Shown here: piece by piece, positions 1 to 64,000 of the stretch | Numbering within the stretch: the first letter of the stretch is position 1 | How the letters are laid out: each line of letters begins with the position of its first letter | Assembly (NCBI RefSeq): GCF_036971445.1 | Contig: NC_091478.1 | Location: 63,240,001-63,304,000, forward strand | Source: Narcine bancroftii | Lineage: Eukaryota | DNA length: 64,000 bases | Direction: 5' to 3' | Position numbers and translations under genes: made by a program | Notes under the pieces: generated by a model | Seen by the model: the letters and a program-made list of their open reading frames with translations, nothing else | The model's database searches: none | What the model was told of the DNA's origin: nothing

Positions 1-2305
1 AGAGTTTCAGAATATTGTCACTCCCCAGTTCTCTACTGCCATATCCAAACATGTCATCATACACCACATCCTCACCCAAGAACCTCCTCTACACGCCCAA
101 GCCCGATGGCTGCCACCCAATTTGCAGCTTGCAAAACAAGAGTTCCTCAAAATGGAGGAACTTGGAATCATATGCAAGTCTGATAGCCCATGGGCTTCCC
201 CACTACATATGGTGCCCAAAACCACAGGAGGCTGGAGATCTTGCAGGGATTACAGGCATCTCAATTTCTCTATAAGTACAACCACTACACTGTGCCACAT
301 ATACAGGCCTTTACACCTAACCTTCACGGGGCCAAGTTATTTTCTAAAATTATCTTGGTGTGTGGGTACCACCAAATATCTGTTAACACGGAGGATGTAC
401 CCAAGACCGCCATCATAATACCATTCAGCCTCTTTAAATTTTTGAGAATACATTTTAGGTTCAATAATACTGTACAAATATTCCAGTGACTGACGGATGC
501 AGTGGGACGTGGAATGGACTTCCTTTTCATATACTTGGATGACATACTCGTCGACACCCCCTCCCACAAAGAGCACCTGCAGCATCTATGTTTAATCTGC
601 CATTGCCTACAGGAGTTGGGCTAACTGTGAACCCTGCCAAGTGCAAATTCAGGCAGTCCTATATCGAGATCTTCTCAATAGCCGTGGTGTCATTCCATTT
701 CCTAGCAAGGTGGAAGCCATCCTCAAATTTGTGAGGCCCAATACCATCAAAGAACTCCAGGAATTTGTGGGGATGGTCAATTTCTAGTATTGTTTTCTAA
801 CCTCTGCAGCTCATATTGTGAAACCCCTCATTGGCCTCATGTCCAGCAATGCCAAAGCACTCAAGTGGACAAAAGAGTCGACAGTAGCATTCCAGAAGAC
901 CAAAGACGCCGTAGCAAAGGCAACATTGCTGGTCCATCCATAAAATCTGATGCACCAACTGTCTTGATGATAGACAGGCTCGACTGTCAGTAGGTAGGGT
1001 CTTAGAACAGCATACCAATGGACAATGGAAGCCTGTAGCATTTTTTAGTAGGCCCCTCCACCCTCCAGAAACAAAATACAGCACATTCAAAAGGGAACTG
1101 CCGGCACTGTACCTAATGGTCAGACACTGTCACTATTTTTTGGAAGGCAGGGACTTCAGAGTTTTTACTGAACACAAACCACTAATGTTCAACTTTGCGA
1201 AGGCATCAGATCCATAGTCAACCCAGCAGCAATGCCACCCATCTTAGATATCTGAATTTTCAACTAGGATTAAACATATCTCCGGTAAGAGTAATGTGGT
1301 GACTGATGCCCTGTCCCACTCCTCCATTCAAGCAATATGTGCCATCTCTCTGGGTGTAGACTACATGGTGCTCACCAAAGCTCAGTAGCAGGATGATAAA
1401 CTCTCCCGACTTATAGAACTGCTGGCGAGGATGTAGCCTTTGGGCTGCAAGGTACCATGTTCGATGTTTCCACAGGTCAGCCTCATCCTATCATCCCTGC
1501 TGTGTGGAGAAGTTGCATTTTTGATGCCATTCATGGACTGTCAATTCGAGTGATGGTCTGCCTGATAGCTGACAAGTTTGTACAGACATGGACTCAAAAA
1601 ACAGGTCATGTACTGGGCAAAGACGTGCATAAATTGCCAATCTGCATAAGTGCAAAGGCACGTGAAGGCACCACTTCAGCCTTTCCAGCCACTGCTGCGC
1701 AGATTCAACCATGTACATGTCGACATTGTCAGCCCACTTCAGATATCAAGAGGGCCTAGGTGGCCAGAGGCAGTTCCTATGATGGGCTCACTAACTAATT
1801 CATGTACCAGTGCTTTTATTTTCCTGGGTATCTCAGTTCAGCCTACCCACATGTCACCTCCGACAGAGACCCACAGTTTACCTTCATCCTCTAGGATATT
1901 TTGCCACGACTGCTGGGAATACAGCTCAACCACATATGCAATCGAATGTCCTGGTGGAACAGTTCCATAGGCACAAGAAAGCTGCACTGATGGCCCATCT
2001 CCAGGGACCTGATTAGGCAGACGAGCTGCCCTGGATCCTCCTAGGAGTAAGAACAGCACCCCAGGAGGATCTCAACTCCTCATCAGCAGAGTTGATTTAT
2101 GGAGCCCTCTCATTATACCTGGGGAGTTTGTGCCCACAGCACATGGACAGGAGCTGCCACCAAATGAAGTCTTAGACAGACTGTGGGAGCAGCTTATAAA
2201 ATTGACGTTCCCATGTAAAGGCATGGAACAATTACACCCTTCATCCCAAAGGAACTCCAGGACTGTGAGTTTGTGTTTGTGCTTAGAGGTGCACATGGGT
2301 CACCC
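1..2305 (+). mobile_element. Degenerate Gypsy/Ty3 pol (RT, RNase H, integrase)
   Basis: SPWASPLHMVPK, YLDDILV, RNase H AFFSRPL, integrase RFNHVHVDIV and EQFHR. Many stops and frameshifts. Confidence 0.9.
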
Positions 2306-3450
2306 TTACAGGGGCCATATGAGGGCCAATGGGCACTTGGACCTGCTGTGCTTGTTCTTCCCACAGAAATAACACTTTAGAGTTGCATCGGGCATCGTAG
2401 CGACAGTAGTAGGGTAGACAGAGGGCATCCTGCTCACATCAGAGTGTGGGGTCCAGCCCCAAGAGTACATGTCCATACTTAAGACTGCAGCCTCCTTCAT
2501 CTCTGTGATCCGGATCATGACCTCTAGGTTTTCTCCCCCGTGCTCTAGCAGGTGCTGCCTCACCTCATTCGATCGAACCCCAGCCACATAGGCATCCCAA
2601 ATAATATCATCTGTGGTCTCTGCAGCAGTTCTGTCTGTGCAGACACAGTCCTTGCCCATTGCCCTTAGTGCCTGAATATTTCTTTGGCTTGGCTTCGCAG
2701 ACGAAGATTTATGGAGGGGGTAAAAAGTCCACGTCAGCTGCAGGCTCGTTTGTGGCTGACAAGTCCGATGCGGGACAGGCAGACACGGTTGCAGCGGTTG
2801 CAGGGGAAAATTGGTTGGTTGGGGTTGGGTGTTGGGTTTTTCCTCCTTTGCCTTTTGTCAGTGAGGCAAGCTTTACAGGACTCACCGGGCTGTTGCCTCC
2901 TTGTAACAAGTTTGTACTGAGCATAGACCCTGTTCACCGGTCGCTCATAGAGCCCTTTCAGCATCTTCGTGGCTGCAGCATAAGTAGTCGCGTCCTGGAC
3001 ACTCTGGTAGACTCTTGGGGACACCATATTCATCAGTATTAGTAGTCGATGGTTGTCCTCTATCATGGCAGGATCAGAGAGCTGTATGTTTTCAAGCATC
3101 TCACCCAGTGCTTAAAGTCATTCGAGGCTGTAGCTGACTATGGGTCGATGATGAGGCATTCCAGCCGTAGCATACACTCCATCCCTTCAAAATTTTTTTA
3201 GTTAACAAAATTGTAGTGCACGTCAAAAGAACCAAAGAATTGTTGAATCAAACCAAGGCTTTTATTAACTAAAAGACTGGAGCATATCACAAGTAGGTTG
3301 ACCAGTCCAGAATGACCTTGTCTCGCTAGGAGCAATCCTTTAAGACCTGCCATTATGTGTGGCTACACTCTCAGCCAATCATAGTCATCCTACACTACCA
3401 TCTGTACATATGTACATATACACATTGGTGATAGAATTGGTACTATCACA
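2306..3450 (-). mobile_element. LTR retrotransposon 5' part: LTR (3212-3450, TG...CA) + gag with CCHC knuckle
   Basis: Minus-strand gag DAYVAGVRSNEVRQHLL...CYFCGKNKHSRSKC. Interrupted by an RTE 3' fragment. Confidence 0.75.
2679..2866 (-). mobile_element. 5'-truncated RTE LINE 3' end inserted in gag
   Basis: Near-identical to the RTE 3' end at 55266-55458 (FPCNRCNRVCLSRIGLVSHKRAC plus a gccaagccaaag tail). Confidence 0.9.
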
Positions 3451-3675
3451 TGATCTTATGGTGATGCTCATGACCAGCAGCCCAAAATCTATAAAATACA
3501 CCCAAAACTGTTCAAGATGCAACATCTTCGATGTCCAGTAATATCATGCTTGAATACATAGTGTAATATTTCTCCAATTCAGCTCCCATTGGTTCTCAAT
3601 TTTATTTCTGTAGATGATGCTTTTTGTGGTTTGTTTGTCATGTGCAACTATTTTTTGTTATTGATCATTTTCTAG

Positions 3676-3915
3676 CAGTCACCTCAAGCAAAGTAGAACA
3701 ATGCCCTGAAAAGTTGAAATGTTTCCATGTTCTCCTAGATTCCGATATTACAATAAATACCTGATATTTATTGGTGAAGAAAGGGCAAAATGCATTTATA
3801 GAACCAGAATCAGAAAACAAATTAATGCAATCAAGGGCAGGAGTACACTTGTTCTGCCGAATGTGAGCCTCACAGAGTCCGGGATGTATTACTGTCCAGT
3901 AAACAGCAACAACCT
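3676..3915 (+). pseudogene. Decayed paralogous V exon of the same receptor family
   Basis: Acceptor ttttctag|cag (same NAGNAG). Reads AVTSSKVEQ...LQ*IPDIYW*RKGQNAFIEPE../..KGRSTLVLPNVSLTESGMYYCPV, aligning with ATSNKVEQ...LQDIADVSWWKEGEKTFIEPD...AMSTFTLLNASVADIGMYYCQV. It has stops and a frameshift, has lost the first Cys and the J segment, and is flanked by LTR elements. Confidence 0.85.
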
Positions 3916-3989
3916 ATCAGTAGTTGAAGTGGCAGTTAAGTGCCTGGAAGGTTGTTCATTACTCTTTATGTGATTTCTGGTCTATCACT

Positions 3990-4985
3990 TGTTACAAGCC
4001 CAGAGGTCCCATAAACCCAGCAGCAATAAATATTCACCAAGACAAATGGTTACTTAAACAAAAGTTGCTTTTATTTATCTTTAAACATAACCATATAACC
4101 ATGTAACCATTTACGGAGCAGAAACAGGCCATGTTGGCCTTTCGAGTCCGCACCGGTTCACTGATTTTGTGCGCCCTCTTCAGGCATTGGTCCCGGTAGA
4201 TCTTCATTCAATAACGATGGGCGAATTCAATGCAGGTGGAATCAGATAATAGCAAAACTATGAGCAAACAGATTGCCTTTCCAATGCTGAAAGGATTAGA
4301 CAGTAGATGTGAATAATTCATTATATGTTTTCTTTAACAGCTAAAATCGTAGAAAATGAAGGGGCACATTGGAGCTGCTTCCTTCTTGACAGCTTTGGTC
4401 ATGAAAACAGAATCAATCTTTAACTTATCTATTATTAACTTAACCCTCTTCTAATTCTAAGTGCACCTGTGCGTAATGTGTATGTAAGTTCAGAAAAGTT
4501 CTTTGGTTCACTGTCCAATCTCACCTCATTCTTCCAAGTTCACTGGTTACAGGCAATTCTTATGCTGTGCACAGAATTTAACATTTATAAAGTTCACCAG
4601 GCTTTGGTGCTCAAAAGATAAATGCTTACCGCTCAGGAAGGTTCTTTTAAGTTTTCAGAGAGAGAGATGTGTTGTTCCAGGATGTCCACAACTGATGTAC
4701 TTCCATCAGTCACCTCAGCATCTTACTAACAAAACTTATCCCATTAGGTTCTCCAGATGATAACCTCTTTCTTTCAGGTCATCATAGAGTTCCTTTTTGT
4801 TTCCCTTATTCCAAACGAAATATTAGACAGCCAGTCCTCTCCTCTTGCATTAACCACAAGGGCTTTGACCAGGCTGTCTTCCAAAAGCTTGCCAACTTGT
4901 CCTGTTTCAGTCCCTTGCTGGTTGTAACATTGTCAGAGTGATCTCTGCTTTGCTTTCTCTCTCTCACTTCCCCGCCCCCCCCCCA

Positions 4986-5031
<46 letters not shown>

Positions 5032-5326
5032 AGATTAAGAGAAAGCCTGTTTGACTCTCTCTGCTTGCAAAGCCACTTGTATCTCTTACAACACCAAGTC
5101 TCCTGCAGACAATTCTCTTTCATCTGTTGCTTTTGGGTAAAGATAATCCATTAGTGACGTCCCTTGAGCACTCTTCAAAGTCTTGCAAAAAGGTGTGAGA
5201 AGCCACTATGTCTAGCATAGCTCCAGTATTTCAAATAAGATCTGTTTTAAAGTGTTTGCATGTGACCTACTCTAACAAACCTTTCCCAATTTATCTCCCA
5301 AAAACATTTCTATATACTCTGTCACA
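3990..5326. mobile_element. Solo LTR with a nested short CR1-tailed insert (about 4089-4400) and a (CA)n tract (4987-5028)
   Basis: Termini TGTTAC...GTCACA. 4-bp TSD cact/cgct. Confidence 0.7.
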
Positions 5327-6041
5327 CGCTTAAATCTATAGCATTAACATTTACACAAAGGAAGAAAAAAATCAACAGGGAAAAATGTATTTTGTTCTAT
5401 GACACGAAAATAACTCGCAGTGCTGAGATTCAGTATGGATATGCAATCGGGAAAAAGGAAAGGAATTTAAAATAGTGAAAAACGATCCGCCGTTGATAAT
5501 CAATGGGAGTGTTAAATCGAGTACTTGGTGCGATTAATTTTATGATCAATATGAATCATTCCCAGAGATTAACAGTGGTGAAGTTGACATGCTTCTTACC
5601 AACGCCGATAAAATCTGAGCATTTATCGAGACTTGCACTGTCCGCAAATTTAAATGAGTCAAGAAGCTGAGAATTGAAGTGAAATTCTGCACTTTGGACC
5701 ATGTGCGGCAACAAAATATCACTGCTTTCAGTCCATTTCAATCGGTGGAAAGAGGTTATTTGTATTGACAGAGCGCAGCTGTGATTTTCTCCTTCCTTGA
5801 CGTTCTGGCCGAGGTGACCGTCAACCAGTCACTAATCACGTTATCAAGGATGAAATCAAAGAAAACATGCATCAAATTAAAAAGCAGTTCTTGTTTACGT
5901 TGGGTTTCAAATGTGAATAATATCACTAGTGCCAGGTCCCCTCGTGGTAACTTGTCTCTTAATAGTTTTAAAATAAAACGCCAATTATTTCAAAATTTTT
6001 GAATAAATTCTCTTTTACTGAATTAAATCAATGCTTTTTCT

Positions 6042-7006
6042 TTTTTTAAACTTTATTTAAGATTTTATAACATGAATAACATATAGGATTACAGTAAAAT
6101 AAAATTAAGAATAAAATAATAAAATTACAATACAATATCAGTAATCTAAATAAACTATACCCTCCCCAATAATTATTACACATTAATAACCCAACTCAAA
6201 TTAGTCCAACCCCCCTTCCCCCAAAATAAAGAGTGAAGAATTAATAAAGTTAATAATATATGTGAGAAAAAAACCCACTTACAAAAAAAAAACAAAAACA
6301 TAACCGATTAAAATACTAACAAAAAAATAATTAATACTAAGATATCAGACTTAAAAAACATATTTAAATCAAACTTAAATGCATATATTTAACAAACGGA
6401 GTTAAGATGAAACATATATTTAACTCAAATTTAATATAAAAAAATAGTAAAGTTAGTAACATTATCTATCAAAAATTCTTAAATAATAATCAATTCTTAA
6501 AAAAAATTGTAGCATGAAAAAAAAGATGAAAAAAAAACTTTCTCTATAGAGATAAACCTTCACCAAATATCAACTAACTTCACATCTATCATCATATTAG
6601 TCACATAAACCACCATCTTAAAACAAAATTCAAACCTCATTAAGCATTGTACAATTCAATTTTAGTACTCTTCCACCATTTTTCCCTTTTACTCTTGAAT
6701 AGTTATCCAATAAAAGCTCCAATACCACATTTAAATATCCCCAATCATTACGTTAAAATTCAGATATCCAAATAATAAAAACACATCTACAACGAAATCT
6801 ATATCTTCAACAAATGGAGCATAAACCACAAACAAAATTCAAGCCTCATTAAGAATTGTACAATTCAATTTATAACTTTCACCATTATTCCCTTCTTTCT
6901 ATAACTAAAATAGCAAAATAATATACATCAGAATTACCACTCTTTTCACCTTAAAGTTAAAGAAAAAATATTTTAAAAAACTTATCCATCCCATTCACAT
7001 TTAAAT
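6042..7006 (-). mobile_element. AT-rich non-coding retroposed insert (probable L1-type 3'UTR) with a 16-bp TSD
   Basis: TSD aatcaatgctttttct at 6026-6041 and 7007-7022. T-run at the left end. Internal repeat of about 70 bp (6604-6680 vs 6820-6886). Confidence 0.75.
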
Positions 7007-7439
7007 AATCAATGCTTTTTCTAATGCATCCAAGCCTTGCTTTCTATCATTAGTCATGAAATAGACGAACGTTGACGTAAACTGGAGAAGGAAATTCGAA
7101 ACAGCTCGACACGCACTGCCCTTGAATAATTGTCACAAGCAGAACTGGAGCAGGAGAATTCCAGGAGCAAGCCTGATATCGTTCCTGTAAAACAATCGTC
7201 CACAATTTCTCAAAGATTGAAAAGTGAAGTCAACGTGTTCAGATCCATAATCCGCCAAAAATGGCCTTTTGGTACCAGCTCATCGAGAAGTCGCTCAATA
7301 AAACGTTCGGAAAATGATGACGTCTTGCTTTCATCGGCCAAAACATTCAATACGTGAATTGAGATGTCATGTAGATACTATCTAGGGAAATCTATTTACA
7401 TTTATGTACTAAGCATTATTATGAACGAAATGCTTTGAC

Positions 7440-7690
7440 CTATGAAAGCAAGAGAGAGGGAATAGAGTTTAAAGGGGACATGAGGGGCAACTTTTCACCA
7501 AGAGGAAAGTGCAATTATAGGAAGAGCTACCAAGAACACCTGTGGAGATGAGTACATTAACGACACTTCGACGACATTTGCAGAGGTACAGGGCTAGGAA
7601 ACATGCAGAGGAATATGAGCCAAATGTAGGGAAATGGAACGAGCTCAGATAAACAATTTGGTCGGCATGGCCTGTTGTAATTCTGTGATC
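7440..7690 (+). mobile_element. CR1 3' fragment
   Basis: agagtttaaaggggacatgaggggcaactttt matches the CR1 end also seen at 15.2 kb. Confidence 0.65.
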
Positions 7691-8214
7691 TCCAATCGTG
7701 ATTCCCTAACAAGCAGGTGAAAGAATAGTTCAAATATAACCTTTCAACTGACCGCGAATAAAAGCTGGCATCGTTTTACATTTGCACTGGGTGCTTACTG
7801 AGCACGGGGTGGGTAGCATGGAATAGGCTATGGTAGATTTTAGCATGCAAGGCAACGCGTTTTCAGGTGAATTAAGATTTGGTGCGGTGATGTTTCGCGA
7901 GAGGCAAGCCATGAGAGCAGTGGAGAGATTGAGATGAAGATGTTCCATGTCACAGAAATATGGCGATGAAAATGGACAAATATATAGGTGAGTATTTGTA
8001 ATCAAAATGTGGTGTCACGATTGTGGGGAATGATCGTTATCTTTGGTTTGATTCTTATTGATTCTGTTGCAAAATCAAAAGCCATCGGGACAAATAGAAC
8101 GGGACTTTGCAGTCAGAATGGGCGTGAAACAAACGTGAGGGGAACGTAGAAACACGGCTGAGAAGAAATTATTTGAACTCCTAATCTCAATTATATTTCC
8201 ACAGAGGGTGCACA

Positions 8215-8218
<4 letters not shown>

Positions 8219-8251
<33 letters not shown>
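8219..8251. repeat. (TG)n microsatellite
   Basis: Direct read. Confidence 0.95.
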
Positions 8252-8256
<5 letters not shown>

Positions 8257-8869
8257 TTTGTGTGTATAATATGCACAAAAGAATTTGTCTGTGTGCTCTT
8301 GTCCGTAAATCTGTATGTCCCTGAAGACATGTCTCCGTCTGAACGATATATTATATACACCACACTTCTCAATTTTGCCTTATCGTTTAATTTTGCACAC
8401 AATCCTGGAATACGTAAATTTTATTGATATTATTACTTAATAATAAAGTAATTACACCTCGAACATTGATTATACATTGTACATTACATCTAGTATTCTC
8501 TCCATCCTCCGCTTCCACTTTATTCCGCCTTGTCTTTAAATGTTCGCTCACATCTGCGGTCCTTAGCGCTTCACTTCTCTACTGAATACCACAATTCCCA
8601 TCCCACGACCTCCTGTAATCAGGCTAAACCTTAACTCGCAACGTTCTTCAGAAAATCGGATTCTCTCTTGAAAAGAGCGGCTCTTAAAATCTTAAAAGCC
8701 TTGATTAAGGTTTTCCGCCCGAAAAGTTGCCTTCCATGAATGCTGTCTATTCGACAAAGTTTCTCCAACATTTAGTGTGCTGCTCTTAATATCGACGTTT
8801 TGTTCAACCAAGCTGTTATATTAACTTATTATGCCCTTGAATTTAGGGGCTTTGAGAACCTAACAACAC

Positions 8870-9320
8870 AGTATCACAAGATCACAAGGAAGGCTCGGCA
8901 GCATCTATACTTTGTGAGAAGTTTGAGGCGATTGCATACCTATTTTGGTATCCACTTCTGCAGGTGTTCCCTGGAGAATCACTGGTATGGAGGTGCCAAT
9001 GCTCAGGACAAGGCAAATCTCCAGAGGGTTATTGACTAGGCCTGCAGCATAGTGGGTACCAAACTTCAATCCATCGAGAACATCTTCAAGAGATGATATG
9101 TAAAGAAAGCAGCCTCTCTCCTCAAGGACAATGCCCCCTTTACTCTGCTATCACAGGAAAAAGGTACATGAGCCTAAAGATGAGAACTCAGTGGCTCAAG
9201 GACATCTTTCCCACTGCCACCTGATTCCTGAATGATCACTGAACCAAAGACACTGCCTTACTATGACTTTTTGTGCACTAATTTTATTTATTTATTGTAA
9301 GTGGTTTATATGGATGTTCG
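8870..9320 (+). mobile_element. Rex-Babar/L2-like LINE 3' fragment
   Basis: ITRKARQHLYFVRSLRR...WYGG motif. Same family as 45750-46880. Confidence 0.7.
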
Positions 9321-10700
9321 CACTTCACTTGTGGCAACAAGTTCCACAGACTAACAACTCTGACTAAATAAAATTTCCCACATCTCTATTTTAAAATTAT
9401 GCCCTTTTATCCTGAAATTGTGTTCTCTTGTCCCAGAATCCCCTACATTGGGGAAACAACCTTGCCACATCTTCTCTGTCCAGGCCTTTCAGCATTCAAA
9501 ATGCCTCTATGAGGTCACCCCTCATCTTTCTGTGCTCCAATAAGTACAGTCCAAGAGCTGGCAAGTGTTTCTCATATGCTAACCCTTTAATTCATGGTAT
9601 CATTCTAGTAAGTCTCTGTACACTCTCCAACACCTGCATGTTTTTTCTCACATACAGCACCCAAAACTGTACACAGTACTTTGTGAGATCTCACCGGTGC
9701 TTTATAGAGTCTCAACATTACATTCCTGTTCTTGTATGCTATCAATCTAAAAATTAATGCCAAAATTGCATTTGCCTTCTTCAACACAAACTCAAGCTGG
9801 AGGCTAACCTGCATGAGGATTCCCAAGTCCATTTGCACCCCAGAATTTTGAATTTCCTTCCCATATAAATATTAGTCTATCCATTTATTTCTTCTGCAAA
9901 GAGCATGACCATATACTTTCCGACACTATATTCCATCTGCCACCTTTTCGCCAATTCTCCTAATCTATCCAGGTCTCTCTGCAGCCTTTCCGTATCCTCA
10001 GCACCACCACCCCTACCACCTATTTTGGTATCATCTGCAAATTTAGATACAAAACCATCTATTCCAGAATCCAAATCATTTATAAAATGTAAAGAAAAGA
10101 TGCCCCAACACTGAACCCTGTGGAACACCACTGGTAACTGGTAGCCAAACAGAATAAGATCCCTTTATTCCTACCCTCTGCTTCCTGCCAACCAGCCAAT
10201 GCTCCAGCCATGTGAGTATCCTTCCTGTAATTCCATGGGCTCTCATCCTGTTTAGCAGCCTTATGTGTGGCAACTTGTCGAAGAACTTTTGAAAGTCCAA
10301 ATATACAGCATCCATTGCATGTCCCATGTCTATCCTACTCATGATCTCTTCAAAAATGTTGCAATAAGTTACTCTAGCATGATTTTCCTGTACGAAAACC
10401 ATGCTGACTTGGGCCTATCTTTTCATCCATGTCCAGGTATTCCGTAATCTTATCCTTGAAAATCGACTCCAACAGCTTCCCAACCATCAACATCAGGCTA
10501 ATAGATGAATAATATCCTTTTGCTACCTCGCCCCCTTCTTAACAGCAGAATGACATTCACGATCCTCCAGTCCATCGGACCATGCCAAACTCCATTGATT
10601 TATGGAAAGTTAAAACCAATGCCTCCATAATCTCTGCAGCTATCCCCTTGACAATGCTAGAGTGCAATCCATCCAGTCCAAGAGGCTTATCTACCATTTA
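9321..10700 (-). mobile_element. CR1 LINE RT fragment
   Basis: VYLDFQKFFDKLPH, SGVPQGSVLG, SKFADDTKIGG. Confidence 0.9.
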
Positions 10701-10790
10701 ATATTTCATTATCTTTTTAAAATTTTTAAAATTTAATACATCCAATATAACCAATCTCTAACAATATTTACACAAACTTTGTATGTACAT

Positions 10791-12620
10791 TGTTACAAGA
10801 TCAAACCAGCAACCACAAAGTAGGCATATCACACAGATGTAAAGATGAACAATTACTTTATTAACAAAAATTCACCTTCAAACTTTAATTCAAAATCCCC
10901 CCTTTTATAACAATGCCCACTGGTTACTATGCAAATTTCTATAACAGTGTAAAACTAATAAATTCCCCAGCCTAAATATAACATGTAATTAAAGACTCTT
11001 ATCTTTCCAAGCACACAGACTCACAAAACGTCAATCTCAACCAAAGAAAAGATCACGAACAAAATTCAGTTTGTTTGGTAAACTGAAGCCAAAAGATCTT
11101 TAAGAGAGAGAGAGAGAGAGAGAGCACAAAATCTGAAGTTGTCTTCTTGTGTTGCTTGCAGAGAGAGGAACAATGGCTTGGTCTGGATCCTTCTGGCTGC
11201 CTTCAGGATGTTCATCCCTTTTAAAATGCCTCCCAAACAATGACTCTGCTTGGGCTACCTTCCACTTCACAGCCACACCCAGTGGTGGTTTGTCTTCCAA
11301 GTCCAGAAATTTCTAGATCATCTTCTCCACATGCCCAGTCCGTCTCCCACTCTCTCAGCAGTCCACCTTCACCATGGTACTCTAATGTAAATTGTCACTT
11401 TCAAACACCAAACCACACAACACATAGGCCAATACAGAACTCTGTAACACCTCCCCTGCTAAAAAAAAATTTGGTCCACAAGAACAATTTTTTTAACAAT
11501 TAATCAAAGTATTACATAAATAAAATAAAATAAACATTCAATTTTTTTTACAGTAAGTATGTGATTAGATTCATATCTACCCAGATTAACATCTTGACAA
11601 ACAATCTGTTATTACATTATCCATCCCCTTTATGTGTATAATAATTAAATCATACTCTGGTAATATTAAGCACTAGGTCAATAACCGTCTGTTCTTACTT
11701 TTCATTTTAGACAGAAAAACTAATGGATTATGATCAGTATATATTATTAACAATTTTGGAGCAGTACAAATATACACATCAAAATGTTGCAATGCTAAAA
11801 CAAGTGCTAATAACTCCTTTTCAATGGTTGAATAAGTTCATTGATGGTCATTAAACTTTTTCGAGAAGTACAAAATAGGATGTTCTACTCCATCACCATC
11901 CAACAGTACAGCACCAACCGCTTCGTCTCTGATGTCCACGGCTAAAGAGAATGGCTTTTCAAAGTTAGGAGATACAAGTACAGGCTGATGGCATAAAATG
12001 GCCTTTAACTTCAGAAATGCTTCCTGGCATGCATCTGACCAGATCATTTTTTATTTCACTCCAACCTGTGTCACCTCTCCCTGCCCTACCACATAACCCA
12101 GATAGATAATTACAGTGGCATGTCCAAACTCACTCTTGTGCAAATTCATTGTAAGGTGTGCTTCCACGAGACTCTGAAATAACTGCTCTAACTCAAGCAT
12201 CTGTTTTTCCCATGTATCCATACTAATTACTAAATCATTGATATAGGCTCCTGTGTGCTCTAAACCCTGAATTACTGCATTATCATTCTCTGAAATGAGC
12301 CAAGTGCATTTTTCATCCCAAAAGGCATAACATTATACTCATACAATCCCGAAGGTGTAACAAATGCAGAAATCTCCCTGCCTTTCTCTGTCAAAGGAAC
12401 ACACCAGTATCCTTTTAAGAGATCAATCTTTGTAAGAAATTTTGCCTTCCCCACCTTATCTATACAATCATCTATTCTGGGAATAGGGAATGCATCAGTC
12501 TTTGTAACCATGTTTACCTTTCGATAATCTGTACAAAACCTAATTGAGCCATATGGCTTAGGTACCAGAACACAGGGTGAACTCCAATTTGAACTTGATT
12601 TTCAGATTATGTCATTTTTG
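10791..12620 (-). mobile_element. Gypsy element: 3' LTR (10791-11449), PPT and RT/RNase H remnant, nested in the 3'UTR of an L1
   Basis: TGTTAC...GTAACA followed by cctcccct (PPT on the - strand). DAFPIPRIDDCIDKVGKAKFLTKIDLLKGYW and YFSKKF motifs. Confidence 0.85.
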
Positions 12621-15130
12621 AGATTCACTTTTTTCTTACATATATTCTTTCTCATTAAGACTTATGAGCTGGAGGTCAGAGGTTGCAGTTACCAATAAAG
12701 TTGATATATGGGTCCCAAATTTGTTCGTTTTATGCATAATTGTCTCTTAAGTTAGAAGTAATTTTCTCCAATGGAATACATTTGTTCATTTCTGTGAGCC
12801 ACTGCTGTATTTTCAAGGATGTTTCCATTTTCCAAGTTATCATTATGCATTTTTTAGCTGCCGCTAATGCAATCTTGATAAATCGTTTTTGGAATCTGTT
12901 TAAATTTAATTTTAACTCTTTGTCTTTTATATTGCTTAACAGAAAATGTTTTGGGTCTTTTAGTATCTAGTTTTTGTAATTTGATCTAGTATTGAATTTA
13001 AATCCTCACAAAAGGATTTCACTTTTGTACATATCCAAACTGAATGTACCATTGTACCAATTTCTTGTTTAAAGTGAAAGTATTTATCAGAAACAGTCAG
13101 GTTCATTTTTTAATTTTTGAGGTGTAACGCATAGTCTGTGAAGCCAATTATATTGTATTGTTCGATACCGAGCTTTTATTTTATTTGTCATGGTGCCCGC
13201 GCATAATTCCTTCCATGTTTCATTATTTATTTGGATGTTTAAAGTTTCCCACCGATGTTTGGGTCTGATATTGCCTCATCTTTTCCTTTGTCTTGTAATT
13301 TAATATACATATTTGTAATAAACCTTTTAATTATCAGTGTCCATGATTATATATTCAAAGCTACTGCCCTCCATCAAACTTAGATCATTTCCTAGATTTT
13401 CTTTTAATTGATATTATGAACATTCTGAACTATGCAATATTCCACATTTATCTTTTAGCTGTTCAAATGTCAGTAGGTTATTGCTCAGAAAAGTTTTCTT
13501 ATTCTTGTTATTCCTTTTCTTGACCATTCCTTAAAATATATGTTATTCATTGTAAAAGGTATTAATTGGTTTTGCTGCAGCAACATATTTGGTGTTAGAT
13601 CATTTATTAACTTTTGCTCTAAATGTATCCTACTCCATATTTTTAATATATGGTGTAGTATTGGTAGACTGTTCTGTTGCACTAACTTCTCATTCCACTT
13701 GTAAAGTACAAGTTCTGAAACACTTTCCCCTAGTTTACATACATCCATCCTAAGCCAGGCTGGCTTTTCTCCAACTTTATAAAAATCTGACAAGAATCTT
13801 AATTGGGCAGCCTTATAGTAGTTTTTTTTTTAATTTTGCCACTGCAATTCCCTCTTGATTATATGTCCCTATCAGCTTTTCCAAGCTATTCTTGGTTTCT
13901 TACCTTTCCATAGAAATTTCGTTATCAACTTATTCAATTTTTGAAAAAAATCCCCTTTTACGGGAAAAGGTAGTATTTGAAATGGATATTGCAACCATTT
14001 TGATAGTTTTTGCCAAGGCAAAAAGGGAAGTTGATAGTAGACATCCCTGTCTTGTTGACCTACTCAATTTGAAATAATCTGAACTATAACCATTGGTTAG
14101 TACTCCTGCCTTAGGATTATTATATAAGGCTTTGATTCAATTAATAAATTTTCCTTGTATTTTAAATTTCTGAAGAGAAAGCTCCATTCCAGTCTATCAA
14201 AGGCCTTCTCTGCATTTAGAGCTACTGCCACTGTTGGTTCTTTGTTTTCTTGTGCCGTATGTATCAGATTGATAAATTTACATACATTATCTGCTGCCAT
14301 TCTATTCTTAATAAATCCTGATTGATCTGATTTCACCAATCACAGTACACAAATCATTAATCTATTTGCTAGTAATTTTGCTATTAATTTATAATCAGTA
14401 TTTAATAAGGTAATTGCTCTGTATGAAGATGGTTACAACAGGTTTTTGGAATTACTGTGATTATTGCCATCTGACAAGATTCAGGTAAATTCTGAGTTTC
14501 TTCCACCTGTTTTATTACATTTAAAAATGGTGGAATTAACAAGTTTTTTTTTAATTTTGTAAAATTCCATAGGGAATCCATCTTCACCTGGTGCTTTATT
14601 ATTTTGATAGATTCATTAATGTGTCATAAACTTGCATAACCATCAGGGGATTTGCTAATTTATTTTGTTCTTCCTTATCTAACTCGATATTTGTCAAACT
14701 TTAGCTATTTCCTTATTCTTCTCTAGGACCTCTGATTGGTATAATTGCTTATAAAATCTCCTGAAATTTTCATTAATCTCTTGTGTATTATATGATCTGA
14801 TTATTTCCTTTCCTTGTTGCTATAATAGTTCTTGTTACTTTCTCTATCTTTAATTGCCAAGCCAAGATTATGTGAGTTTTCTCACCTTGTTCATAGTATT
14901 TTTGTGTAGTTTTCATGGTTTTTTTTTCCATGAGGTATGTTTGTAATGTATCATATTTCAATTGCTGTTTTTTCTCATTTTCTTCTCCTTTCATTAAATC
15001 TTTCTCTAAATTTACTATATCTTTTTCGAATTTTTCTATTTCTTGGTAATATTCTCTTTTGATTTTAGTTGTATATATTATTTGCCCTCTAATAAAGGCT
15101 TTCATTGCATCCCATAATATAAATTTATCT

Positions 15131-15464
15131 GGATGTGGATAGACTATTTCTGTTAAGAGGAGGAAAGATTAAAACAAGAGGACATGAGTTAAGAATTAAG
15201 GGGCAGAGGTTTAGAGGTAACATGAGGGGGAACTTCTTTACTCAGAGAGTGGTAGCCGTGTGGAATGAGCTTCCGGGAGAAATAGTGGCGGCGGAGTCAA
15301 TTGTATTATTTAAGAAAAGGTTGGACAGGTATATGGATGAGAAGAAGATGGAGGGTTATGGGCATTGTGCAGGGAGGTGGGACTAGAAAGGGGTGTTTGG
15401 TTCGGTGCGGACTAGAAGGGCCTAATGGCCTGTTTCCGTGCTGTAATTGTTATGTTATGTTATA
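15131..15464 (+). mobile_element. CR1 3' end nested in L1
   Basis: KTRGHELRIKG...NFFTQRVVAVWNELP plus a (gttat)n tail. A second short copy lies at about 15858-16010. Confidence 0.9.
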
Positions 15465-16838
15465 GAATTTGTACTCATATCAAAATATATTTTAACTTGT
15501 TGTTCTATAAATTGCTTAAAATCTTGTCTTCTTAGCAAGATGAGTTTAAGTCTCCATCTATATTCTTTAATTGGAGTATCCTCCAGAGCAATTGTCAGCC
15601 ATAAGGGTGAGTGATCTGATAACAATTTGCTTTATACTCAATATTGTGGGCATAAAGTAAAAACATATCAATCCTGGAGTAAGTCTATGTCTGTTAGAAT
15701 GATATGAAGTGCACATCTTTAATTTTAAAGATCACCAGAAGAATTCAAAGAGGAATTGTACTGATACTAACCCATAAGGCAGCAAGTTTTGTGGGGAATT
15801 TCCTACATCTATCATCAGTCTCAGTTTTCCTTTCTGTTCGCAGCAGGATCAATTTCTTCATTTAAGAAAAGGTTGGATAAGTGGATGGATGTGAGGGGAT
15901 TGGAGGGTTATGGATAGGGAGAGGGACTAGTGGCGTTCACTTAAATCAGTGCGGACTAGAGGGGCTGAGATGGCCTGTTTTTGTACTGTAATTGTTATAT
16001 GGTTATATGAGTGATCTCTATCTTTCGGGTGTTGTTTTCTCCATATGACTATTGTCTTCACATCTTGCATGGAACTTACTGTAAATTTAGCTGCTTTACT
16101 CTTTTTGAATTTTTCCAGGTTTTATCTAATAATGGATCCAAGCTAAAAATTAAAATCTCCACCCAATAAGATAAGTCCTTGTGTACCTGCTAATTGTAAA
16201 AAAAAATCCCGCATAAATTTCTGATCGTCCTCATTCGGTGCATATACATTGAATAAATTTAAGCATTCCAAGTAGATCTGGAATATTATCATAACATACC
16301 TCCCAGCCAGGTCTGTAACTACTTTTCCTATTTTAATAGGCAAATTTTTATTAATTAAGATAGCCACCCCCCTACCCTTTGAGTTGGAAGATGATGCTAC
16401 CACATGACATATGTAATCTCTCTCCAATTTACGATGGTCTTCTTCTGTTAGATGAGTTTCTTGTAAAAATGCAATACCTATTTTTTTCATTTTTTAGAGA
16501 TGACAATAATCTTTTTTTCTTGATTTGGTTATGTATTCCATTAACATTAAGTCATAAACTTCAATGTATTCATTCCGTTAGACCATGTTTTTTTCATACT
16601 ACCCTCTCAAACCCTCCAACTCCCACCACATTTTGAAATTTAACATATCCTTCTATATTTGTTGACATAAACACCCTGAAAAAGTTTTAAAAACAAAAAA
16701 AAGAATAAGAAACTGTAAAAAAAACATATAGAACCACCCCTTATTGAGTTGCCCTTGCAGACTTGCGGAACAACCACAACACCTTTAACATTACGGACTG
16801 TGGTATAAACTGCAATTATCAACTGATTTTGCAGTAAA

Positions 16839-16975
16839 CCCAGCCCTCCCCAGACCCAACCCTCCCCAGACCCAACCCTCCCCAGACCCATCCCTCCCCA
16901 GACCCATCCCTCCCCAGACCCAGCCCTCCCCAGACCCATCCCTCCCCAGACCCAGCCCTCCCCAGACCCAGCCCA
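16839..16975. repeat. 16-bp minisatellite (cccagaccca[agt]ccctc) x about 8.5
   Basis: Period 16 read directly. G-rich on the - strand. Confidence 0.9.
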
Positions 16976-19809
16976 GAGAATTTATAACTTATTTTCTAAA
17001 CACTTAAACAAAGTTCTCAAATAAACCAACTATTAATCGACTGGTTTACCTCCAAACATATTTACATATATATTGTCTTTAACTGTTTCTTAGTTCTGTC
17101 AATCATTCTCTTCCTTGTTGAATATTTGTAAGTTGTTCAACAAAGTCTCAAGCTTTTCTTGGGTCATCAAACAGTCAGTTTTGTCCACTGGGAAAGAATA
17201 TTTTTAACACTGCTGGGTGCCACACGATAAAATTATAACCTTATCTCCATAATGTGTCTTATACTGGATTAATTTCCTTTAAAAGTTCAAAACTTATGTC
17301 TGAGTCAAAAAATAGCTTATTCCCATTATGTTCCAATGGATCATTAATTTCTTTTGTTCTTCTGGCTGCCAGCCCTAATATTTTTCTCCTTGTCAGATAC
17401 CTTAATAACTTGACCAAGATGGAACATGGTCTTTGCTACACCTGCAGCTTTGGTGCCAAATATCTGTGAGCTCTTTCAATTTCTATTTCTTCCTGAAGTT
17501 CTTCCATCTCCAGAACTTGTGGAGTCCATTGTTTTAGAAATCCTCTTATGTCCGTACCTTGCACACCTTCTTTCAGACCCACTATTTTAATATTATTATG
17601 CCTATTAAAATTTTCAAGAATGTCAATTTTCTGGGCCAATAAATCCTGTGTCATTGTGACCTCTTTACTCCTTTCTTCTACTTTTTCCTTTAAGACAGTC
17701 ATGTCCATTTCCACACCTTTCACTCTCTCTCTTCTACTTCACATTGCTTTTTTTATATCCCTTATTACCTTTCCCATACGTTGAATTTTTATAAACTCCT
17801 TTGCGCAGATTTTCTACTAACTGATTTCTGTCATTAATGTTTCCATCATCGCTCTCATCTGATTGTCAACGTACTTTATATCTACTGTTTGTTTTTGGCT
17901 TTGACCTTTAGTTTTCTACTCTATTTTTTTTTGTCTCTTCTAAGTCTTCTATCTCATGCTTCGTGTCTTCCCTTGATGTAGAGACCATTTCCAAGGCCGT
18001 TTCTCCTGCTTTGCTTGTCACTGAGCTTGCAGGAGCTTTCTGCTGATCACTGCCCTCTTCAATGTCTTTACTGAAATGCGCGAGGAATCATACATGCACA
18101 TAAGCGTTTCTTTTCTTTTTCAGTCAGCCTTCGCTGAAGCCCGCCCTGCGATCTCTCACCCTGATGCTGCTCACCTGTCGGTTTCACAGGTCGGGCCACC
18201 TGATCCAGGAGAGATCCCAGTTCCGGCGCATAGGTAAGGCCTTCTTTTTTTTAAATTCCGGCGAGTTCTTTGGTTCTTCTTTGCTGTTCGTTGTGACTCC
18301 TTCCTTCTTTGGAGCCCTTTTCTTTCTTTTTCTTTCAATGTTTATTTACTGTTTCCTGTATTTGTTCGTTACAACTTTTTTTCCACTTTTGTTTACATTT
18401 CTGTATTTGTTTCCATGTGTACGTTGAGTACAGGTTTTTAAACTACCAGGAAGTGGTGGTTCAATTGAATCAAAGCATCTTAGTGTTTTGTATGTGATGT
18501 CATGTATGTAATCTGACAATAGTGTAAAATTTCCTTCTAAAAGAACCTCGTTACAAAGACTGTGTCAAAAATGTAGAACTTTAGACAATTTGTTCACAAG
18601 AAAAAACTTTATATTTTTGCTATATATAATAATGAGGTCCACAATTTTTTATATGAGGAGTCTTTTCAAAGTTTAAATCGACCACCCGGGGGGGGGGGGA
18701 GGAGGGGATGCGGGCCACAGCACATTTATCTTAAAGCCTTGTTTTCTTTTCACCTCATATTACATACGTATTTTTTAATGTTTTATGCAGTCGGTAGGAG
18801 AGAAGTTCGGAAGAACCCAAAACTTTACTCATTCATAGGGAAAGGTCATAAACTTTAAGTAGAGTCGGGGGTGGGGTTGGGGGGTGGGAATAACCGGAAA
18901 AAAAGTTGAGAACGTCTGGTGGAAATTGCTTATGGCCGATCCGCAAATATGACGTTGGGCATTAGGGGCGGGACATGCACAGTGACGACAAATACCAAGA
19001 GGATGTGTTTGCATTAATTTTATTGAAAGTTTGAAACCTGCAACCAGTACAAAACTAGAACGCGGAAGCAAGATTTGATGGATCTTATCACCCAGTGACT
19101 GAGACCCAATTCTCCACGAGCGACTGACCGTACTCGGACGCCGACCTGGTATGTTAGCGCTCTTTCTGTTTTCGGGTTTTTTTCCATCCTCGATACTGTA
19201 TACCTACAAGTTCGCTCGCTAACCAGCTCCCTGAAACCTCAGCAGTACCCCCTCCAATCACCCAAATGCCACCCACCCTCCCAAACCCAGGCTGCAATCC
19301 TTTTAACTTTTCAAAATCCATAATTCACGACGATGGAGCATTCCAGTCCAGAAGAAATTCTTCCACACACACACACACACATACACACACATACACCCCC
19401 GTCTCGTGTGTGCAGTAGAATATGGAAGCATGGCAACGGTTCGGCAGATTAAGCCTCTTTGCTTCTTGTTTCGAATTGTACTTCAAATAGTCTGACGCCT
19501 TACATGTTTGTTACATTTATTATATTCTTCGGCCATTCATTGGGTCAAAGTTAGACCACCAAGGTTAGTATGGTGCCGTGCAATTTTCCGAAATCCAGCG
19601 TCATATTCTGCCTGGTTTCAACGGCTAGAACGGTACATAGCAACCCAACCAAAAGCTCAGCTAAGTGGAGAAATAATTCAGAAATTATCTCCTTCAAAGG
19701 CCGTTTATTTCCCGTCCGACTCCTGAATGAACAAGAACCCCCACTAATAACAACTTTTTATCCCTATTGATTTAAATGGCATATTCGCTCTGTCGGTTGC
19801 CATTAAAGG

Positions 19810-20300
19810 GAGGTCCCAGTGGCCAACAATTTGAATTCCAGACACCATTCCTACACTCACAGGTCGATATGGTCTCATGCACTGCCAACCGAGGCTATTC
19901 GCAAATTGGAGGATCTGCACCTCATATTCCTGCGCAAGCTCCCGAAGGCATCAACATCCTCCAGTTTCCAACTTTCTCTCTCTCTTTCCCTATCCCTCTG
20001 TCATATCCTCCCGCGCACCGCCCCTTTCCCTTCCCTTTCGATTCAGAGAGCGACTTCCTCCCCTTGTCACCTGAGGTTTTTTACTCCTCTACCCTCCCAC
20101 CTATAATCTACCTGTGGGCTCATACCTGTACTCCCTCACCTGCCTCTTCCTCTCTCCTCTTCTCTGCTCCCCCGCCACCACTTTATCCAGGCATCTGTCT
20201 GCTTTTTGCTCGTACCTTGGCGTAAAGTTCAGGTCCAAAACTTTTACTTCCGACAGATGCTGCTTGACCTGCTGAGTTTTTCCATCAATTTTGTGTATTG
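19810..20300 (+). mobile_element. Penelope-like element 3' fragment (GIY-YIG C-terminus + pLTR)
   Basis: ANNLNSRHHS...EAIRKLEDLHLIF, then pLTR gatgctgcttgacctgctgagtt. Confidence 0.75.
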
Positions 20301-20357
20301 CATATCAAATCTTGCTTACTGTTTGTAAATTTCAATTCCTAGTACTTGAGAACGAGA

Positions 20358-20700
20358 CTCGACTTCTTTTCAACGCAAAGTGTTGACATTCCACTAACTA
20401 TCTCCAACTAAGAGGAAGTGAAAGACTGCAGGAGAATTTTATTGAAGGCTGCTGGTAATATCATGGAAATTCTCCGTAGCTTGTATGAAACAAGTTACAG
20501 ACGAATCTTTGATGCTCCATTGATAAGCAAGCGACATAAATTAAATTTCCTCTTTCCGTCAACTTAATGCTTCGAAAGTTCTTTAGAAACTTCTGTGTTC
20601 CTCATTCAATGGCGTGTTTATTCCGGAAATAAGAAATACCATGCAATATTCAAAGTAATATTTATATAAAATTTTGAGATATCTCATTCTTTCCTCCGAA
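20358..20700 (+). promoter_or_regulatory. Duplicated non-coding block, copy 1, with PU.1/Ets-IRF composite site GAGGAAGTGAAA (20412-20423)
   Basis: Aligns by eye to 23232-23600 (ctcgacttcttttcaac, agaggaagtga, aaggctgctggtaa.atcatggaaattctc). Matches EICE consensus GGAAnnGAAA. Confidence 0.5.
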
Positions 20701-20712
20701 ATGGGAGAAGTC

Positions 20713-21904
20713 TTTCTTTCTTTCTTTTATTTTTCAATCTTGTTATTATTATTATAATTTATAAACACATACAGTTCAAAGAGATATAAAAAAATACATA
20801 GTAAGTAATGAATTAATACAGAGATATTAAACAATAATATTACAGAATAAAAATATATCATAAAAAATTTTTGATCAGTTTAGGGTGTGAACTATCTCTA
20901 AAAAAAAGATATAATTAATAACAATATATGAAAAAAGAGAAAAAAAAACCCCAAAAAAGAAGAAAAAACAAATCTGAATTAAAAAAAAACTTTTAAAAAA
21001 AAACCTATTTCTTTGTTGAATGTTGATTCTAAGATCTTCTCTAAAATTCTAGCGACAAGGCTAGAGAAGATATTACCATATATTATCTCTGAAGACCAGA
21101 CTGGATTCATTAAAAATCGTTATTCCTCCTTTAATATTAGAAGATTGATGAATATTATTTACACTCCTTCACATAAGTCTTCACAATGTGTTATTTCACT
21201 AGATGCTGAGAAAGCCTTCGATAGAGTAGAATGGCCTTATTTATTTACAGTTCTTGAAAAATTTAATTTTAGTCCGATATTTATATCTTGGATTAAACTT
21301 CTTTATAATTCCCCAGTTGCCTCGGTTTTTACTAATACCCAAAGATCGCCATATTTTCGATTATTTCGGGGCACCAGGCAAGGGTGCCCCCTTAATTATT
21401 TAACTTAGCTTTAGAACCTTTGGCAATTGCTATCAGAGAAGCACCCAATATTACTGGTATTATTCGTTGCAGGGATATTCATAAAGTATCACTATATGCA
21501 GATGATTTATTGTTATATATTTCCAATCCTGAAAATTCTATTCCTGCAGTTTTATCTTTATTAGCCCAATTTAGTAATTTTTCGGGATATAAACTGAATT
21601 TAAATAAAAGTGAATTATTCCCTTTTAATGGATGGGTCCCTATTTATGATAGTTTACCTTTTAAAATAGCTAGAGACCATTTTATATATTTAGGGATTAA
21701 GATTACTAAAAAACATAAAGATTTGTTTAGGACTAATTTTTTCCCTCTATTGGACCTGATCGGCAGTTTACTTACCAATTGGTCACCATTATCCCTATCC
21801 ATGATAGGCCGAATTAATGCTATTAAGATGATGATCTTACCTAAATTTTTATATATATTCCAAGCTATACCTATTTTTGTTCCTAAATCTTTTTTTGATA
21901 AGGT
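20713..21904. mobile_element. 5'-inverted L1/Tx1 insertion (3'UTR on -, RT fragment 21004-21904 on +) with a 16-bp TSD
   Basis: TSD cgaaa(t/c)gggagaagtc at 20697-20712 and 21905-21920. RT motifs LLNVDSKI, EDQTGFIK, DAEKAFDRVEW, GTRQGCP, LYADD. Confidence 0.88.
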
Positions 21905-23231
21905 CGAAACGGGAGAAGTCGAGCATCTTATGTGTTGGAAGTCATTGTAAATATTGATGTCAGGTATCGTGAGGGGTCATATATAATTATATATATATAT
22001 ATATATAATATAAAATATATAAATATTATAATATATAATATCATATATAATTGTCATATATTCACTGCTACAATGCAGTTGAGTCGTCCAGTATGTAAAA
22101 TTGTGATGAAGTGACGTGGCATGTATGTGTCCTGGCGTTTCAATAATGGCCTGTCAATGAATGATGACAAACGAAGGGGATCTTGGACCACAATTCTGAG
22201 TCTTAAGTTATAAAAGTTTTGCAAATTTGATCAGAATTTTAACATTTACTGTAATTCTATTAAAGCTTTACGGACAGGCGCCCCTCGTTAACTTCCCTTT
22301 TGCTAAGTCAGTAAAGACCGTGAAAGATCCCGCCTTTTCTTAGTGAGTCCACCGATTATCATGACCAAGAGAAGAATATGTGCAATGCGCGCCTTCACTT
22401 GGTATGGGTTCTGCACTAAACTTGGTCCGAAAAGGGCACATGCTGACAGGTATAAAATTCCTAGAGTGGTGTTCGTTAATTTCAGGAGAAAACGAACCTT
22501 ACCACCGCAGCTTGCTTTCCCTTTCCCGCTACTGCTAATAACACAGAAAGTTTACACTTTCTTTATAGACTTTGGATTTGGGGAGAATGATGTGCAAGTT
22601 GCATGAAACCAAAGTGAGACCTCTGCAACCGAAACCAAATGGAGAAATACCCTCATTGAACGTTTAAACCTGCTGAAGTCAGATGCTTTGTGGTTGGATC
22701 CATATAATGCAGGACACGCTGGAGAAGGAATAACATCGACATAAAACTATACCAATTTAACAGACATAATAAGATTAACGATGCTATTAAACTAAATACC
22801 GAGTGTTTTCAGCCATTGAAATAAAATAAAATCGGAATAATCCGCGGATTAGTAACATCTTTGCAAAGAGGAACATAATTAACGTTCGATGATTACCCTC
22901 AAATCAGTAGTTCGTGTTTCACCGCGTCATAAGTCAAACTTAAACTCGAATGTTTAAATAAATGTAGAAGATAATGTTCGTGTCATTAACAGTGCGGGTG
23001 TACTTGAGGGTATCCTTTCCAGTTTCTTTATCACTTTTTCTTAAGCTTCCACTTCTTTCCCCGTTCGTGGTGATGAAATAATCAAATATCGCAGAAAGAG
23101 GCCTTCGACCCATCAAGTCCACATGAATCACATTTTGTTCTCACTATATTCCCCTGGAAATTCCGCAAGAAGCAGGCGTCACATTTTGCTTACTGCTTGT
23201 ATATTGCGATGACTAATGTTTGAGGAGGAGG

Positions 23232-23650
23232 CTCGACTTCTTTTCAACACAACTGTTGACTTTCCACTATCGGAATGGTAACTCGAGCTGAGAGGAAGTG
23301 ACAGACCGAAGGAAAATATAACTAAAGGCTGCTGGTAACATCATGGAAATTCTCTGCGGCTTGTGTAAGAGGAGTTCTTTGTACCATATTTGATGCTTCA
23401 TTGATGAGATAGAAGTATAAATGAAACAATTTTATTTCAAAGACCCCTTCTTATCAACCAAATGCTTTGAAAGTTCATTTGAAACATGATTGTTCTTTAT
23501 TCAATCACACATTCATCCCAGAGAGAAGAAATCCCATGCAACCTTCCAAATTATATTTGACTGGCTGTTTTAAGTATAGAATTCTTTCCCTGAAGACACT
23601 TTTGAAAGATGAGCCTCTTGTATTTAATGTCAATGTAAAACTTAATGTCA
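23232..23650 (+). promoter_or_regulatory. Duplicated non-coding block, copy 2, with PU.1 box GAGGAAGTG (23292-23300)
   Basis: Diverged paralogue of 20358-20700. Homology continues past the L1 insertion that interrupts copy 1. Confidence 0.5.
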
Positions 23651-26489
23651 GGGAAAATATTCACGGCGCTGGTAAGGTAAGAGGCCACTCGGAAATAGCT
23701 CATACTGTTGGTTTTCTAAATTTTGGTCACGCCATCCCGTATATTTTTAAACATCGTGGCTGCGTTTAGGGACGTAAACATTTCCACAATAAAATGCCGA
23801 TTAGTGATGACTACCGAGGTTATTCTTGCCTCATCGCAAACCCAACCATAAATGTTAAATTAAAAAGATTCGTTCCTTTCTTCAAAAATTCTCCGCCTTT
23901 GAAACTCATTGTGTTCCCTTCCGTTAAGACAATAAAGACAGCGATGGAGCCAGCCAACGCTTATTGTACCCATAGTTTATCACCGCCAAAAGCTGCACCA
24001 CTTCTGAATCGGGCAGAGAAGGTGCGCTGTCAAATATAGAGTGAATGTATCACTGCGCCAGTTCTTCACAGCTTTTTGTTTTACCTGTCCCACTTCTGTT
24101 TAAAATTCACACACCTGAATTTGAAGGATGCTGGATTTTAAGGAGTGTATTTTCGTTACCGAAATTGTGAAGAAACTCGTGAGAAACATTAAGGGCATTT
24201 CCATATTATCCCCAAATAATAATAATATTGCTGGCATCAATGAAGGCGAAAGGGAATCCAAGTAATAGAAAAAAATATATCGTACACATCTGCTTTCAAT
24301 TACACAGATCTTTGTAAATTTATCTGATAAATGGGATAATGATACAAAACAGATATTGAAACTTTTGTTTTTCAGATGTTAATGGAATCAGTGCAGAATA
24401 AGAGCGTTGGGCAATCGGAGAGCCAGTCGTACACTCTCGCTCTCTGGCTTCTCCATTAAAGCCAATGCTGAATTGTCGACTTATTATTGCGATGCAGGAA
24501 ATGAGGGAATATTCTACATCTGCCACCAGAACAGTAAAATTGACAGTTCAGCTAGAACACCGAATGAGTCCTGGAAACGTAACCGAACATCGATTGTAAA
24601 TGAAGACTACATTGCTTGCTTATCGTTATCTAAGATTATTGTCGTTGTAAGACATCTGAACATGATTCAAACACTTCAAGCTCAAGCATGAATAGAGTGA
24701 CGTACTTCAATTATGTAGCGTGATACCACATCTGGAGCAGAGTATACTGCACTATTTTCTTTTCTGGAAAAGGAGAAAGAAAATGCATTGGACGCTGTTC
24801 AGTCATGCAACCCGGACCTGCCCTTCCGCGAACTCGTCCATCCCGACCACATTGGCATTCTGCGCTATAGCCATTGACCTGCGTTTGGTCCGTGTTCATC
24901 TAAATCTTTCCTACACCTAAAGCCACCCAAATATCTCATGAATAGAAAACTGGTGCCCATTTCTACAATTTCATCTGGCAGCTCATTCCAGAAGTGGACC
25001 ACCCTCTTGAATGAAAAAGCTGGCCCTCAGGTCCCTGTTGAATCCATCTCTCTTCACCTCAAACATCCTACCAGGGATTATCACTGGAGATATGGGAACT
25101 TCTCATCCCAAGACCACAAGAACCTCCATCTATAACTTCAGGGGCCTCGGAAAAAGTAGCCAGATATAAAAATGTTCAGTCCATCCCGGCCACAGTCATT
25201 GCACCAAATACTCATGAATATTCGTGAGTATGCGATTGCGCAACGCCAGATTGAATGGCTGTTTTCCCGCATTATGAGACTCCTCAATGAAGCCCAAAAT
25301 AGGACAATGATATGGCCTTTGCTACGTATCAACTGATATGTTTCTGTAACTCTGCGCGTTTGTTCGTTTTACTTGTGTCTCATTTGCTCCTCTGTGTTAG
25401 TGATGTCTTCTGGTCTGCTCGCAAAACAACCTCCATCTTGGTACATGCGGGGAAAACTTGAGCTTAAAACTATGTCCCCTGAATCGGCTACCCTGAAGAA
25501 AAAGACCATAAGCATTCACTTTAGCCATGCCCCTTGTATTTATATGAACCTTTATAAGATCATCTCTACGAGCGAGCGAATAAAGACACAACCCATCAAA
25601 GCTCTCCCTATAACTCAAAACATAAGAGTCCAGGAAACATTTTGTTGAATCTCCGATGAGCCCTTTCCAATTTAGATGTCCGTCTTTTAAAGCCTGCCGA
25701 CAAGTTTATCCGACTGATACGTGAAAGAGAAGTTCATTTGGAAGAATGAGAGGGGCCTTAATTCAAAATGTATATTGATAATTGCCCTTAACAATGTGGC
25801 TGTGCAGAGCATAGTTCTTCGCTAGAAACAGTCAAGTGCTTACAGTTAATGTTTAAAAATAGCACTTAGGACCACTTGGGAAAGACATGGAGGAAATTAT
25901 ATATTTCCGAAGGTCATGGGTGAAATATTCTTCCGCAAAGAAAGCAGAATCTACGAAACTGTTAAGGCAGAAGCAGTTTGCTCTTCACAAGCAGGGAGGT
26001 AAAATATAACAATAGACTGGAATTCAAAACTAAAATTAAGGTCTGATTGGCCTTTATCGTATTAAATTGTCGAACAAACACGAGGGGCCGAATAGCCTTC
26101 TTCAGCCTCTATTTCCTATTTTTGTATTCTTATAATAATTCGCCGAATTAATTGAAAACAAGAAGAGAGATAAAAAAAAGTTTAATTAAATTACTCGCTT
26201 TGAAGTGTGATCTCAAAAGAAGAGAATGCCGCGCCAAACCTATTCACGGAAAGAATAGGTGTGACCATGTGGAGTAGACCGTGCAAATAAAATTAAGCTT
26301 CAGGTGCTGAAAATCTGAAATGACAATAGAAAATACAGGGAAAACGCCAGGTCTGCTGGAAAAGAAACAGTCGAGGTTTCGGGTCTTCATCGCCACGAAG
26401 AAAATGAGAAACAGAAACGGTTTTACTTCAGGAGAGAAGGCTCCAGAGAGAGAGATATAATTGTAGCAGCGTTGCGCTGTGGGATAGAA

Positions 26490-27290
26490 GAGAGCATGGA
26501 AATCTACAGCATAGAACATGTCCTTCGGCTCACAGTGTTGCGCAGCATTGTGAATAACTGCCTCCCCTAAACAACTGCCTAGAATTTCCCTACTGCTTAA
26601 CTTTCCTTTTCTTCTCAGTTTCTTAAAAGATTCGCTAGTACATGCCTCCAACACCGTTCTGACAGTGTTGAAAAAAAACACCTCTTATATCCCCCATACC
26701 CCCCCCCCCCACTGACTTCCAAACACCTTAAAACCAGACCCCATCCTGTTAGGCATTTCAGCTCTGGGGGCGGGAACCCTCTGGCCATCCATCCACACAA
26801 TAAATGCCGTTCATCATCGTACCTACGGCTATCAGGTCAACCGTCACTCTACATTGCTCCAAGAAGAAAATACCAACTTCCCTCAATTTATCCTCATAAA
26901 ACATGCTTTCCAATCAAGGAAGCATCCTTGTAAATCTCCTCTGCGTCCTGTAGTGAGGTGGCCAGAACTGAACACAATATTCCAAGTGGCATCTAACATC
27001 TTATTCAGCTGCATCATTATCTCACAACTCCTGAACTCGACCAACAGGGTATTTTCTCATTGGAGCAATGTTGAGCGAGGGTTGGCCTGATCAACCCATG
27101 CAACAGCAGCCATGAGCATTCTTTGAACATGGACTCCGAGATCGCTCAGTTCTTCCACACTGCTTAACATTAACTCTGCTTTCAAACTTGACCTACCGAA
27201 ACTAACCTCTTTACACTTTTCTGGTTAAACTCTACCTGCCACTTCTCAGTCCATCTTGGCATCTTATCAATGTCTATCTGTAATCTTGAT
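26490..27290 (-). mobile_element. Degenerate CR1 fragment
   Basis: atagaacat tail, ccagaactgaacacaatattccaagtg, RLQIDID...W.EKWQVEFN. Confidence 0.7.
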
Positions 27291-27369
27291 GGGGAATTAA
27301 AGGCAACACAATATTCGGTGGTATTCCTGCAGATTGGAGCGCAAGCGCTCATCGAAGCAATCACCCAGT

Positions 27370-27790
27370 CTGCTATTCATTTTTCCGGCAGAGAGGAGGC
27401 TACGCTGTGGCACTGAATGAATGAAGAACAGTGTTCGAGACTGGAAGAAGTGTAAGTGAATCGTTGTCTCAACTGGAAGGACAACTTGTGTCCCTGGATG
27501 TTCGAAAGGAATAGTTGATATGACAAGTGTGAGCGGGAAAGTGGCATAGGTGGGAATGGCATAGTGAGCAGAAAGTCGCGAAGTGAATCATCCCAATGAA
27601 ATGCGGAAACGAGGTGGGTCAGGATGGGTCTGATACTGGAAACATGTTGAACCTGTGGGAAATTGCGAATAATTAACCACAGAATGAGTAAAACACCAAA
27701 ATGCTGGAAGAACTCAGCAGGTCTCGCAGCGTCCACAGGAGGTAAAGATGTATTACCGACGTTTCGGGTCCGAACCCTTCCTCAAGGTAC
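27370..27790 (-). mobile_element. Penelope-like fragment with pLTR
   Basis: SFQLRQRFTYTSS (GIY-YIG region), and pLTR aaatgctggaagaactcagcaggtc. Confidence 0.75.
27754..27789 (-). ncRNA. Minimal type-I hammerhead-ribozyme-like motif of a Penelope pLTR
   Basis: Minus strand reads TACC-TTGAGGA-A-GGGT-TCGG-ACCC-GAA-AC-GTC-GGTA: stem I TACC/GGTA, core UUGAGGA (C3U variant), 4-bp stem II, palindromic ACGT stem III. Confidence 0.55.
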
Positions 27791-28150
27791 GTTTCATGCA
27801 GAATATATGTTTGTGCGTCTGCCTTTCTGTTTCTGTGCCCCTTTTTATGTCATCCAATTGTTATTCAGATGGGGAAAACATAATCACTTGAAAGAAATCA
27901 CCATTTTAATTTTCTGTTTGTAATTCACCTTCACGATTTTTAAAATCTTTTTATTTTCAAAAGAGCTCAATTCACCTTTAAACCAATGACCGGCCACTAA
28001 TTCATTTGTAGCTCCAACTAACAGTGGAGAATCACGAACCCACTTTTAACATAATGGGAACACACTATGATTAAGGATTGCGTCCCTCTCAAACAATCAT
28101 TTTGCAGACTACGCTCAAAAAAAAATTAAGCGTATTGCTTAAGTTACGGA

Positions 28151-28883
28151 CAGGAAGTGCAATTTAAGCAACTTACTTGCAAGTAAATATTTCGAAAGTT
28201 GTTCACCTATGTCTGTGTTTCGATTCCGATGCGTACATATTCTAAAGAAAAAAACAAAATGTAGAAATCATCTAAATGTCAGACAAAATACAGTTTTAAA
28301 TGTGTAAACCTTTCTCTGGCAACGTCGGGCGGTGAAGAGTCATGCAAACAAACAATTCCCGGATTTAGAACGTCGAGAAAAGTAGGAATGCTGTTGTCAG
28401 GAATCTTGAGGAGTGAACTATGAGCATAAAACATCTGGGATGGCCGACGTTTTACTGATCAAAGAAAGGAATAATTGTGAAAATGAGGTCTGCGATGAAC
28501 TCAAGAGAAGACGGTCTACAGATCACTGGTCCGAGATTCCTTAAGGTGAGATGGATGTAAAAATGCATATTCGAACCGTACTTTTATGCATAGAAAGGCA
28601 TGTAAGTTTGTCAATTATTTTTAAGCTATATCTTCCGTGCATTATTGAAGCGAGTTATAGGCTAGCTCCGTCCTGTCATAACCAAAGGTTTGTATTAATC
28701 ACCTCGATCGTAGTTGAAGGCGGCGTACCGGTAGGAAAATCGCTCTGAGTTTGGATAACCCAACTTCACAGACAGGAAAATAGGAAACTAATCTTCCGAA
28801 TGAGCCGACTCGACTTGATTGAAATCTGTATTCGCTTGCACCATATTTGGCATTCCTCCGTAATGGTCGTTCCGTGTGTGGTT
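28151..28883 (+). promoter_or_regulatory. Candidate proximal promoter / 5'UTR region (Ets CAGGAAGTG 28151-28159, GTAAGT donor at about 28602, RUNX TGTGGTT 28877-28883)
   Basis: Motif matches within 1 kb upstream of the leader exon. Short motifs only, no transcript data. Confidence 0.3.
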
Positions 28884-29087
28884 ATCCGGAAACGTTTCAA
28901 GCCGATTAGTGTTGGTTTGATTGAAACACACAAACATAAATGTCATCTTGAACTTGGTAGGTGGACAAAGAGAACCAGAAATGCATCGCGGTGCAATAAT
29001 CATGTGATAGACCACATCAGGGTCATACTGCCTCAAATTTCCGATGAAATCTGATTTTTTTCAACCCAAGTTACTCTCGTTTGCGAT

Positions 29088-29142
29088 ATGTTGTTCAAAG
29101 CAGTAATTCGGTACATGTCTCTTTTGGTTGTGATTTGGCAAG
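29088..29142 (+). CDS. Exon: signal peptide MLFKAVIRYMSLLVVIWQ
   Basis: ATG at 29088, hydrophobic core, donor CAAG|GTACGA at 29142/29143 (phase 1). An upstream acceptor ttttttcaacccaag| at 29070 suggests 5'UTR exons further upstream. Confidence 0.8.
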
Positions 29143-32100
29143 GTACGATCAATTTAGCAGCCACTTTGACGGCGTCAATCCGATTGCACCATATTCTACG
29201 TTCGAATGCGATTCCCATTCTCTTGCCCTTGATCCTTCGAGGTTTTGTACTCGGCGTCTCTTGGTCCGGTGTGTGCATTTGTTTTTATCGTCCTTACTTT
29301 TTCCCAGCAGCCAAAGCAACTTCGAACAAGGTGGAACAATTCGATCGGGTTGTGAAAGTTTCCAAAGGTGGAAATGTAACGATGTACTGCAAGTATAAAC
29401 TATTACAAGATATTGCTGACGTTTCCTGGTGGAAAGAGGGTGAGAAAACATTCATAGAGCCAGACAGCAAAACTCAATTTCGGGAAAACAGGGCTATGAG
29501 TACATTTACGCTCCTGAACGCTAGTGTCGCAGATATCGGGATGTATTATTGTCAAGTGAAGCATCGGCAACAAATAATCGGAAATGGAAGCGGCTCCCAG
29601 CTTATTGTGTTAAGTGAGTGGCTTTGTTTTGGGAAGTGTTTTGGGATATCAGTAAATCTCACAGATCGGTTTGATTTAAAATGTTATAAACTGGCTTAAT
29701 ACAGATGTTAACTCATTCGTTTCAGGCTTCAATAAATGCTTCAGAGGTGGAATCGAGAAATAAAATTACATAAAGTGGGCTGCACGGTTAGAGTAGCGGT
29801 TAGCACAACGCTGTTCAAGCGCCATCGGCCGGGAGCGGGATTCAAAGGAGGTTGTACGTTCTCTCCGTGTCTGCGTGGGTTTTCCCTGTGGGGTTCGATT
29901 TCCTCCCACCGTTCGAAATCCCCCCCCCCAAAAAAAAAGTAACAGGCTGGGCAGCAACTGTGAAGCGAGAAACCGTTTATTCCAACATTATTTCCGTGCT
30001 TCCTTGGATTGTCTTGTCCATTAACATGAACGTGGTGCTGGAATTCGTTGTTGATCATGTTAATTAATGGCACACCAAGCGATTGTTTTGCCTGCACCTC
30101 TTCAAATTCCCAATGCAATACTCTTGCACCGAATTCCGAAAATTGGCAGTTGTTCTTCGGGAGAGCTGAACACTAAGGAACGAGCTCACACTAAACATCC
30201 GAGACTCTCGTTTGTACAAAAGAATGTTGTATATTTATTTTTGTAGATAAAATATTTGTCCTGCATATGTATTGTTTGTCTGTACGCGTGTTATGTCTGG
30301 TTGTGTGTCTGCATGTTTTCCACCAAGGACCGGAGAACCGAGGCTGTGACTTCGGGTTCTACTTGGACAATCAGGTGACAATAAAATTGACTTCCTATGG
30401 GGTTGAAACGCAGATAAACCGCTATGAATTTGAACGCCTTTAAGGGTGAATGTTTCACCCCTATTCTTTGGGTGCCTTTCAGACAACCAAACACTGGTTG
30501 TTGCACTTGTTACTGATGACTTGCCACCAATATTGTCTAAGAAAGATTAAACATTACCTTTATACGAATAAATGTTGGGGGGCGGGGATTTTACCTGAAA
30601 TTATACTTTACTACCTTTTTAAAAAAAAATTAGATCCGTGAATATATCGTGAACAACAATTCTAGTTGTGCGACTGGGAATAAAAGCTAAGGACCTCGAT
30701 AGCAATCCCAATACAATGACATGCTACCCTGCGATGACAGGAAAGTAAAACCAAGTGAAAGAAACGATTGCTTGTGAGGGCATTTTGCAATACATCGGCA
30801 AAACAAGCTCACGATCGATTCAATTTCTGGATAAATACCAGCCGTGTCCTGAGCACAAACTCTTCCCTCTTATAAAACATCCAACTGATGAGCACTGAGC
30901 TGTCCGCCGAAAAACAGGGTTTTTTTTTTAATTTAATTCTGAAGTTAGACATGCAGAACGTTAACAAGTCCTTCTGGCCTATGTGCCGGTGCTGTCCAAA
31001 TACCCGAATCAACCTTAACCCCCGTACGTTTTCAAGGACACCAGAACACCCGGAAGGAATACCCGCAGACGCGGGGAGAGCGAAAACTCCTTAAAGGCAG
31101 CTCCAGATTCGAAGCTGGCGCTGTCACAGTCTTGAGCTAATCGTTACTCGAACCGTCCCGCGATGCCGCTTGCTCCGTGTGTGCTTCTCCCGAACATCAA
31201 CTCCTGTCGTTGGTATAGATCTGCCGATTCGCTGTTGCCCATTTTACTCTGGTGATCAAGTGCACAAAACAAGGGGGGAAATGGAGAGAAGAAATGCCCA
31301 GTGTAAAAGCAAACACAACAATCTACTCTCAAATATCGCTGCTCTACCAATCTGTCATGTCCATTAAGAACAATCACGTTTTCCTCGCCGTCGGCAGCGG
31401 AAAGATTCTGCCTCCTTGCGCTTGATTTCAATTCTTCTTTCTATCTAAGGGGGAAAGAACACCTAAATTAATGTATGATTCAGGGGTCTCCACGCGTCCG
31501 GGGACATTCATGTGGTACCAGGAGAAAGATATCATTCGATGGAGAATTCTTGCAATGAAATAGATCAAAAACATTCATGTTCGCATTCTTCTCTCTGTCG
31601 CAGCTCCCCCAACTCCCCTGAACATTGTTCCTGTTGAAACGACTTCACCGCATTCTCGGAAACTCGCGTGTAAAACGGCTCCATTTTATCCGGAGGAATT
31701 AGAAATCATCTGGCGAAGAAATAACATGGACATTCGGACCGGAGTAGAAACTGAGACACGGACGACTGCGGAAGGATTTTATGAGGCTTCGAGTGTTTTG
31801 GAAGATTCGCAGCTTGCGCTGGGCAGAGCTGTTTACACCTGCCTCGTGTCACATGAGGCTCTTACAATGCCTGCCAGCTTCTCCTACGTTTTCGAGCAAG
31901 GTAAGGTTTTAAAGCAATTTACTGGACAGTTGTCTAGACTCGAAAAAGAGAAATGTTAATAGTTTCCATTAAAAATGTTTTATGCTCAACAGCTAATACG
32001 TATTTGCATCCTGAAATGTGCTAAAAGAAGACCAGTAATTTATATTCTGCCTGCCACAAGAGGGGAAAAATGCAAACAAGAGCAAAAAAAGTCACGAGGA

Positions 32101-35100
32101 AATATTAGAGCAGATGCCCAGATACTTGGACCTTGAGGAAGACTTTAAGATTTTTTTTCAGGAGAAATATTAAATCTGACATTAGATTAAAAGGGTGCCA
32201 AACATGACACCGTGAGAGAAAGGCGTAACACGGCAGTATGAACGAAGCAACCTTAGCACAAGAGGAGAGTAGGGAGCGGAGACACAGCGCTCCCGCGGGG
32301 GTCCAACTGTCCAACTGCGTCAACTCCATCCAGGATTTAAATGCCCTGTTTCTGCCACCGCGGGGTCTACGCCCAAGATAGAAACGCCTATGATCGGCAG
32401 ACTCTGGGGAAGCAGAGGAATGACGCAGGACACCAGAAAACGGGGAGACCACCACCCTCCCTTCCCCCCACCCCGCCCCCCCCCCCCACCACCACCACCA
32501 CTCACCACGTTTGAGAAGCAGCAGAGGAGACGTGGGGGCGGCCCAGTGAGGAGATCTGCAGCTGAAGTACGCACAGGCGGCGGGCAGCTGGAGACTGGCT
32601 GAAGGGGAACCAAGTGTTAGAAGCGGAATGCGAGAGGATGCTGAGGGCGCTGAAGGTTTCCTGGCCCTGTTGTAGGTTTGGATCTGGAGCTTGGGTTGCT
32701 GATGTTTGGACTGGACTCTCTGTGGCTGAGGCAGCGCTAGAGGTGAACCCACCACGCTCGGTGACTCTGAGGGCAATTTCGGCCCATGGTGAATCTGTTT
32801 ACCTGATGGCAGACGAAAGTAAATTCCGTGCAATATTGCGCTGTTTTTATTACATTACAATAAATGAATCTAGGAAAACGCTAAATAATGACAATTTATT
32901 CAAATCCAAATCAAAGCGAAAGACTTGGACCTGGTACTGGATCCTGCGCAGTCTAATCTCATGAAGTTTTCCACTCCTATCAAACATGTTCTTATATCGT
33001 CGCAAACCAAACACTTTCCTTCATTCAGTTTGCTGTTAGTTTTTATGTATTTCTAAGATGAACAAGCAAATAGTTTGCCAATGGAACATGATGTGAAGAA
33101 ATATGTAAGTATTATTTCCGTCGAAGAATCAGAAAGTTTACACCGTTTCTGACTGTTAATTTAGTGCCAGCCGTGAAGGTTAACGTGCAAAAACAGCATG
33201 TCGTTATCAGCAAAAGTACTCCGTAAATTGTAAATACTGTCAGAGAATTTTAGTGTGAAAAGGACAACTGGAGCTTATTGAGATGAATACGAGTTGACTG
33301 TCCAGTGTTGGTCTAATATAGAATGGTAGATTGCCTGAAGATGATGAAGCAGAATGTCCAAAGATTGATTCCAAGGAAAGGGAGTGGGAAAGGGAGGGAG
33401 ACACAAAGACAGACCTAGGGGGAAAGGGACATGGGGATATGGAAAGAGAGAGAGAGACAGGGTGAGCTGGAGAGGGATGAAACTGGAGGCTGGTTCATGA
33501 CATCTGGTTGGATGGTGCCCTGATGGCATTAATATAACAAATTTCATATTCTTTCTGAGTACTCCCCAACCATAGAAGTCTGGAATCATAGAACATTTCA
33601 GCATAGAAATGGGCCCTTTTGGCAATTCTCATCTGTAAAGAACCATTTTTTCCTGCCTAGTCCCACTGACCCGTGATCAGTCCATAGCCCTCCCATCCAT
33701 GTACCTGTCCAAATTCTTCTTAAATGTTAAAATTGAGCCCACATTCAACACTTCAGCTATCACTCATTTCACACTCCCACATTTCTCTGTGTGAAGAGGT
33801 TCCCCTAAACTTTTCCCCTTTCACCCTTTACCCATGTCCTCTGGTTTGATTCTCACCAACCCTCAGTGGAAAAAGCCCATCTACATTTACTCTGTTTATA
33901 CCCCTCATAACTTTAAATATCTCTATCAAGTCTCCCCTCATTCTTCTTCTCTCCAGGGAATAAAGACCAAACCTATTTAACTTTCCCCTGTAACTCAATT
34001 CCTTAACTCCAGGCAACATCCTAATAAATCTTCTCTGCACTCTTTCTTTCTTATTGGATATCTTTCCTGTAGTTAGGTGACCAAAAGTGCACAGTATACT
34101 CCATATATGGCCATAAACAACTGTAACATAACATCCCAGCTCCAAGACTCAATACTTCCATTTTTGAAGGCCTATTTGCAAAAGCTCTCTTTACAAGCTT
34201 ATCCACCTGTGAAACCACTTTCAGGGAATTATGTATTTGTATTCCCTGATCCCTCTGTTCTTCTGCACTCTCCAGTGCCATACTATTTACTGTGTATGTC
34301 CTTTCTTGGTGTGACCTTCCAAAATGCAACACTTCACCCTTGTCTACATTAAATTCCATCTGTTATTTTCACCCCATTTATTTGCAGCTGGTCTAGATCC
34401 CTGTGCAAGCTTTGAAAACATTCTTTGCTGTCCACAACACCTCAAATCTTAGTGTTACCTTCAACCACATTATCATCCAGATCATTGATATAGATGACAA
34501 CCAACATTTGGCCCCAGCACCGTTCCCTGAGGCATACCACTAGCCACTGCCTCAAAAGTGAGAAGCATCATCCACCACTACTCTCTGGCTTCATCCGTCC
34601 AACCATTGTCAAATCCAGTTTACTAATTCACCATGAATACCTAGTATCTGAAACTTCCTGACAAACCTCCCATCCGGGATCTTTTCAAAGGCGATGTAGA
34701 AAATATCCACACCCTTTCCTTGCCTGGTAACTGCCTCAAAAAAAAACTGTAAGATTGGTTAAACACGACCGCACACACAAAGCTACGTTGACTACCCCTA
34801 ATCTGTTCCTGGCAATCCAAGTAATTATATATATGATCTGTTAAAACACCTTCCAATTATATATCTACTACTGACACCAAGCTCACCAGCCTATGATTTC
34901 CAGAGTTACTTTTGGAACCTTTTATAGACAACAGAACCATGTGAGCTCCCCTCCAATACCTGAGGCTAAGAATATTTTAAATATTCCAGCCACGGCCCCT
35001 ACAATTTCTACACTAGCCTCCCACAAACTCCAAATGAATATCTTGAAGGCCCTGAGGATTTGTCCACCCTTATTTGCTTTAAGACAGCAAGCACCTCCTC

Positions 35101-38100
35101 CTCTTTGATCTATATAGGTTCCATGGTCTCATTGCTTGTTTTCCTGACATCCCACAACTCTGTGCGCTTTTCCGTAGTGAATGCCAATGAAAAATAACCA
35201 TCTCTTTAACTCCATACAAATCTGGTCACTCTGACCTTCAGGGGGAACAATTTTGTCCTTTACTATACCTTTGCCCTTAGAATTTTCCTTCACACTGTCG
35301 GCCAAAGCAACCTCATGTCTCTTTTTACCTTCTTGGTTTCTTTCTTGAGGTTTTTCTTGCATTTAACTGTTATTCACCTCTCTCCTTCCGAACCTGATCC
35401 CCAATATCCCTCTATAACCAAGGTTCCCTGTGCCTTCTAACCTTGCCTTTGATCCTGACAGTAAAATACAAACTGTACTCTCAATATTTCACATTTGAAG
35501 GCCGTCCTTTTCATACATCCCTGAATACAACATATCCCAGACCATGCATTCTGGATCCTTTCTCATTTCCTCAAAATTGGCCTTTCTCAAATTTAGAATC
35601 TCAACCCGAGGCCCAGATTTATCCTTCTCCATAATTATCTTGAAACTAATGGTATTATGATCACTGGACCCAAAATATTCCCCTACACATACAGTACTTC
35701 TGTCACCTATCCTGTCTCATTTCCTAATAGGAGATCCAGTATTGCACTCTCTCTCATTACTACCTTTATATATTGATTTAAAAAACGTTCCTGAACACAT
35801 TTGACAAACTCAAAGCCATCCAACCCTTTAAAAGAATAGGATACCCAGTCAATATGTGGAAAGTTAAAATCTCCTACTATCACAACCTTATGTTTCTAGC
35901 AGCTGTCAGTTACCTCTCTACAGATTTGCACCTCCAATTATTGGATGGTCTATAATATATTTCCCATTCCTCAACTCCACCCAAAAAGCCTCAGTAAAGG
36001 AGCTCTCCGGTCTGTCCTGCCTGAGCACAACTGTGATATTTTCCTTGATGTGCAATGCCACTCCTCCTCTTTCATCCCCCTCATTCTATCGTGTCTAAAG
36101 CAACGGAAGCCCAGAACATTGAGCTCCCAGTCCTATCCTCCTGCAAGCAAGCTTCACTAATGGCCATTATTCCATGTTCATAACGTCATCACCACCTCAT
36201 ATTACATCTGTGCACCTTCTAACCAGATGGGATTAACATCAATTTCTTCACGTCCCGTTTGTTCCCCACCATCCCTCTCATTCCCTATCCTTATATCTTT
36301 CTTTCTTTCTCTCATTCTCTTTACCTGCCTTTTCATCTGTCTCCTTTCCTCCACATAGCCACACTCCAATAAATTTGTCCCAATAAATTCTCATATTTGC
36401 TCTCCTATTGTCCTGTCCATGTCCTTCTGCTTGTTGGACCGTTGCCCTTTTATTTAAATGCCTGCCTGCACTTTCCTCATCCATTGGCGAATGGCTCAGG
36501 CTCACAGCCTTGATTGTATATCTTTTCCACTTATGGATGCTGGGAGACCTAATAAGTTGCTCCAGCATTTTGGTGTTTTAGTTAAAAAAAAGATAATTTC
36601 TCTGAGGTCATTGTGTTTCTGACATACATCCCCAGGAAATGTAATACGTGACTCTTTCCTCCAGCAAAAAGTGGGATTATAATTGGGACAGTGGTCTTCT
36701 CTCCAAATTGCAGATGGGGAGAAACCTCTTGCTGGGATATTTATGAACCCTCATCAGATTATACTAGTAGTATATTCGATACTGAAATTGTAAGGTCTGT
36801 GGACATGAAAAGAATCAAAGAGTCTGAAAGCCAAGCCTGAAAGTGGACTTTGCAGAGAATCATCTCGAGTTGAGGCAAAATTGTTAAGCTCGATAGTTGC
36901 CAAATGCTTCATTTATTCATACTTGAGATAAAAGTCCTTTCATTCTTCTGGATGTTGTTTTAACATAGAAATCATTTAAATTTCATTTTTTGCTCCATCT
37001 TTTGTTTCCTGCACCCTTAAGGCTGAGATTCTGCTGTTATTTGTTCCACAACTTAGTCATGATATACTCCACTACCTAAACAGAGAGGCTCTCTGAGTCA
37101 TTCTGAGACATTATGGATGCCCAAGGAAATTCATAAAGATAATTCAGCTGCTCCCAATGGAATGATAGGACAGGTCGTCTGCCTTGGTGATACATCAGCT
37201 CTATTTACCATTTCTAATGGGGTGAAGCATGGCTGTGTACTAGCCACAGTCTTATTCAATCTGTTCTTCACTTACATGTTGTCATGTGGTGTCCAAGGTC
37301 TGGAGGAGGGAGTGTACATCAGGTACCAACTGGACAGCTCTCTCTTTGACCTTCGCCACTTGACTGCATGGACAAAGCACCTCTACATTATCATTCAAGA
37401 AACACATTTTGCTGATGACTGTACACTCTGCATACAAAGACAGAGATCTGCAGTTAATACTGAACAAATTCTCAGATGCTGCTATGCTCTTTCGCCTGAC
37501 CATCAACTTGAACAAGTCTGAAGTACTCCTTCAGTCCGTGCCAAACCCCAACATCATAGAACCAAAAATGACTGCAGATGACACTCAGCTGACCAATGTA
37601 AAAAGCTTCAAATACTTGGGTTCAACTCGAATGATGGGTCTTTGGACAAAGAAATTGTCTCCAGGATTCGAAAGGCTAGCCAGGCTCTGGGGTGGCTGTG
37701 TACTGGAGTGCTCAATCAACACAATGTCCACATCTCCACAAGATGAAAGTTTACATAGCAGTGGTCATCCCTTCTCTCTTCTTTTTTCTAATTTTTTTTA
37801 TTTTTCACACTATAAACCACATTGATCAAGATACATACATTTTCCTTTTCAAATATATACAGTGTCATTTTCTTCCCCCCCCCCCCCCCTCCCTCTTCCC
37901 CTCCCGCCCTCCCTACCTCCCCTCCCATTCATTTAAAGTTCAGAATCTAAGAGACATTAAACCCGTCAAACAATGTTGTCACTCAATTTAAATAAACAAG
38001 AAATTCCATTGAGTCAGTTCTTTTCATTCTCTTTTCCTTCTGTCATTTTAGGTGGTAGATGTCCCCGGTAGGTTTTCTCTATTATGTTTCATGTATGGCT

Positions 38101-41100
38101 CCCATATTTGTTAAATATTGTAATATTATTTCTTAAATTATATGTTATTTTTTCTAATGGAATACATTTATTCATTTCTATGTACCATTGTTGTATTCTC
38201 AAGTTATCTTCTAGTTTCCAGGCTGACATAATACATTTTTTTGCTACAGCTAGGGCTATCATAACAAATCTATTTTGTGCACCATCCAAATCAAGTCCAA
38301 ATTCTTTGTTTTTTTATGTTACTTAGGAGGAAGATCTCTGGGTTTTTTGGTATATTGCTTTTTGTGATTTTATTTAATATCTGGTTTAGATCTTCCCAAA
38401 ATTTTTTCACTTTCTCATATGTCCATATTGTATGAATTATTGTTCCCATTTCCTTTTTACAGCGAAAACATCTGTCAGATACTGTTGGGTCCCATTTATT
38501 TAACTTTTGAGGTGTAATATATAGCCTGTGTATCCAGTTATATTGTATCATACATAACCTGGTATTTATTGTATTTCTCATAGTTCCTGAGCATAACTTC
38601 TCCCATATTTCCTTCTTTATCTTTATGTTTAGATCTTGTTCCCATTTTTGTTTAGTTTTACCATTTGTTTCCTCATTCTCCTTTTCTTGTAGTTTAATAT
38701 ACATGTTTGTTACAAATGTTTTGATTATCATTGTGTCTGTAATCACATATTCAAAATTACTTCCCTCTGGTAACCTCAGACTGCTTCCCAATTTGTCCGT
38801 CAAGTAGGATTTCAGTTGGTAGTATGCCAACACTGTATCGTGAGTCATATTATATTTATCCTTTATTTGTTCAAAGGATAATAATTTATTTCCCGAAAAA
38901 CAATTTTCTATTCTTTTGATCCCTTTTTTCTCCCATTCTCTAAAGGAAAGGTTATCTATTGTAAAAGGGATTAGCTGATTTTGCGTCAGTACTAGTTTTG
39001 ATAGTTGGTAATTTGTTTTATTCCTTTCTACATGAATCTTCTTCCAAATATTGGGCAGATGATGTAATACTGGAGAATTCCTACATTGTACCAATTTTTC
39101 ATCCCATTTATATAATATATGTTCAGGTATCTTCTCCCCTATTTTATCTACTTCTAATCTAGTCCAATCTGGCTTTTCCCTTGTTTGATAAAAATCTGAT
39201 AGGTATCTTAATTGTGCGGCTCTATAATAATTTTTAAAGTTTGGCAGTTGTAAGCCTCCTTGTTTATACCATTCTTTTAATTCATCTAGTGCTATCCTCA
39301 GTTTCCCCCCTCTCCATAAAAATTTCCTTATTATTTTCATTAACCCCTTGAAGAATTTCTCTGTCAAGTGTATTGGCAATGCCTGAAATAGGTATTGTAT
39401 CCTTGGGAAAATGTTCATTTTAATACAGTTTATCCTTCCTATTAGTGTTAGTGGTAAGTCTTTCCAATGCTTTAAGTCGTCCTGTAATTTTTTTCATTAG
39501 TGGATAATAATTGAGTTTATATAGATGGCCGAGGTTTTTATTTATTTGTATACCTAGGTATCGCATTGCTTGCATTTGCCATCTGAATGGTGATTCTTTC
39601 TTAAATTTTGAGAAATCCGCATTATTCATTGGCATTGCTTCACTTTTATTTGTGTTAATCTTGTATCCCGACACTTCTCCATATTCCTTCAATTTCTTAT
39701 GTAATTCTTTTATTGATATTTCTGGTTCTGTTAAGTATACTATAACGTCATCTGCAAATAAACTGATTTTATATTCCTTGTCTTTCATTTTTATTCCTTT
39801 TATTTTATTTTCTGTTCTTCTCCACCTTATATGTTTGTAGTGTTTCATATTTTATTTTTTTGTCTGCCAATTCTCTTCTTTTAGTTGTATCTTCCTTTAT
39901 TGCTAATTCTTTTTCTATATTTGTTATTTCCCTTTCCAACTGTTCTCTTTCCCGATTGTAGTCCTTCTTCATCTTAGTTACATAACTTATTATTTGCCCT
40001 CTGATGAACGCTTTCATTGCGTCCCATAGTATAAACTTATCTTTCACTGATTCCGTATTTATTTCAAAGTACATTTTAATTGTTCATTCAATTAATTCTC
40101 TAAAATCCTGCCTTTTAAGTAGCATGGAGTTTAATCTCCATCTATACATTCTTGGAGGGATGTCCTCTAACTCTATTGTCAATATCAGGGGTGAGTGGTC
40201 CAATAATATTCTAGCTTTATATTCTGCTTTCCTAACTCTGTCTTGCATGCGAGCTGATAACAGGAATAGGTCTATTCTTGAGTATGTTTTATGTCTACCC
40301 GAATAATATGAATATTCCTTTTCCTTTGGGTGTTGTTTCCTCCATATATCCAAAAGTTGCATTTCTTGCATCGATTTAATTATAAATTTGGTTACTTTGT
40401 TCTTTCTGTTAATTTTTTTCCCAGTTTTATCCATGTTTGAATCCAAATTAAGGTTGAAATCCCCTCCTATTAGTATGTTCCCTTGCATGTCTGCTATCTT
40501 CAAAAAAAATCTTGCATAAATTTTTGATCTTCTTCGTTAGGTGAATATACATTGAGTAAATTCCAAAACTCTGAATATATCTGACATTTAATCATTACAT
40601 ATCTCCCTGCTGGATCTATTATTTCCTCTTCTATTTTAATTGGTACATTTTTACTGACTAATATAGCTACTCCTCTAGCTTTTGAATTATATGACGCTGC
40701 TGTTACATGTCCTATCCAATCTCTCTTTAATTTCTTGTGCTCCACTTCAGTTAAGTGTGTTTCTTGCACGAATGCTATATCAAATTTTTCTTTTTTCAGT
40801 AAATTTAGCAGTTTCTTCCTTTTGATTTGGTTATGTATTCTGTTAATATTTAAAGTCATATAGTTCAACATAGCCATTTCATACTTTGTTTATCTTTCCT
40901 TTCCGTTTCCTCATCATCACCTTTCCTTCTTATCCATTTCTGCTTTCTTTTTTGAAAACTTTATAAGACACATTTCTAAAACATCAAACATTTCCCTTAT
41001 TCTCCTATCTAAAATTTCTTTAACACCACTATCCCCTCCCCTTCCTGAGTTGCCCTTTATCCCTTGTCGGGCAACCACATCTCCCCTCTCCATTTGGATT

Positions 41101-44100
41101 TGCAAATTCACTCGCAAGCGTCAACTGATTTCGCAGTGACCGTAACTCCTCCCCACCCAGCCCCCCCCAGAAAAGATTTTAATTTTCATATACAACAAAG
41201 GTCACTCTTTTAATTCCCTCCTTACTTCCTCTCTTCCCTTTCTTTCCCTTATTAATTCTTATCTATACTCTATATATTTTCTCTTAAATACACATACACA
41301 CACACACACATATATATATATACATATATATACCCATATACACACATACATATAGTTCGTGGTCATTTTTGCTCCTGTTACATGTCTTCATCTCTCTGTC
41401 TGTTTTGTATTTGTTCTGCAAATTTTCGTGCTTCCTCCGGATCCGAGAATAGTCTGTTTTGCTGCCCCGGAATAACTATTTTAAGTACCGCTGTGTACTT
41501 TAGCATAAATTTATATCCTTTTTTTCCATAGGATTGCTTTTGCTGTATTAAACTCCTTCCTCTTCTTCAGGAGTTCAAAACTTATATCTGGATAGAAAAA
41601 ATTTTTTGACCTTTGTATTCCAGTTGCTTTTTGTCTTCTCTTACTTTCTTCATTGCTTTCTCCAATATATTTTCTCTTGTTGTATATCTTAGGAATTTTA
41701 CTAAAATGGATCTTGATTTTTGTTGTGGTTGTGGTTTAGGGGCTAATGTTCTGTGTGCCCTTTCTATTTCTATTTCCTCCTGTAATTCTGGTCTTCCTAG
41801 GACCCTGGGGATCCAATATTTTATAAATTCTCTCATATTCTTCCTTTCTTCATCTTCCTTAAGGCCCACTATCTTTATATTATTTCTTCTATTATAATTT
41901 TCCATTATATCTATCTTCTGAGCTAACAGCTCTTGTGTCTCTTTAACTTTTTTATTAGATTCTTCTAATTTCTTTTTTAAGTCATCTACTTCCATTTCTA
42001 TGGCTGTTTCTCGTTCTTCCACCTTGTCCACTCTTTTTCCTAAATCTGACATGACCATCTCTAATCTATTCATTTTTTCTTCTGTACTTTTTATTCTCCT
42101 TTTTATTTCACTAAATTCTTGTGATTGCCATTCTTTTATTGATTCCATATATTCTTCAAATAATATATATCCATTGTCTTGCCCTTCCCTTCATCTTCAA
42201 TTTCTCTGTGTTCTTCTTCTTCTTCCTCTGCGTTGGTCATCTGCTGTTTCTTTGATTTCTTTTTACTCTCTTCTTTCTTGATCTCATTGTTTTCTATGTT
42301 CTCTTCTTGTTGTTGTGCTGTGGCTGTCATTCTCAGCTGTGAAGATCGAATTCTCAGCTGGTCACCCCTCCCGTCAGTTATTTTTTTGTCTTGCGCATCG
42401 CGCATGCGCGACTCCTTCTTCTCTTCTCTTCTTCTCTTCTTCCCGTTGCTTTCGACTTTTCTTTGTTCGTTGCCATTTTCTTCCCACTTTTACTTTCACT
42501 TTATTTTAATTTTCGTGTTTGTGCCTTTGTGTTTTCTCTGTTTTTTTTAAAACTTTTCCGGAGAGGGCTGGAGTTCCCCAACCGGCCACTACTCCATCAC
42601 GTGACTCCCTCCCCCTTCTCTCTTCTATGGATGTGAGACCTGAACTCTGTACCAATGTCACATCAAACATCTGGAGCAATTCCACATGTGTGCTATCAAT
42701 TCCAGCCTTGGCATCCGTTGGCAAGACCCTATCTCCAACCTGGAGGTCTTTGGTCATGCAAAGTCCACCGACATTAAGTCCCTGCTTATCAGGAGCCAGA
42801 TGTGGTGGTGGGAAACGTCTTCAGAATGGACCACCGTATGCCTCGCTAGCAGTTCTATGGTGAACTGAATGCCAGAAGGAGACCTCAATGTCGTCCACAC
42901 AAATGATATAAAGATGCTGTGAAGGAAACCCTACAGTGCTGTGACAACCTGCCAAGAGAACTCGAAGCTGAGGCTGCTGACAGATCCCGTTGTCGAGCCC
43001 TGTGCTATGAAAACTACACCAGCTTTGAAGACAAATGCTGCCAAAAACTGATGGAAAACTGTGAACAGTGTCTCAAAGCAGCAGCCAAAGTTATTACAAA
43101 AACCAACATCCAGTGCCCCCATTGTGCCAGACTGGGACTGCAAAGTCACCTTTGCCTCCACAGATGAAATGCACAACAATGTCTTCTTCGAACTGAAGGA
43201 CTACCAATCATATAAATCCATTAATTAATTTATTAAATATCTGTGTGTGTGTGTGTGTGTGTGTGTGCGTGCATGTGTGTGTGTGTGTGTGTGTGTGTGT
43301 AGCAGTGACTACACTGCTCCTGCAATAACACACACATCCAGACAGGTTGAGCTCAGTGAGCAGCTGCTGGGCTGCACTTATACTCCCCGTCCGGACCTGG
43401 CTGAGAACCGCGCTAGAGGTCGCTGATGTCACCTGGGCATCATGTGGTCCCCCAGCATGGGTTTCTGAGCCCCATGCTGGAAGGAAGGGAAACCCCCGAC
43501 AGCGCCATTTCAGCTGGGTGCCCCACTGCGTGGCTGACAAGCGGGGCCGGTTCACCTGCCTTGTGGTGAGCCACCACACATTTCCCTTCCCCCCAGAACC
43601 GGCATCAATGTCCTTTATCACCAGGCAGCCTTTCTTCTTGGGCTGAGCAATGACCATGGGCTTGGTGGGATCGAGGTGCACCGGCATCAGCCTGTCCATG
43701 GAAAACAGCTCCCTCCTGCCACCAATATCCAGTGTTGATGTCGAGCCAGAATGCTGCACAACCCTGTACGGCCCCTCATATGATCACTGCAGAGGAGCCG
43801 CGGTGGGGCTCCACTGAACGAAAATGTACTCCACAGAAAGAAGTTCGCCAGGAACGTGAGATGGGCGGGTGCCATGACTGGGCAGCAGTGGGGGGTTTGA
43901 ACAAGTCCAAGTGTGCCCTGAGCTGAAAAAGTAGGTCGCATGGTGGGGTGGTCCATGAGGTCAGTTCCTGGATTCGATGGCCGTGGCCACTATGATGCTG
44001 ATCTGGGCTCTAGTGTCAACGAGGAACTGCTGGCCACTGACTGAGTTCTGCAGGTAAAGGTGCTGTGTCCTTGGCCAGCCGCCAAAGCCATTAACAGCGG

Positions 44101-47100
44101 CCAGCTTGGTCGTTTCCCTGGATTGAGCAGGGCTGATGACACTTCCAAGCCTTGACTCCCCAGCGCTGGTGGTAGAATCAAAGGCCTGAAGTGTATGCTG
44201 TGGCCTTGGTTATGCTCTTGGGAGCCCCTTCAGGGGCCGGGTGCTCTGCTGCAGTGCTAGAGGTGGGATTGGCATGGTCATGTCCATGCCTCGTGACCTG
44301 CTGGACCATTGAGCCCTCTGGGGATCATGCAAGCTATAGCTCTTGGACCTTCTGGGTGACTTTCCTTGGGTTGGTGAAGCTCTCCTGGACCCGCAGAGGC
44401 TGGATTTCCCCAAGCATATGGTCGAGAAAGATGCACTCAAAGAGTGGGCAGTTGGTGTGCTCACCCATGAGTGCGAGCATCTCATCCATCAGCTCCATCG
44501 GGGACCTGTCCTTCAGGGTGTCGAGGTGCAGCATCCTAGCGGCACACTGGTGTCTGGATAGTCTGAGGGACCCGGTAACCACTTGCTTGATGGTCTCGTA
44601 TTTGTCCTCGGCGGGTGAGTGCTGAACAAGTTGCAGCATGTGTCTGGCAGTGGCCTGGTCCAGGGCAGTGACCACATGGTAGAATTTGGTCATGTCGGAT
44701 GAAATCTTGCAGAGGTGAAACTGGATCTCCACATGGCCAAACCAGGTCTTTGGCTCCTGAACCCAGAATTCAGGCAGTTTTACAGCTATAGTGTTGATCC
44801 CAGGCTCACTCATGATGGGTTCAAAGATATTTGAACCATTCGGGATCACCAATTGTAGTGACAGCTACACTGCTCCTACAATAACACATACAACCAGACG
44901 GATTGAGCTCAGTGAGCAGACTCTGGTTTATTGCAGGCTGCTGGGCTGCACTTATACTCCCCGCCTGGTTCTGGCTGAGAATCGTGCTGGAGGGCACTGA
45001 CATCACCCGGGCGTCACGTGGTCCCCCAGCGTGGGTTTCTGAGCCCCATGCTGGAAGGAAGGGAAACCCCTGACAGTGCCATTTTGGCCGGCTGCCCCAC
45101 AATGTGGCTTACATGTGGGGCCGCTTCGCCTGCTTTGTGGTGAGCCACCACATATGTTTATATTATAATTACATATATATAAATAGAGAGCTATATTTAT
45201 GGCCAAATGTCACATTATGTATCCTAATGCTCGATATAAGTGCCTTGTCTGTCTTTGTATGTTCTATAGCTTTGTAGCCACAAGTACTTGTTGAGACAGG
45301 TGCTGGGAGTCAATGCATGGAATGCATTTGGAAAATTTTTTGAAGTTGATGTCAAACTCCATGGAAAATCCCCAGCCCCTTGAAAGGAAAATGAAAACAT
45401 TATTTCATCTTAATGAATAATACATGAATGTTTCATCTGTAAATGTACTCTTTAATTTACAATTTCTATGTAGTTCTATTTCTTCCAATCTTCATACAGT
45501 AAAGATTGAAAGACACGTTAAAATGTTCTGCCTTGTTAACCTTAATCCATGTAAATGAGTATATGTATCACGGTTTCTTTTTTTTTCCACCAGATTCAAA
45601 AAGCACTTATGAAAGTCTTATTTTTCCATGTATAGTAGGAGGATCAGCAATTCTTGTTCTGATCATAATTTTGACCATAGTTGCATTAAAGAGAAAACCA
45701 GGTAAGAACCTTACAAAATTGAACAAATGTTCCCATTTCCTAATTCCATTGATGGAAGAAAGAAGCATACATTTGGCATTTAACACCATCATCCCCTCAA
45801 AATTGATCAGCAAACTCCAAGAACTGGGACTCAACACCAAATTGTGCAATTAAATCCAGACCACAATTAATGAGCTTGGTAAGAAAGTGTCCTCCACAAT
45901 CTCCATTACTACTGGAGCACTGGAGGGCTGTGTTCTTAGCCCCCTGCTCTACTCACTTTATGCCTATGATTGTGTGGCTCAGTATGACAATAACACCACC
46001 TGCAAGTTCACTGGTGATTCCACAGTAGTGGCCGTATAAAAAGGGGCTATGTGCCAGCAAATAGGAGAGAGATTGAAAACCTGGGTGAATGGGGCACCAA
46101 CAATCTCACACTCAATGTCACCAAAACCAAGGAGCTAACTGTTAACTTCAGGAAGGGAACACCAGAATGTACAATGCATTGATCATTGGGAGATCAGAGG
46201 TAGAGAGGGTGAGCAAATTTAAGTTCTTTGTAGTCACAATCGTGGAGGATCTTTTCTGTACCTAATACAAATGCCACCATGGAGGAAGTACATCAGTGCC
46301 TCTACTTCCTCAGAAGTTTGCAAAGGTTTGGCATGACATCACCAACACTGGAAAATTTCACAGATGCGTGGTGGAAAGTGTTCTGACTAGATGCATCACA
46401 GTCTGGTATGGGGGGTCACCAATACATCTGTGTGTGAAGCCCTGCAAAAGGTAGTGGACACAGCTCAGGACATCACTAGTAAAACCCTCCCCAACATTGG
46501 GAACATCTATAGGGAACACATCATGGGAGAGTAGCAGCAATTGTCAAGGATTCACACCACCTTGCACATGCTCTGTTCTCGATGACACCATCAGGAAAGA
46601 GGTATAGACACCACAGGACTTGCACCGCTTGCTTCAGGAACAGCTACTACCCGTCCACCACCAGACTCTTCAACAATAAACTCAATCAGGGACTCATTTA
46701 AGTACTCTTATTTTTGCACTTTATTGATTTTTTTCCCCCTGTATCTGTATGGCACAGTTTGTTGACATTTATTTATTTGTTTACATGTGTATATTGAGTC
46801 AGTTTTTTTCACACTGCCAATAAATGGTAATTCTGCCATTCCTGCAGTAGAAAGCATCTCAGGGTTGTATGTGATGTTATACATGTACTCTGGCAATAAC
46901 TCGGAAGTCATTAAGGAGAGAAACAAATATTTTCAAGCATTGACAGTGGAGAATACCAGTTACAAACTGGAATACAAATACCATTATTTCACCTTCCCAT
47001 TCGAATCATTCAATATTACCTTGAACTTGCTTTCCAAACACTCAAACAACGTTTACAGCGCTAGCAAGCCAGGTTCGAATCCGGGGTTGTCTGTAAGGAT

Positions 47101-49077
47101 TTCTTCCCGTGAATGCGTGGGTTTTCTTCCGGGGGCTCCGGTTTCCTCCCAGCCTTCAAAACGTACCGGGGCTCGTAGGTGAATTGGATGTGATTGGGCT
47201 GCATGGGCTCGTGGGCCGGAAGGTCCTGTTACCGTGCTGTACTGTATGTCTAAAATTACATATAGAAAATGTCAGATTTTTAGCCATAAATAATTTGGGA
47301 TTGATCTTGATTTTAGGTTAAAAAAAACAGTATTAGTTTTCTTGGTGATACAATTAGTCATTTTCAAGTGCAACACAGCTGTTGACGTGCATGTTCAACC
47401 ATGGACACAGGAAGCAGCACATTCTTTTGCCAAAAATAGTGTTCCAAAAATATCTTCGAGTAGCTGTTACCAGCGTTCCGGTGTTCGGACTTTGTAATTT
47501 AATTATAATGACAATTCAAGTGGATAACTTTCACCTTCCTAAAAAGCAATCCTGTCATTGAAAATGGGTTTGTTCCCCTCCTTAGGTCGTGATACCATCG
47601 CCGTGGAAGAAATCCGAACTGGAAATCCGGTAGGTTAATGTGATTTTCCACCCCCGAGGGCTGGACAAGTCGAGAAATGTTATGATCTGCAAAGAATATA
47701 TAAATTTAATTCCTTAAAAATTGCAGCGTAGAATGAAACGATGCTGCCTGTTGATTGCATCGCTAGAACAAGTGTCTCCGCTTATAAATCCGCTGCCTCA
47801 GAGTTCCGATGATGCGGCTTCAGTCCTGACTTATTCCTGGAGTTTACAGCTTCTTCCTTCATGGAAGTACCTGTGATTGGTGAGAGCTCTCTGTTAGGTC
47901 CCCAATATGTGGACATTGAAGATGGTAACCGTTACCCTAAAGTACAGGAAAGTAGGGAAATGGGGATAACCGTGGAGCAACGAAGGTGGCCGAAACCGAG
48001 AAACTAATACAACTGGTAAAGCACGTTTCCAAATTGTTCACTTAAAATCAATGTAGATTAAAAATATCCACAAACAAAAATGAACGCTGGAGCTGACATG
48101 CCTCACGTCTTCCCCGAATGTCGTTCTGGGCATATCCTTGAGTGCACCCAGCATTAAATTGTGCACTTTTTGGGGGGTTTATCCTCGCCTTGTTTAAGGC
48201 TTCAGGCTCAGTTTCCCTTCATGGAACTACACCAGACCCACTGCTAGCATTATAATGTTATCCTTCTAACAGGCTGGACAAGAGTCACCGGGACATGGCT
48301 CTGCACTAAATTTGAGCGAGGACAGGAGATTTCCCAAAGTTCGACACCAGGAAGAGCAGGTAAAGCCGGGGGCTTGGAGTAAAGAACATAGAAAATGATC
48401 GTTGCAATACCTGAAATTCATGTAGAGGTATTTGAAATAAGCGCTTGGAAATGTAAGCGTTCCACATATTTTGTGTCCTAAGCATTCCTTTAAGTACTTA
48501 GACGCCGGCACATGCTGTTCCGCGTGTTCAGCAGGTCCAATTCTAGCTTTCTTTGCCAACCGAGGGGTATTGATTCATCGCAAAGACATGCGGGTTGATG
48601 GCCACTGTACAGAGCCACAAGTATGTAGGTGACTGGTGGACTCTGAGGGGAAGACAGTGATGACGGCAATCTGGTGAAAATTAAATGGGATTATTTTAAA
48701 TGGGCGCATGCTGGTGGTCGCAGACTCGTTTCCACAATATATGGCATTCTTTACCTCTATATGACATTAGTTCCTGTACCAAGAAAATCTTTTAGGAACA
48801 GAGGAAAATAATTTAATGCTCATCTCTGTGTAAACTGGCTGCGAATTTAGCGTGATAAAACTGAGTTCATTGCAATTTTTATTTTAAAATCGATCGGCTG
48901 GACAATGGACTAACGGCCGATATTGAATTACTTTCACAGACTAAAACAGGAGGAGCGGAAAAACTGACTTACGCCTCTCTGCAGCTTCAAAAGTCCAATA
49001 AAACCACGGCATTTAACGAGAAAGACGCCCGTGCGGTGTATGCAGGTGTAAAGGTTTCAAGAGAAGCGAGAAGCTGA
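29088..49077 (+). CDS. Six-exon IgSF receptor gene (leader-VJ-C1-TM-cytoplasmic ITIM), 315 aa; SIRP-like / non-rearranging antigen-receptor-like. join(29088..29142,29308..29613,31604..31900,45594..45701,47586..47629,48940..49077)
   Basis: All introns are GT-AG with compatible phases (1,1,1,1,0). Exon lengths 55+306+297+108+44+138 = 948 nt, with no internal stop. The one-domain-per-exon, phase-1 layout is typical of IgSF genes. Confidence 0.88.
29308..29613 (+). CDS. Exon: germline-joined VJ-type Ig domain (AAKATSNKVEQ...VTMYC...SWWKEG...DIGMYYCQVKHRQQIIGNGSGSQLIVL)
   Basis: Acceptor tttttcccag|cag (NAGNAG). B-strand Cys, C-strand Trp, DxGxYxC and a J-like GxGSxLxV are all in one exon. Donor A|GTGAGT, phase 1. 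Confidence 0.95.
29782..29915 (+). mobile_element. tRNA-derived V-SINE/HE1-like SINE
   Basis: gcacggttagagtagcggttagc head and the V-domain-like core gtacgttctctccgtgtctgcgtgggtttccc. Further copies at about 30950-31170 (-) and 47045-47250 (+). Confidence 0.7.
31604..31900 (+). CDS. Exon: C1-set Ig domain (TPPTPLNIVP...LACKTAPFYPEELEIIW...GFYEASSVL...YTCLVSHEAL...FEQ)
   Basis: Acceptor ttctctctgtcgcag|. C1 signatures CxxxxFYPxxxxxxW and YxCxVxHxxL. Donor G|GTAAGG, phase 1. Confidence 0.95.
33575..36170 (-). mobile_element. Degenerate CR1 LINE in intron 3
   Basis: MEFNVDK.EVLHFG, ERVQRRFIRMLPG, LYSLERRRMRGDLIE. Flanked by Penelope remnants at about 33330-33550 and 36200-36580. Confidence 0.88.
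36636..36793 (+). pseudogene. Possible decayed alternative TM exon with TM Arg (activating-type); speculative
   Basis: Non-TE island between CR1/Penelope and RTE, with acceptor ...catccccag|. Allowing frameshifts, it reads GNVIRDSFLQQ/KWDYNWDSGLLSKLQMGRNLLLG/IFM/TLI/IILVVYSILKL*. Confidence 0.3.
37080..43200 (+). mobile_element. RTE LINE (37080-37782 and 42613-43200) split by an L1 insertion
   Basis: GVKHGCVLA, FADDC, and VVIPSL|..GCETW across the L1. 14-bp TSD cccttctctcttct at 37769-37782 and 42613-42626. Confidence 0.88.
37783..42612 (-). mobile_element. Young L1 with 5'UTR, ORF1 and ORF2; internal ORF2 deletion at about 39818
   Basis: ORF1 ENYNRRNNIKIVGLKE / IERAHR. ORF2 endonuclease starts at 40877, RT SLFADD. 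The N-terminal RT motifs (DAEKAFD, QGCP) are missing between ...YKVEK and RTENKIKG. Confidence 0.93.
43242..43299. repeat. (TG)n microsatellite at the LTR insertion site
   Basis: Direct read. Confidence 0.9.
43298..45152 (-). mobile_element. Internally deleted Gypsy element with both LTRs (43298-43578 and 44854-45152), PBS, gag and integrase tail
   Basis: Direct repeats of about 290 bp, TGT...ACA. PBS tggtgatcccg. Gag AVKLPEFWVQEPKTWF. PPT adjacent to the left LTR. RT absent. Confidence 0.9.
45594..45701 (+). CDS. Exon: stalk + transmembrane (DSKSTYESLIFPCIVGGSAILVLIIILTIVALKRKP)
   Basis: Acceptor ttttttccaccag|. Uncharged hydrophobic stretch of about 23 aa followed by a KRK stop-transfer. 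Donor G|GTAAGA, phase 1. Confidence 0.9.
45750..46880 (+). mobile_element. Rex-Babar/L2-like LINE in intron 4
   Basis: AFNTIIPSKLISKL, GCVLSPLLYSL, LNVTKTKEL. Confidence 0.85.
47586..47629 (+). CDS. Exon: short cytoplasmic exon (GRDTIAVEEIRTGNP)
   Basis: Acceptor ttcccctccttag|, donor CCG|GTAGGT. It converts phase 1 to phase 0, exactly as needed to join the TM exon to the ITIM exon. Confidence 0.78.
48940..49077 (+). CDS. Terminal exon with ITIM LTYASL and distal motif AVYAGV (TKTGGAEKLTYASLQLQKSNKTTAFNEKDARAVYAGVKVSREARS*)
   Basis: Acceptor ttactttcacag|, phase 0. Perfect (I/V/L/S)xYxx(L/V) ITIM. TGA at 49075-49077. Confidence 0.88.
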   Translation, partial: TKTGGAEKLTYASLQLQKSNKTTAFNEKDARAVYAGVKVSREARS

Positions 49078-49300
49078 GAATCAAATTAAGTTTCCATTCC
49101 TAGGCTACGAATGAATAGAGATCAAAGATGTTTATTTTTAATCGTTACAGTGCAGACTACGAAACGACAAGAGAAACAACACACACACAGGCGAAGAAAG
49201 CGAAGTGGTCATTTTTACCTCGGACTGTGATAAATTTCTCACTGACCGTATCAACACAGCCCTCGTTTTCCGATCTCTGCTAACATGAAACGGGCTGCGA

Positions 49301-49306
49301 AATAAA
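49301..49306 (+). terminator. Candidate polyadenylation signal AATAAA of the receptor gene
   Basis: First AATAAA after the stop, about 225 nt downstream. A second one lies at about 49542. Confidence 0.55.
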
Positions 49307-49806
49307 GTTCTGCACTTTCTCGTTACTGGGAGGGAGATATTATCAAAATGTCGTGAAAACTTTGTTCGTGAATGGTGGCTGATACATTAATGCTAATTAA
49401 TTCTTGGGTTTTTTTTCCAATGCAGATATTTGTGTTTAATTAAAGCAGCTGCCTGTTCACCTCATTCCATGGCTGGACGTCCCTCGTTTGTCACAAAAAC
49501 GAGTACGGGCAGGAACCAAGGGAAGAAAATCGTGGGCTCGCAATAAATACTTTAACAGCGTTTCGCAAATAATTGTCGGACTTCAGTGCCCTCGGGGCAG
49601 AGGGAACTGTCAGCGGGGACAGTCGGGACAGCGGGAGCTGTCGGGGTCGCGGGGGCTGTCAGCGGGGACCGGCGGGACACATTGGACACATCCAATTTCT
49701 TCCAAAAGAAGTTAACATTTTTCATTAACTGTGACATGAATGCCCAATTGCAAGACCCACTACCCACTACATACCCTCTACATACTGTCGAAATAATATA
49801 TCATTA

Positions 49807-50947
49807 CTTTCTTTTATTGATTTTAATAGAGAAAAAAACTTTATACATGATTTCTAACTGATGACATAATACAATGCAACTCATAGTAAATACACAACAT
49901 ATATCACTTGTAAAACAGAATATAAACCCTAATTAACAGGCAACATATCTTGCTCAAAACCTCGGATTCTGATGTTAAACGGAATATAATAAGAGAGAAT
50001 TAAGAATCCCATACATGTACTATAAACCTTCATCCTATTCTATGAGGGGATCATTATTAATTGTCTCCTCTTGCCCGGTTTTCTCTAGAAATAGAAAAAA
50101 AGAAAAACCCCTACTAATCTCCCACTAAATGGGTATAATCGAATCGTGACTCTCGGACACCGACAGGGAACCCTCAGGGCATTCACGCAACTAAATCTTA
50201 AAGTTGTGATAATAATCCGTGAATGGGTTGTCGAATTCAACCTTGACATCTTTTGTGCTGTATCTCATTTTGTCCAGCCGTAAGTAAGTCAATAACATGC
50301 AACCATTGCATATGAGTCAGTGTAGAATTATCTTTCCATTTCATCAGAATTGCTCGTCTGGCTATCAACGAGGTAAAGGGTAGGATAGGTTTACGACATA
50401 GGTTGAGAACATGGGCACAATTTAGGAAATGTTTTGGATATTATGTTTTTCTCTTGCCAGCTCTATTATACATAATGATCACTTTCAACCTTCCATGTGT
50501 GACACAGGTTTTAAGGAGTGGAACAAATTAGATATAAAAAGTTTCAAGGATCTTTTATTCAAGATAATGTTGCTTCTTTCAAACAATTGACAGAAATTTT
50601 TAAACTTCCTAATAAACACCTTTTTAGATACTTACAAATAGGATTTCTTTTTCAGTCCAAACTTCCTGATTTGCTTAGAATTTCCAAAATAAATGTTCTT
50701 GGTTTACTTTTTGATTTGAAGTTTACCAATAATTTGATGGACCTAAAAATAGCCTCAGTGACTAGGATCAAGAATGAATAGGAATGGGATTTGAATATAT
50801 CCCTTCCAGATGAGTACGAGGGCACCACTCTTCATTTGATTAATGAATCTTCATTTTGTGCACGTCATTCTCTGTAACCATTTAAGGAGCTTCAAGGAAT
50901 ACACATTTCTAAACTTAAATTAGCTCATTTTTATTCTGACATTGATC
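49807..50947. mobile_element. L1/Tx1-like remnants: 3' end on - (49807-50410) abutting an ORF2 piece on + (50410-50947)
   Basis: T-rich tail, LIARRAILMKWKD on -, and FKLPNKHLFRYLQI on +. Confidence 0.6.
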
Positions 50948-51311
50948 CAGTGGTTCTCAACCTTTTATTCCCACTAACATACGACTTTAAGTATTCCCTA
51001 TGCCATTGGTGCTCTGTGATTAGAAAGGCATTGCTTAATATGGTATGTGGGTGGGAAAGGAAAGTTGAGAATCACTGCTCTAGACCCAATTGTTACTGAA
51101 ATATTTTGATTGAGAAAAATTGTCATTGGCCCATTTCCTTTGAAGTTATGAAACCGTGGACAATAAGGTACAATTAAGACAGTGGTTTCCAAACTTTTTC
51201 TTTCCACCCACATGCCTCCTTAAGCAATTCCTTACTAATCACAGAGCACCGATGGCATAGGGAATACTTAAAGTGATATGTGAATAGAAATAAAAAGGTT
51301 GAGAACCACTG
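50948..51311. mobile_element. hAT/Charlie-type MITE, palindromic (two hairpin modules in inverted orientation)
   Basis: TIR CAGTGGTTCTCAACCTTTT ... AAAAGGTTGAGAACCACTG. Internal TIR-like ends at about 51077 and 51180. Confidence 0.8.
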
Positions 51312-53557
51312 TTTCTTGCAGATATCCTTGTGGACAATTGTTCTACACAACTGCAACACTAGCGTGTACTAAACAAATCTGTGAAACGCTTCTACCAGAA
51401 GACTCATATTTCAAGTGTTCTGCAGATTCCAGCATCTGAACTCTACAATGTTTAAAAAAAACTTTATGGTTCCAATCAGCTCAGCATTTCTCACTTGATT
51501 TCCAATTGTTTCATTTAACGGTTCAGAAATGCAATTCCACCCTTTCGCCTCTGGCATGAAACTGAAACGGGAGTTGGAACAAAACGGTGTCAGTGAATCC
51601 TGAAACTATGCAGCATTAGGTGCTTTCAAACTGCCTTGTAAAATGGGGTTAACCGGGAAATTTGCCTGGTTAGCGCCTCACTCACAAGGCAACTTGAAAG
51701 GGTTGGACCCGGTCAGCGGAGGTCGTCAGGGAACCCAGTTAAACTTACACAGAAAACGTCGACCAGCAGCTTGAACAGCAAAATGGCCGACCTAGTTACA
51801 CGCTGGCATCACGGGGGTGGGGGGGGGGGGAGCAGGCCAAGATCAGTGGGACAGGGGAGCAGGAAAGAGAGGAGCAGGGTTGGCTGCCACGGGGGAGAGA
51901 GAAGAGAGGGATCGGCCGCCGCAGGGGCAGAAGGGTCGGCTGCCGTGGGTTGGGGGGGGGGGGGGAGGGTGGGAGCGCGATTGATGGTGGGAGCTGGTGG
52001 TGGGTTGGGGAGACTAGTTTGGTGATGCGTCATTGTGGGGATGGGATCCCCCTTAAATCACCGGGTTGGCGATTTACTGGGTCCTTCCCCCTCATCTTAA
52101 AAGGTGCTGGAGGCACCTTTGCCCCACTAATCGCACCTGAGTCCTAGGAGGGCTACCCAGATGCTGCAACTTAAAAGCACCTGTTGAAACTGCAGCATCG
52201 AGCAGGTGCTGATGAGCTATTACCATGAGGTGGAACAGTGGACCAATATCTTCCAATCTACTGCTGAAGCAGCGCCATCAACTTGGGTTTTTTAAGATTT
52301 CTACTATTTGCAGCATAGAATTAATTTGACATTTTCCCTCATTGTCAAGTGGATCCCTGCTGTCCCTGTTCCTGAACAACCAGCGACTAATGCGGTGGTC
52401 TTTCACACGCACTTCGGATACCGGAGCCAAAAGGCTTTGCTGCATCCACTCTACTGAGTCATTTCTTTGGATAACATCAGTAGATGCATTCACACAAATC
52501 TAACTCTAAATCTCAGCCTCACTCCTCCTCCAATTACTTCCCCCTTCCACAGTTTCTTGCACATGGGGGACAATTTAAATAAGTAAATTACCCGATCAAC
52601 ACGTACATTTTCGGATGTGCGAGAAACCCAGAGGAATCATCTCTGGAGATGTTTGTGTCCCTCGTGGCCCTGACGCGCAAATGTAGGCACAGGAGACGGA
52701 AATAAAGATTAGTAAAGATGATTTTGTAAAGAGAAATATCAGAAAGACTGTGAAAAACTATAGCAGAATTTATCAAGAAAAAAATTGTGATTTGATACTA
52801 ACTGTTATAATTATAATGATAAAATATTTTTAAAAAAAAGAAGACGGCGATGGGGAGTGAAAGAAAAGCAGATAAAAGATTAATCAGCCAGATTTAGGTG
52901 AAATATTTCCACAGGGGTTGGCATTAAAAAAATGATTTAAAAATTAAAGACATTTTAACTAATGTGTCCAATGAAATATTAAGACATGTCGTATCCTTTA
53001 AATAATGCAGAGAGGGGTACAACATAAACCAAGCGACGCCACCGTGAAGCCTGTCATTTTGAAACCAAGTCATTCCCTTCCAAGCTCCTAGACACCCTCC
53101 TCACAATATGTCTTCCAACTGCGCTCTGTATCAGCAATACAATCGGTCCTTTCATCCGAGAAATAAATGCACATTACAATTGATAGAGCGAATGGTGCAT
53201 AATTTGCTCATTTTTATTAATAGAACATCATTTCTGCTACAACGAACCAAAACTATCAATTATTTCAAGTCCACCGTTTGCTGTTGCAGCTCAATAACAT
53301 CAAGGCATTGACAGATCTACACCGGATGTATTATCCAATCTATCCAATGTTTCACGGGTCACGGATTTGAGATTGAACATTCTACATAAAACGTTCCTGT
53401 ACCTGCTATTGGAATAATGCATCAATTTACTCTCATTTCCTCTCTTTCCAACGATATTTTGTTTTGTTCTGAAGCAAAAATTGGCTGCTCTTCGTTAAAG
53501 GTTCTGCTAAGGATAGAGGGGTACCTTGTACATTTGTGCAATATGTACAGTAAAATA

Positions 53558-55458
53558 GCTGGGACGTGGCAGCGAGGTCCTTGGGTCGTAGGTTTTATAT
53601 CGGAGTGGCCTTCTCCTATGCAGGTTTCTTACCCGGGCTGGAGGGGCCTGCCTCCCCTCCTAGGTCGGTCCATACTGCCCGGACCGGGGCCGAGGCCGCC
53701 GCAGCTCACCCTGTGCCTGGACTGGGGCCGCCGCCTCCCACTCTCTGCCCGGATCGGGGACTCCGCCGTCTACCCTTCGCCCGAACCGGGGCCGGGGCCG
53801 CTGCTGCTCTCCCTGTGCCCGGACTGGGGCCGCCGCCTCCCACTCCCTGTCCGGACCGGGGCCTCCGCCTGCCTCTCTCGACCGAGGCCGGGGCCGCCGT
53901 CTCCCCCTTGCTCCTGCCCGGATCGGGGCCACCGCCGTCTACCCTTCGCCCGGACCGGGGCCGGGGCCGCTGCTGCTCTCCCTGTGCCCGGACTGGGGCT
54001 GCTGCCTCCCACTCCCTGTCCGGACCGGGGCCTCCGCCTGCCTCACTCGACCGAGGCCGGGGCCGCCGTCTCCTCCTTGCTCCTGCCCTTATCGGGGCCG
54101 CCGCCGTCTACCCTTCGCCCGGACCGGGGCCGGGGCCGCTGCTGCTCTCCCTGTGCCCGGACTGGGGCCGCCGCCTCCAACTCTCTGCCCGTATCGGGGC
54201 CTCCGCCTGCCTCACTCGACCGAGGCTGGGGCCGCCGTCTCCCCCTTGCTCCTGCCCGTATCGGGGCCGCCGCCTTCTACCCTTCGCCCGGACCGGGGCC
54301 GGGGCCGCTGCTGCTCTCCCTGTGCCTGGACTGGGGCCGCCGCCTCCCACTCCCTGTCCGGACCGGGGCCTCCGCCTGCCTCACTCGACCGAGGCCGGGG
54401 CCGCCGTCTCCCCCTTGCTCCTGCCCTTATCGGGGCCGCCGCCGTAGCCACAGTAGGTAGCCACAGACGATGCCGCTTTAGTTGCCCATTCAGAGCCAGC
54501 TCTTCAGCGCTTGACATCCTGCTTTGCGGAAACTGCCAAAATGTTTGGCCTGGAAGTCAGCCTGAAGAAAACTGAGGTCCTCCATCAGCCAGCTCCCCAC
54601 CATGATTACCAGCCCCCCCACATCTCCATCGGGCACACAAAACTCAAAACGGTCAACCAGTTTACCTATCTCGGCTGCACCATTTCATCAGATGCAAGGA
54701 TTGACAATGAGATAGACAACAGACTCGCCAAGGCAAATAGCGCCTTTGGAAGACTACACAAAAGAGTCTGGAAAAACAACCAACTGAAAAACCTCACAAA
54801 GATAAGCGTATACAGAGCCGTTGTCATACCCACACTCCTGTTTGGCTTCGAATCATGGGTCCTCTACCGGCACCACCTACGGCTCCTAGAACGCTTCCAC
54901 CAGCGTTGTCTCCGCTCCATCCTCAACATCCATTGGAGCGCTTACATCCCTAACGTCGAAGTACTCGAGATGGCAGAGGTCGACAGCATCGAGTCCACGC
55001 TGCTGAAGATCCAGCTGCGCTGGATGGGTCACGTCTCCAGAATGGAGGACCATCGCCTTCCCAAGATCGTGTTATATGGCGAGCTCTCCACTGGCCACCG
55101 TGACAGAGGTGCACCAAAGAAAAGGTACAAGGACTGCCTAAAGAAATCTCTTGGTGCCTGCCACATTGACCACCGCCAGTGGGCTGCTAACGCCTCAAAC
55201 CATGCATCTTGGCGCCTCACAGTTTGGCGGGCAGCAACCTCCTTTGAAGAAGACCGCAGAGCCCACCTCACTGACAAAAGGCAAAGGAGGAAAAACCCAA
55301 CACCCAACCCCAACCAACCAATTTTCCCCTGCAACCGCTGCAATCGTGTCTGCCTGTCCCGCATCGGACTTGTCAGCCACAAACGAGCCTGCAGCTGACG
55401 TGGACTTTTTACCCCCTCCATAAATCTCCGTCCGTGAAGCCAAGCCAAAGAAAAAAAG
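53558..55458 (+). mobile_element. Young RTE insertion: 3' ORF (about 54464-55398) preceded by a GC-rich tandem array and a probable inverted 5'UTR; 11-bp TSD
   Basis: TSD acagtaaaata at 53547-53557 and 55459-55469. Uninterrupted ORF DDAALVAHS...FTYLG...CNRCNRVC..RIGLVSH. Tail gccaagccaaagaaaa. Confidence 0.9.
53673..54445. repeat. GC-rich tandem array, unit about 169 bp made of about 33-bp subunits, about 4.5 copies
   Basis: ccggggccggggccgctgctgctctccctgtgcc recurs at about 53786, 53955, 54125 and 54293. Confidence 0.9.
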
Positions 55459-55569
55459 ACAGTAAAATATCTATTATGAAGTCGAGGTAGAACAGACTTG
55501 TAGGCTGGACAATGTTGAGATGAACGGATTGTTCTTAAAAACTGATGAGGATTGTTCTTAACAACATTG

Positions 55570-56745
55570 ATTGATGTCCCCAGGGCTGGATGTGATGTAC
55601 CCCAGGTTGCTGTGCGAAGGGAGGAGAGAGATAACAGCAGTATTGGCAATGATCTTTAAGTCCTCCTTGGCTACAGGAGAGGTGCCAGAAGATTGGAGAA
55701 TTGGAAATGTGGGTCCCTTGTTAAAAAAGGGTAATAGGGAGAATCCTGGGAATATAGACCAGTGAGCCTTACATCAGGTGTGTGCAATCTATTGGAGAGG
55801 ATTCTTAAGGATAGGATTTATGAACATTTGGAGAAGTACAGTCTGCACTAGAATAGTCAGGATGGCTTTGTGAAGGGAAGGCGATTCCCAACGAGTCTAA
55901 ATGAGTCTTTTGAGAAGATAACATAAGTAATTGATGAAGGTAGGCATCTGACAAGGTGCCCTATGAGAGACTCATTCAGAAAGTCATGAGGCATGGGATC
56001 AATGGAACTCTGGGTGTCTGAATTTAAAATTGGCTTGCATGTAGAAAGCAGGGAGCAGTAGTGGGTGGAATGTATTCTACCTGGAGGTCAGTGACTAGTG
56101 GTGTTTCACAGAGATCTGTTCTGGGACCTCTGATCTTTGTAAATTTTATAAGTGATCTACCTGAAGAAGTGGAAGGATGAGTCAGTAAGTTTGCAGATGA
56201 TACGTAGGTTGGAGGGGTTTTGAAGAGTGCTGAAGGTTGTCAGAGGTTACAAAAGGATATAAACAGGATGCAGAATTAGACAGAAATGTGACAGATGGAG
56301 TTCCAGTTGGATAAGTGTGACGTGATGCATTTTGGAAGGTCAAAGCAGAAGAGTAAAAGATTAATGGTTGGTACTTAACAGTGTGGATGAACAGAGAGAC
56401 CTTGGTCAAAGTCATTACATCTCTCCAGGTTATTATGCAAGCTGATAGCATAGTTAATAAGGCTGATGGGATGCTGGGCTTCATTAATAATAGAATTGAA
56501 TTCAAGAGTAGAGAAGTCTTCTTGCAACTCTACAAATCTCTGGTAAGATCACACTAAGAGTATTGTATTCAGTTCTGGTGACATCATTATACGAAGGATG
56601 TGGAAGTAATGAAGATGGTGCAGAGGTGAAATACCAGGATGTTACCTGGATTGGATAATAAGACTTATGAGGCAAGGTTAGCCGAGCTAGGATTTTTCTC
56701 TTAGGGATGAATAAGGATGACAGGAGACATAATAGAGGTCTACAA
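55570..56745 (+). mobile_element. Degenerate CR1 RT
   Basis: TGEVPEDWRIGNV.PL.KKG and SKFADD. A short - strand L1 piece follows at about 56746-56930. Confidence 0.88.
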
Positions 56746-57776
56746 GTCAACGTTTTCATGGAGATTCCAGCCACTTTACCATTCCTTAAGAACTTTCTGA
56801 CACGTCCGTTGAGCATTTCATAGAAACACTGGGGCAGCAGAATGGGCAGGGACCGAAATCGATAATGTAGTCTTGGCATCGCCTTCATTTTAATGCAATT
56901 AACTCTGCCCACCAAAGTTATGGGCAGGGTTCAACATATTACAGTGTTAAGCGCAAGTTAGTAAATCTCCATTCATAAAAATAAAGCGAATTTGTCAGTT
57001 CCACAAGCTTGACACCAATGTGCAGTCAAAAATATTTAACCTTTAACTGTTCTGGTACAGTTCCCAAGCAGATGGCTTAGAAATATAAATTTCATTTTTT
57101 AATCAGATAGGGCAGGGAACCCAATTAGCACGCTCCTTCCTGGTGCCACAAGCTGCCTTCTGAAAAACACAAATACCAATTCGAATCCCCAGTGAGCAGA
57201 GCAAGACCAGCATTTAGATTATTGACAAACATGAAGGAAGCCTTGCATCAGAGAATATGTCTATCAGTCTGCAGGATCCATTAAAGAGTCTGTGTCTATC
57301 AGTATGCAGGATCCGCTGATCACAACCTATGTACAGCAGTCTGGAGCTGATGAAGATTGAAGATTGAAGGCTTACTGGCAATTTCAGCCTAGATACATAT
57401 CCCATGCTGGACAGGTCATCTATCAGGCTTAGTTAACTGAAAAATGATGTTAATATTCTAAATACTTAATATCGTAAATGCCAGATTTCAGATTTTATTG
57501 TCCGAGTATGTGATGTATGACATCACATCCTGAGATTCCTTTTTCTAGATGGTATTGCAGAATTACACTAATAGATAGTACAAAAATTAAACTGTACACA
57601 GCACAAGCATGTAAACATATAAAATAAATGTCAACAGATAACAAATGTAAACAAACTGACTGAAATACTGAGAGAACAAATAAATAAAGTGCACAAGTAA
57701 GAGTCCCTTAATAAGTCCCTGATTGAGTTTGTTGTTGAGGAGTCTGATGGTGCCATTGTGGCACCTACACCTCTCC

Positions 57777-59470
57777 ATTTTTTAAAGTTTTTATTTAATA
57801 AGTCACAATATAACCAATCTCTAAATATTTATAAAAACTTTGAATGTATATATACATAGTGACTTTCTCCATTTTATCCCCACCCCCTCCCTTCCACTCC
57901 ACCCCCATAACTAGAGAGTGAAGAAAAAACAGAACCAAAAGAGGATAGAATTTTTTTTAAAAAACAAGAAAAGTGAGTGGGTCTCCCCCAGAGAATTTAT
58001 GGCATATTTTCTAAACATTTAAACAAAGTTCTCATATAAACAAACTATTGATCACTTGGCTAACCTCCAAACATATTTACATATATATTGTCTTTAACAG
58101 TCTCTTAGTTCTGTCTATCACTCTCTTCCTTGTTGAATATTTGTAAGTTGTTCAACAAAGTCTCAAGCTTTTCTTGGGTTATCAAACAGTCTCTTTTGTC
58201 CACCCAGGATAAATATTTTTAAAACACTGCTGGGTGTCACAACACAAAATTATTACCTTTTCTCCATCATGTATCTTTTATTGGGTTAAATTCCTTGCAT
58301 TTCTTTAAAAGTTCAAAACTTATATTCGGGTAGAAAAATATCTTATTCCCATTATGTTCCAATGGACCATTAATTTCTTTTGTTCTTCTGACCGCCAGCC
58401 CTAATATTTTTCCCCTTGTCGGATACCTTAATAACTTGACCAGGATGGAACATGGTCTTGCTACACCTGCAGCTTCGGTGCCAAATCTCTGTGAGCTCTT
58501 TCAATTTCTATTTCTTCCTGAAGTTCTTCTATTTCCAAAACTTGTGCAGTCCATTGTTTTAGAAATCCTCTTATGTCTGTACCTTCCACACCTTCTTTCA
58601 GGCCCACTATTTTAATATTATTACACCTATTAAAATTTTCAAGAATTTCTATTTTTTGGGCCAATAAATCTTATGTCTTCTTCACCTCTTTTCTCCTGCT
58701 TTTTTCTTTTATGACAGTCATGTCCATTTCCACACCTTTCACTCTCTCTTCTACTTCTTCACATTGCTTTTTCATATCCCTTATTACCTTTTCCATACGT
58801 TGAATTTTTATAACTGCTTTTTGCACATTCTCTATTAACTCTGATTTCCGACATTAATGTTTCCATCATAGCTCCCATCTGATTATCAAAGTACTTTATA
58901 TCTACTGTTTGTTTTTGGATTTTACCTGTAATTTTATTCTGTATCTTCCTTGTCACTTCCACGTCTTCTAACTCTTGCTCCGTATCCTCACTTGATGTAG
59001 AGTCCATTTCCAAGGTTGTTTCTACTGCTTTACGTCATTGGGCTTGCAGGAGCTTGGTGCTGGTGACTGTTCTCTTCAGTGTCCTGACTGGAATGTGTTC
59101 TAAACATGTGTGAGGTGTCATGCATGTGCATTAGCGTTCCCCTTTCTTTTTCAGTCAGCTATCATTGGAACCCGCCCTGTGATCTCTCACCCTGATGTTG
59201 CTCACCTGTCAGCTTTGCAGTGCAGCTTATGTTACCCAGGAGAGCTCCTGGTTCTGCTGTTCAGGTAAGGCTTTCTTTTTTATTTTCTGGCAATTTCTTT
59301 GGTTCTTCTTTGCAACTCCTTCTTCAGAGCCATTTTCTTTCTTTTCTTTCAATGTTTATGTCCTGTTTCCTGTACTTTGTTTGTTACAACTTTGGTTTTT
59401 TCCACTTTTTAATTTTTTCTCTGTGGAGCGCTGGTTTCACCTGACCAGTCGCTACTCCATCACGTGACCA
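57777..59470 (-). mobile_element. ORF2-less L1 derivative (5'UTR + ORF1 + 3' end) inserted in a Rex-Babar-like LINE (57480-57775, 59474-59800)
   Basis: ORF1 homologous to 17.1-18.4 kb. 3' tail homologous to 10714-10790. TSD cacctac/tacctct at 57762-57774 and 59474-59486. Confidence 0.8.
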
Positions 59471-59796
59471 CCCCACCTATACCTCTTTCCTGATGGGACT
59501 AGTGAGAGCAGAGTTTGTGATGGGTGGTGAGGGTCTTTGATGATTACTGCTGCTCTCTGATGACAGCATTCCCTGTAGATGTACTCAATAGTGGGGAGGA
59601 TTTTGTCTGTAATGTCCTGGGCTGTATCCACTATTGGATGGCTTTATTTTCAAGGTTGTTGGTGTTCCCATACCAGACTGTGAAGCAGAAGGTCAGCACA
59701 CTTTCCACCACTCCTCTGTGGAAACATTCCAGGGTTTATGGTCTCAAACCAAACCTTTGTAATATCTGAGGAAATAGAGGTTCTGATATGTTTTCT

Positions 59797-61877
59797 TCTT
59801 TCTTTTTTTTATAATTTTTTTTATTTTTCACACCATAAATCACATTAACCATGGTACACACTTTTTCCTTTTCACACATAAACAGTGCCATTTACTTCCC
59901 CCCCCCTCCCTCCTCCCATCCCACCCTCCCTACCTCCCCCCTCCCGTCCAGTTAAGGTATACAATCTAGGATACATTAAACCAGTCAGACAATGTTGTCA
60001 TTCAATAAAAATACACCAGAAATTCTACTGAGTCCATTCTTTTCATTTCCTTTTCCTTCCGTTAACTTAGGTAATGATTGCCCCCGGTAGGTTTTCACTA
60101 TTGTATTTAATGTAAGGCTCCCATATTTGTTTGAATATTTCAATATTATTTCTTAAACTATATGTTATTTTTTCTAATGGAATACATTTATTCATTTCTA
60201 TATACCATTGTTGTATTTTCAAATTATCTTCCAATTTCCAGGTTGACATAATACATTTTTTTGCTACGGCTAGAGCTATCTTAACAAATCTTTTTTGTGC
60301 ATCCTCCAAATCAATTCCAAATTGTTTATTTTTTATGATACTTAGGAGGAAGATCTCTGGATTCTTTGGTATATTGTTTTCTGTTATTTTATTTAATATC
60401 TGATTTAGATCTTCCCAAAATTATTTTACTTTCTCACATGTCCAGATTGCATGAATTGTTGTTCCCACTTCTTTTTTACATCGAAAACATCTATCAGATA
60501 CTGTTGGGTCCCATTTATTTAACTTTTGAGGTGTAATGTATAGCCTGTGTATCCAGTTATATTGTATCATACGTAACCTCGTATTCATTGAATTTCTCAT
60601 CATTCCGGAGCATAACTTCTCCCATGTTTCCTTCTTTATCTTTATATTTAAATCTTGTTCCCATTTTTGTTTAGTTTTACCATTTGTTTCCTCAATCTCC
60701 TTTTCTTGCAGTTTAATATACATATTTGTTATAAATCTTTTGATTAACATTGTATCTGTAATCACATATTCAAGGTTACTTCCCTCTGGCAAACTCAAAC
60801 TGCTTCCTAATTTATCCTTCAAGTAGGATCTCAATTGGTAATATGCCAGTGCTGTATCTCGAGTTATATTATACTTATTTTTCATTTGTTCAAAGGATAA
60901 GAATCTATTTCCTGAAAAACAATTTTCTATTCTTTTAATCCCTTTTTTTTCCCCATTCTCTAAAGGAAAGGTTATCTATTGTAAAAAGGAGTAACTTGTT
61001 TTGTGTCAATATTAGTTTTGGTAATTGATAATTTGTTTTATTTCTTTCTACATGAATCTTCTTCCAAATATTGAGGAGATGATGTAATACTGGAGAACTT
61101 TTATGTTGTACCAATTTTTCATCCCATTTATATAATATGTGTTCAGGTATCTTTTCCCCTATTTTATCTAATTCTAATCTCGTCCAATCTGGCTTTTCCC
61201 TTGTTTGGTAAAAATCTGATAGGTATCTTAATTGTGCGGCTCTATAATAATTTTTAAAGTTTGGCAGTTGTAAGCCTCCTTGTTTATACCATTCTGTTAA
61301 TTTATCTAGTGCTATCCTCGGTTTCCCCCCCTCCATAAAAATTTCCTTATTATTTTCTTTAACTCCTTGAAGAATTTCTCTGTCAGTTGTATTGGCAATG
61401 CCTGAAATAAGTTTAATATCCTTGGAAAAATGTTCATTTTAATACACTTTATCCTTCCTATTAGTGTTAGTGGTAAATCTTTCCAATGCTCTAAATCGTC
61501 CTGCAAGTTTTTCATTAGTGGATAATAATTGAGTTTATATAGTTGGCCGAGATTTTTGTTTATTTGTACACCTAGGTATCTTATTGCTTGCATTTGCCAT
61601 CTAAATGGTGATTCCTTCTTAAATTTTGAGAAATCCGCATTATTCATAGGCATTGCTTCACTTTTATTTACGTTTATCTTGTAACCCGACTCTTCTCCAT
61701 ATTCCTTCAATTTCTTATATAATTCTTTTATTGATAGTTCTGCTTCTTTTAAGTACACTATAACATCATCCGCAAATAAACTGATTTTATATTCCTTGTC
61801 TTTTATTTTTATTCCTTTTATATTATTATCTGTTCTTATCAATTCTGCTAGTGGTTCTATAGCTAACGCAAACAATA
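59797..61877 (-). mobile_element. L1 3' half (RT C-terminal part to polyA)
   Basis: LFALAIEPLA, SLFADD and the CCHC region. Same family as the 37.8-42.6 kb L1 but a distinct copy. Confidence 0.92.
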
Positions 61878-64000
61878 TTATAGAGCCGAACAATTAAGAT
61901 ACCTATCAGATTTTTATCAAACAAGGGAAAAGCCAGATTGGACTAGATTAGAACTAGATAAAATAGGGGAGAAGATACCCGAACATATATTATATAAATG
62001 GGATGAAAAATTGGTACAATGTAGGAATTCTCCAGTATTACATCATCTGCTCAATATTTGGAAGAAGATTTATGTAGAAAGGAATAAAACAAATTACCAA
62101 CTATCAAAACTAGTACTGATGCAAAATCAGCTAATCCCTTTTACAATAGATAAACTTTCCTTTAGAGAATGGGAGAAAAAAGGGATCAAAAGAATAGAAA
62201 ATAGTTTTTCGGGAAATAAATTATTATCCTTTGAATAAATGAAGGATAAATATAATATAACTCACGATACAGTGTTGGCATACTACCAACTGAAATCCTA
62301 CTTGAAGGACAAATTGGGAAGCAGTCTGAGGTTACCAGAGGGAAGTAATTTTGAATATGTGATTACAGACACAATGATAATCAAAACATTTGTAACAAAC
62401 ATGTATATTAAACTACAAGAAAAGGAGAATGAGGAAACAAATGGTAAAACTAAACAAAAATGGGAACAAGATCTAAACATAAAGATAAAGAAGGAAATAT
62501 GGGAGAAGTTATGCTCAGGAACTATGAGAAATACAATAAATACCAGGTTATGTATGATATAATATAACTGGATACACAGGCTATACATCACACCTCAAAA
62601 GTTAAATAAATGGGACCCTACAGTATCAGACAAATGTTTTCGCTGTAAAAAGGAAACGGGAACAATAATTCATACAATATGGACATATGAGAAAGTGAAA
62701 AAATTTTGGGAAGATCTAAACCAGATATTAAATAAAATCACAAAAAGCAATATACCAAAAAACCCAGAGATCTTCCTCCTAAGTAACATAAAAAAACAAA
62801 GAATTTGGACTTGATTTGGATGGTGCACAAAATAGATTTGTTATGATAGCCCTAGCTGTAGCAAAAAAATGTATTATGTCAGCCTGGAAACTAGAAGATA
62901 ACTTGAGAATACAACAATGGTACATAGAAATGAATAAATGTATTCCATTAGAAAAAATAACATATAATTTAAGAAATAATATTACAATATTTGAACAAAT
63001 ATGGGAGCCATACATGAAACATAATAGAGAAAACCTACCGGGGACATCTACCACCTAAAATGACAGAAGGAAAAGAGAATGAAAAGAACTGACTCAATGG
63101 AATTTCTTGTTTATTTAAATTGAGTGACAACATTGTTTGACGGGTTTAATGTCTCTTAGATTCTGAACTTTAAATGAATGGGAGGGGAGGTAGGGAGGGT
63201 GGGAGGGGAAGAGGGAGGTGGGGGGGGGAGAAAATGACACTGTATATATTTGAAAAGGAAAATGTATGTATCTTGATCAATGTGGTTTATAGTGTGAAAA
63301 ATAAAAAAATTTAGAAAAAAGAAGAGAGAAGGGATGACCACTGCTATGTAAACTTTCATCTTGTGGAGATGTGGACATTGTGTTGATTGAGCACTCCAGT
63401 ACACAGCCACCCCAGAGCCTGGCTAGCCTTTCGAATCCTGGAGACAATTTCTTTGTCCAAAGACCCATCATTCGAGTTGAACCCAAGTATTTGAAGCTTT
63501 TTACATTGGTCAGCTGAGTGTCATCTGCAGTCATTTTTGGTTCTATGATGTTGGGGTTTGGCACGGACTGAAGGAGTACTTCAGACTTGTTCAAGTTGAT
63601 GGTCAGGCGAAAGAGCATAGCAGCATCTGAGAATTTGTTCAGTATTAACTGCAGATCTCTGTCTTTGTATGCAGAGTGTACAGTCATCAGCAAAATGTGT
63701 TTCTTGAATGATAATATAGATGTGCTTTGTCCATGCGGTCAAGTGGCGAAGGTCAAAGAGAGAGCTGTCCAGTTGGTACCTGATGTACACTCCCTCCTCC
63801 AGACCTTGGACACCACATGACAACAAGTAAGTGAAGAACAGATTGAATAAGACTGTGGCTAGTACACAGCCATGCTTCACCCCATTAGAAATGGTAAATA
63901 GAGCTGATGTATCACCAAGGCAGACGACCTGTCCTATCATTCCATTGGGAGCAGATGAATTATCTTTATGAATTTCCTTGGGCATCCATAATGTCTCAGA
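61876..64000 (-). repeat. Inverted near-identical duplicate of 37102-39229 (RTE with nested L1 3' end); segmental duplication of receptor intron 3
   Basis: Reverse complement matches continuously, including the same RTE/L1 junction and private L1 changes (TIIHTIWTYEK, shared frameshift). It runs off the window end. Confidence 0.92.

What the first reader, a model, noticed from the sequence alone, without database searches (positions are those of the whole stretch)
29088..49077. Non-rearranging VJ-C1 receptor with an ITIM tail: a TCR/Ig-light-chain-shaped ectodomain wired as an inhibitory receptor
Seen: an intact 315-aa gene with leader, a V domain carrying its own J-like strand (IIGNGSGSQLIVL) in the same exon, exactly one C1-set domain, an uncharged TM and a tail with LTYASL plus AVYAGV. 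No RSS follows the V. Known: C1-set domains are largely restricted to Ig/TCR, MHC/b2m, tapasin, SIRP and some B7 members. SIRPs are V-C1-C1, NKp30 and the CD28 family are VJ-only, and teleost NITRs lack C1. Germline VJ-C1 genes are the proposed precursor architecture of rearranging receptors. Inference: this is a member of a poorly characterised, probably elasmobranch, VJ-C1-ITIM receptor family that recruits SHP-1/2. It is either a one-C1 SIRP lineage or a relic of the pre-RAG antigen-receptor gene.
Basis: partly seen in the sequence, partly recalled or inferred. Interest (0 to 1): 0.9.

Follow-up and report, generated by a model that had tools for sequence, protein, structure and literature searches.

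The report
Ray inhibitory V-C1 immune receptor gene
This is a real, spliced gene of the lesser electric ray for an "off-switch" membrane receptor whose outer part resembles a ready-joined antibody light chain. It is already in RefSeq under misleading automatic names and is one more member of a large, unstudied receptor family found in all cartilaginous fish.

Summary
A seven-exon gene on the + strand (29088-49077) encodes leader, a germline-joined VJ-type domain, one C1-set domain, an uncharged TM and a tail with LTYASL and AVYAGV. No RSS is present.

The correct product is 344 aa, not 315. The gene is already a RefSeq model of Narcine bancroftii (XP_069757172.1 and isoforms), named "SIRP-like" or "NCR3LG1-like".

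Spliced contigs from four runs of one study show the TM-to-tail junctions. The V-C1 and C1-TM junctions rest on contig sizes and on the RefSeq model.

It belongs to a family present in rays, skates, sharks and a chimaera. The family has ITIM-tailed members and short-tailed members with a TM arginine, and a tail module with a fixed 23-residue Tyr-Tyr spacing.

Per V-C unit the family is about as far from Ig lambda as from SIRP-alpha or UrIg2. The best fold match is B7-H6. No orthology to any named family is shown, and synteny could not be checked.

SHP recruitment is inferred, not tested.

The scan has met paralogues of this family before elsewhere in this genome. Verdict: an ordinary-to-interesting new member of a known kind.

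The parts
29088..29142 (+). Exon 1: start codon and signal peptide (18 codons + 1 nt, phase 1 split leader)
   Evidence: Translates to MLFKAVIRYMSLLVVIWQ, identical to P0004 residues 1-18. GT donor at 29143.
29308..29613 (+). Exon 2: germline-joined VJ-type Ig domain. The G strand carries GSGSQLIV (GxGxxLxV). A NAGNAG alternative acceptor at 29311 gives isoform X2.
   Evidence: Pfam V-set 8.8e-9, ig 5.7e-9, I-set 8.6e-8. AF2 pLDDT >90, with the G strand broken by a bulge at residues 112-114 and no C'' strand. No RSS.
31604..31900 (+). Exon 3: single C1-set Ig domain (…VYTCLVSHEAL…), phase 1-1
   Evidence: Pfam C1-set 1e-9. PDB sequence hits are Ig constant domains and UrIg2. VIA matches to MHC II membrane-proximal domains, C-lambda and IgNAR C domains, Z 14-15.3 at rmsd 1.3-2.3.
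45594..45701 (+). Exon 4: stalk + uncharged transmembrane helix (…FPCIVGGSAILVLIIILTIVAL-KRKP). An alternative acceptor at 45636 gives isoform X3. Skipping the exon gives isoform X4.
   Evidence: AF2 helix 222-252. Spliced joint 45701->47586 in contigs of 4 runs. Contigs carrying this exon extend 601-869 nt further 5'.
47586..47629 (+). Exon 5: cytoplasmic (GRDTIAVEEIRTGNP)
   Evidence: Joints 45701->47586 and 47629->48273, GT..AG, in all 4 runs. Matches P0004.
48273..48359 (+). Exon 6: cytoplasmic, 29 aa (AGQESPGHGSALNLSEDRRFPKVRHQEEQ).
   Evidence: Exact peptide match. Joints 47629->48273 and 48359->48940 in all 4 runs.
48940..49077 (+). Exon 7: the signalling module and the stop codon. It holds the ITIM LTYASL (48964-48981), 23 residues Tyr-to-Tyr, then AVYAGV (49033-49050). 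The 3'UTR runs on to at least 49400.
   Evidence: Sequence. The module with exactly 23-residue spacing recurs in 21 of 34 motif pairs across the family. Contigs cover 48937-49400.

Best explanation
The locus is an expressed gene of Narcine bancroftii for a type I membrane receptor. The protein has a signal peptide, one compact V-type domain with a germline J-like G strand, one C1-set domain, an uncharged TM helix and a ~90-aa tail.

The last exon carries a bipartite tyrosine module: ITIM LTYASL, then AVYAGV 23 residues later. The gene is the inhibitory-type member of a batoid subclade. That subclade belongs to a large paired-receptor family specific to cartilaginous fish, with ITIM/ITSM-tailed forms and short-tailed forms that have an arginine in the TM.

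Likely mechanism (inferred, not shown):
1. The V domain binds a still unknown ligand.
2. A Src-family kinase phosphorylates Y310 and Y333.
3. The doubly phosphorylated module engages the tandem SH2 domains of SHP-1/SHP-2-type phosphatases.
4. These dampen signalling from nearby activating receptors.

Alternative splicing that skips the TM exon (RefSeq isoform X4) would give a soluble form.
For: Gene structure and expression:
- The seven GT..AG exons translate exactly to RefSeq XP_069757172.1.
- Three TM-to-tail splice joints are seen in contigs of 4 runs.
- The same runs hold 0.23-0.26 of the words of 29000-32000, where the exons make up 0.22.
- TM-bearing contigs carry 601-869 nt more at the 5' end, against 658 nt expected for L+V+C1.

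Domains:
- Pfam V-set/ig and C1-set.
- AF2 ectodomain pLDDT >90.

Family:
- 124 representatives below 1e-30.
- Members in rays, skate, sharks and chimaera.
- The query lies in a 99%-supported batoid clade. That clade joins horn shark P0019 and catshark P0020 in a 15-row set with 99% support; the order of branching inside it is unresolved.
- P0019 aligns to the query over almost its full length, tail included (44% identity).

Signalling logic:
- LTYASL fits [SIVL]xYxx[ILV].
- The ITIM-23 aa-xxYxx[VIL] module has fixed spacing in 21 of 34 cases, including Callorhinchus.
- Horn shark P0053 (ITIM tail) and P0045 (TM Gly->Arg, short tail) are 87% identical.
- Other members have Arg-bearing TM segments with short tails.
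- From my own knowledge, not a tool: Tyr-Tyr spacings of about 24-26 residues occur in PD-1 and SIRP-alpha, which bind SHP phosphatases. The SIRP review PMC12975943 supports the ITIM to SHP-1/2 step and the paired alpha/beta logic.
Against: - No phosphorylation, SHP binding, ligand or cell type is known.
- The second motif has Ala, not Thr/Ser/Ile/Val/Leu, at -2. It fits neither consensus.
- The V-C1 and C1-TM junctions were not displayed directly in my one read-laying run.
- The runs are only guessed to be RNA, although GT..AG-spliced contigs argue for cDNA.
- Most close batoid relatives have short tails without a charged TM, so the 'paired' picture is clearer in sharks than in this subclade. 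Some of those may be incomplete models.
- The best fold match is a ligand (B7-H6), not a receptor.
Confidence: 0.72

Rival explanations
1. It is a B7-family-type ligand (B7-H6/NCR3LG1-like), not a receptor. The V-C1 ectodomain would be displayed to an NKp30- or CD28-type receptor on another cell, and the tail would play only a minor part.
For: - B7-H6 is the top structural match (Z 16.6, rmsd 3.7, 188 residues, 22% identity). PD-L2, butyrophilins, B7-H3, ICOS-L and PD-L1 follow.
- NCBI names two isoforms and several orthologues 'NCR3LG1-like'.
- From my own knowledge: human B7-H6 is V-C1-TM with an ITIM-like tail motif.
Against: - Z values for B7, SIRP-gamma (13.8), UrIg2 (13.5) and Fab chains (about 14.4) lie within about 3 units. 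Fold does not discriminate between them.
- No B7 chain is among the 60 best sequence matches in PDB, whereas Ig lambda, UrIg2 and SIRP-alpha are.
- The family has paired ITIM and TM-Arg forms and a rigidly spaced two-tyrosine module. That is the logic of receptors.
- The G strand has a J-like GxG bulge.
Confidence: 0.13
2. It is a specific relic of the pre-RAG antigen-receptor gene. That would make it a non-rearranging sister of Ig light chains/TCR chains, a third UrIg-like lineage, with the ITIM tail added secondarily.
For: - The best two-domain sequence alignment of the family profile in PDB is one contiguous V-J-C alignment to an Ig lambda chain (72.9 bits). UrIg2 V-C1 scores 58.2 bits.
- Foldseek's top 50 matches are all Fab chains, as far as the chain labels show their light chains.
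- The gene has a single-exon VJ with a split leader, like UrIg/UrIg2 (PMC12227049).
- Several members are auto-named 'immunoglobulin lambda-1 light chain-like'.
Against: - SIRP-alpha scores about the same (68.3 bits), so closeness to Ig is not specific.
- PDB is dominated by Fabs, which biases the Foldseek ranking.
- The V domain is short and lacks C''.
- There is one C domain, against many in UrIg/UrIg2.
The MHC findings returned by the look-up (8 of 14 shown) all lie on other pieces of the genome (an unchecked lead).
Confidence: 0.1
3. It is a true one-C1 orthologue or co-orthologue of tetrapod SIRP (same lineage, one C1 domain lost) and binds a CD47-like ligand.
For: - Outside cartilaginous fish, the nearest named sequence found is turtle SIRP-alpha (1.9e-31); a teleost 'hypothetical protein' scored higher (7.6e-38).
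- Human SIRP-alpha 2wng aligns over V plus the first C1 (profile 24-216).
- The family shows SIRP-like paired logic with ITIM and TM-basic forms (PMC12975943).
- 'SIRP-like' is the commonest NCBI name among members.
Against: - BLASTP of the protein against turtle SIRP-alpha aligns only 67 residues of C1 at 25% (E 3e-6).
- The SIRP sequences sit on a long branch outside the whole family. They were set as the outgroup there, so that position is not a result of the tree.
- The defining V-C1-C1 architecture is not met.
- Ig lambda scores as well as SIRP.
- Synteny was not tested.
Confidence: 0.05

Closest known systems
SIRP family (SIRP-alpha/beta/gamma; PTPNS1)
   Same: - N-terminal V domain with a germline J-like GxGxxLxV strand, followed by a C1-set domain.
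- Type I membrane protein.
- Inhibitory form with an ITIM tail, and related forms with a basic TM residue and a short tail (paired receptors).
- Nearest named relative outside cartilaginous fish in the word-seeded search.
   Different: - One C1 domain, not two.
- Very low sequence identity: only C1 aligns by BLASTP, at 25%.
- The V domain is shorter, with no C''.
- The tail is a single ITIM + 23 aa + Tyr module. From my own knowledge, SIRP-alpha has four tyrosines.
- Ligand unknown.
- Orthology and synteny are not shown.
B7-H6 (NCR3LG1) and the B7/butyrophilin family
   Same: - Two-domain V + C ectodomain, TM and cytoplasmic tail.
- Best structural match of the AF2 model (Z 16.6).
- NCBI's automatic name for two isoforms.
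   Different: - No B7 chain appears among the best PDB sequence matches.
- The family has a J-like bulged G strand.
- The family has paired ITIM and TM-Arg members and a fixed-spacing ITIM/ITSM module, which are features of receptors and not of B7 ligands.
UrIg / UrIg2 (non-rearranging shark antigen-receptor-like genes; PMC12227049, PDB 9dmx)
   Same: - Single-exon VJ with a split leader, followed by C1-type domain(s).
- No RSS.
- Present in cartilaginous fish.
- UrIg2 is the second-best PDB sequence match of the family profile (7.9e-38 for the whole chain; 58 bits for V-C1).
   Different: - UrIg2 has 9-11 C domains and forms disulfide-linked homodimers, and the paper reports no ITIM. This gene has one C1 and an ITIM tail.
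- UrIg/UrIg2 are single genes linked to the MHC or the Ig/TCR complex. This is a multigene family whose linkage I could not test.
Ig lambda light chain / TCR chains (rearranging antigen receptors)
   Same: - V-J-C1 order.
- One contiguous 72.9-bit alignment of the family profile to a lambda chain, through FGTGTKVTVL and C-lambda.
- Foldseek's top 50 matches are all Fab chains, as far as the chain labels show their light chains.
   Different: - V and J are fused in the germline in one exon, with no RSS.
- TM and ITIM tail.
- Short V without C''.
- Pairing into dimers is not supported by anything here.
PD-1-type ITIM-ITSM tails and teleost NITRs (functional analogues)
   Same: - An ITIM followed about 23-25 residues later by a second tyrosine motif.
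- A multigene family with inhibitory and activating (charged-TM) members, as in NITRs.
   Different: - PD-1 and the CD28 family have a single V and no C1 (PMC11599192).
- From my own knowledge: NITRs have V + I-type domains and no C1.
- No sequence relationship was tested or claimed.

Membership tests
ITIM-bearing inhibitory IgSF receptor (functional class) | Cytoplasmic [S/I/V/L]xYxx[I/V/L] motif | tested here: met
   LTYASL at residues 308-313 (48964-48981). Conserved as LTYA[AST]L across the family.
ITIM-bearing inhibitory IgSF receptor (functional class) | Uncharged TM segment (no adaptor-pairing basic residue) | tested here: met
   CIVGGSAILVLIIILTIVAL has no K/R/D/E.
ITIM-bearing inhibitory IgSF receptor (functional class) | Recruitment of SHP-1/SHP-2 (or SHIP) on phosphorylation | not testable with these tools
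   Inferred only from the motif and from the fixed 23-residue Tyr-Tyr spacing.
SIRP family | Ectodomain of one V-set and two C1-set domains | tested here: not met
   Only one C1 exon lies between V and TM. The SIRP definition is taken from PMC12975943.
SIRP family | Sequence grouping with SIRPs to the exclusion of other V-C1 proteins | tested here: inconclusive
   Turtle SIRP-alpha V+d2 scores 68.3 bits against the family profile, Ig lambda 72.9 and UrIg2 58.2. BLASTP aligns C1 only, at 25%. No curated outgroup set was available.
SIRP family | Conserved synteny with the SIRP locus; CD47 binding | not tested
B7 family / B7-H6 | V + C two-domain ectodomain with B7-like fold and geometry | tested here: met
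   VIA: B7-H6 Z 16.6, PD-L2 15.9, BTN 15.4-15.7. This is a resemblance of fold only.
B7 family / B7-H6 | Sequence relationship to B7-H6; binding to NKp30 | tested here: inconclusive
   No B7 chain is among the 60 best PDB sequence matches for V, C1 or the family profile. Fabs crowd these lists. Binding is not testable.
UrIg / UrIg2 | Single-exon VJ with split leader, non-rearranging | tested here: met
   Leader split in phase 1. V and the J-like strand lie in one exon. No RSS.
UrIg / UrIg2 | Multiple C1-type domains (UrIg2: 9-11) and linkage to the MHC or the Ig/TCR complex | tested here: not met
   One C1 domain only. The description comes from PMC12227049. Linkage was not testable.
Rearranging Ig/TCR genes | Separate V and J segments flanked by RSS | tested here: not met
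   V and J are contiguous in exon 2. No heptamer/12- or 23-spacer/nonamer in 29000-32000, and one weak chance site in the whole window.
Chondrichthyan V-C1 paired-receptor family (unnamed) | VJ-type domain with GNG(S/T)GSxLxV, C1 starting PPTPL and ending VYTCxVSH, one TM | tested here: met
   Alignments A1 and A2. Profile hits. Tree placement in a 99%-supported batoid clade.

The most novel reading that the evidence does not exclude
The whole family, this gene included, is an independent surviving non-rearranging sister lineage of antigen-receptor light-type chains (VJ-C1). It would have been kept in all cartilaginous fish as an innate paired inhibitory/activating receptor system, making it a third 'Ur' lineage beside UrIg and UrIg2. 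It would show what a germline VJ-C1 receptor did before or beside RAG invasion.
Probability: 0.1. Interest if true: 0.85.

Novelty: new member of a known kind. Interest (0 to 1): 0.45.

Why it matters
For this single gene, the result is mainly a corrected and RNA-supported annotation of an inhibitory immune receptor that databases mislabel.

The family is of more interest:
- It is a large, unnamed set of germline-joined VJ + C1 receptors in chimaeras, sharks, skates and rays.
- It has inhibitory and putative activating partners, and a rigid ITIM-23 aa-Tyr module.
- It is a cartilaginous-fish counterpart, in logic, of SIRPs, KIR/LILR and teleost NITRs.
- By sequence it stands about as near to Ig lambda chains as to SIRP.
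- It therefore bears on two questions: which VJ-C1 genes surrounded the birth of rearranging receptors, and how innate paired receptors arose.
- It gives concrete genes for ligand hunts and SHP/DAP12 tests in sharks and rays.

Tried and rejected
- Homodimer test (complex prediction, residues 22-235, two copies): no verdict (score 0.00). This is no evidence for or against pairing.
The cluster's chromosomal neighbourhood (MHC paralogon, SIRP region or Ig/TCR complex) stays unknown.
- Curated domain phylogeny against IgL, TCR, B7-H6, tapasin and UrIg: not possible. No tool gave me those sequences as usable ids. Only turtle SIRP-like proteins and one teleost protein served as outgroup.
- Exon-only searches with the search for homologous proteins cannot reach full-length kin. 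I used the in-frame ORF 29088-29696 (leader + retained intron + V) with region 74-175 to stay by reference.
- I sent no self-joined spliced model to any search. Full-length searches used the database protein P0004 that a tool returned. The only join was a local check that the seven exons translate to P0004.
- Literature: no paper in the searchable library describes this family. UrIg/UrIg2, the SIRP review and the CD28-family survey are the nearest.
- Protein Atlas: only generic Ig clusters (C1-set/CD80-like, CD200-like, SIRP fragment, tapasin-related). No decision from it.
- Pseudogene reading rejected: the frame is intact, the transcripts are spliced, and the tail module is conserved.
- My first coordinates for the V exon end (29614) and the TM exon end (45702) were off by one. 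They are corrected to 29613 and 45701.
Full report
**1. What is in the sequence**

On the + strand there are seven exons:

| Exon | Coordinates | Content |
|---|---|---|
| 1 | 29088-29142 | leader |
| 2 | 29308-29613 | VJ domain |
| 3 | 31604-31900 | C1 domain |
| 4 | 45594-45701 | stalk + TM |
| 5 | 47586-47629 | cytoplasmic |
| 6 | 48273-48359 | cytoplasmic |
| 7 | 48940-49077 | cytoplasmic, with the stop codon |

- All six introns are GT..AG, and the leader, VJ, C1 and TM exons all end in phase 1.
- The exons sum to 1035 nt and translate exactly to a database protein of 344 aa, P0004.
- Its 315-aa length is 29 aa short. This equals exon 48273-48359, which it evidently missed.
- Pfam calls exon 2 an Ig domain, with V-set (8.8e-9), ig (5.7e-9) and I-set (8.6e-8) nearly tied. 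It calls exon 3 C1-set (1e-9).
- The V exon ends ...IIGNGSGSQLIVL. GSGSQLIV fits the J signature GxGxxLxV, and the sawfish homologue has GSGTQLTV.
- No RSS-like site lies in 29000-32000.
- The TM (CIVGGSAILVLIIILTIVAL) has no charged residue.
- The last exon encodes LTYASL, a canonical ITIM. Twenty-three residues further, Tyr to Tyr, it encodes AVYAGV, which fits neither the ITIM nor the ITSM consensus because of Ala at -2.

**2. It is an annotated gene of the lesser electric ray**

- I searched with the in-frame ORF 29088-29696, scored on the V part only, so that the query stayed a window reference.
- This returned 100%-identical RefSeq proteins of Narcine bancroftii: XP_069757172.1 (X1, 344 aa), X2 (343 aa), X3 (330 aa), X4 (308 aa) and X5 (301 aa).
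- X2 arises from a NAGNAG acceptor at the V exon. X3 uses an acceptor inside the TM exon. X4 skips the TM exon.
- NCBI calls some isoforms 'tyrosine-protein phosphatase non-receptor type substrate 1-like' (SIRP-like) and others 'natural cytotoxicity triggering receptor 3 ligand 1-like' (B7-H6-like).
- I sent no self-joined model to any search. Full-length queries used P0004 as returned by the tools.

**3. RNA evidence**

- Four runs of one study hold 0.23-0.26 of the sampled words of 29000-32000. The three exons there make up 0.22 of that stretch.
- I laid their contigs on 45400-49400. All four runs show GT..AG joints that resolve to 45701->47586, 47629->48273 and 48359->48940.
- Contigs that carry the TM exon have 601, 841 and 869 further letters on the 5' side, off the stretch. 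L+V+C1 is 658 nt.
- The junctions leader-V, V-C1 and C1-TM were not displayed to me. They rest on these sizes and on the RefSeq models.
- The runs are only guessed to be RNA, but spliced contigs argue for cDNA.
- TM-bearing contigs have lower depth (11-34) than last-exon contigs (79-166). This is a weak hint that the TM-less isoform is common.

**4. Structure**

- AlphaFold2 with a 27-sequence family alignment gives pLDDT >90 over residues about 25-220, a TM helix at 222-252 and a disordered tail.
- The V domain has A, A', B, C, D, E and F strands and a G strand broken at residues 112-114. This is the GxG bulge typical of J regions. There is no C'' strand.
- W59 to C100 is 41 residues. The domain is therefore a compact V/I-intermediate. 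Single-domain matches include the IgNAR V domain (Z 14.7) and CD79b (Z 13.8).
- The C1 domain superposes on MHC II membrane-proximal domains, C-lambda, IgNAR C and CH3 domains (Z 14-15.3, rmsd 1.3-2.3).
- For the two domains together, B7-H6 is first (Z 16.6, rmsd 3.7, 188 residues). PD-L2, butyrophilins and B7-H3 follow. SIRP-gamma scores 13.8 and UrIg2 13.5.
- Foldseek's top 50 matches are all Fab chains, as far as the chain labels show their light chains.
- These values are too close together to assign a family.

**5. Family**

- A profile of 11 batoid homologues was searched against 1.84 billion representatives. It gave 124 hits below 1e-30, many of them single-stretch V-C1-TM proteins of 220-450 aa.
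- Names and species show members in:
  - rays: Mobula, Hypanus, Hemitrygon, Pristis, Narcine;
  - a skate: Amblyraja;
  - many sharks: Heterodontus, Scyliorhinus, Mustelus, Heptranchias, Carcharodon, Chiloscyllium, Hemiscyllium, Stegostoma, Pristiophorus;
  - the chimaera Callorhinchus.
- Their automatic names are inconsistent: SIRP-like, SIRP-beta-like, NCR3LG1-like, Ig lambda-like, tapasin-like, TCR beta-like, MHC II-like, PD-L1-like and CD276-like.
- In a quick ML tree of 71 V-C1 regions, the query lies in a 99%-supported clade of 13 batoid sequences and is sister (94) to Mobula/Hypanus genes.
- That clade joins Heterodontus P0019 and Scyliorhinus P0020 in a 15-row set with 99% support; the order of branching inside it is unresolved.
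- P0019 aligns to the query from residue 44 to the C-terminus, tail included (44% identity).
- The V domain is a little less conserved than C1: 59% against 65% within batoids, and 38% against 43% family-wide.

**6. Signalling logic of the family**

- Long-tailed members carry LTYA[AST]L-type ITIMs followed by (T/A)xYAx[VIL].
- The Tyr-Tyr distance is exactly 23 residues in 21 of 34 motif pairs. Callorhinchus and this gene are among them.
- Other members have short tails and an arginine in the TM. Examples are Scyliorhinus P0020, Chiloscyllium P0038 and Heterodontus P0051.
- Heterodontus P0053 (two ITIMs) and P0045 (TM ...AGCARGAL..., short tail) are 87% identical over 278 residues.
- This is the pattern of paired inhibitory/activating receptors, as in SIRP-alpha/beta (PMC12975943).
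- This gene is of the inhibitory type. SHP recruitment is my inference.

**7. Relation to known families**

- Outside cartilaginous fish, the word-seeded profile search found a teleost 'hypothetical protein' (7.6e-38) and then turtle SIRP-alpha (1.9e-31), the nearest named protein.
- Per V-C unit, the family profile scores:
  - 72.9 bits on an Ig lambda chain, in one alignment through FGTGTKVTVL and C-lambda;
  - 58.2 bits on UrIg2 V-C1;
  - 68.3 bits on turtle SIRP-alpha V+d2.
- BLASTP of the protein against turtle SIRP-alpha aligns only 67 residues of C1 at 25%.
- SIRP's defining V-C1-C1 architecture is not met.
- UrIg/UrIg2 (PMC12227049) share the single-exon VJ and split leader. They differ in having many C domains.
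- I therefore file the gene in an unnamed chondrichthyan V-C1 paired-receptor family. It works like SIRP-alpha or PD-1, and its deeper affinity (SIRP, B7 or antigen-receptor stem) is open.
- No paper in the searchable library describes the family.

**8. Earlier scan notes**

- The scan has met paralogues of this family before in this genome: 227 kb and 64 kb upstream, about 17 kb downstream of the window's end, and on other pieces.
- I used these notes as leads only.
- My own searches agree with their family-level reading. They add the fixed-spacing tail module, the TM-Arg partners and the per-unit score comparison.

**9. Limits**

- The homodimer prediction gave no verdict.
- No curated outgroup tree could be built.
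- The ligand, the expressing cells and phosphatase binding are all unknown.

Noticed in passing
window 3709-3933 (+): A decayed copy of a family V exon. It is 66% identical in DNA to exon 2 over 231 nt and 47% identical in protein to a Mobula homologue over 34 residues. It is broken by stops and frameshifts, and no C1, TM or tail exon was found near it. It looks like a relic of local gene duplication in the cluster.
   Followed up: partly
window 31901-45593 (intron 3, 13.7 kb): The intron between the C1 and TM exons is filled with LINE-type retroelement ORFs on the minus strand, some of them long and open (375 aa at 38291-39418; ORF1-like 188 aa at 41582-42148). Near-identical ORF fragments recur in inverted orientation at 60.4-64.0 kb. 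For example, 37117-37521 (+) and 37409-37825 (+) recur at 63581-63985 (-) and 63277-63693 (-).
   Followed up: no
window 45668-47275: Intronic repeat fragments attract contigs of very high depth (hundreds to about 14,000) in all four runs, with many odd joints. These are expressed transposon families from elsewhere in the genome, not this gene.
   Followed up: no
window 53417-54575 (+): A GC-rich (0.55) block whose ORFs read as degenerate repeats rich in Pro, Gly, Arg and Leu (…GPGPGPLLLSLCPDWGRRLPL…). It is followed at 54511-55398 by a reverse-transcriptase fragment. It looks like a repeat array inside or beside a retroelement.
   Followed up: no
window 29306-29311 and 45634-45636: Two alternative acceptors explain RefSeq isoforms. 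A NAGNAG (cagcag) at the V exon adds or drops one Ala (X1/X2). An AG inside the TM exon removes the stalk and the boundary Cys (X3). Skipping the TM exon keeps the frame (X4) and would give a soluble protein that still carries the tail sequence.
   Followed up: partly
P0004 residue 232 (window about 45625-45633) and family alignment A2: A cysteine at the outer edge of the TM (FPCIVGG; GC[AV]xGG in relatives) is present in 44 of 81 family members, next to a small-residue GxxGG patch. It might mediate a disulfide or TM-helix dimer. This was not tested.
   Followed up: partly
window 43229-43300: A (TG/CA)n-type microsatellite inside intron 3, with a second related stretch near 41290-41350.
   Followed up: no

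Follow-up and report, generated by a model that had tools for sequence, protein, structure and literature searches.

Inverted duplications with a disomic spacer, in which an inverted copy abuts a stretch of non-duplicated DNA, have been described from human chromosomes as fold-back products (Hermetz et al. 2014, PMC3907307). The cases reported there are large de novo rearrangements beside terminal deletions, translocations or rings. Their spacers measure 766–70,466 bp, with 20 of 21 below 15 kb, and 2-bp microhomology was present at 7 of 13 junctions; in simulation, 134 of 1000 random junctions reached at least 2 bp. Repeat-mediated junctions in that study join homologous positions of opposite-orientation repeats. 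L1 3′ transduction, a common L1 product to which one study ascribes 24% of somatic events, leaves a 5′-truncated L1 3′ end followed by the downstream flank of its source (PMC5490808). False heterotype duplications of genome assemblies, on the other side, present as a near-identical second copy nearby on the same sequence (Ko et al. 2022, PMC9516828).

The locus discussed here lies in an IgSF receptor gene of Narcine bancroftii, within a window of 64,000 bases, which is the whole stretch of DNA analysed. Non-rearranging, joined-VJ IgSF receptors include SIRP, NITR, NKp30, PRARP and UrIg (PMC11599192, PMC10751288). [quoted passage not shown] The gene encodes a V(J)-C1-TM-ITIM receptor (RefSeq XP_069757172-78) on the plus strand, comprising a leader exon (29088..29142) that matches the RefSeq isoforms, the V exon with its germline-joined, J-like motif (29308..29613; Pfam V-set, E=8e-9; 100% to XP_069757173 and XP_069757175), a C1 exon (31604..31900; Pfam C1-set, E=8e-10), a TM exon with a hydrophobic core lacking charged residues (45594..45701), two cytoplasmic exons (47586..47629 and 48273..48359), and a last coding exon (48940..49077) with a consensus ITIM, LTYASL, and a non-consensus tyrosine motif, AVYAGV. 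One V and one C1 domain are present in all five annotated isoforms (X1–X5). An older V copy at 3.7–3.9 kb is frameshifted.

By its features, the gene stands nearest to the SIRP-alpha clusters, and a PDB search retrieved SIRP-alpha chain 2wng_A at E=2e-11, with antibody chains scoring equally well or better. SIRP-alpha is composed of a V and two C1 domains. Unlike SIRP alpha, beta and gamma, the Narcine gene has a single C1 domain; it likewise differs from UrIg2, for which many C domains are described (PMC12227049). All 29 matches in the search for close relatives are from cartilaginous fish, and the family is clustered in other elasmobranchs. A literature search, conducted mostly outside subscription journals, found no paper on this receptor gene or on the duplication. 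For 28001–37000, 11 sequencing runs were listed, four of DNA type sharing 0.80–0.81 of its words and none of RNA type; these shares do not enter into the argument.

The third intron of this gene is the source of the duplication. It harbours an L1 element, L1a (37771..42612, minus strand), which was inserted into an older LINE that we take, from its motifs, to be of the RTE type, and which is bounded at both ends by a 14-bp target-site duplication. The 5′ half of the RTE occupies 37066..37770 on the plus strand (its left edge is approximate, the RT-like reading starting at ~37066), and the 3′ half lies at ~42613–43215. According to the translations, both ORF1 and ORF2 of L1a are broken, and the N-terminal RT region is deleted near 39822.

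The original prediction held that 61876–64000 is the reverse complement of 39229–37102, including the same L1-in-RTE junction and shared private mutations, and both statements hold. Self-BLAST aligns 37102–39235 with 64000–61870, with 98.4% identity across 2135 columns (E=0), and in a global alignment of 39229–37102 against 61876–64000, 32 of 2129 columns differ (27 substitutions and 5 gap columns). The substitution difference thereby amounts to 1.3% (27 in about 2120 bases). The source segment is, hence, set at 37102..39229, and its inverted counterpart at 61876..64000 runs off the window end. The latter consists of the copied 3′ part of L1a, designated L1a′ (61876..63331, plus strand; ORF2 C-terminal half, 3′ UTR and A tail), and, flanking the L1 3′ end, of a copied fragment of the presumed RTE (63332..64000, minus strand), an RT remnant with a weak RVT_1 match (Pfam, E=0.003). 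Copy and source are separated by a spacer of 22,646 bp (39230..61875), which holds the TM and cytoplasmic exons.

That the two segments descend from one locus is evident from what they have in common. The L1 3′ end, the A tail, the target-site sequence and the RTE flank recur in copy and source; both have the +1 frameshift at 38315/62790, and in both, a Cys of the ORF2 C-terminal Cys motif is changed to Tyr, while the neighbouring L1 element, L1b, is intact at both positions. In a three-way comparison, the copy sides with the source against L1b at 168 columns and with L1b against the source at 6; another 18 columns have a state found in the copy alone, and at 3 all sequences differ. The assignment of L1a′ to L1a rests on these columns together with the frameshift at 62790. 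An independent insertion of a sister L1 is ruled out by the common RTE flank and the common disabling changes, and gene conversion between the L1 arms was rejected, as the L1b-like columns are isolated and form no tract. The 32 differences fall into the 1459-bp L1 part (27) and the 669-bp RTE part (5), a difference in decay that is not significant (p=0.21); likewise, the private substitutions (14 vs 6, p=0.12) give no significant sign of uneven decay. By the time of copying, the frameshift had already arisen in the source L1.

At 61876, the copy meets L1b (59795..61875, minus strand; RVT_1, E=1e-10 by Pfam) head-to-head, as had been noted, and with 89.5% identity to L1a this neighbour is indeed a different L1. 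L1b is cut inside its RT domain. On its other side, it interrupts an older LINE, presumably Rex1-like, of which the 3′ half is present at 59477..59787 (minus strand; 73.6% to 46292–46607); a search for the other half within the window turned up only the copy at 45.8–46.3 kb itself. L1b has no target-site duplication at 61876 and its flank there is lost, which marks this position as a rearrangement breakpoint. The noted 2-nt TA overlap at 61876..61877, a probable microhomology, stands in part: TA certainly belongs to the copy, whereas its membership in L1b is deduced from the expected Leu codon, as this L1 position is nowhere intact in the window.

Several ways of arriving at this junction were considered and rejected. 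Twin-priming inversion of a single L1 does not agree with L1b having its own 3′ end and overlapping L1a′ at 87.9% identity only. Homologous recombination between L1a and L1b is opposed by their same orientation and their being out of register. An inversion from staggered breaks with a small flanking duplication predicts that the 5′ portion lost from L1b, together with the remainder of its host LINE, should turn up left of the source; neither was found in the window.

What best accounts for the junction is an inverted duplication of local origin, with 22.6 kb of spacer between the copies. We put at roughly 0.6 the probability that the 2.1-kb copy of intron-3 transposon DNA arose by a local template switch at the DNA level and that it has given rise to no working second receptor. 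A duplication of the locus is indicated by the common L1-RTE junction with its flank and by the columns that side with L1a; a rearrangement, by the target-site duplication of L1a, its absence from L1b and the absence of half of the host LINE; and a local origin, by the probability of only 4.6e-4 that a random site on the 108.75-Mb sequence lies within 25 kb of the source. No working second receptor is expected because the searches of annotated Narcine proteins recovered only X1–X5 and because the minus strand of the window has neither a TM nor a tail exon of the family. Mechanistically, a DNA end that was broken or had stalled at 61875, within L1b, would have resumed at 39229 in L1a on the opposite strand, aided by no more than 2 nt of homology, and the intron would then have been copied leftwards, a course known from fold-back inverted duplications with a spacer. 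The further junction needed to restore the chromosome would have to lie past the window.

The likeness to the human fold-back cases concerns the inverted copy abutting a non-duplicated spacer, the spacer length, which falls within the published range, and a probable microhomology of ~2 bp, in the Narcine case as seen in assembled sequence only (PMC3907307). Against the 2–8 bp of inverted microhomology that characterise fold-back junctions, TA lends weak support, both because its L1b side is deduced and because random junctions reach this length at the frequency given above. Furthermore, the breakpoint joins two L1s of the same (minus) orientation at positions ~625 bp apart in L1 coordinates, and is, thus, unlike the hybrid-repeat junctions of fold-back duplications; the human cases differ also in being large and de novo.

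The claim of a DNA-level duplication is upheld in so far as the locus was copied rather than independently invaded by an L1; the common junction is, however, compatible with two other origins, which the original prediction had set aside. The first is L1 3′ transduction, by which a read-through RNA of L1a with its flank would have been reverse-transcribed, 5′-truncated at 39229 and inserted in opposite orientation into L1b. The visible anatomy, a 5′-truncated L1 followed by the 3′ flank of its source, is precisely of this kind; a new poly(A) tail and a target-site duplication would then close the copy a few kb on, after which L1b would resume, and the missing second protein would be accounted for. 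However, the source was not retrotransposition-competent at the time of copying, as the frameshift and the loss of the Cys are common to both, and it now lacks part of its RT. L1 proteins strongly favour their own mRNA; mobilisation in trans is conceivable. Moreover, landing merely 22.6 kb away would have the low probability given above even on the source's own chromosome alone, and the L1a–L1b split is some eightfold older than the copy (1.3% for the copy vs 10.5% for the split). We, therefore, regard transduction as quite improbable.

The second origin is an artefact of assembly. If 39230–61875 were inverted on one of the two haplotypes and the assembly had passed through both, then 61876–64000 would be the allelic flank read backwards, and the junction would be real DNA with no extra copy. 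A substitution difference of 1.3% is within the range that alleles could reach, and no second Narcine protein is annotated. In addition, false heterotype duplications are reported to be enriched in heterozygous regions, and 61–92% of those persisting in VGP assemblies lie on the same scaffold (PMC9516828). Unlike such duplications, the two copies here have no assembly gap between them (there is not one N in the 64,000 bases), and the junction is base-precise and inverted. Furthermore, a flank divergence of 1.3% would imply a divergent spacer that the assembler could phase, and a full false copy would be expected to include V and C1 and might have been annotated. In our view, a false duplication is unlikely, though a good deal less so than transduction.

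Whether the local inverted duplication carries a second receptor depends on DNA beyond the window. The original prediction of a minus-strand paralogue, with C1 at about 5 kb and V at about 7.5 kb past the edge, agrees with the recomputed coordinates if the copy is colinear: C1 would be at 69202–69498, V at 71489–71794 and the leader at 71960–72014. All copied DNA inside the window is L1 or RTE, the RTE 5′ edge maps ~35 bp past the window end, and only there would unique intron begin; a second copy of V and C1 is, therefore, an extrapolation, and none is present within the 64-kb window. It is doubtful, if by no means far-fetched, that the copy extends over the additional 5.2 kb to C1 and 8.0 kb to the leader; for the latter, an assumed log-uniform length prior, uncorrected for the long-copy bias at the window edge, gives 0.30–0.66. 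It was also correctly foreseen that the break would precede the TM and ITIM exons: it lies in intron 3, 6.4 kb ahead of the TM exon, so that any V and C1 copied would be without both. Three protein searches over annotated proteins of 30–2000 residues, the V-domain search scoring 64 candidates, recovered only isoforms X1–X5 of one gene from Narcine; such searches are blind to pseudogene, non-coding and unannotated copies. If V and C1 were copied, the half gene is most likely an unannotated or pseudogene copy.

In the functional alternative, promoter, leader, V and C1 would all have been duplicated, and their expressed product would be a decoy, either secreted or anchored by other means. Its transcript could either read through after C1, adding 19 residues before a stop, or splice to a hydrophobic cryptic exon at 62449. 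L1b, which runs in the sense direction of this transcript, would provide the poly(A) signals. The position of the breakpoint in a fitting intron speaks for this, as do a pyrimidine-rich acceptor and a 49-codon hydrophobic frame in antisense L1 (62298..62449, minus strand), a candidate substitute TM, with AATAAA downstream at 61813, 61807 and 61732. Clustering of the family in other elasmobranchs and the lack of the ITIM pattern in 12 of 27 non-Narcine relatives would fit as well. However, 10 of these 12 keep a TM segment, pointing to another origin than such a break; no such protein is among the Narcine matches; and the same acceptor at its counterpart in the parent intron (38656) is used by none of the five annotated isoforms. 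Three of six plus-strand matches of the acceptor and hydropathy scan lie in antisense L1a, such frames thus being common there. The parent already has an annotated isoform without the TM exon, X4, and the older V copy, as stated, is frameshifted. All told, a functional truncated paralogue appears decidedly unlikely. As a separate observation, the minus strand of 49100–61875 gave one TM scan match, at 57667 (shuffled mean 0.04), which is unlike the family TM exon.

Paired and decoy IgSF receptors are defined by an own TM with a charged residue, if activating, or by an expressed secreted form, if decoy. No family TM was seen on the minus strand, and the hydrophobic core of the cryptic frame contains no charged residue, so that the copy would not qualify at present. 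The view that paired or decoy clusters arise in this manner was a generalisation; in other rays, relatives that lack the tail have kept a TM segment. We consider it very improbable that a half copy of the VJ-C1 receptor ends in a cryptic exon of antisense L1 as its anchor, free of an ITIM and with its poly(A) signal from sense L1. Were this true, it would represent a decoy receptor at birth, built from two dead retrotransposons and sharing its ligand-binding domains with the inhibitory parent, a VJ-C1 receptor of the shark lineage.

As it stands, the event belongs to a known kind, the inverted duplication of local DNA within an intron rich in repeats. It gains importance only where the copy extends as far as V and C1 and is expressed, in which case a datable decoy would have arisen beside an inhibitory receptor. 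A mis-assembled inversion would point to a receptor null allele and a reference error; the inverted allele would have V and C1 separated from the TM exon. The host family itself, a clustered group of VJ-C1-TM-ITIM receptors in sharks and rays to which RefSeq gives inconsistent names, may merit more attention than the duplication.

Positions 61876-64000 of the assembled window hold an inverted copy of 39229-37102, which lie in intron 3 of the receptor gene. Self-comparison of the window gives 98.4% identity over 2135 columns (37102-39235 against 64000-61870), end-to-end alignment of 39229-37102 with 61876-64000 leaves 32 of 2129 columns different (27 substitutions and five gap columns), and the window contains no N. 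The copy comprises the 3' end (1456 bp) of an L1 element, L1a (37771-42612, minus strand), and 669 bp of the element hosting it, which we take to be of the RTE type, the visible duplicated DNA being transposon throughout. It is abutted by a second element, L1b (59795-61875, minus strand; 89.5% identity to L1a). In a three-way alignment, 168 columns group the copy with L1a and six group it with L1b; a further 18 are private to the copy, and three differ among all three sequences. Copy and L1a carry the same frameshift and have both lost a conserved Cys, at positions where L1b is intact. The original prediction had described this inverted copy, its L1-in-RTE junction and its shared private mutations, and did so correctly.

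The copy is most likely a local DNA-level duplication, and we give a probability of roughly 0.6 to an event of this kind that yields no working second receptor. L1 3' transduction would likewise yield a truncated L1 with flank of its source (PMC5490808), but L1a was already defective at copying and the chance of landing within 25 kb is 4.6e-4 for this chromosome alone; we regard this origin as very unlikely. Rather unlikely, too, is an inversion of 39230-61875 in one haplotype with both haplotypes joined in the assembly, which would give the identical sequence picture without an extra copy: false assembly duplications are associated with heterozygosity but are usually gap-separated (PMC9516828), whereas no gap lies between the copies here.

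Regarding the local duplication, the junction at 61876 is a breakpoint. Identical 14-bp target-site sequence flanks L1a at each end, and the 3' end of L1b sits inside an older, presumably Rex1-like LINE; at 61876, a target-site duplication and the remainder of this LINE are both absent, and a search of the window recovered neither that remainder nor the RT part that L1b lacks. L1a and L1b run in the same direction and meet with a register shift of about 625 bp, which rules out homologous recombination as the junction's origin. As to the 2-nt TA overlap proposed for the breakpoint, its L1a side is certain and its L1b side is deduced from an expected Leu codon. An inverted copy that follows a spacer of 22,646 bp and overlaps by about 2 nt at the junction has a geometry like that of human fold-back duplications, whose spacers span 766-70,466 bp and which show 2-bp microhomology at 7/13 junctions (PMC3907307). 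In that study, however, 20 of the 21 spacers are below 15 kb and 2-bp microhomology arose by chance in 134/1000 simulations, so a fold-back-type mechanism is an inference here.

A quasi-palindrome (59795-63331; 1.46-kb arms, 87.9% identity, spacer about 615 bp) arises from L1b together with the copied L1, and no conversion tract was seen between its arms. L1a has lost its N-terminal RT region through an internal deletion near 39822, at whose junction the two ends share about 8-9 nt. Other repeats include a GC-rich 169-bp tandem array (4.3 copies, 93% match) fused to an RTE-type 3' half with a 313-codon open frame (53675-55440), a 188-bp piece with 97.9% identity to that element (2679-2866), a 364-bp self-complementary, MITE-like element (50948-51311; 72% match to its own reverse complement) and, in intron 3, an LTR-retrotransposon remnant (43300-45155; terminal repeats 81% identical, gag-like frame on the minus strand).

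The host gene (exon starts: leader 29088; V 29308; C1 31604; TM 45594; tail 47586, 48273 and 48940) encodes V-set and C1-set domains (Pfam), a J-like GxG motif within the V exon and a tail with one consensus ITIM, LTYASL. At 29308-29613, its V exon agrees at 100% with RefSeq proteins of Narcine bancroftii, and a cluster look-up identifies XP_069757172-75 and 77-78 as isoforms X1-X5, all on one exon set in the window, X4 skipping the TM exon. Judged from the nearest clusters by features, the receptor probably works like a SIRP-type inhibitory receptor, although its single C1 domain departs from what we take to be the SIRP-alpha architecture. The gene can be placed in the joined-VJ class that PMC11599192 lists. 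Together with proteins P0005-P0034, it (29088-49077) represents a family of clustered VJ-C1-TM-ITIM receptors; all 29 full-length matches come from cartilaginous fish, several per species (nine clusters in Heterodontus, three in Hypanus and three in each of two Mobula species), under RefSeq names that vary among SIRP-like, NCR3LG1-like, tapasin-like and light-chain-like. A V-C1 tree was built from 25 rows after removal of four Narcine isoforms and of three rows whose alignments were short; it places the Narcine gene as sister to a Mobula/Hypanus clade (support 97/96). The literature searched, whose coverage excludes most subscription journals, yielded neither a description of this family nor a publication on this locus.

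The original prediction placed a minus-strand paralogue beyond the window. The left edge of the RTE-type element lies near 37066 and maps to about 64036 on the copy side, and the first unique intron base would fall some 35 bp past the window's end; colinear projection would place C1 at 69202-69498, V at 71489-71794 and the leader at 71960-72014. Under an assumed log-uniform length prior, copying as far as the leader would be anything from doubtful to fairly probable. Protein searches gave five matches among 64 candidates with the V exon (178-2000 residues), 29 among 2068 at full length (188-601 residues) and none among 111 proteins of 30-187 residues. No second Narcine family gene was found in the annotated proteome (30-2000 residues): the Narcine matches, in two clusters (1 and 4) of which every member was examined, are isoforms of one gene. 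An expressed coding paralogue is therefore less likely; these searches would miss a pseudogene or a copy that lacks annotation, and the evidence against the predicted paralogue is modest. Weighing the length prior against the missing protein, we hold copying of V and C1 to be possible at somewhat below even odds, and a working product to be improbable. An older V copy at 3680-3960 (plus strand; 66% identity over 231 bp to the receptor V exon), for which tblastn found no C1 or TM partner in the window, is a dead paralogue; being frameshifted, it illustrates the usual fate of such copies at this locus.

The intron is, as predicted, broken before the TM, cytoplasmic and ITIM exons: the break lies 6.4 kb upstream of the TM exon, and a tblastn search with 34 proteins detected neither a TM nor a tail exon on the window's minus strand. 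If V and C1 were copied, read-through past C1 would add 19 residues before a stop. In the parent, read-through of the C1 donor (31901-31960, plus strand) gives a Cys-ended tail reminiscent of the antibody secretory tailpiece, a likeness that may be chance. A scan for splice acceptors followed by hydrophobic frames, which recovered the true TM exon as a positive control, yielded a candidate cryptic acceptor at 62449, in antisense L1 within the copy, with AATAAA signals downstream in L1b. This acceptor is also present in the parent intron, where no annotated isoform uses it, and antisense L1a accounts for three of six plus-strand matches; frames of this kind are thus frequent in it. One further match in the spacer (57667, minus strand; shuffled mean 0.04) is unrelated to the family TM exon. 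For the parent, a TM-less isoform is already annotated.

Among the relatives, Scyliorhinus P0020 and P0022 carry an Arg at the start of the TM segment and are possible candidates for an activating type, and Mobula P0011 and P0012 are short-tailed sisters of a pair with longer tails. The ITIM pattern is present in 15 of the 27 non-Narcine relatives and absent from 12, their gene models being unverified. Since 10 of these 12 retain a TM segment in the same unverified models, tail-less partners do seem to arise in this receptor family, though by a route other than a break of the inverted-copy type.
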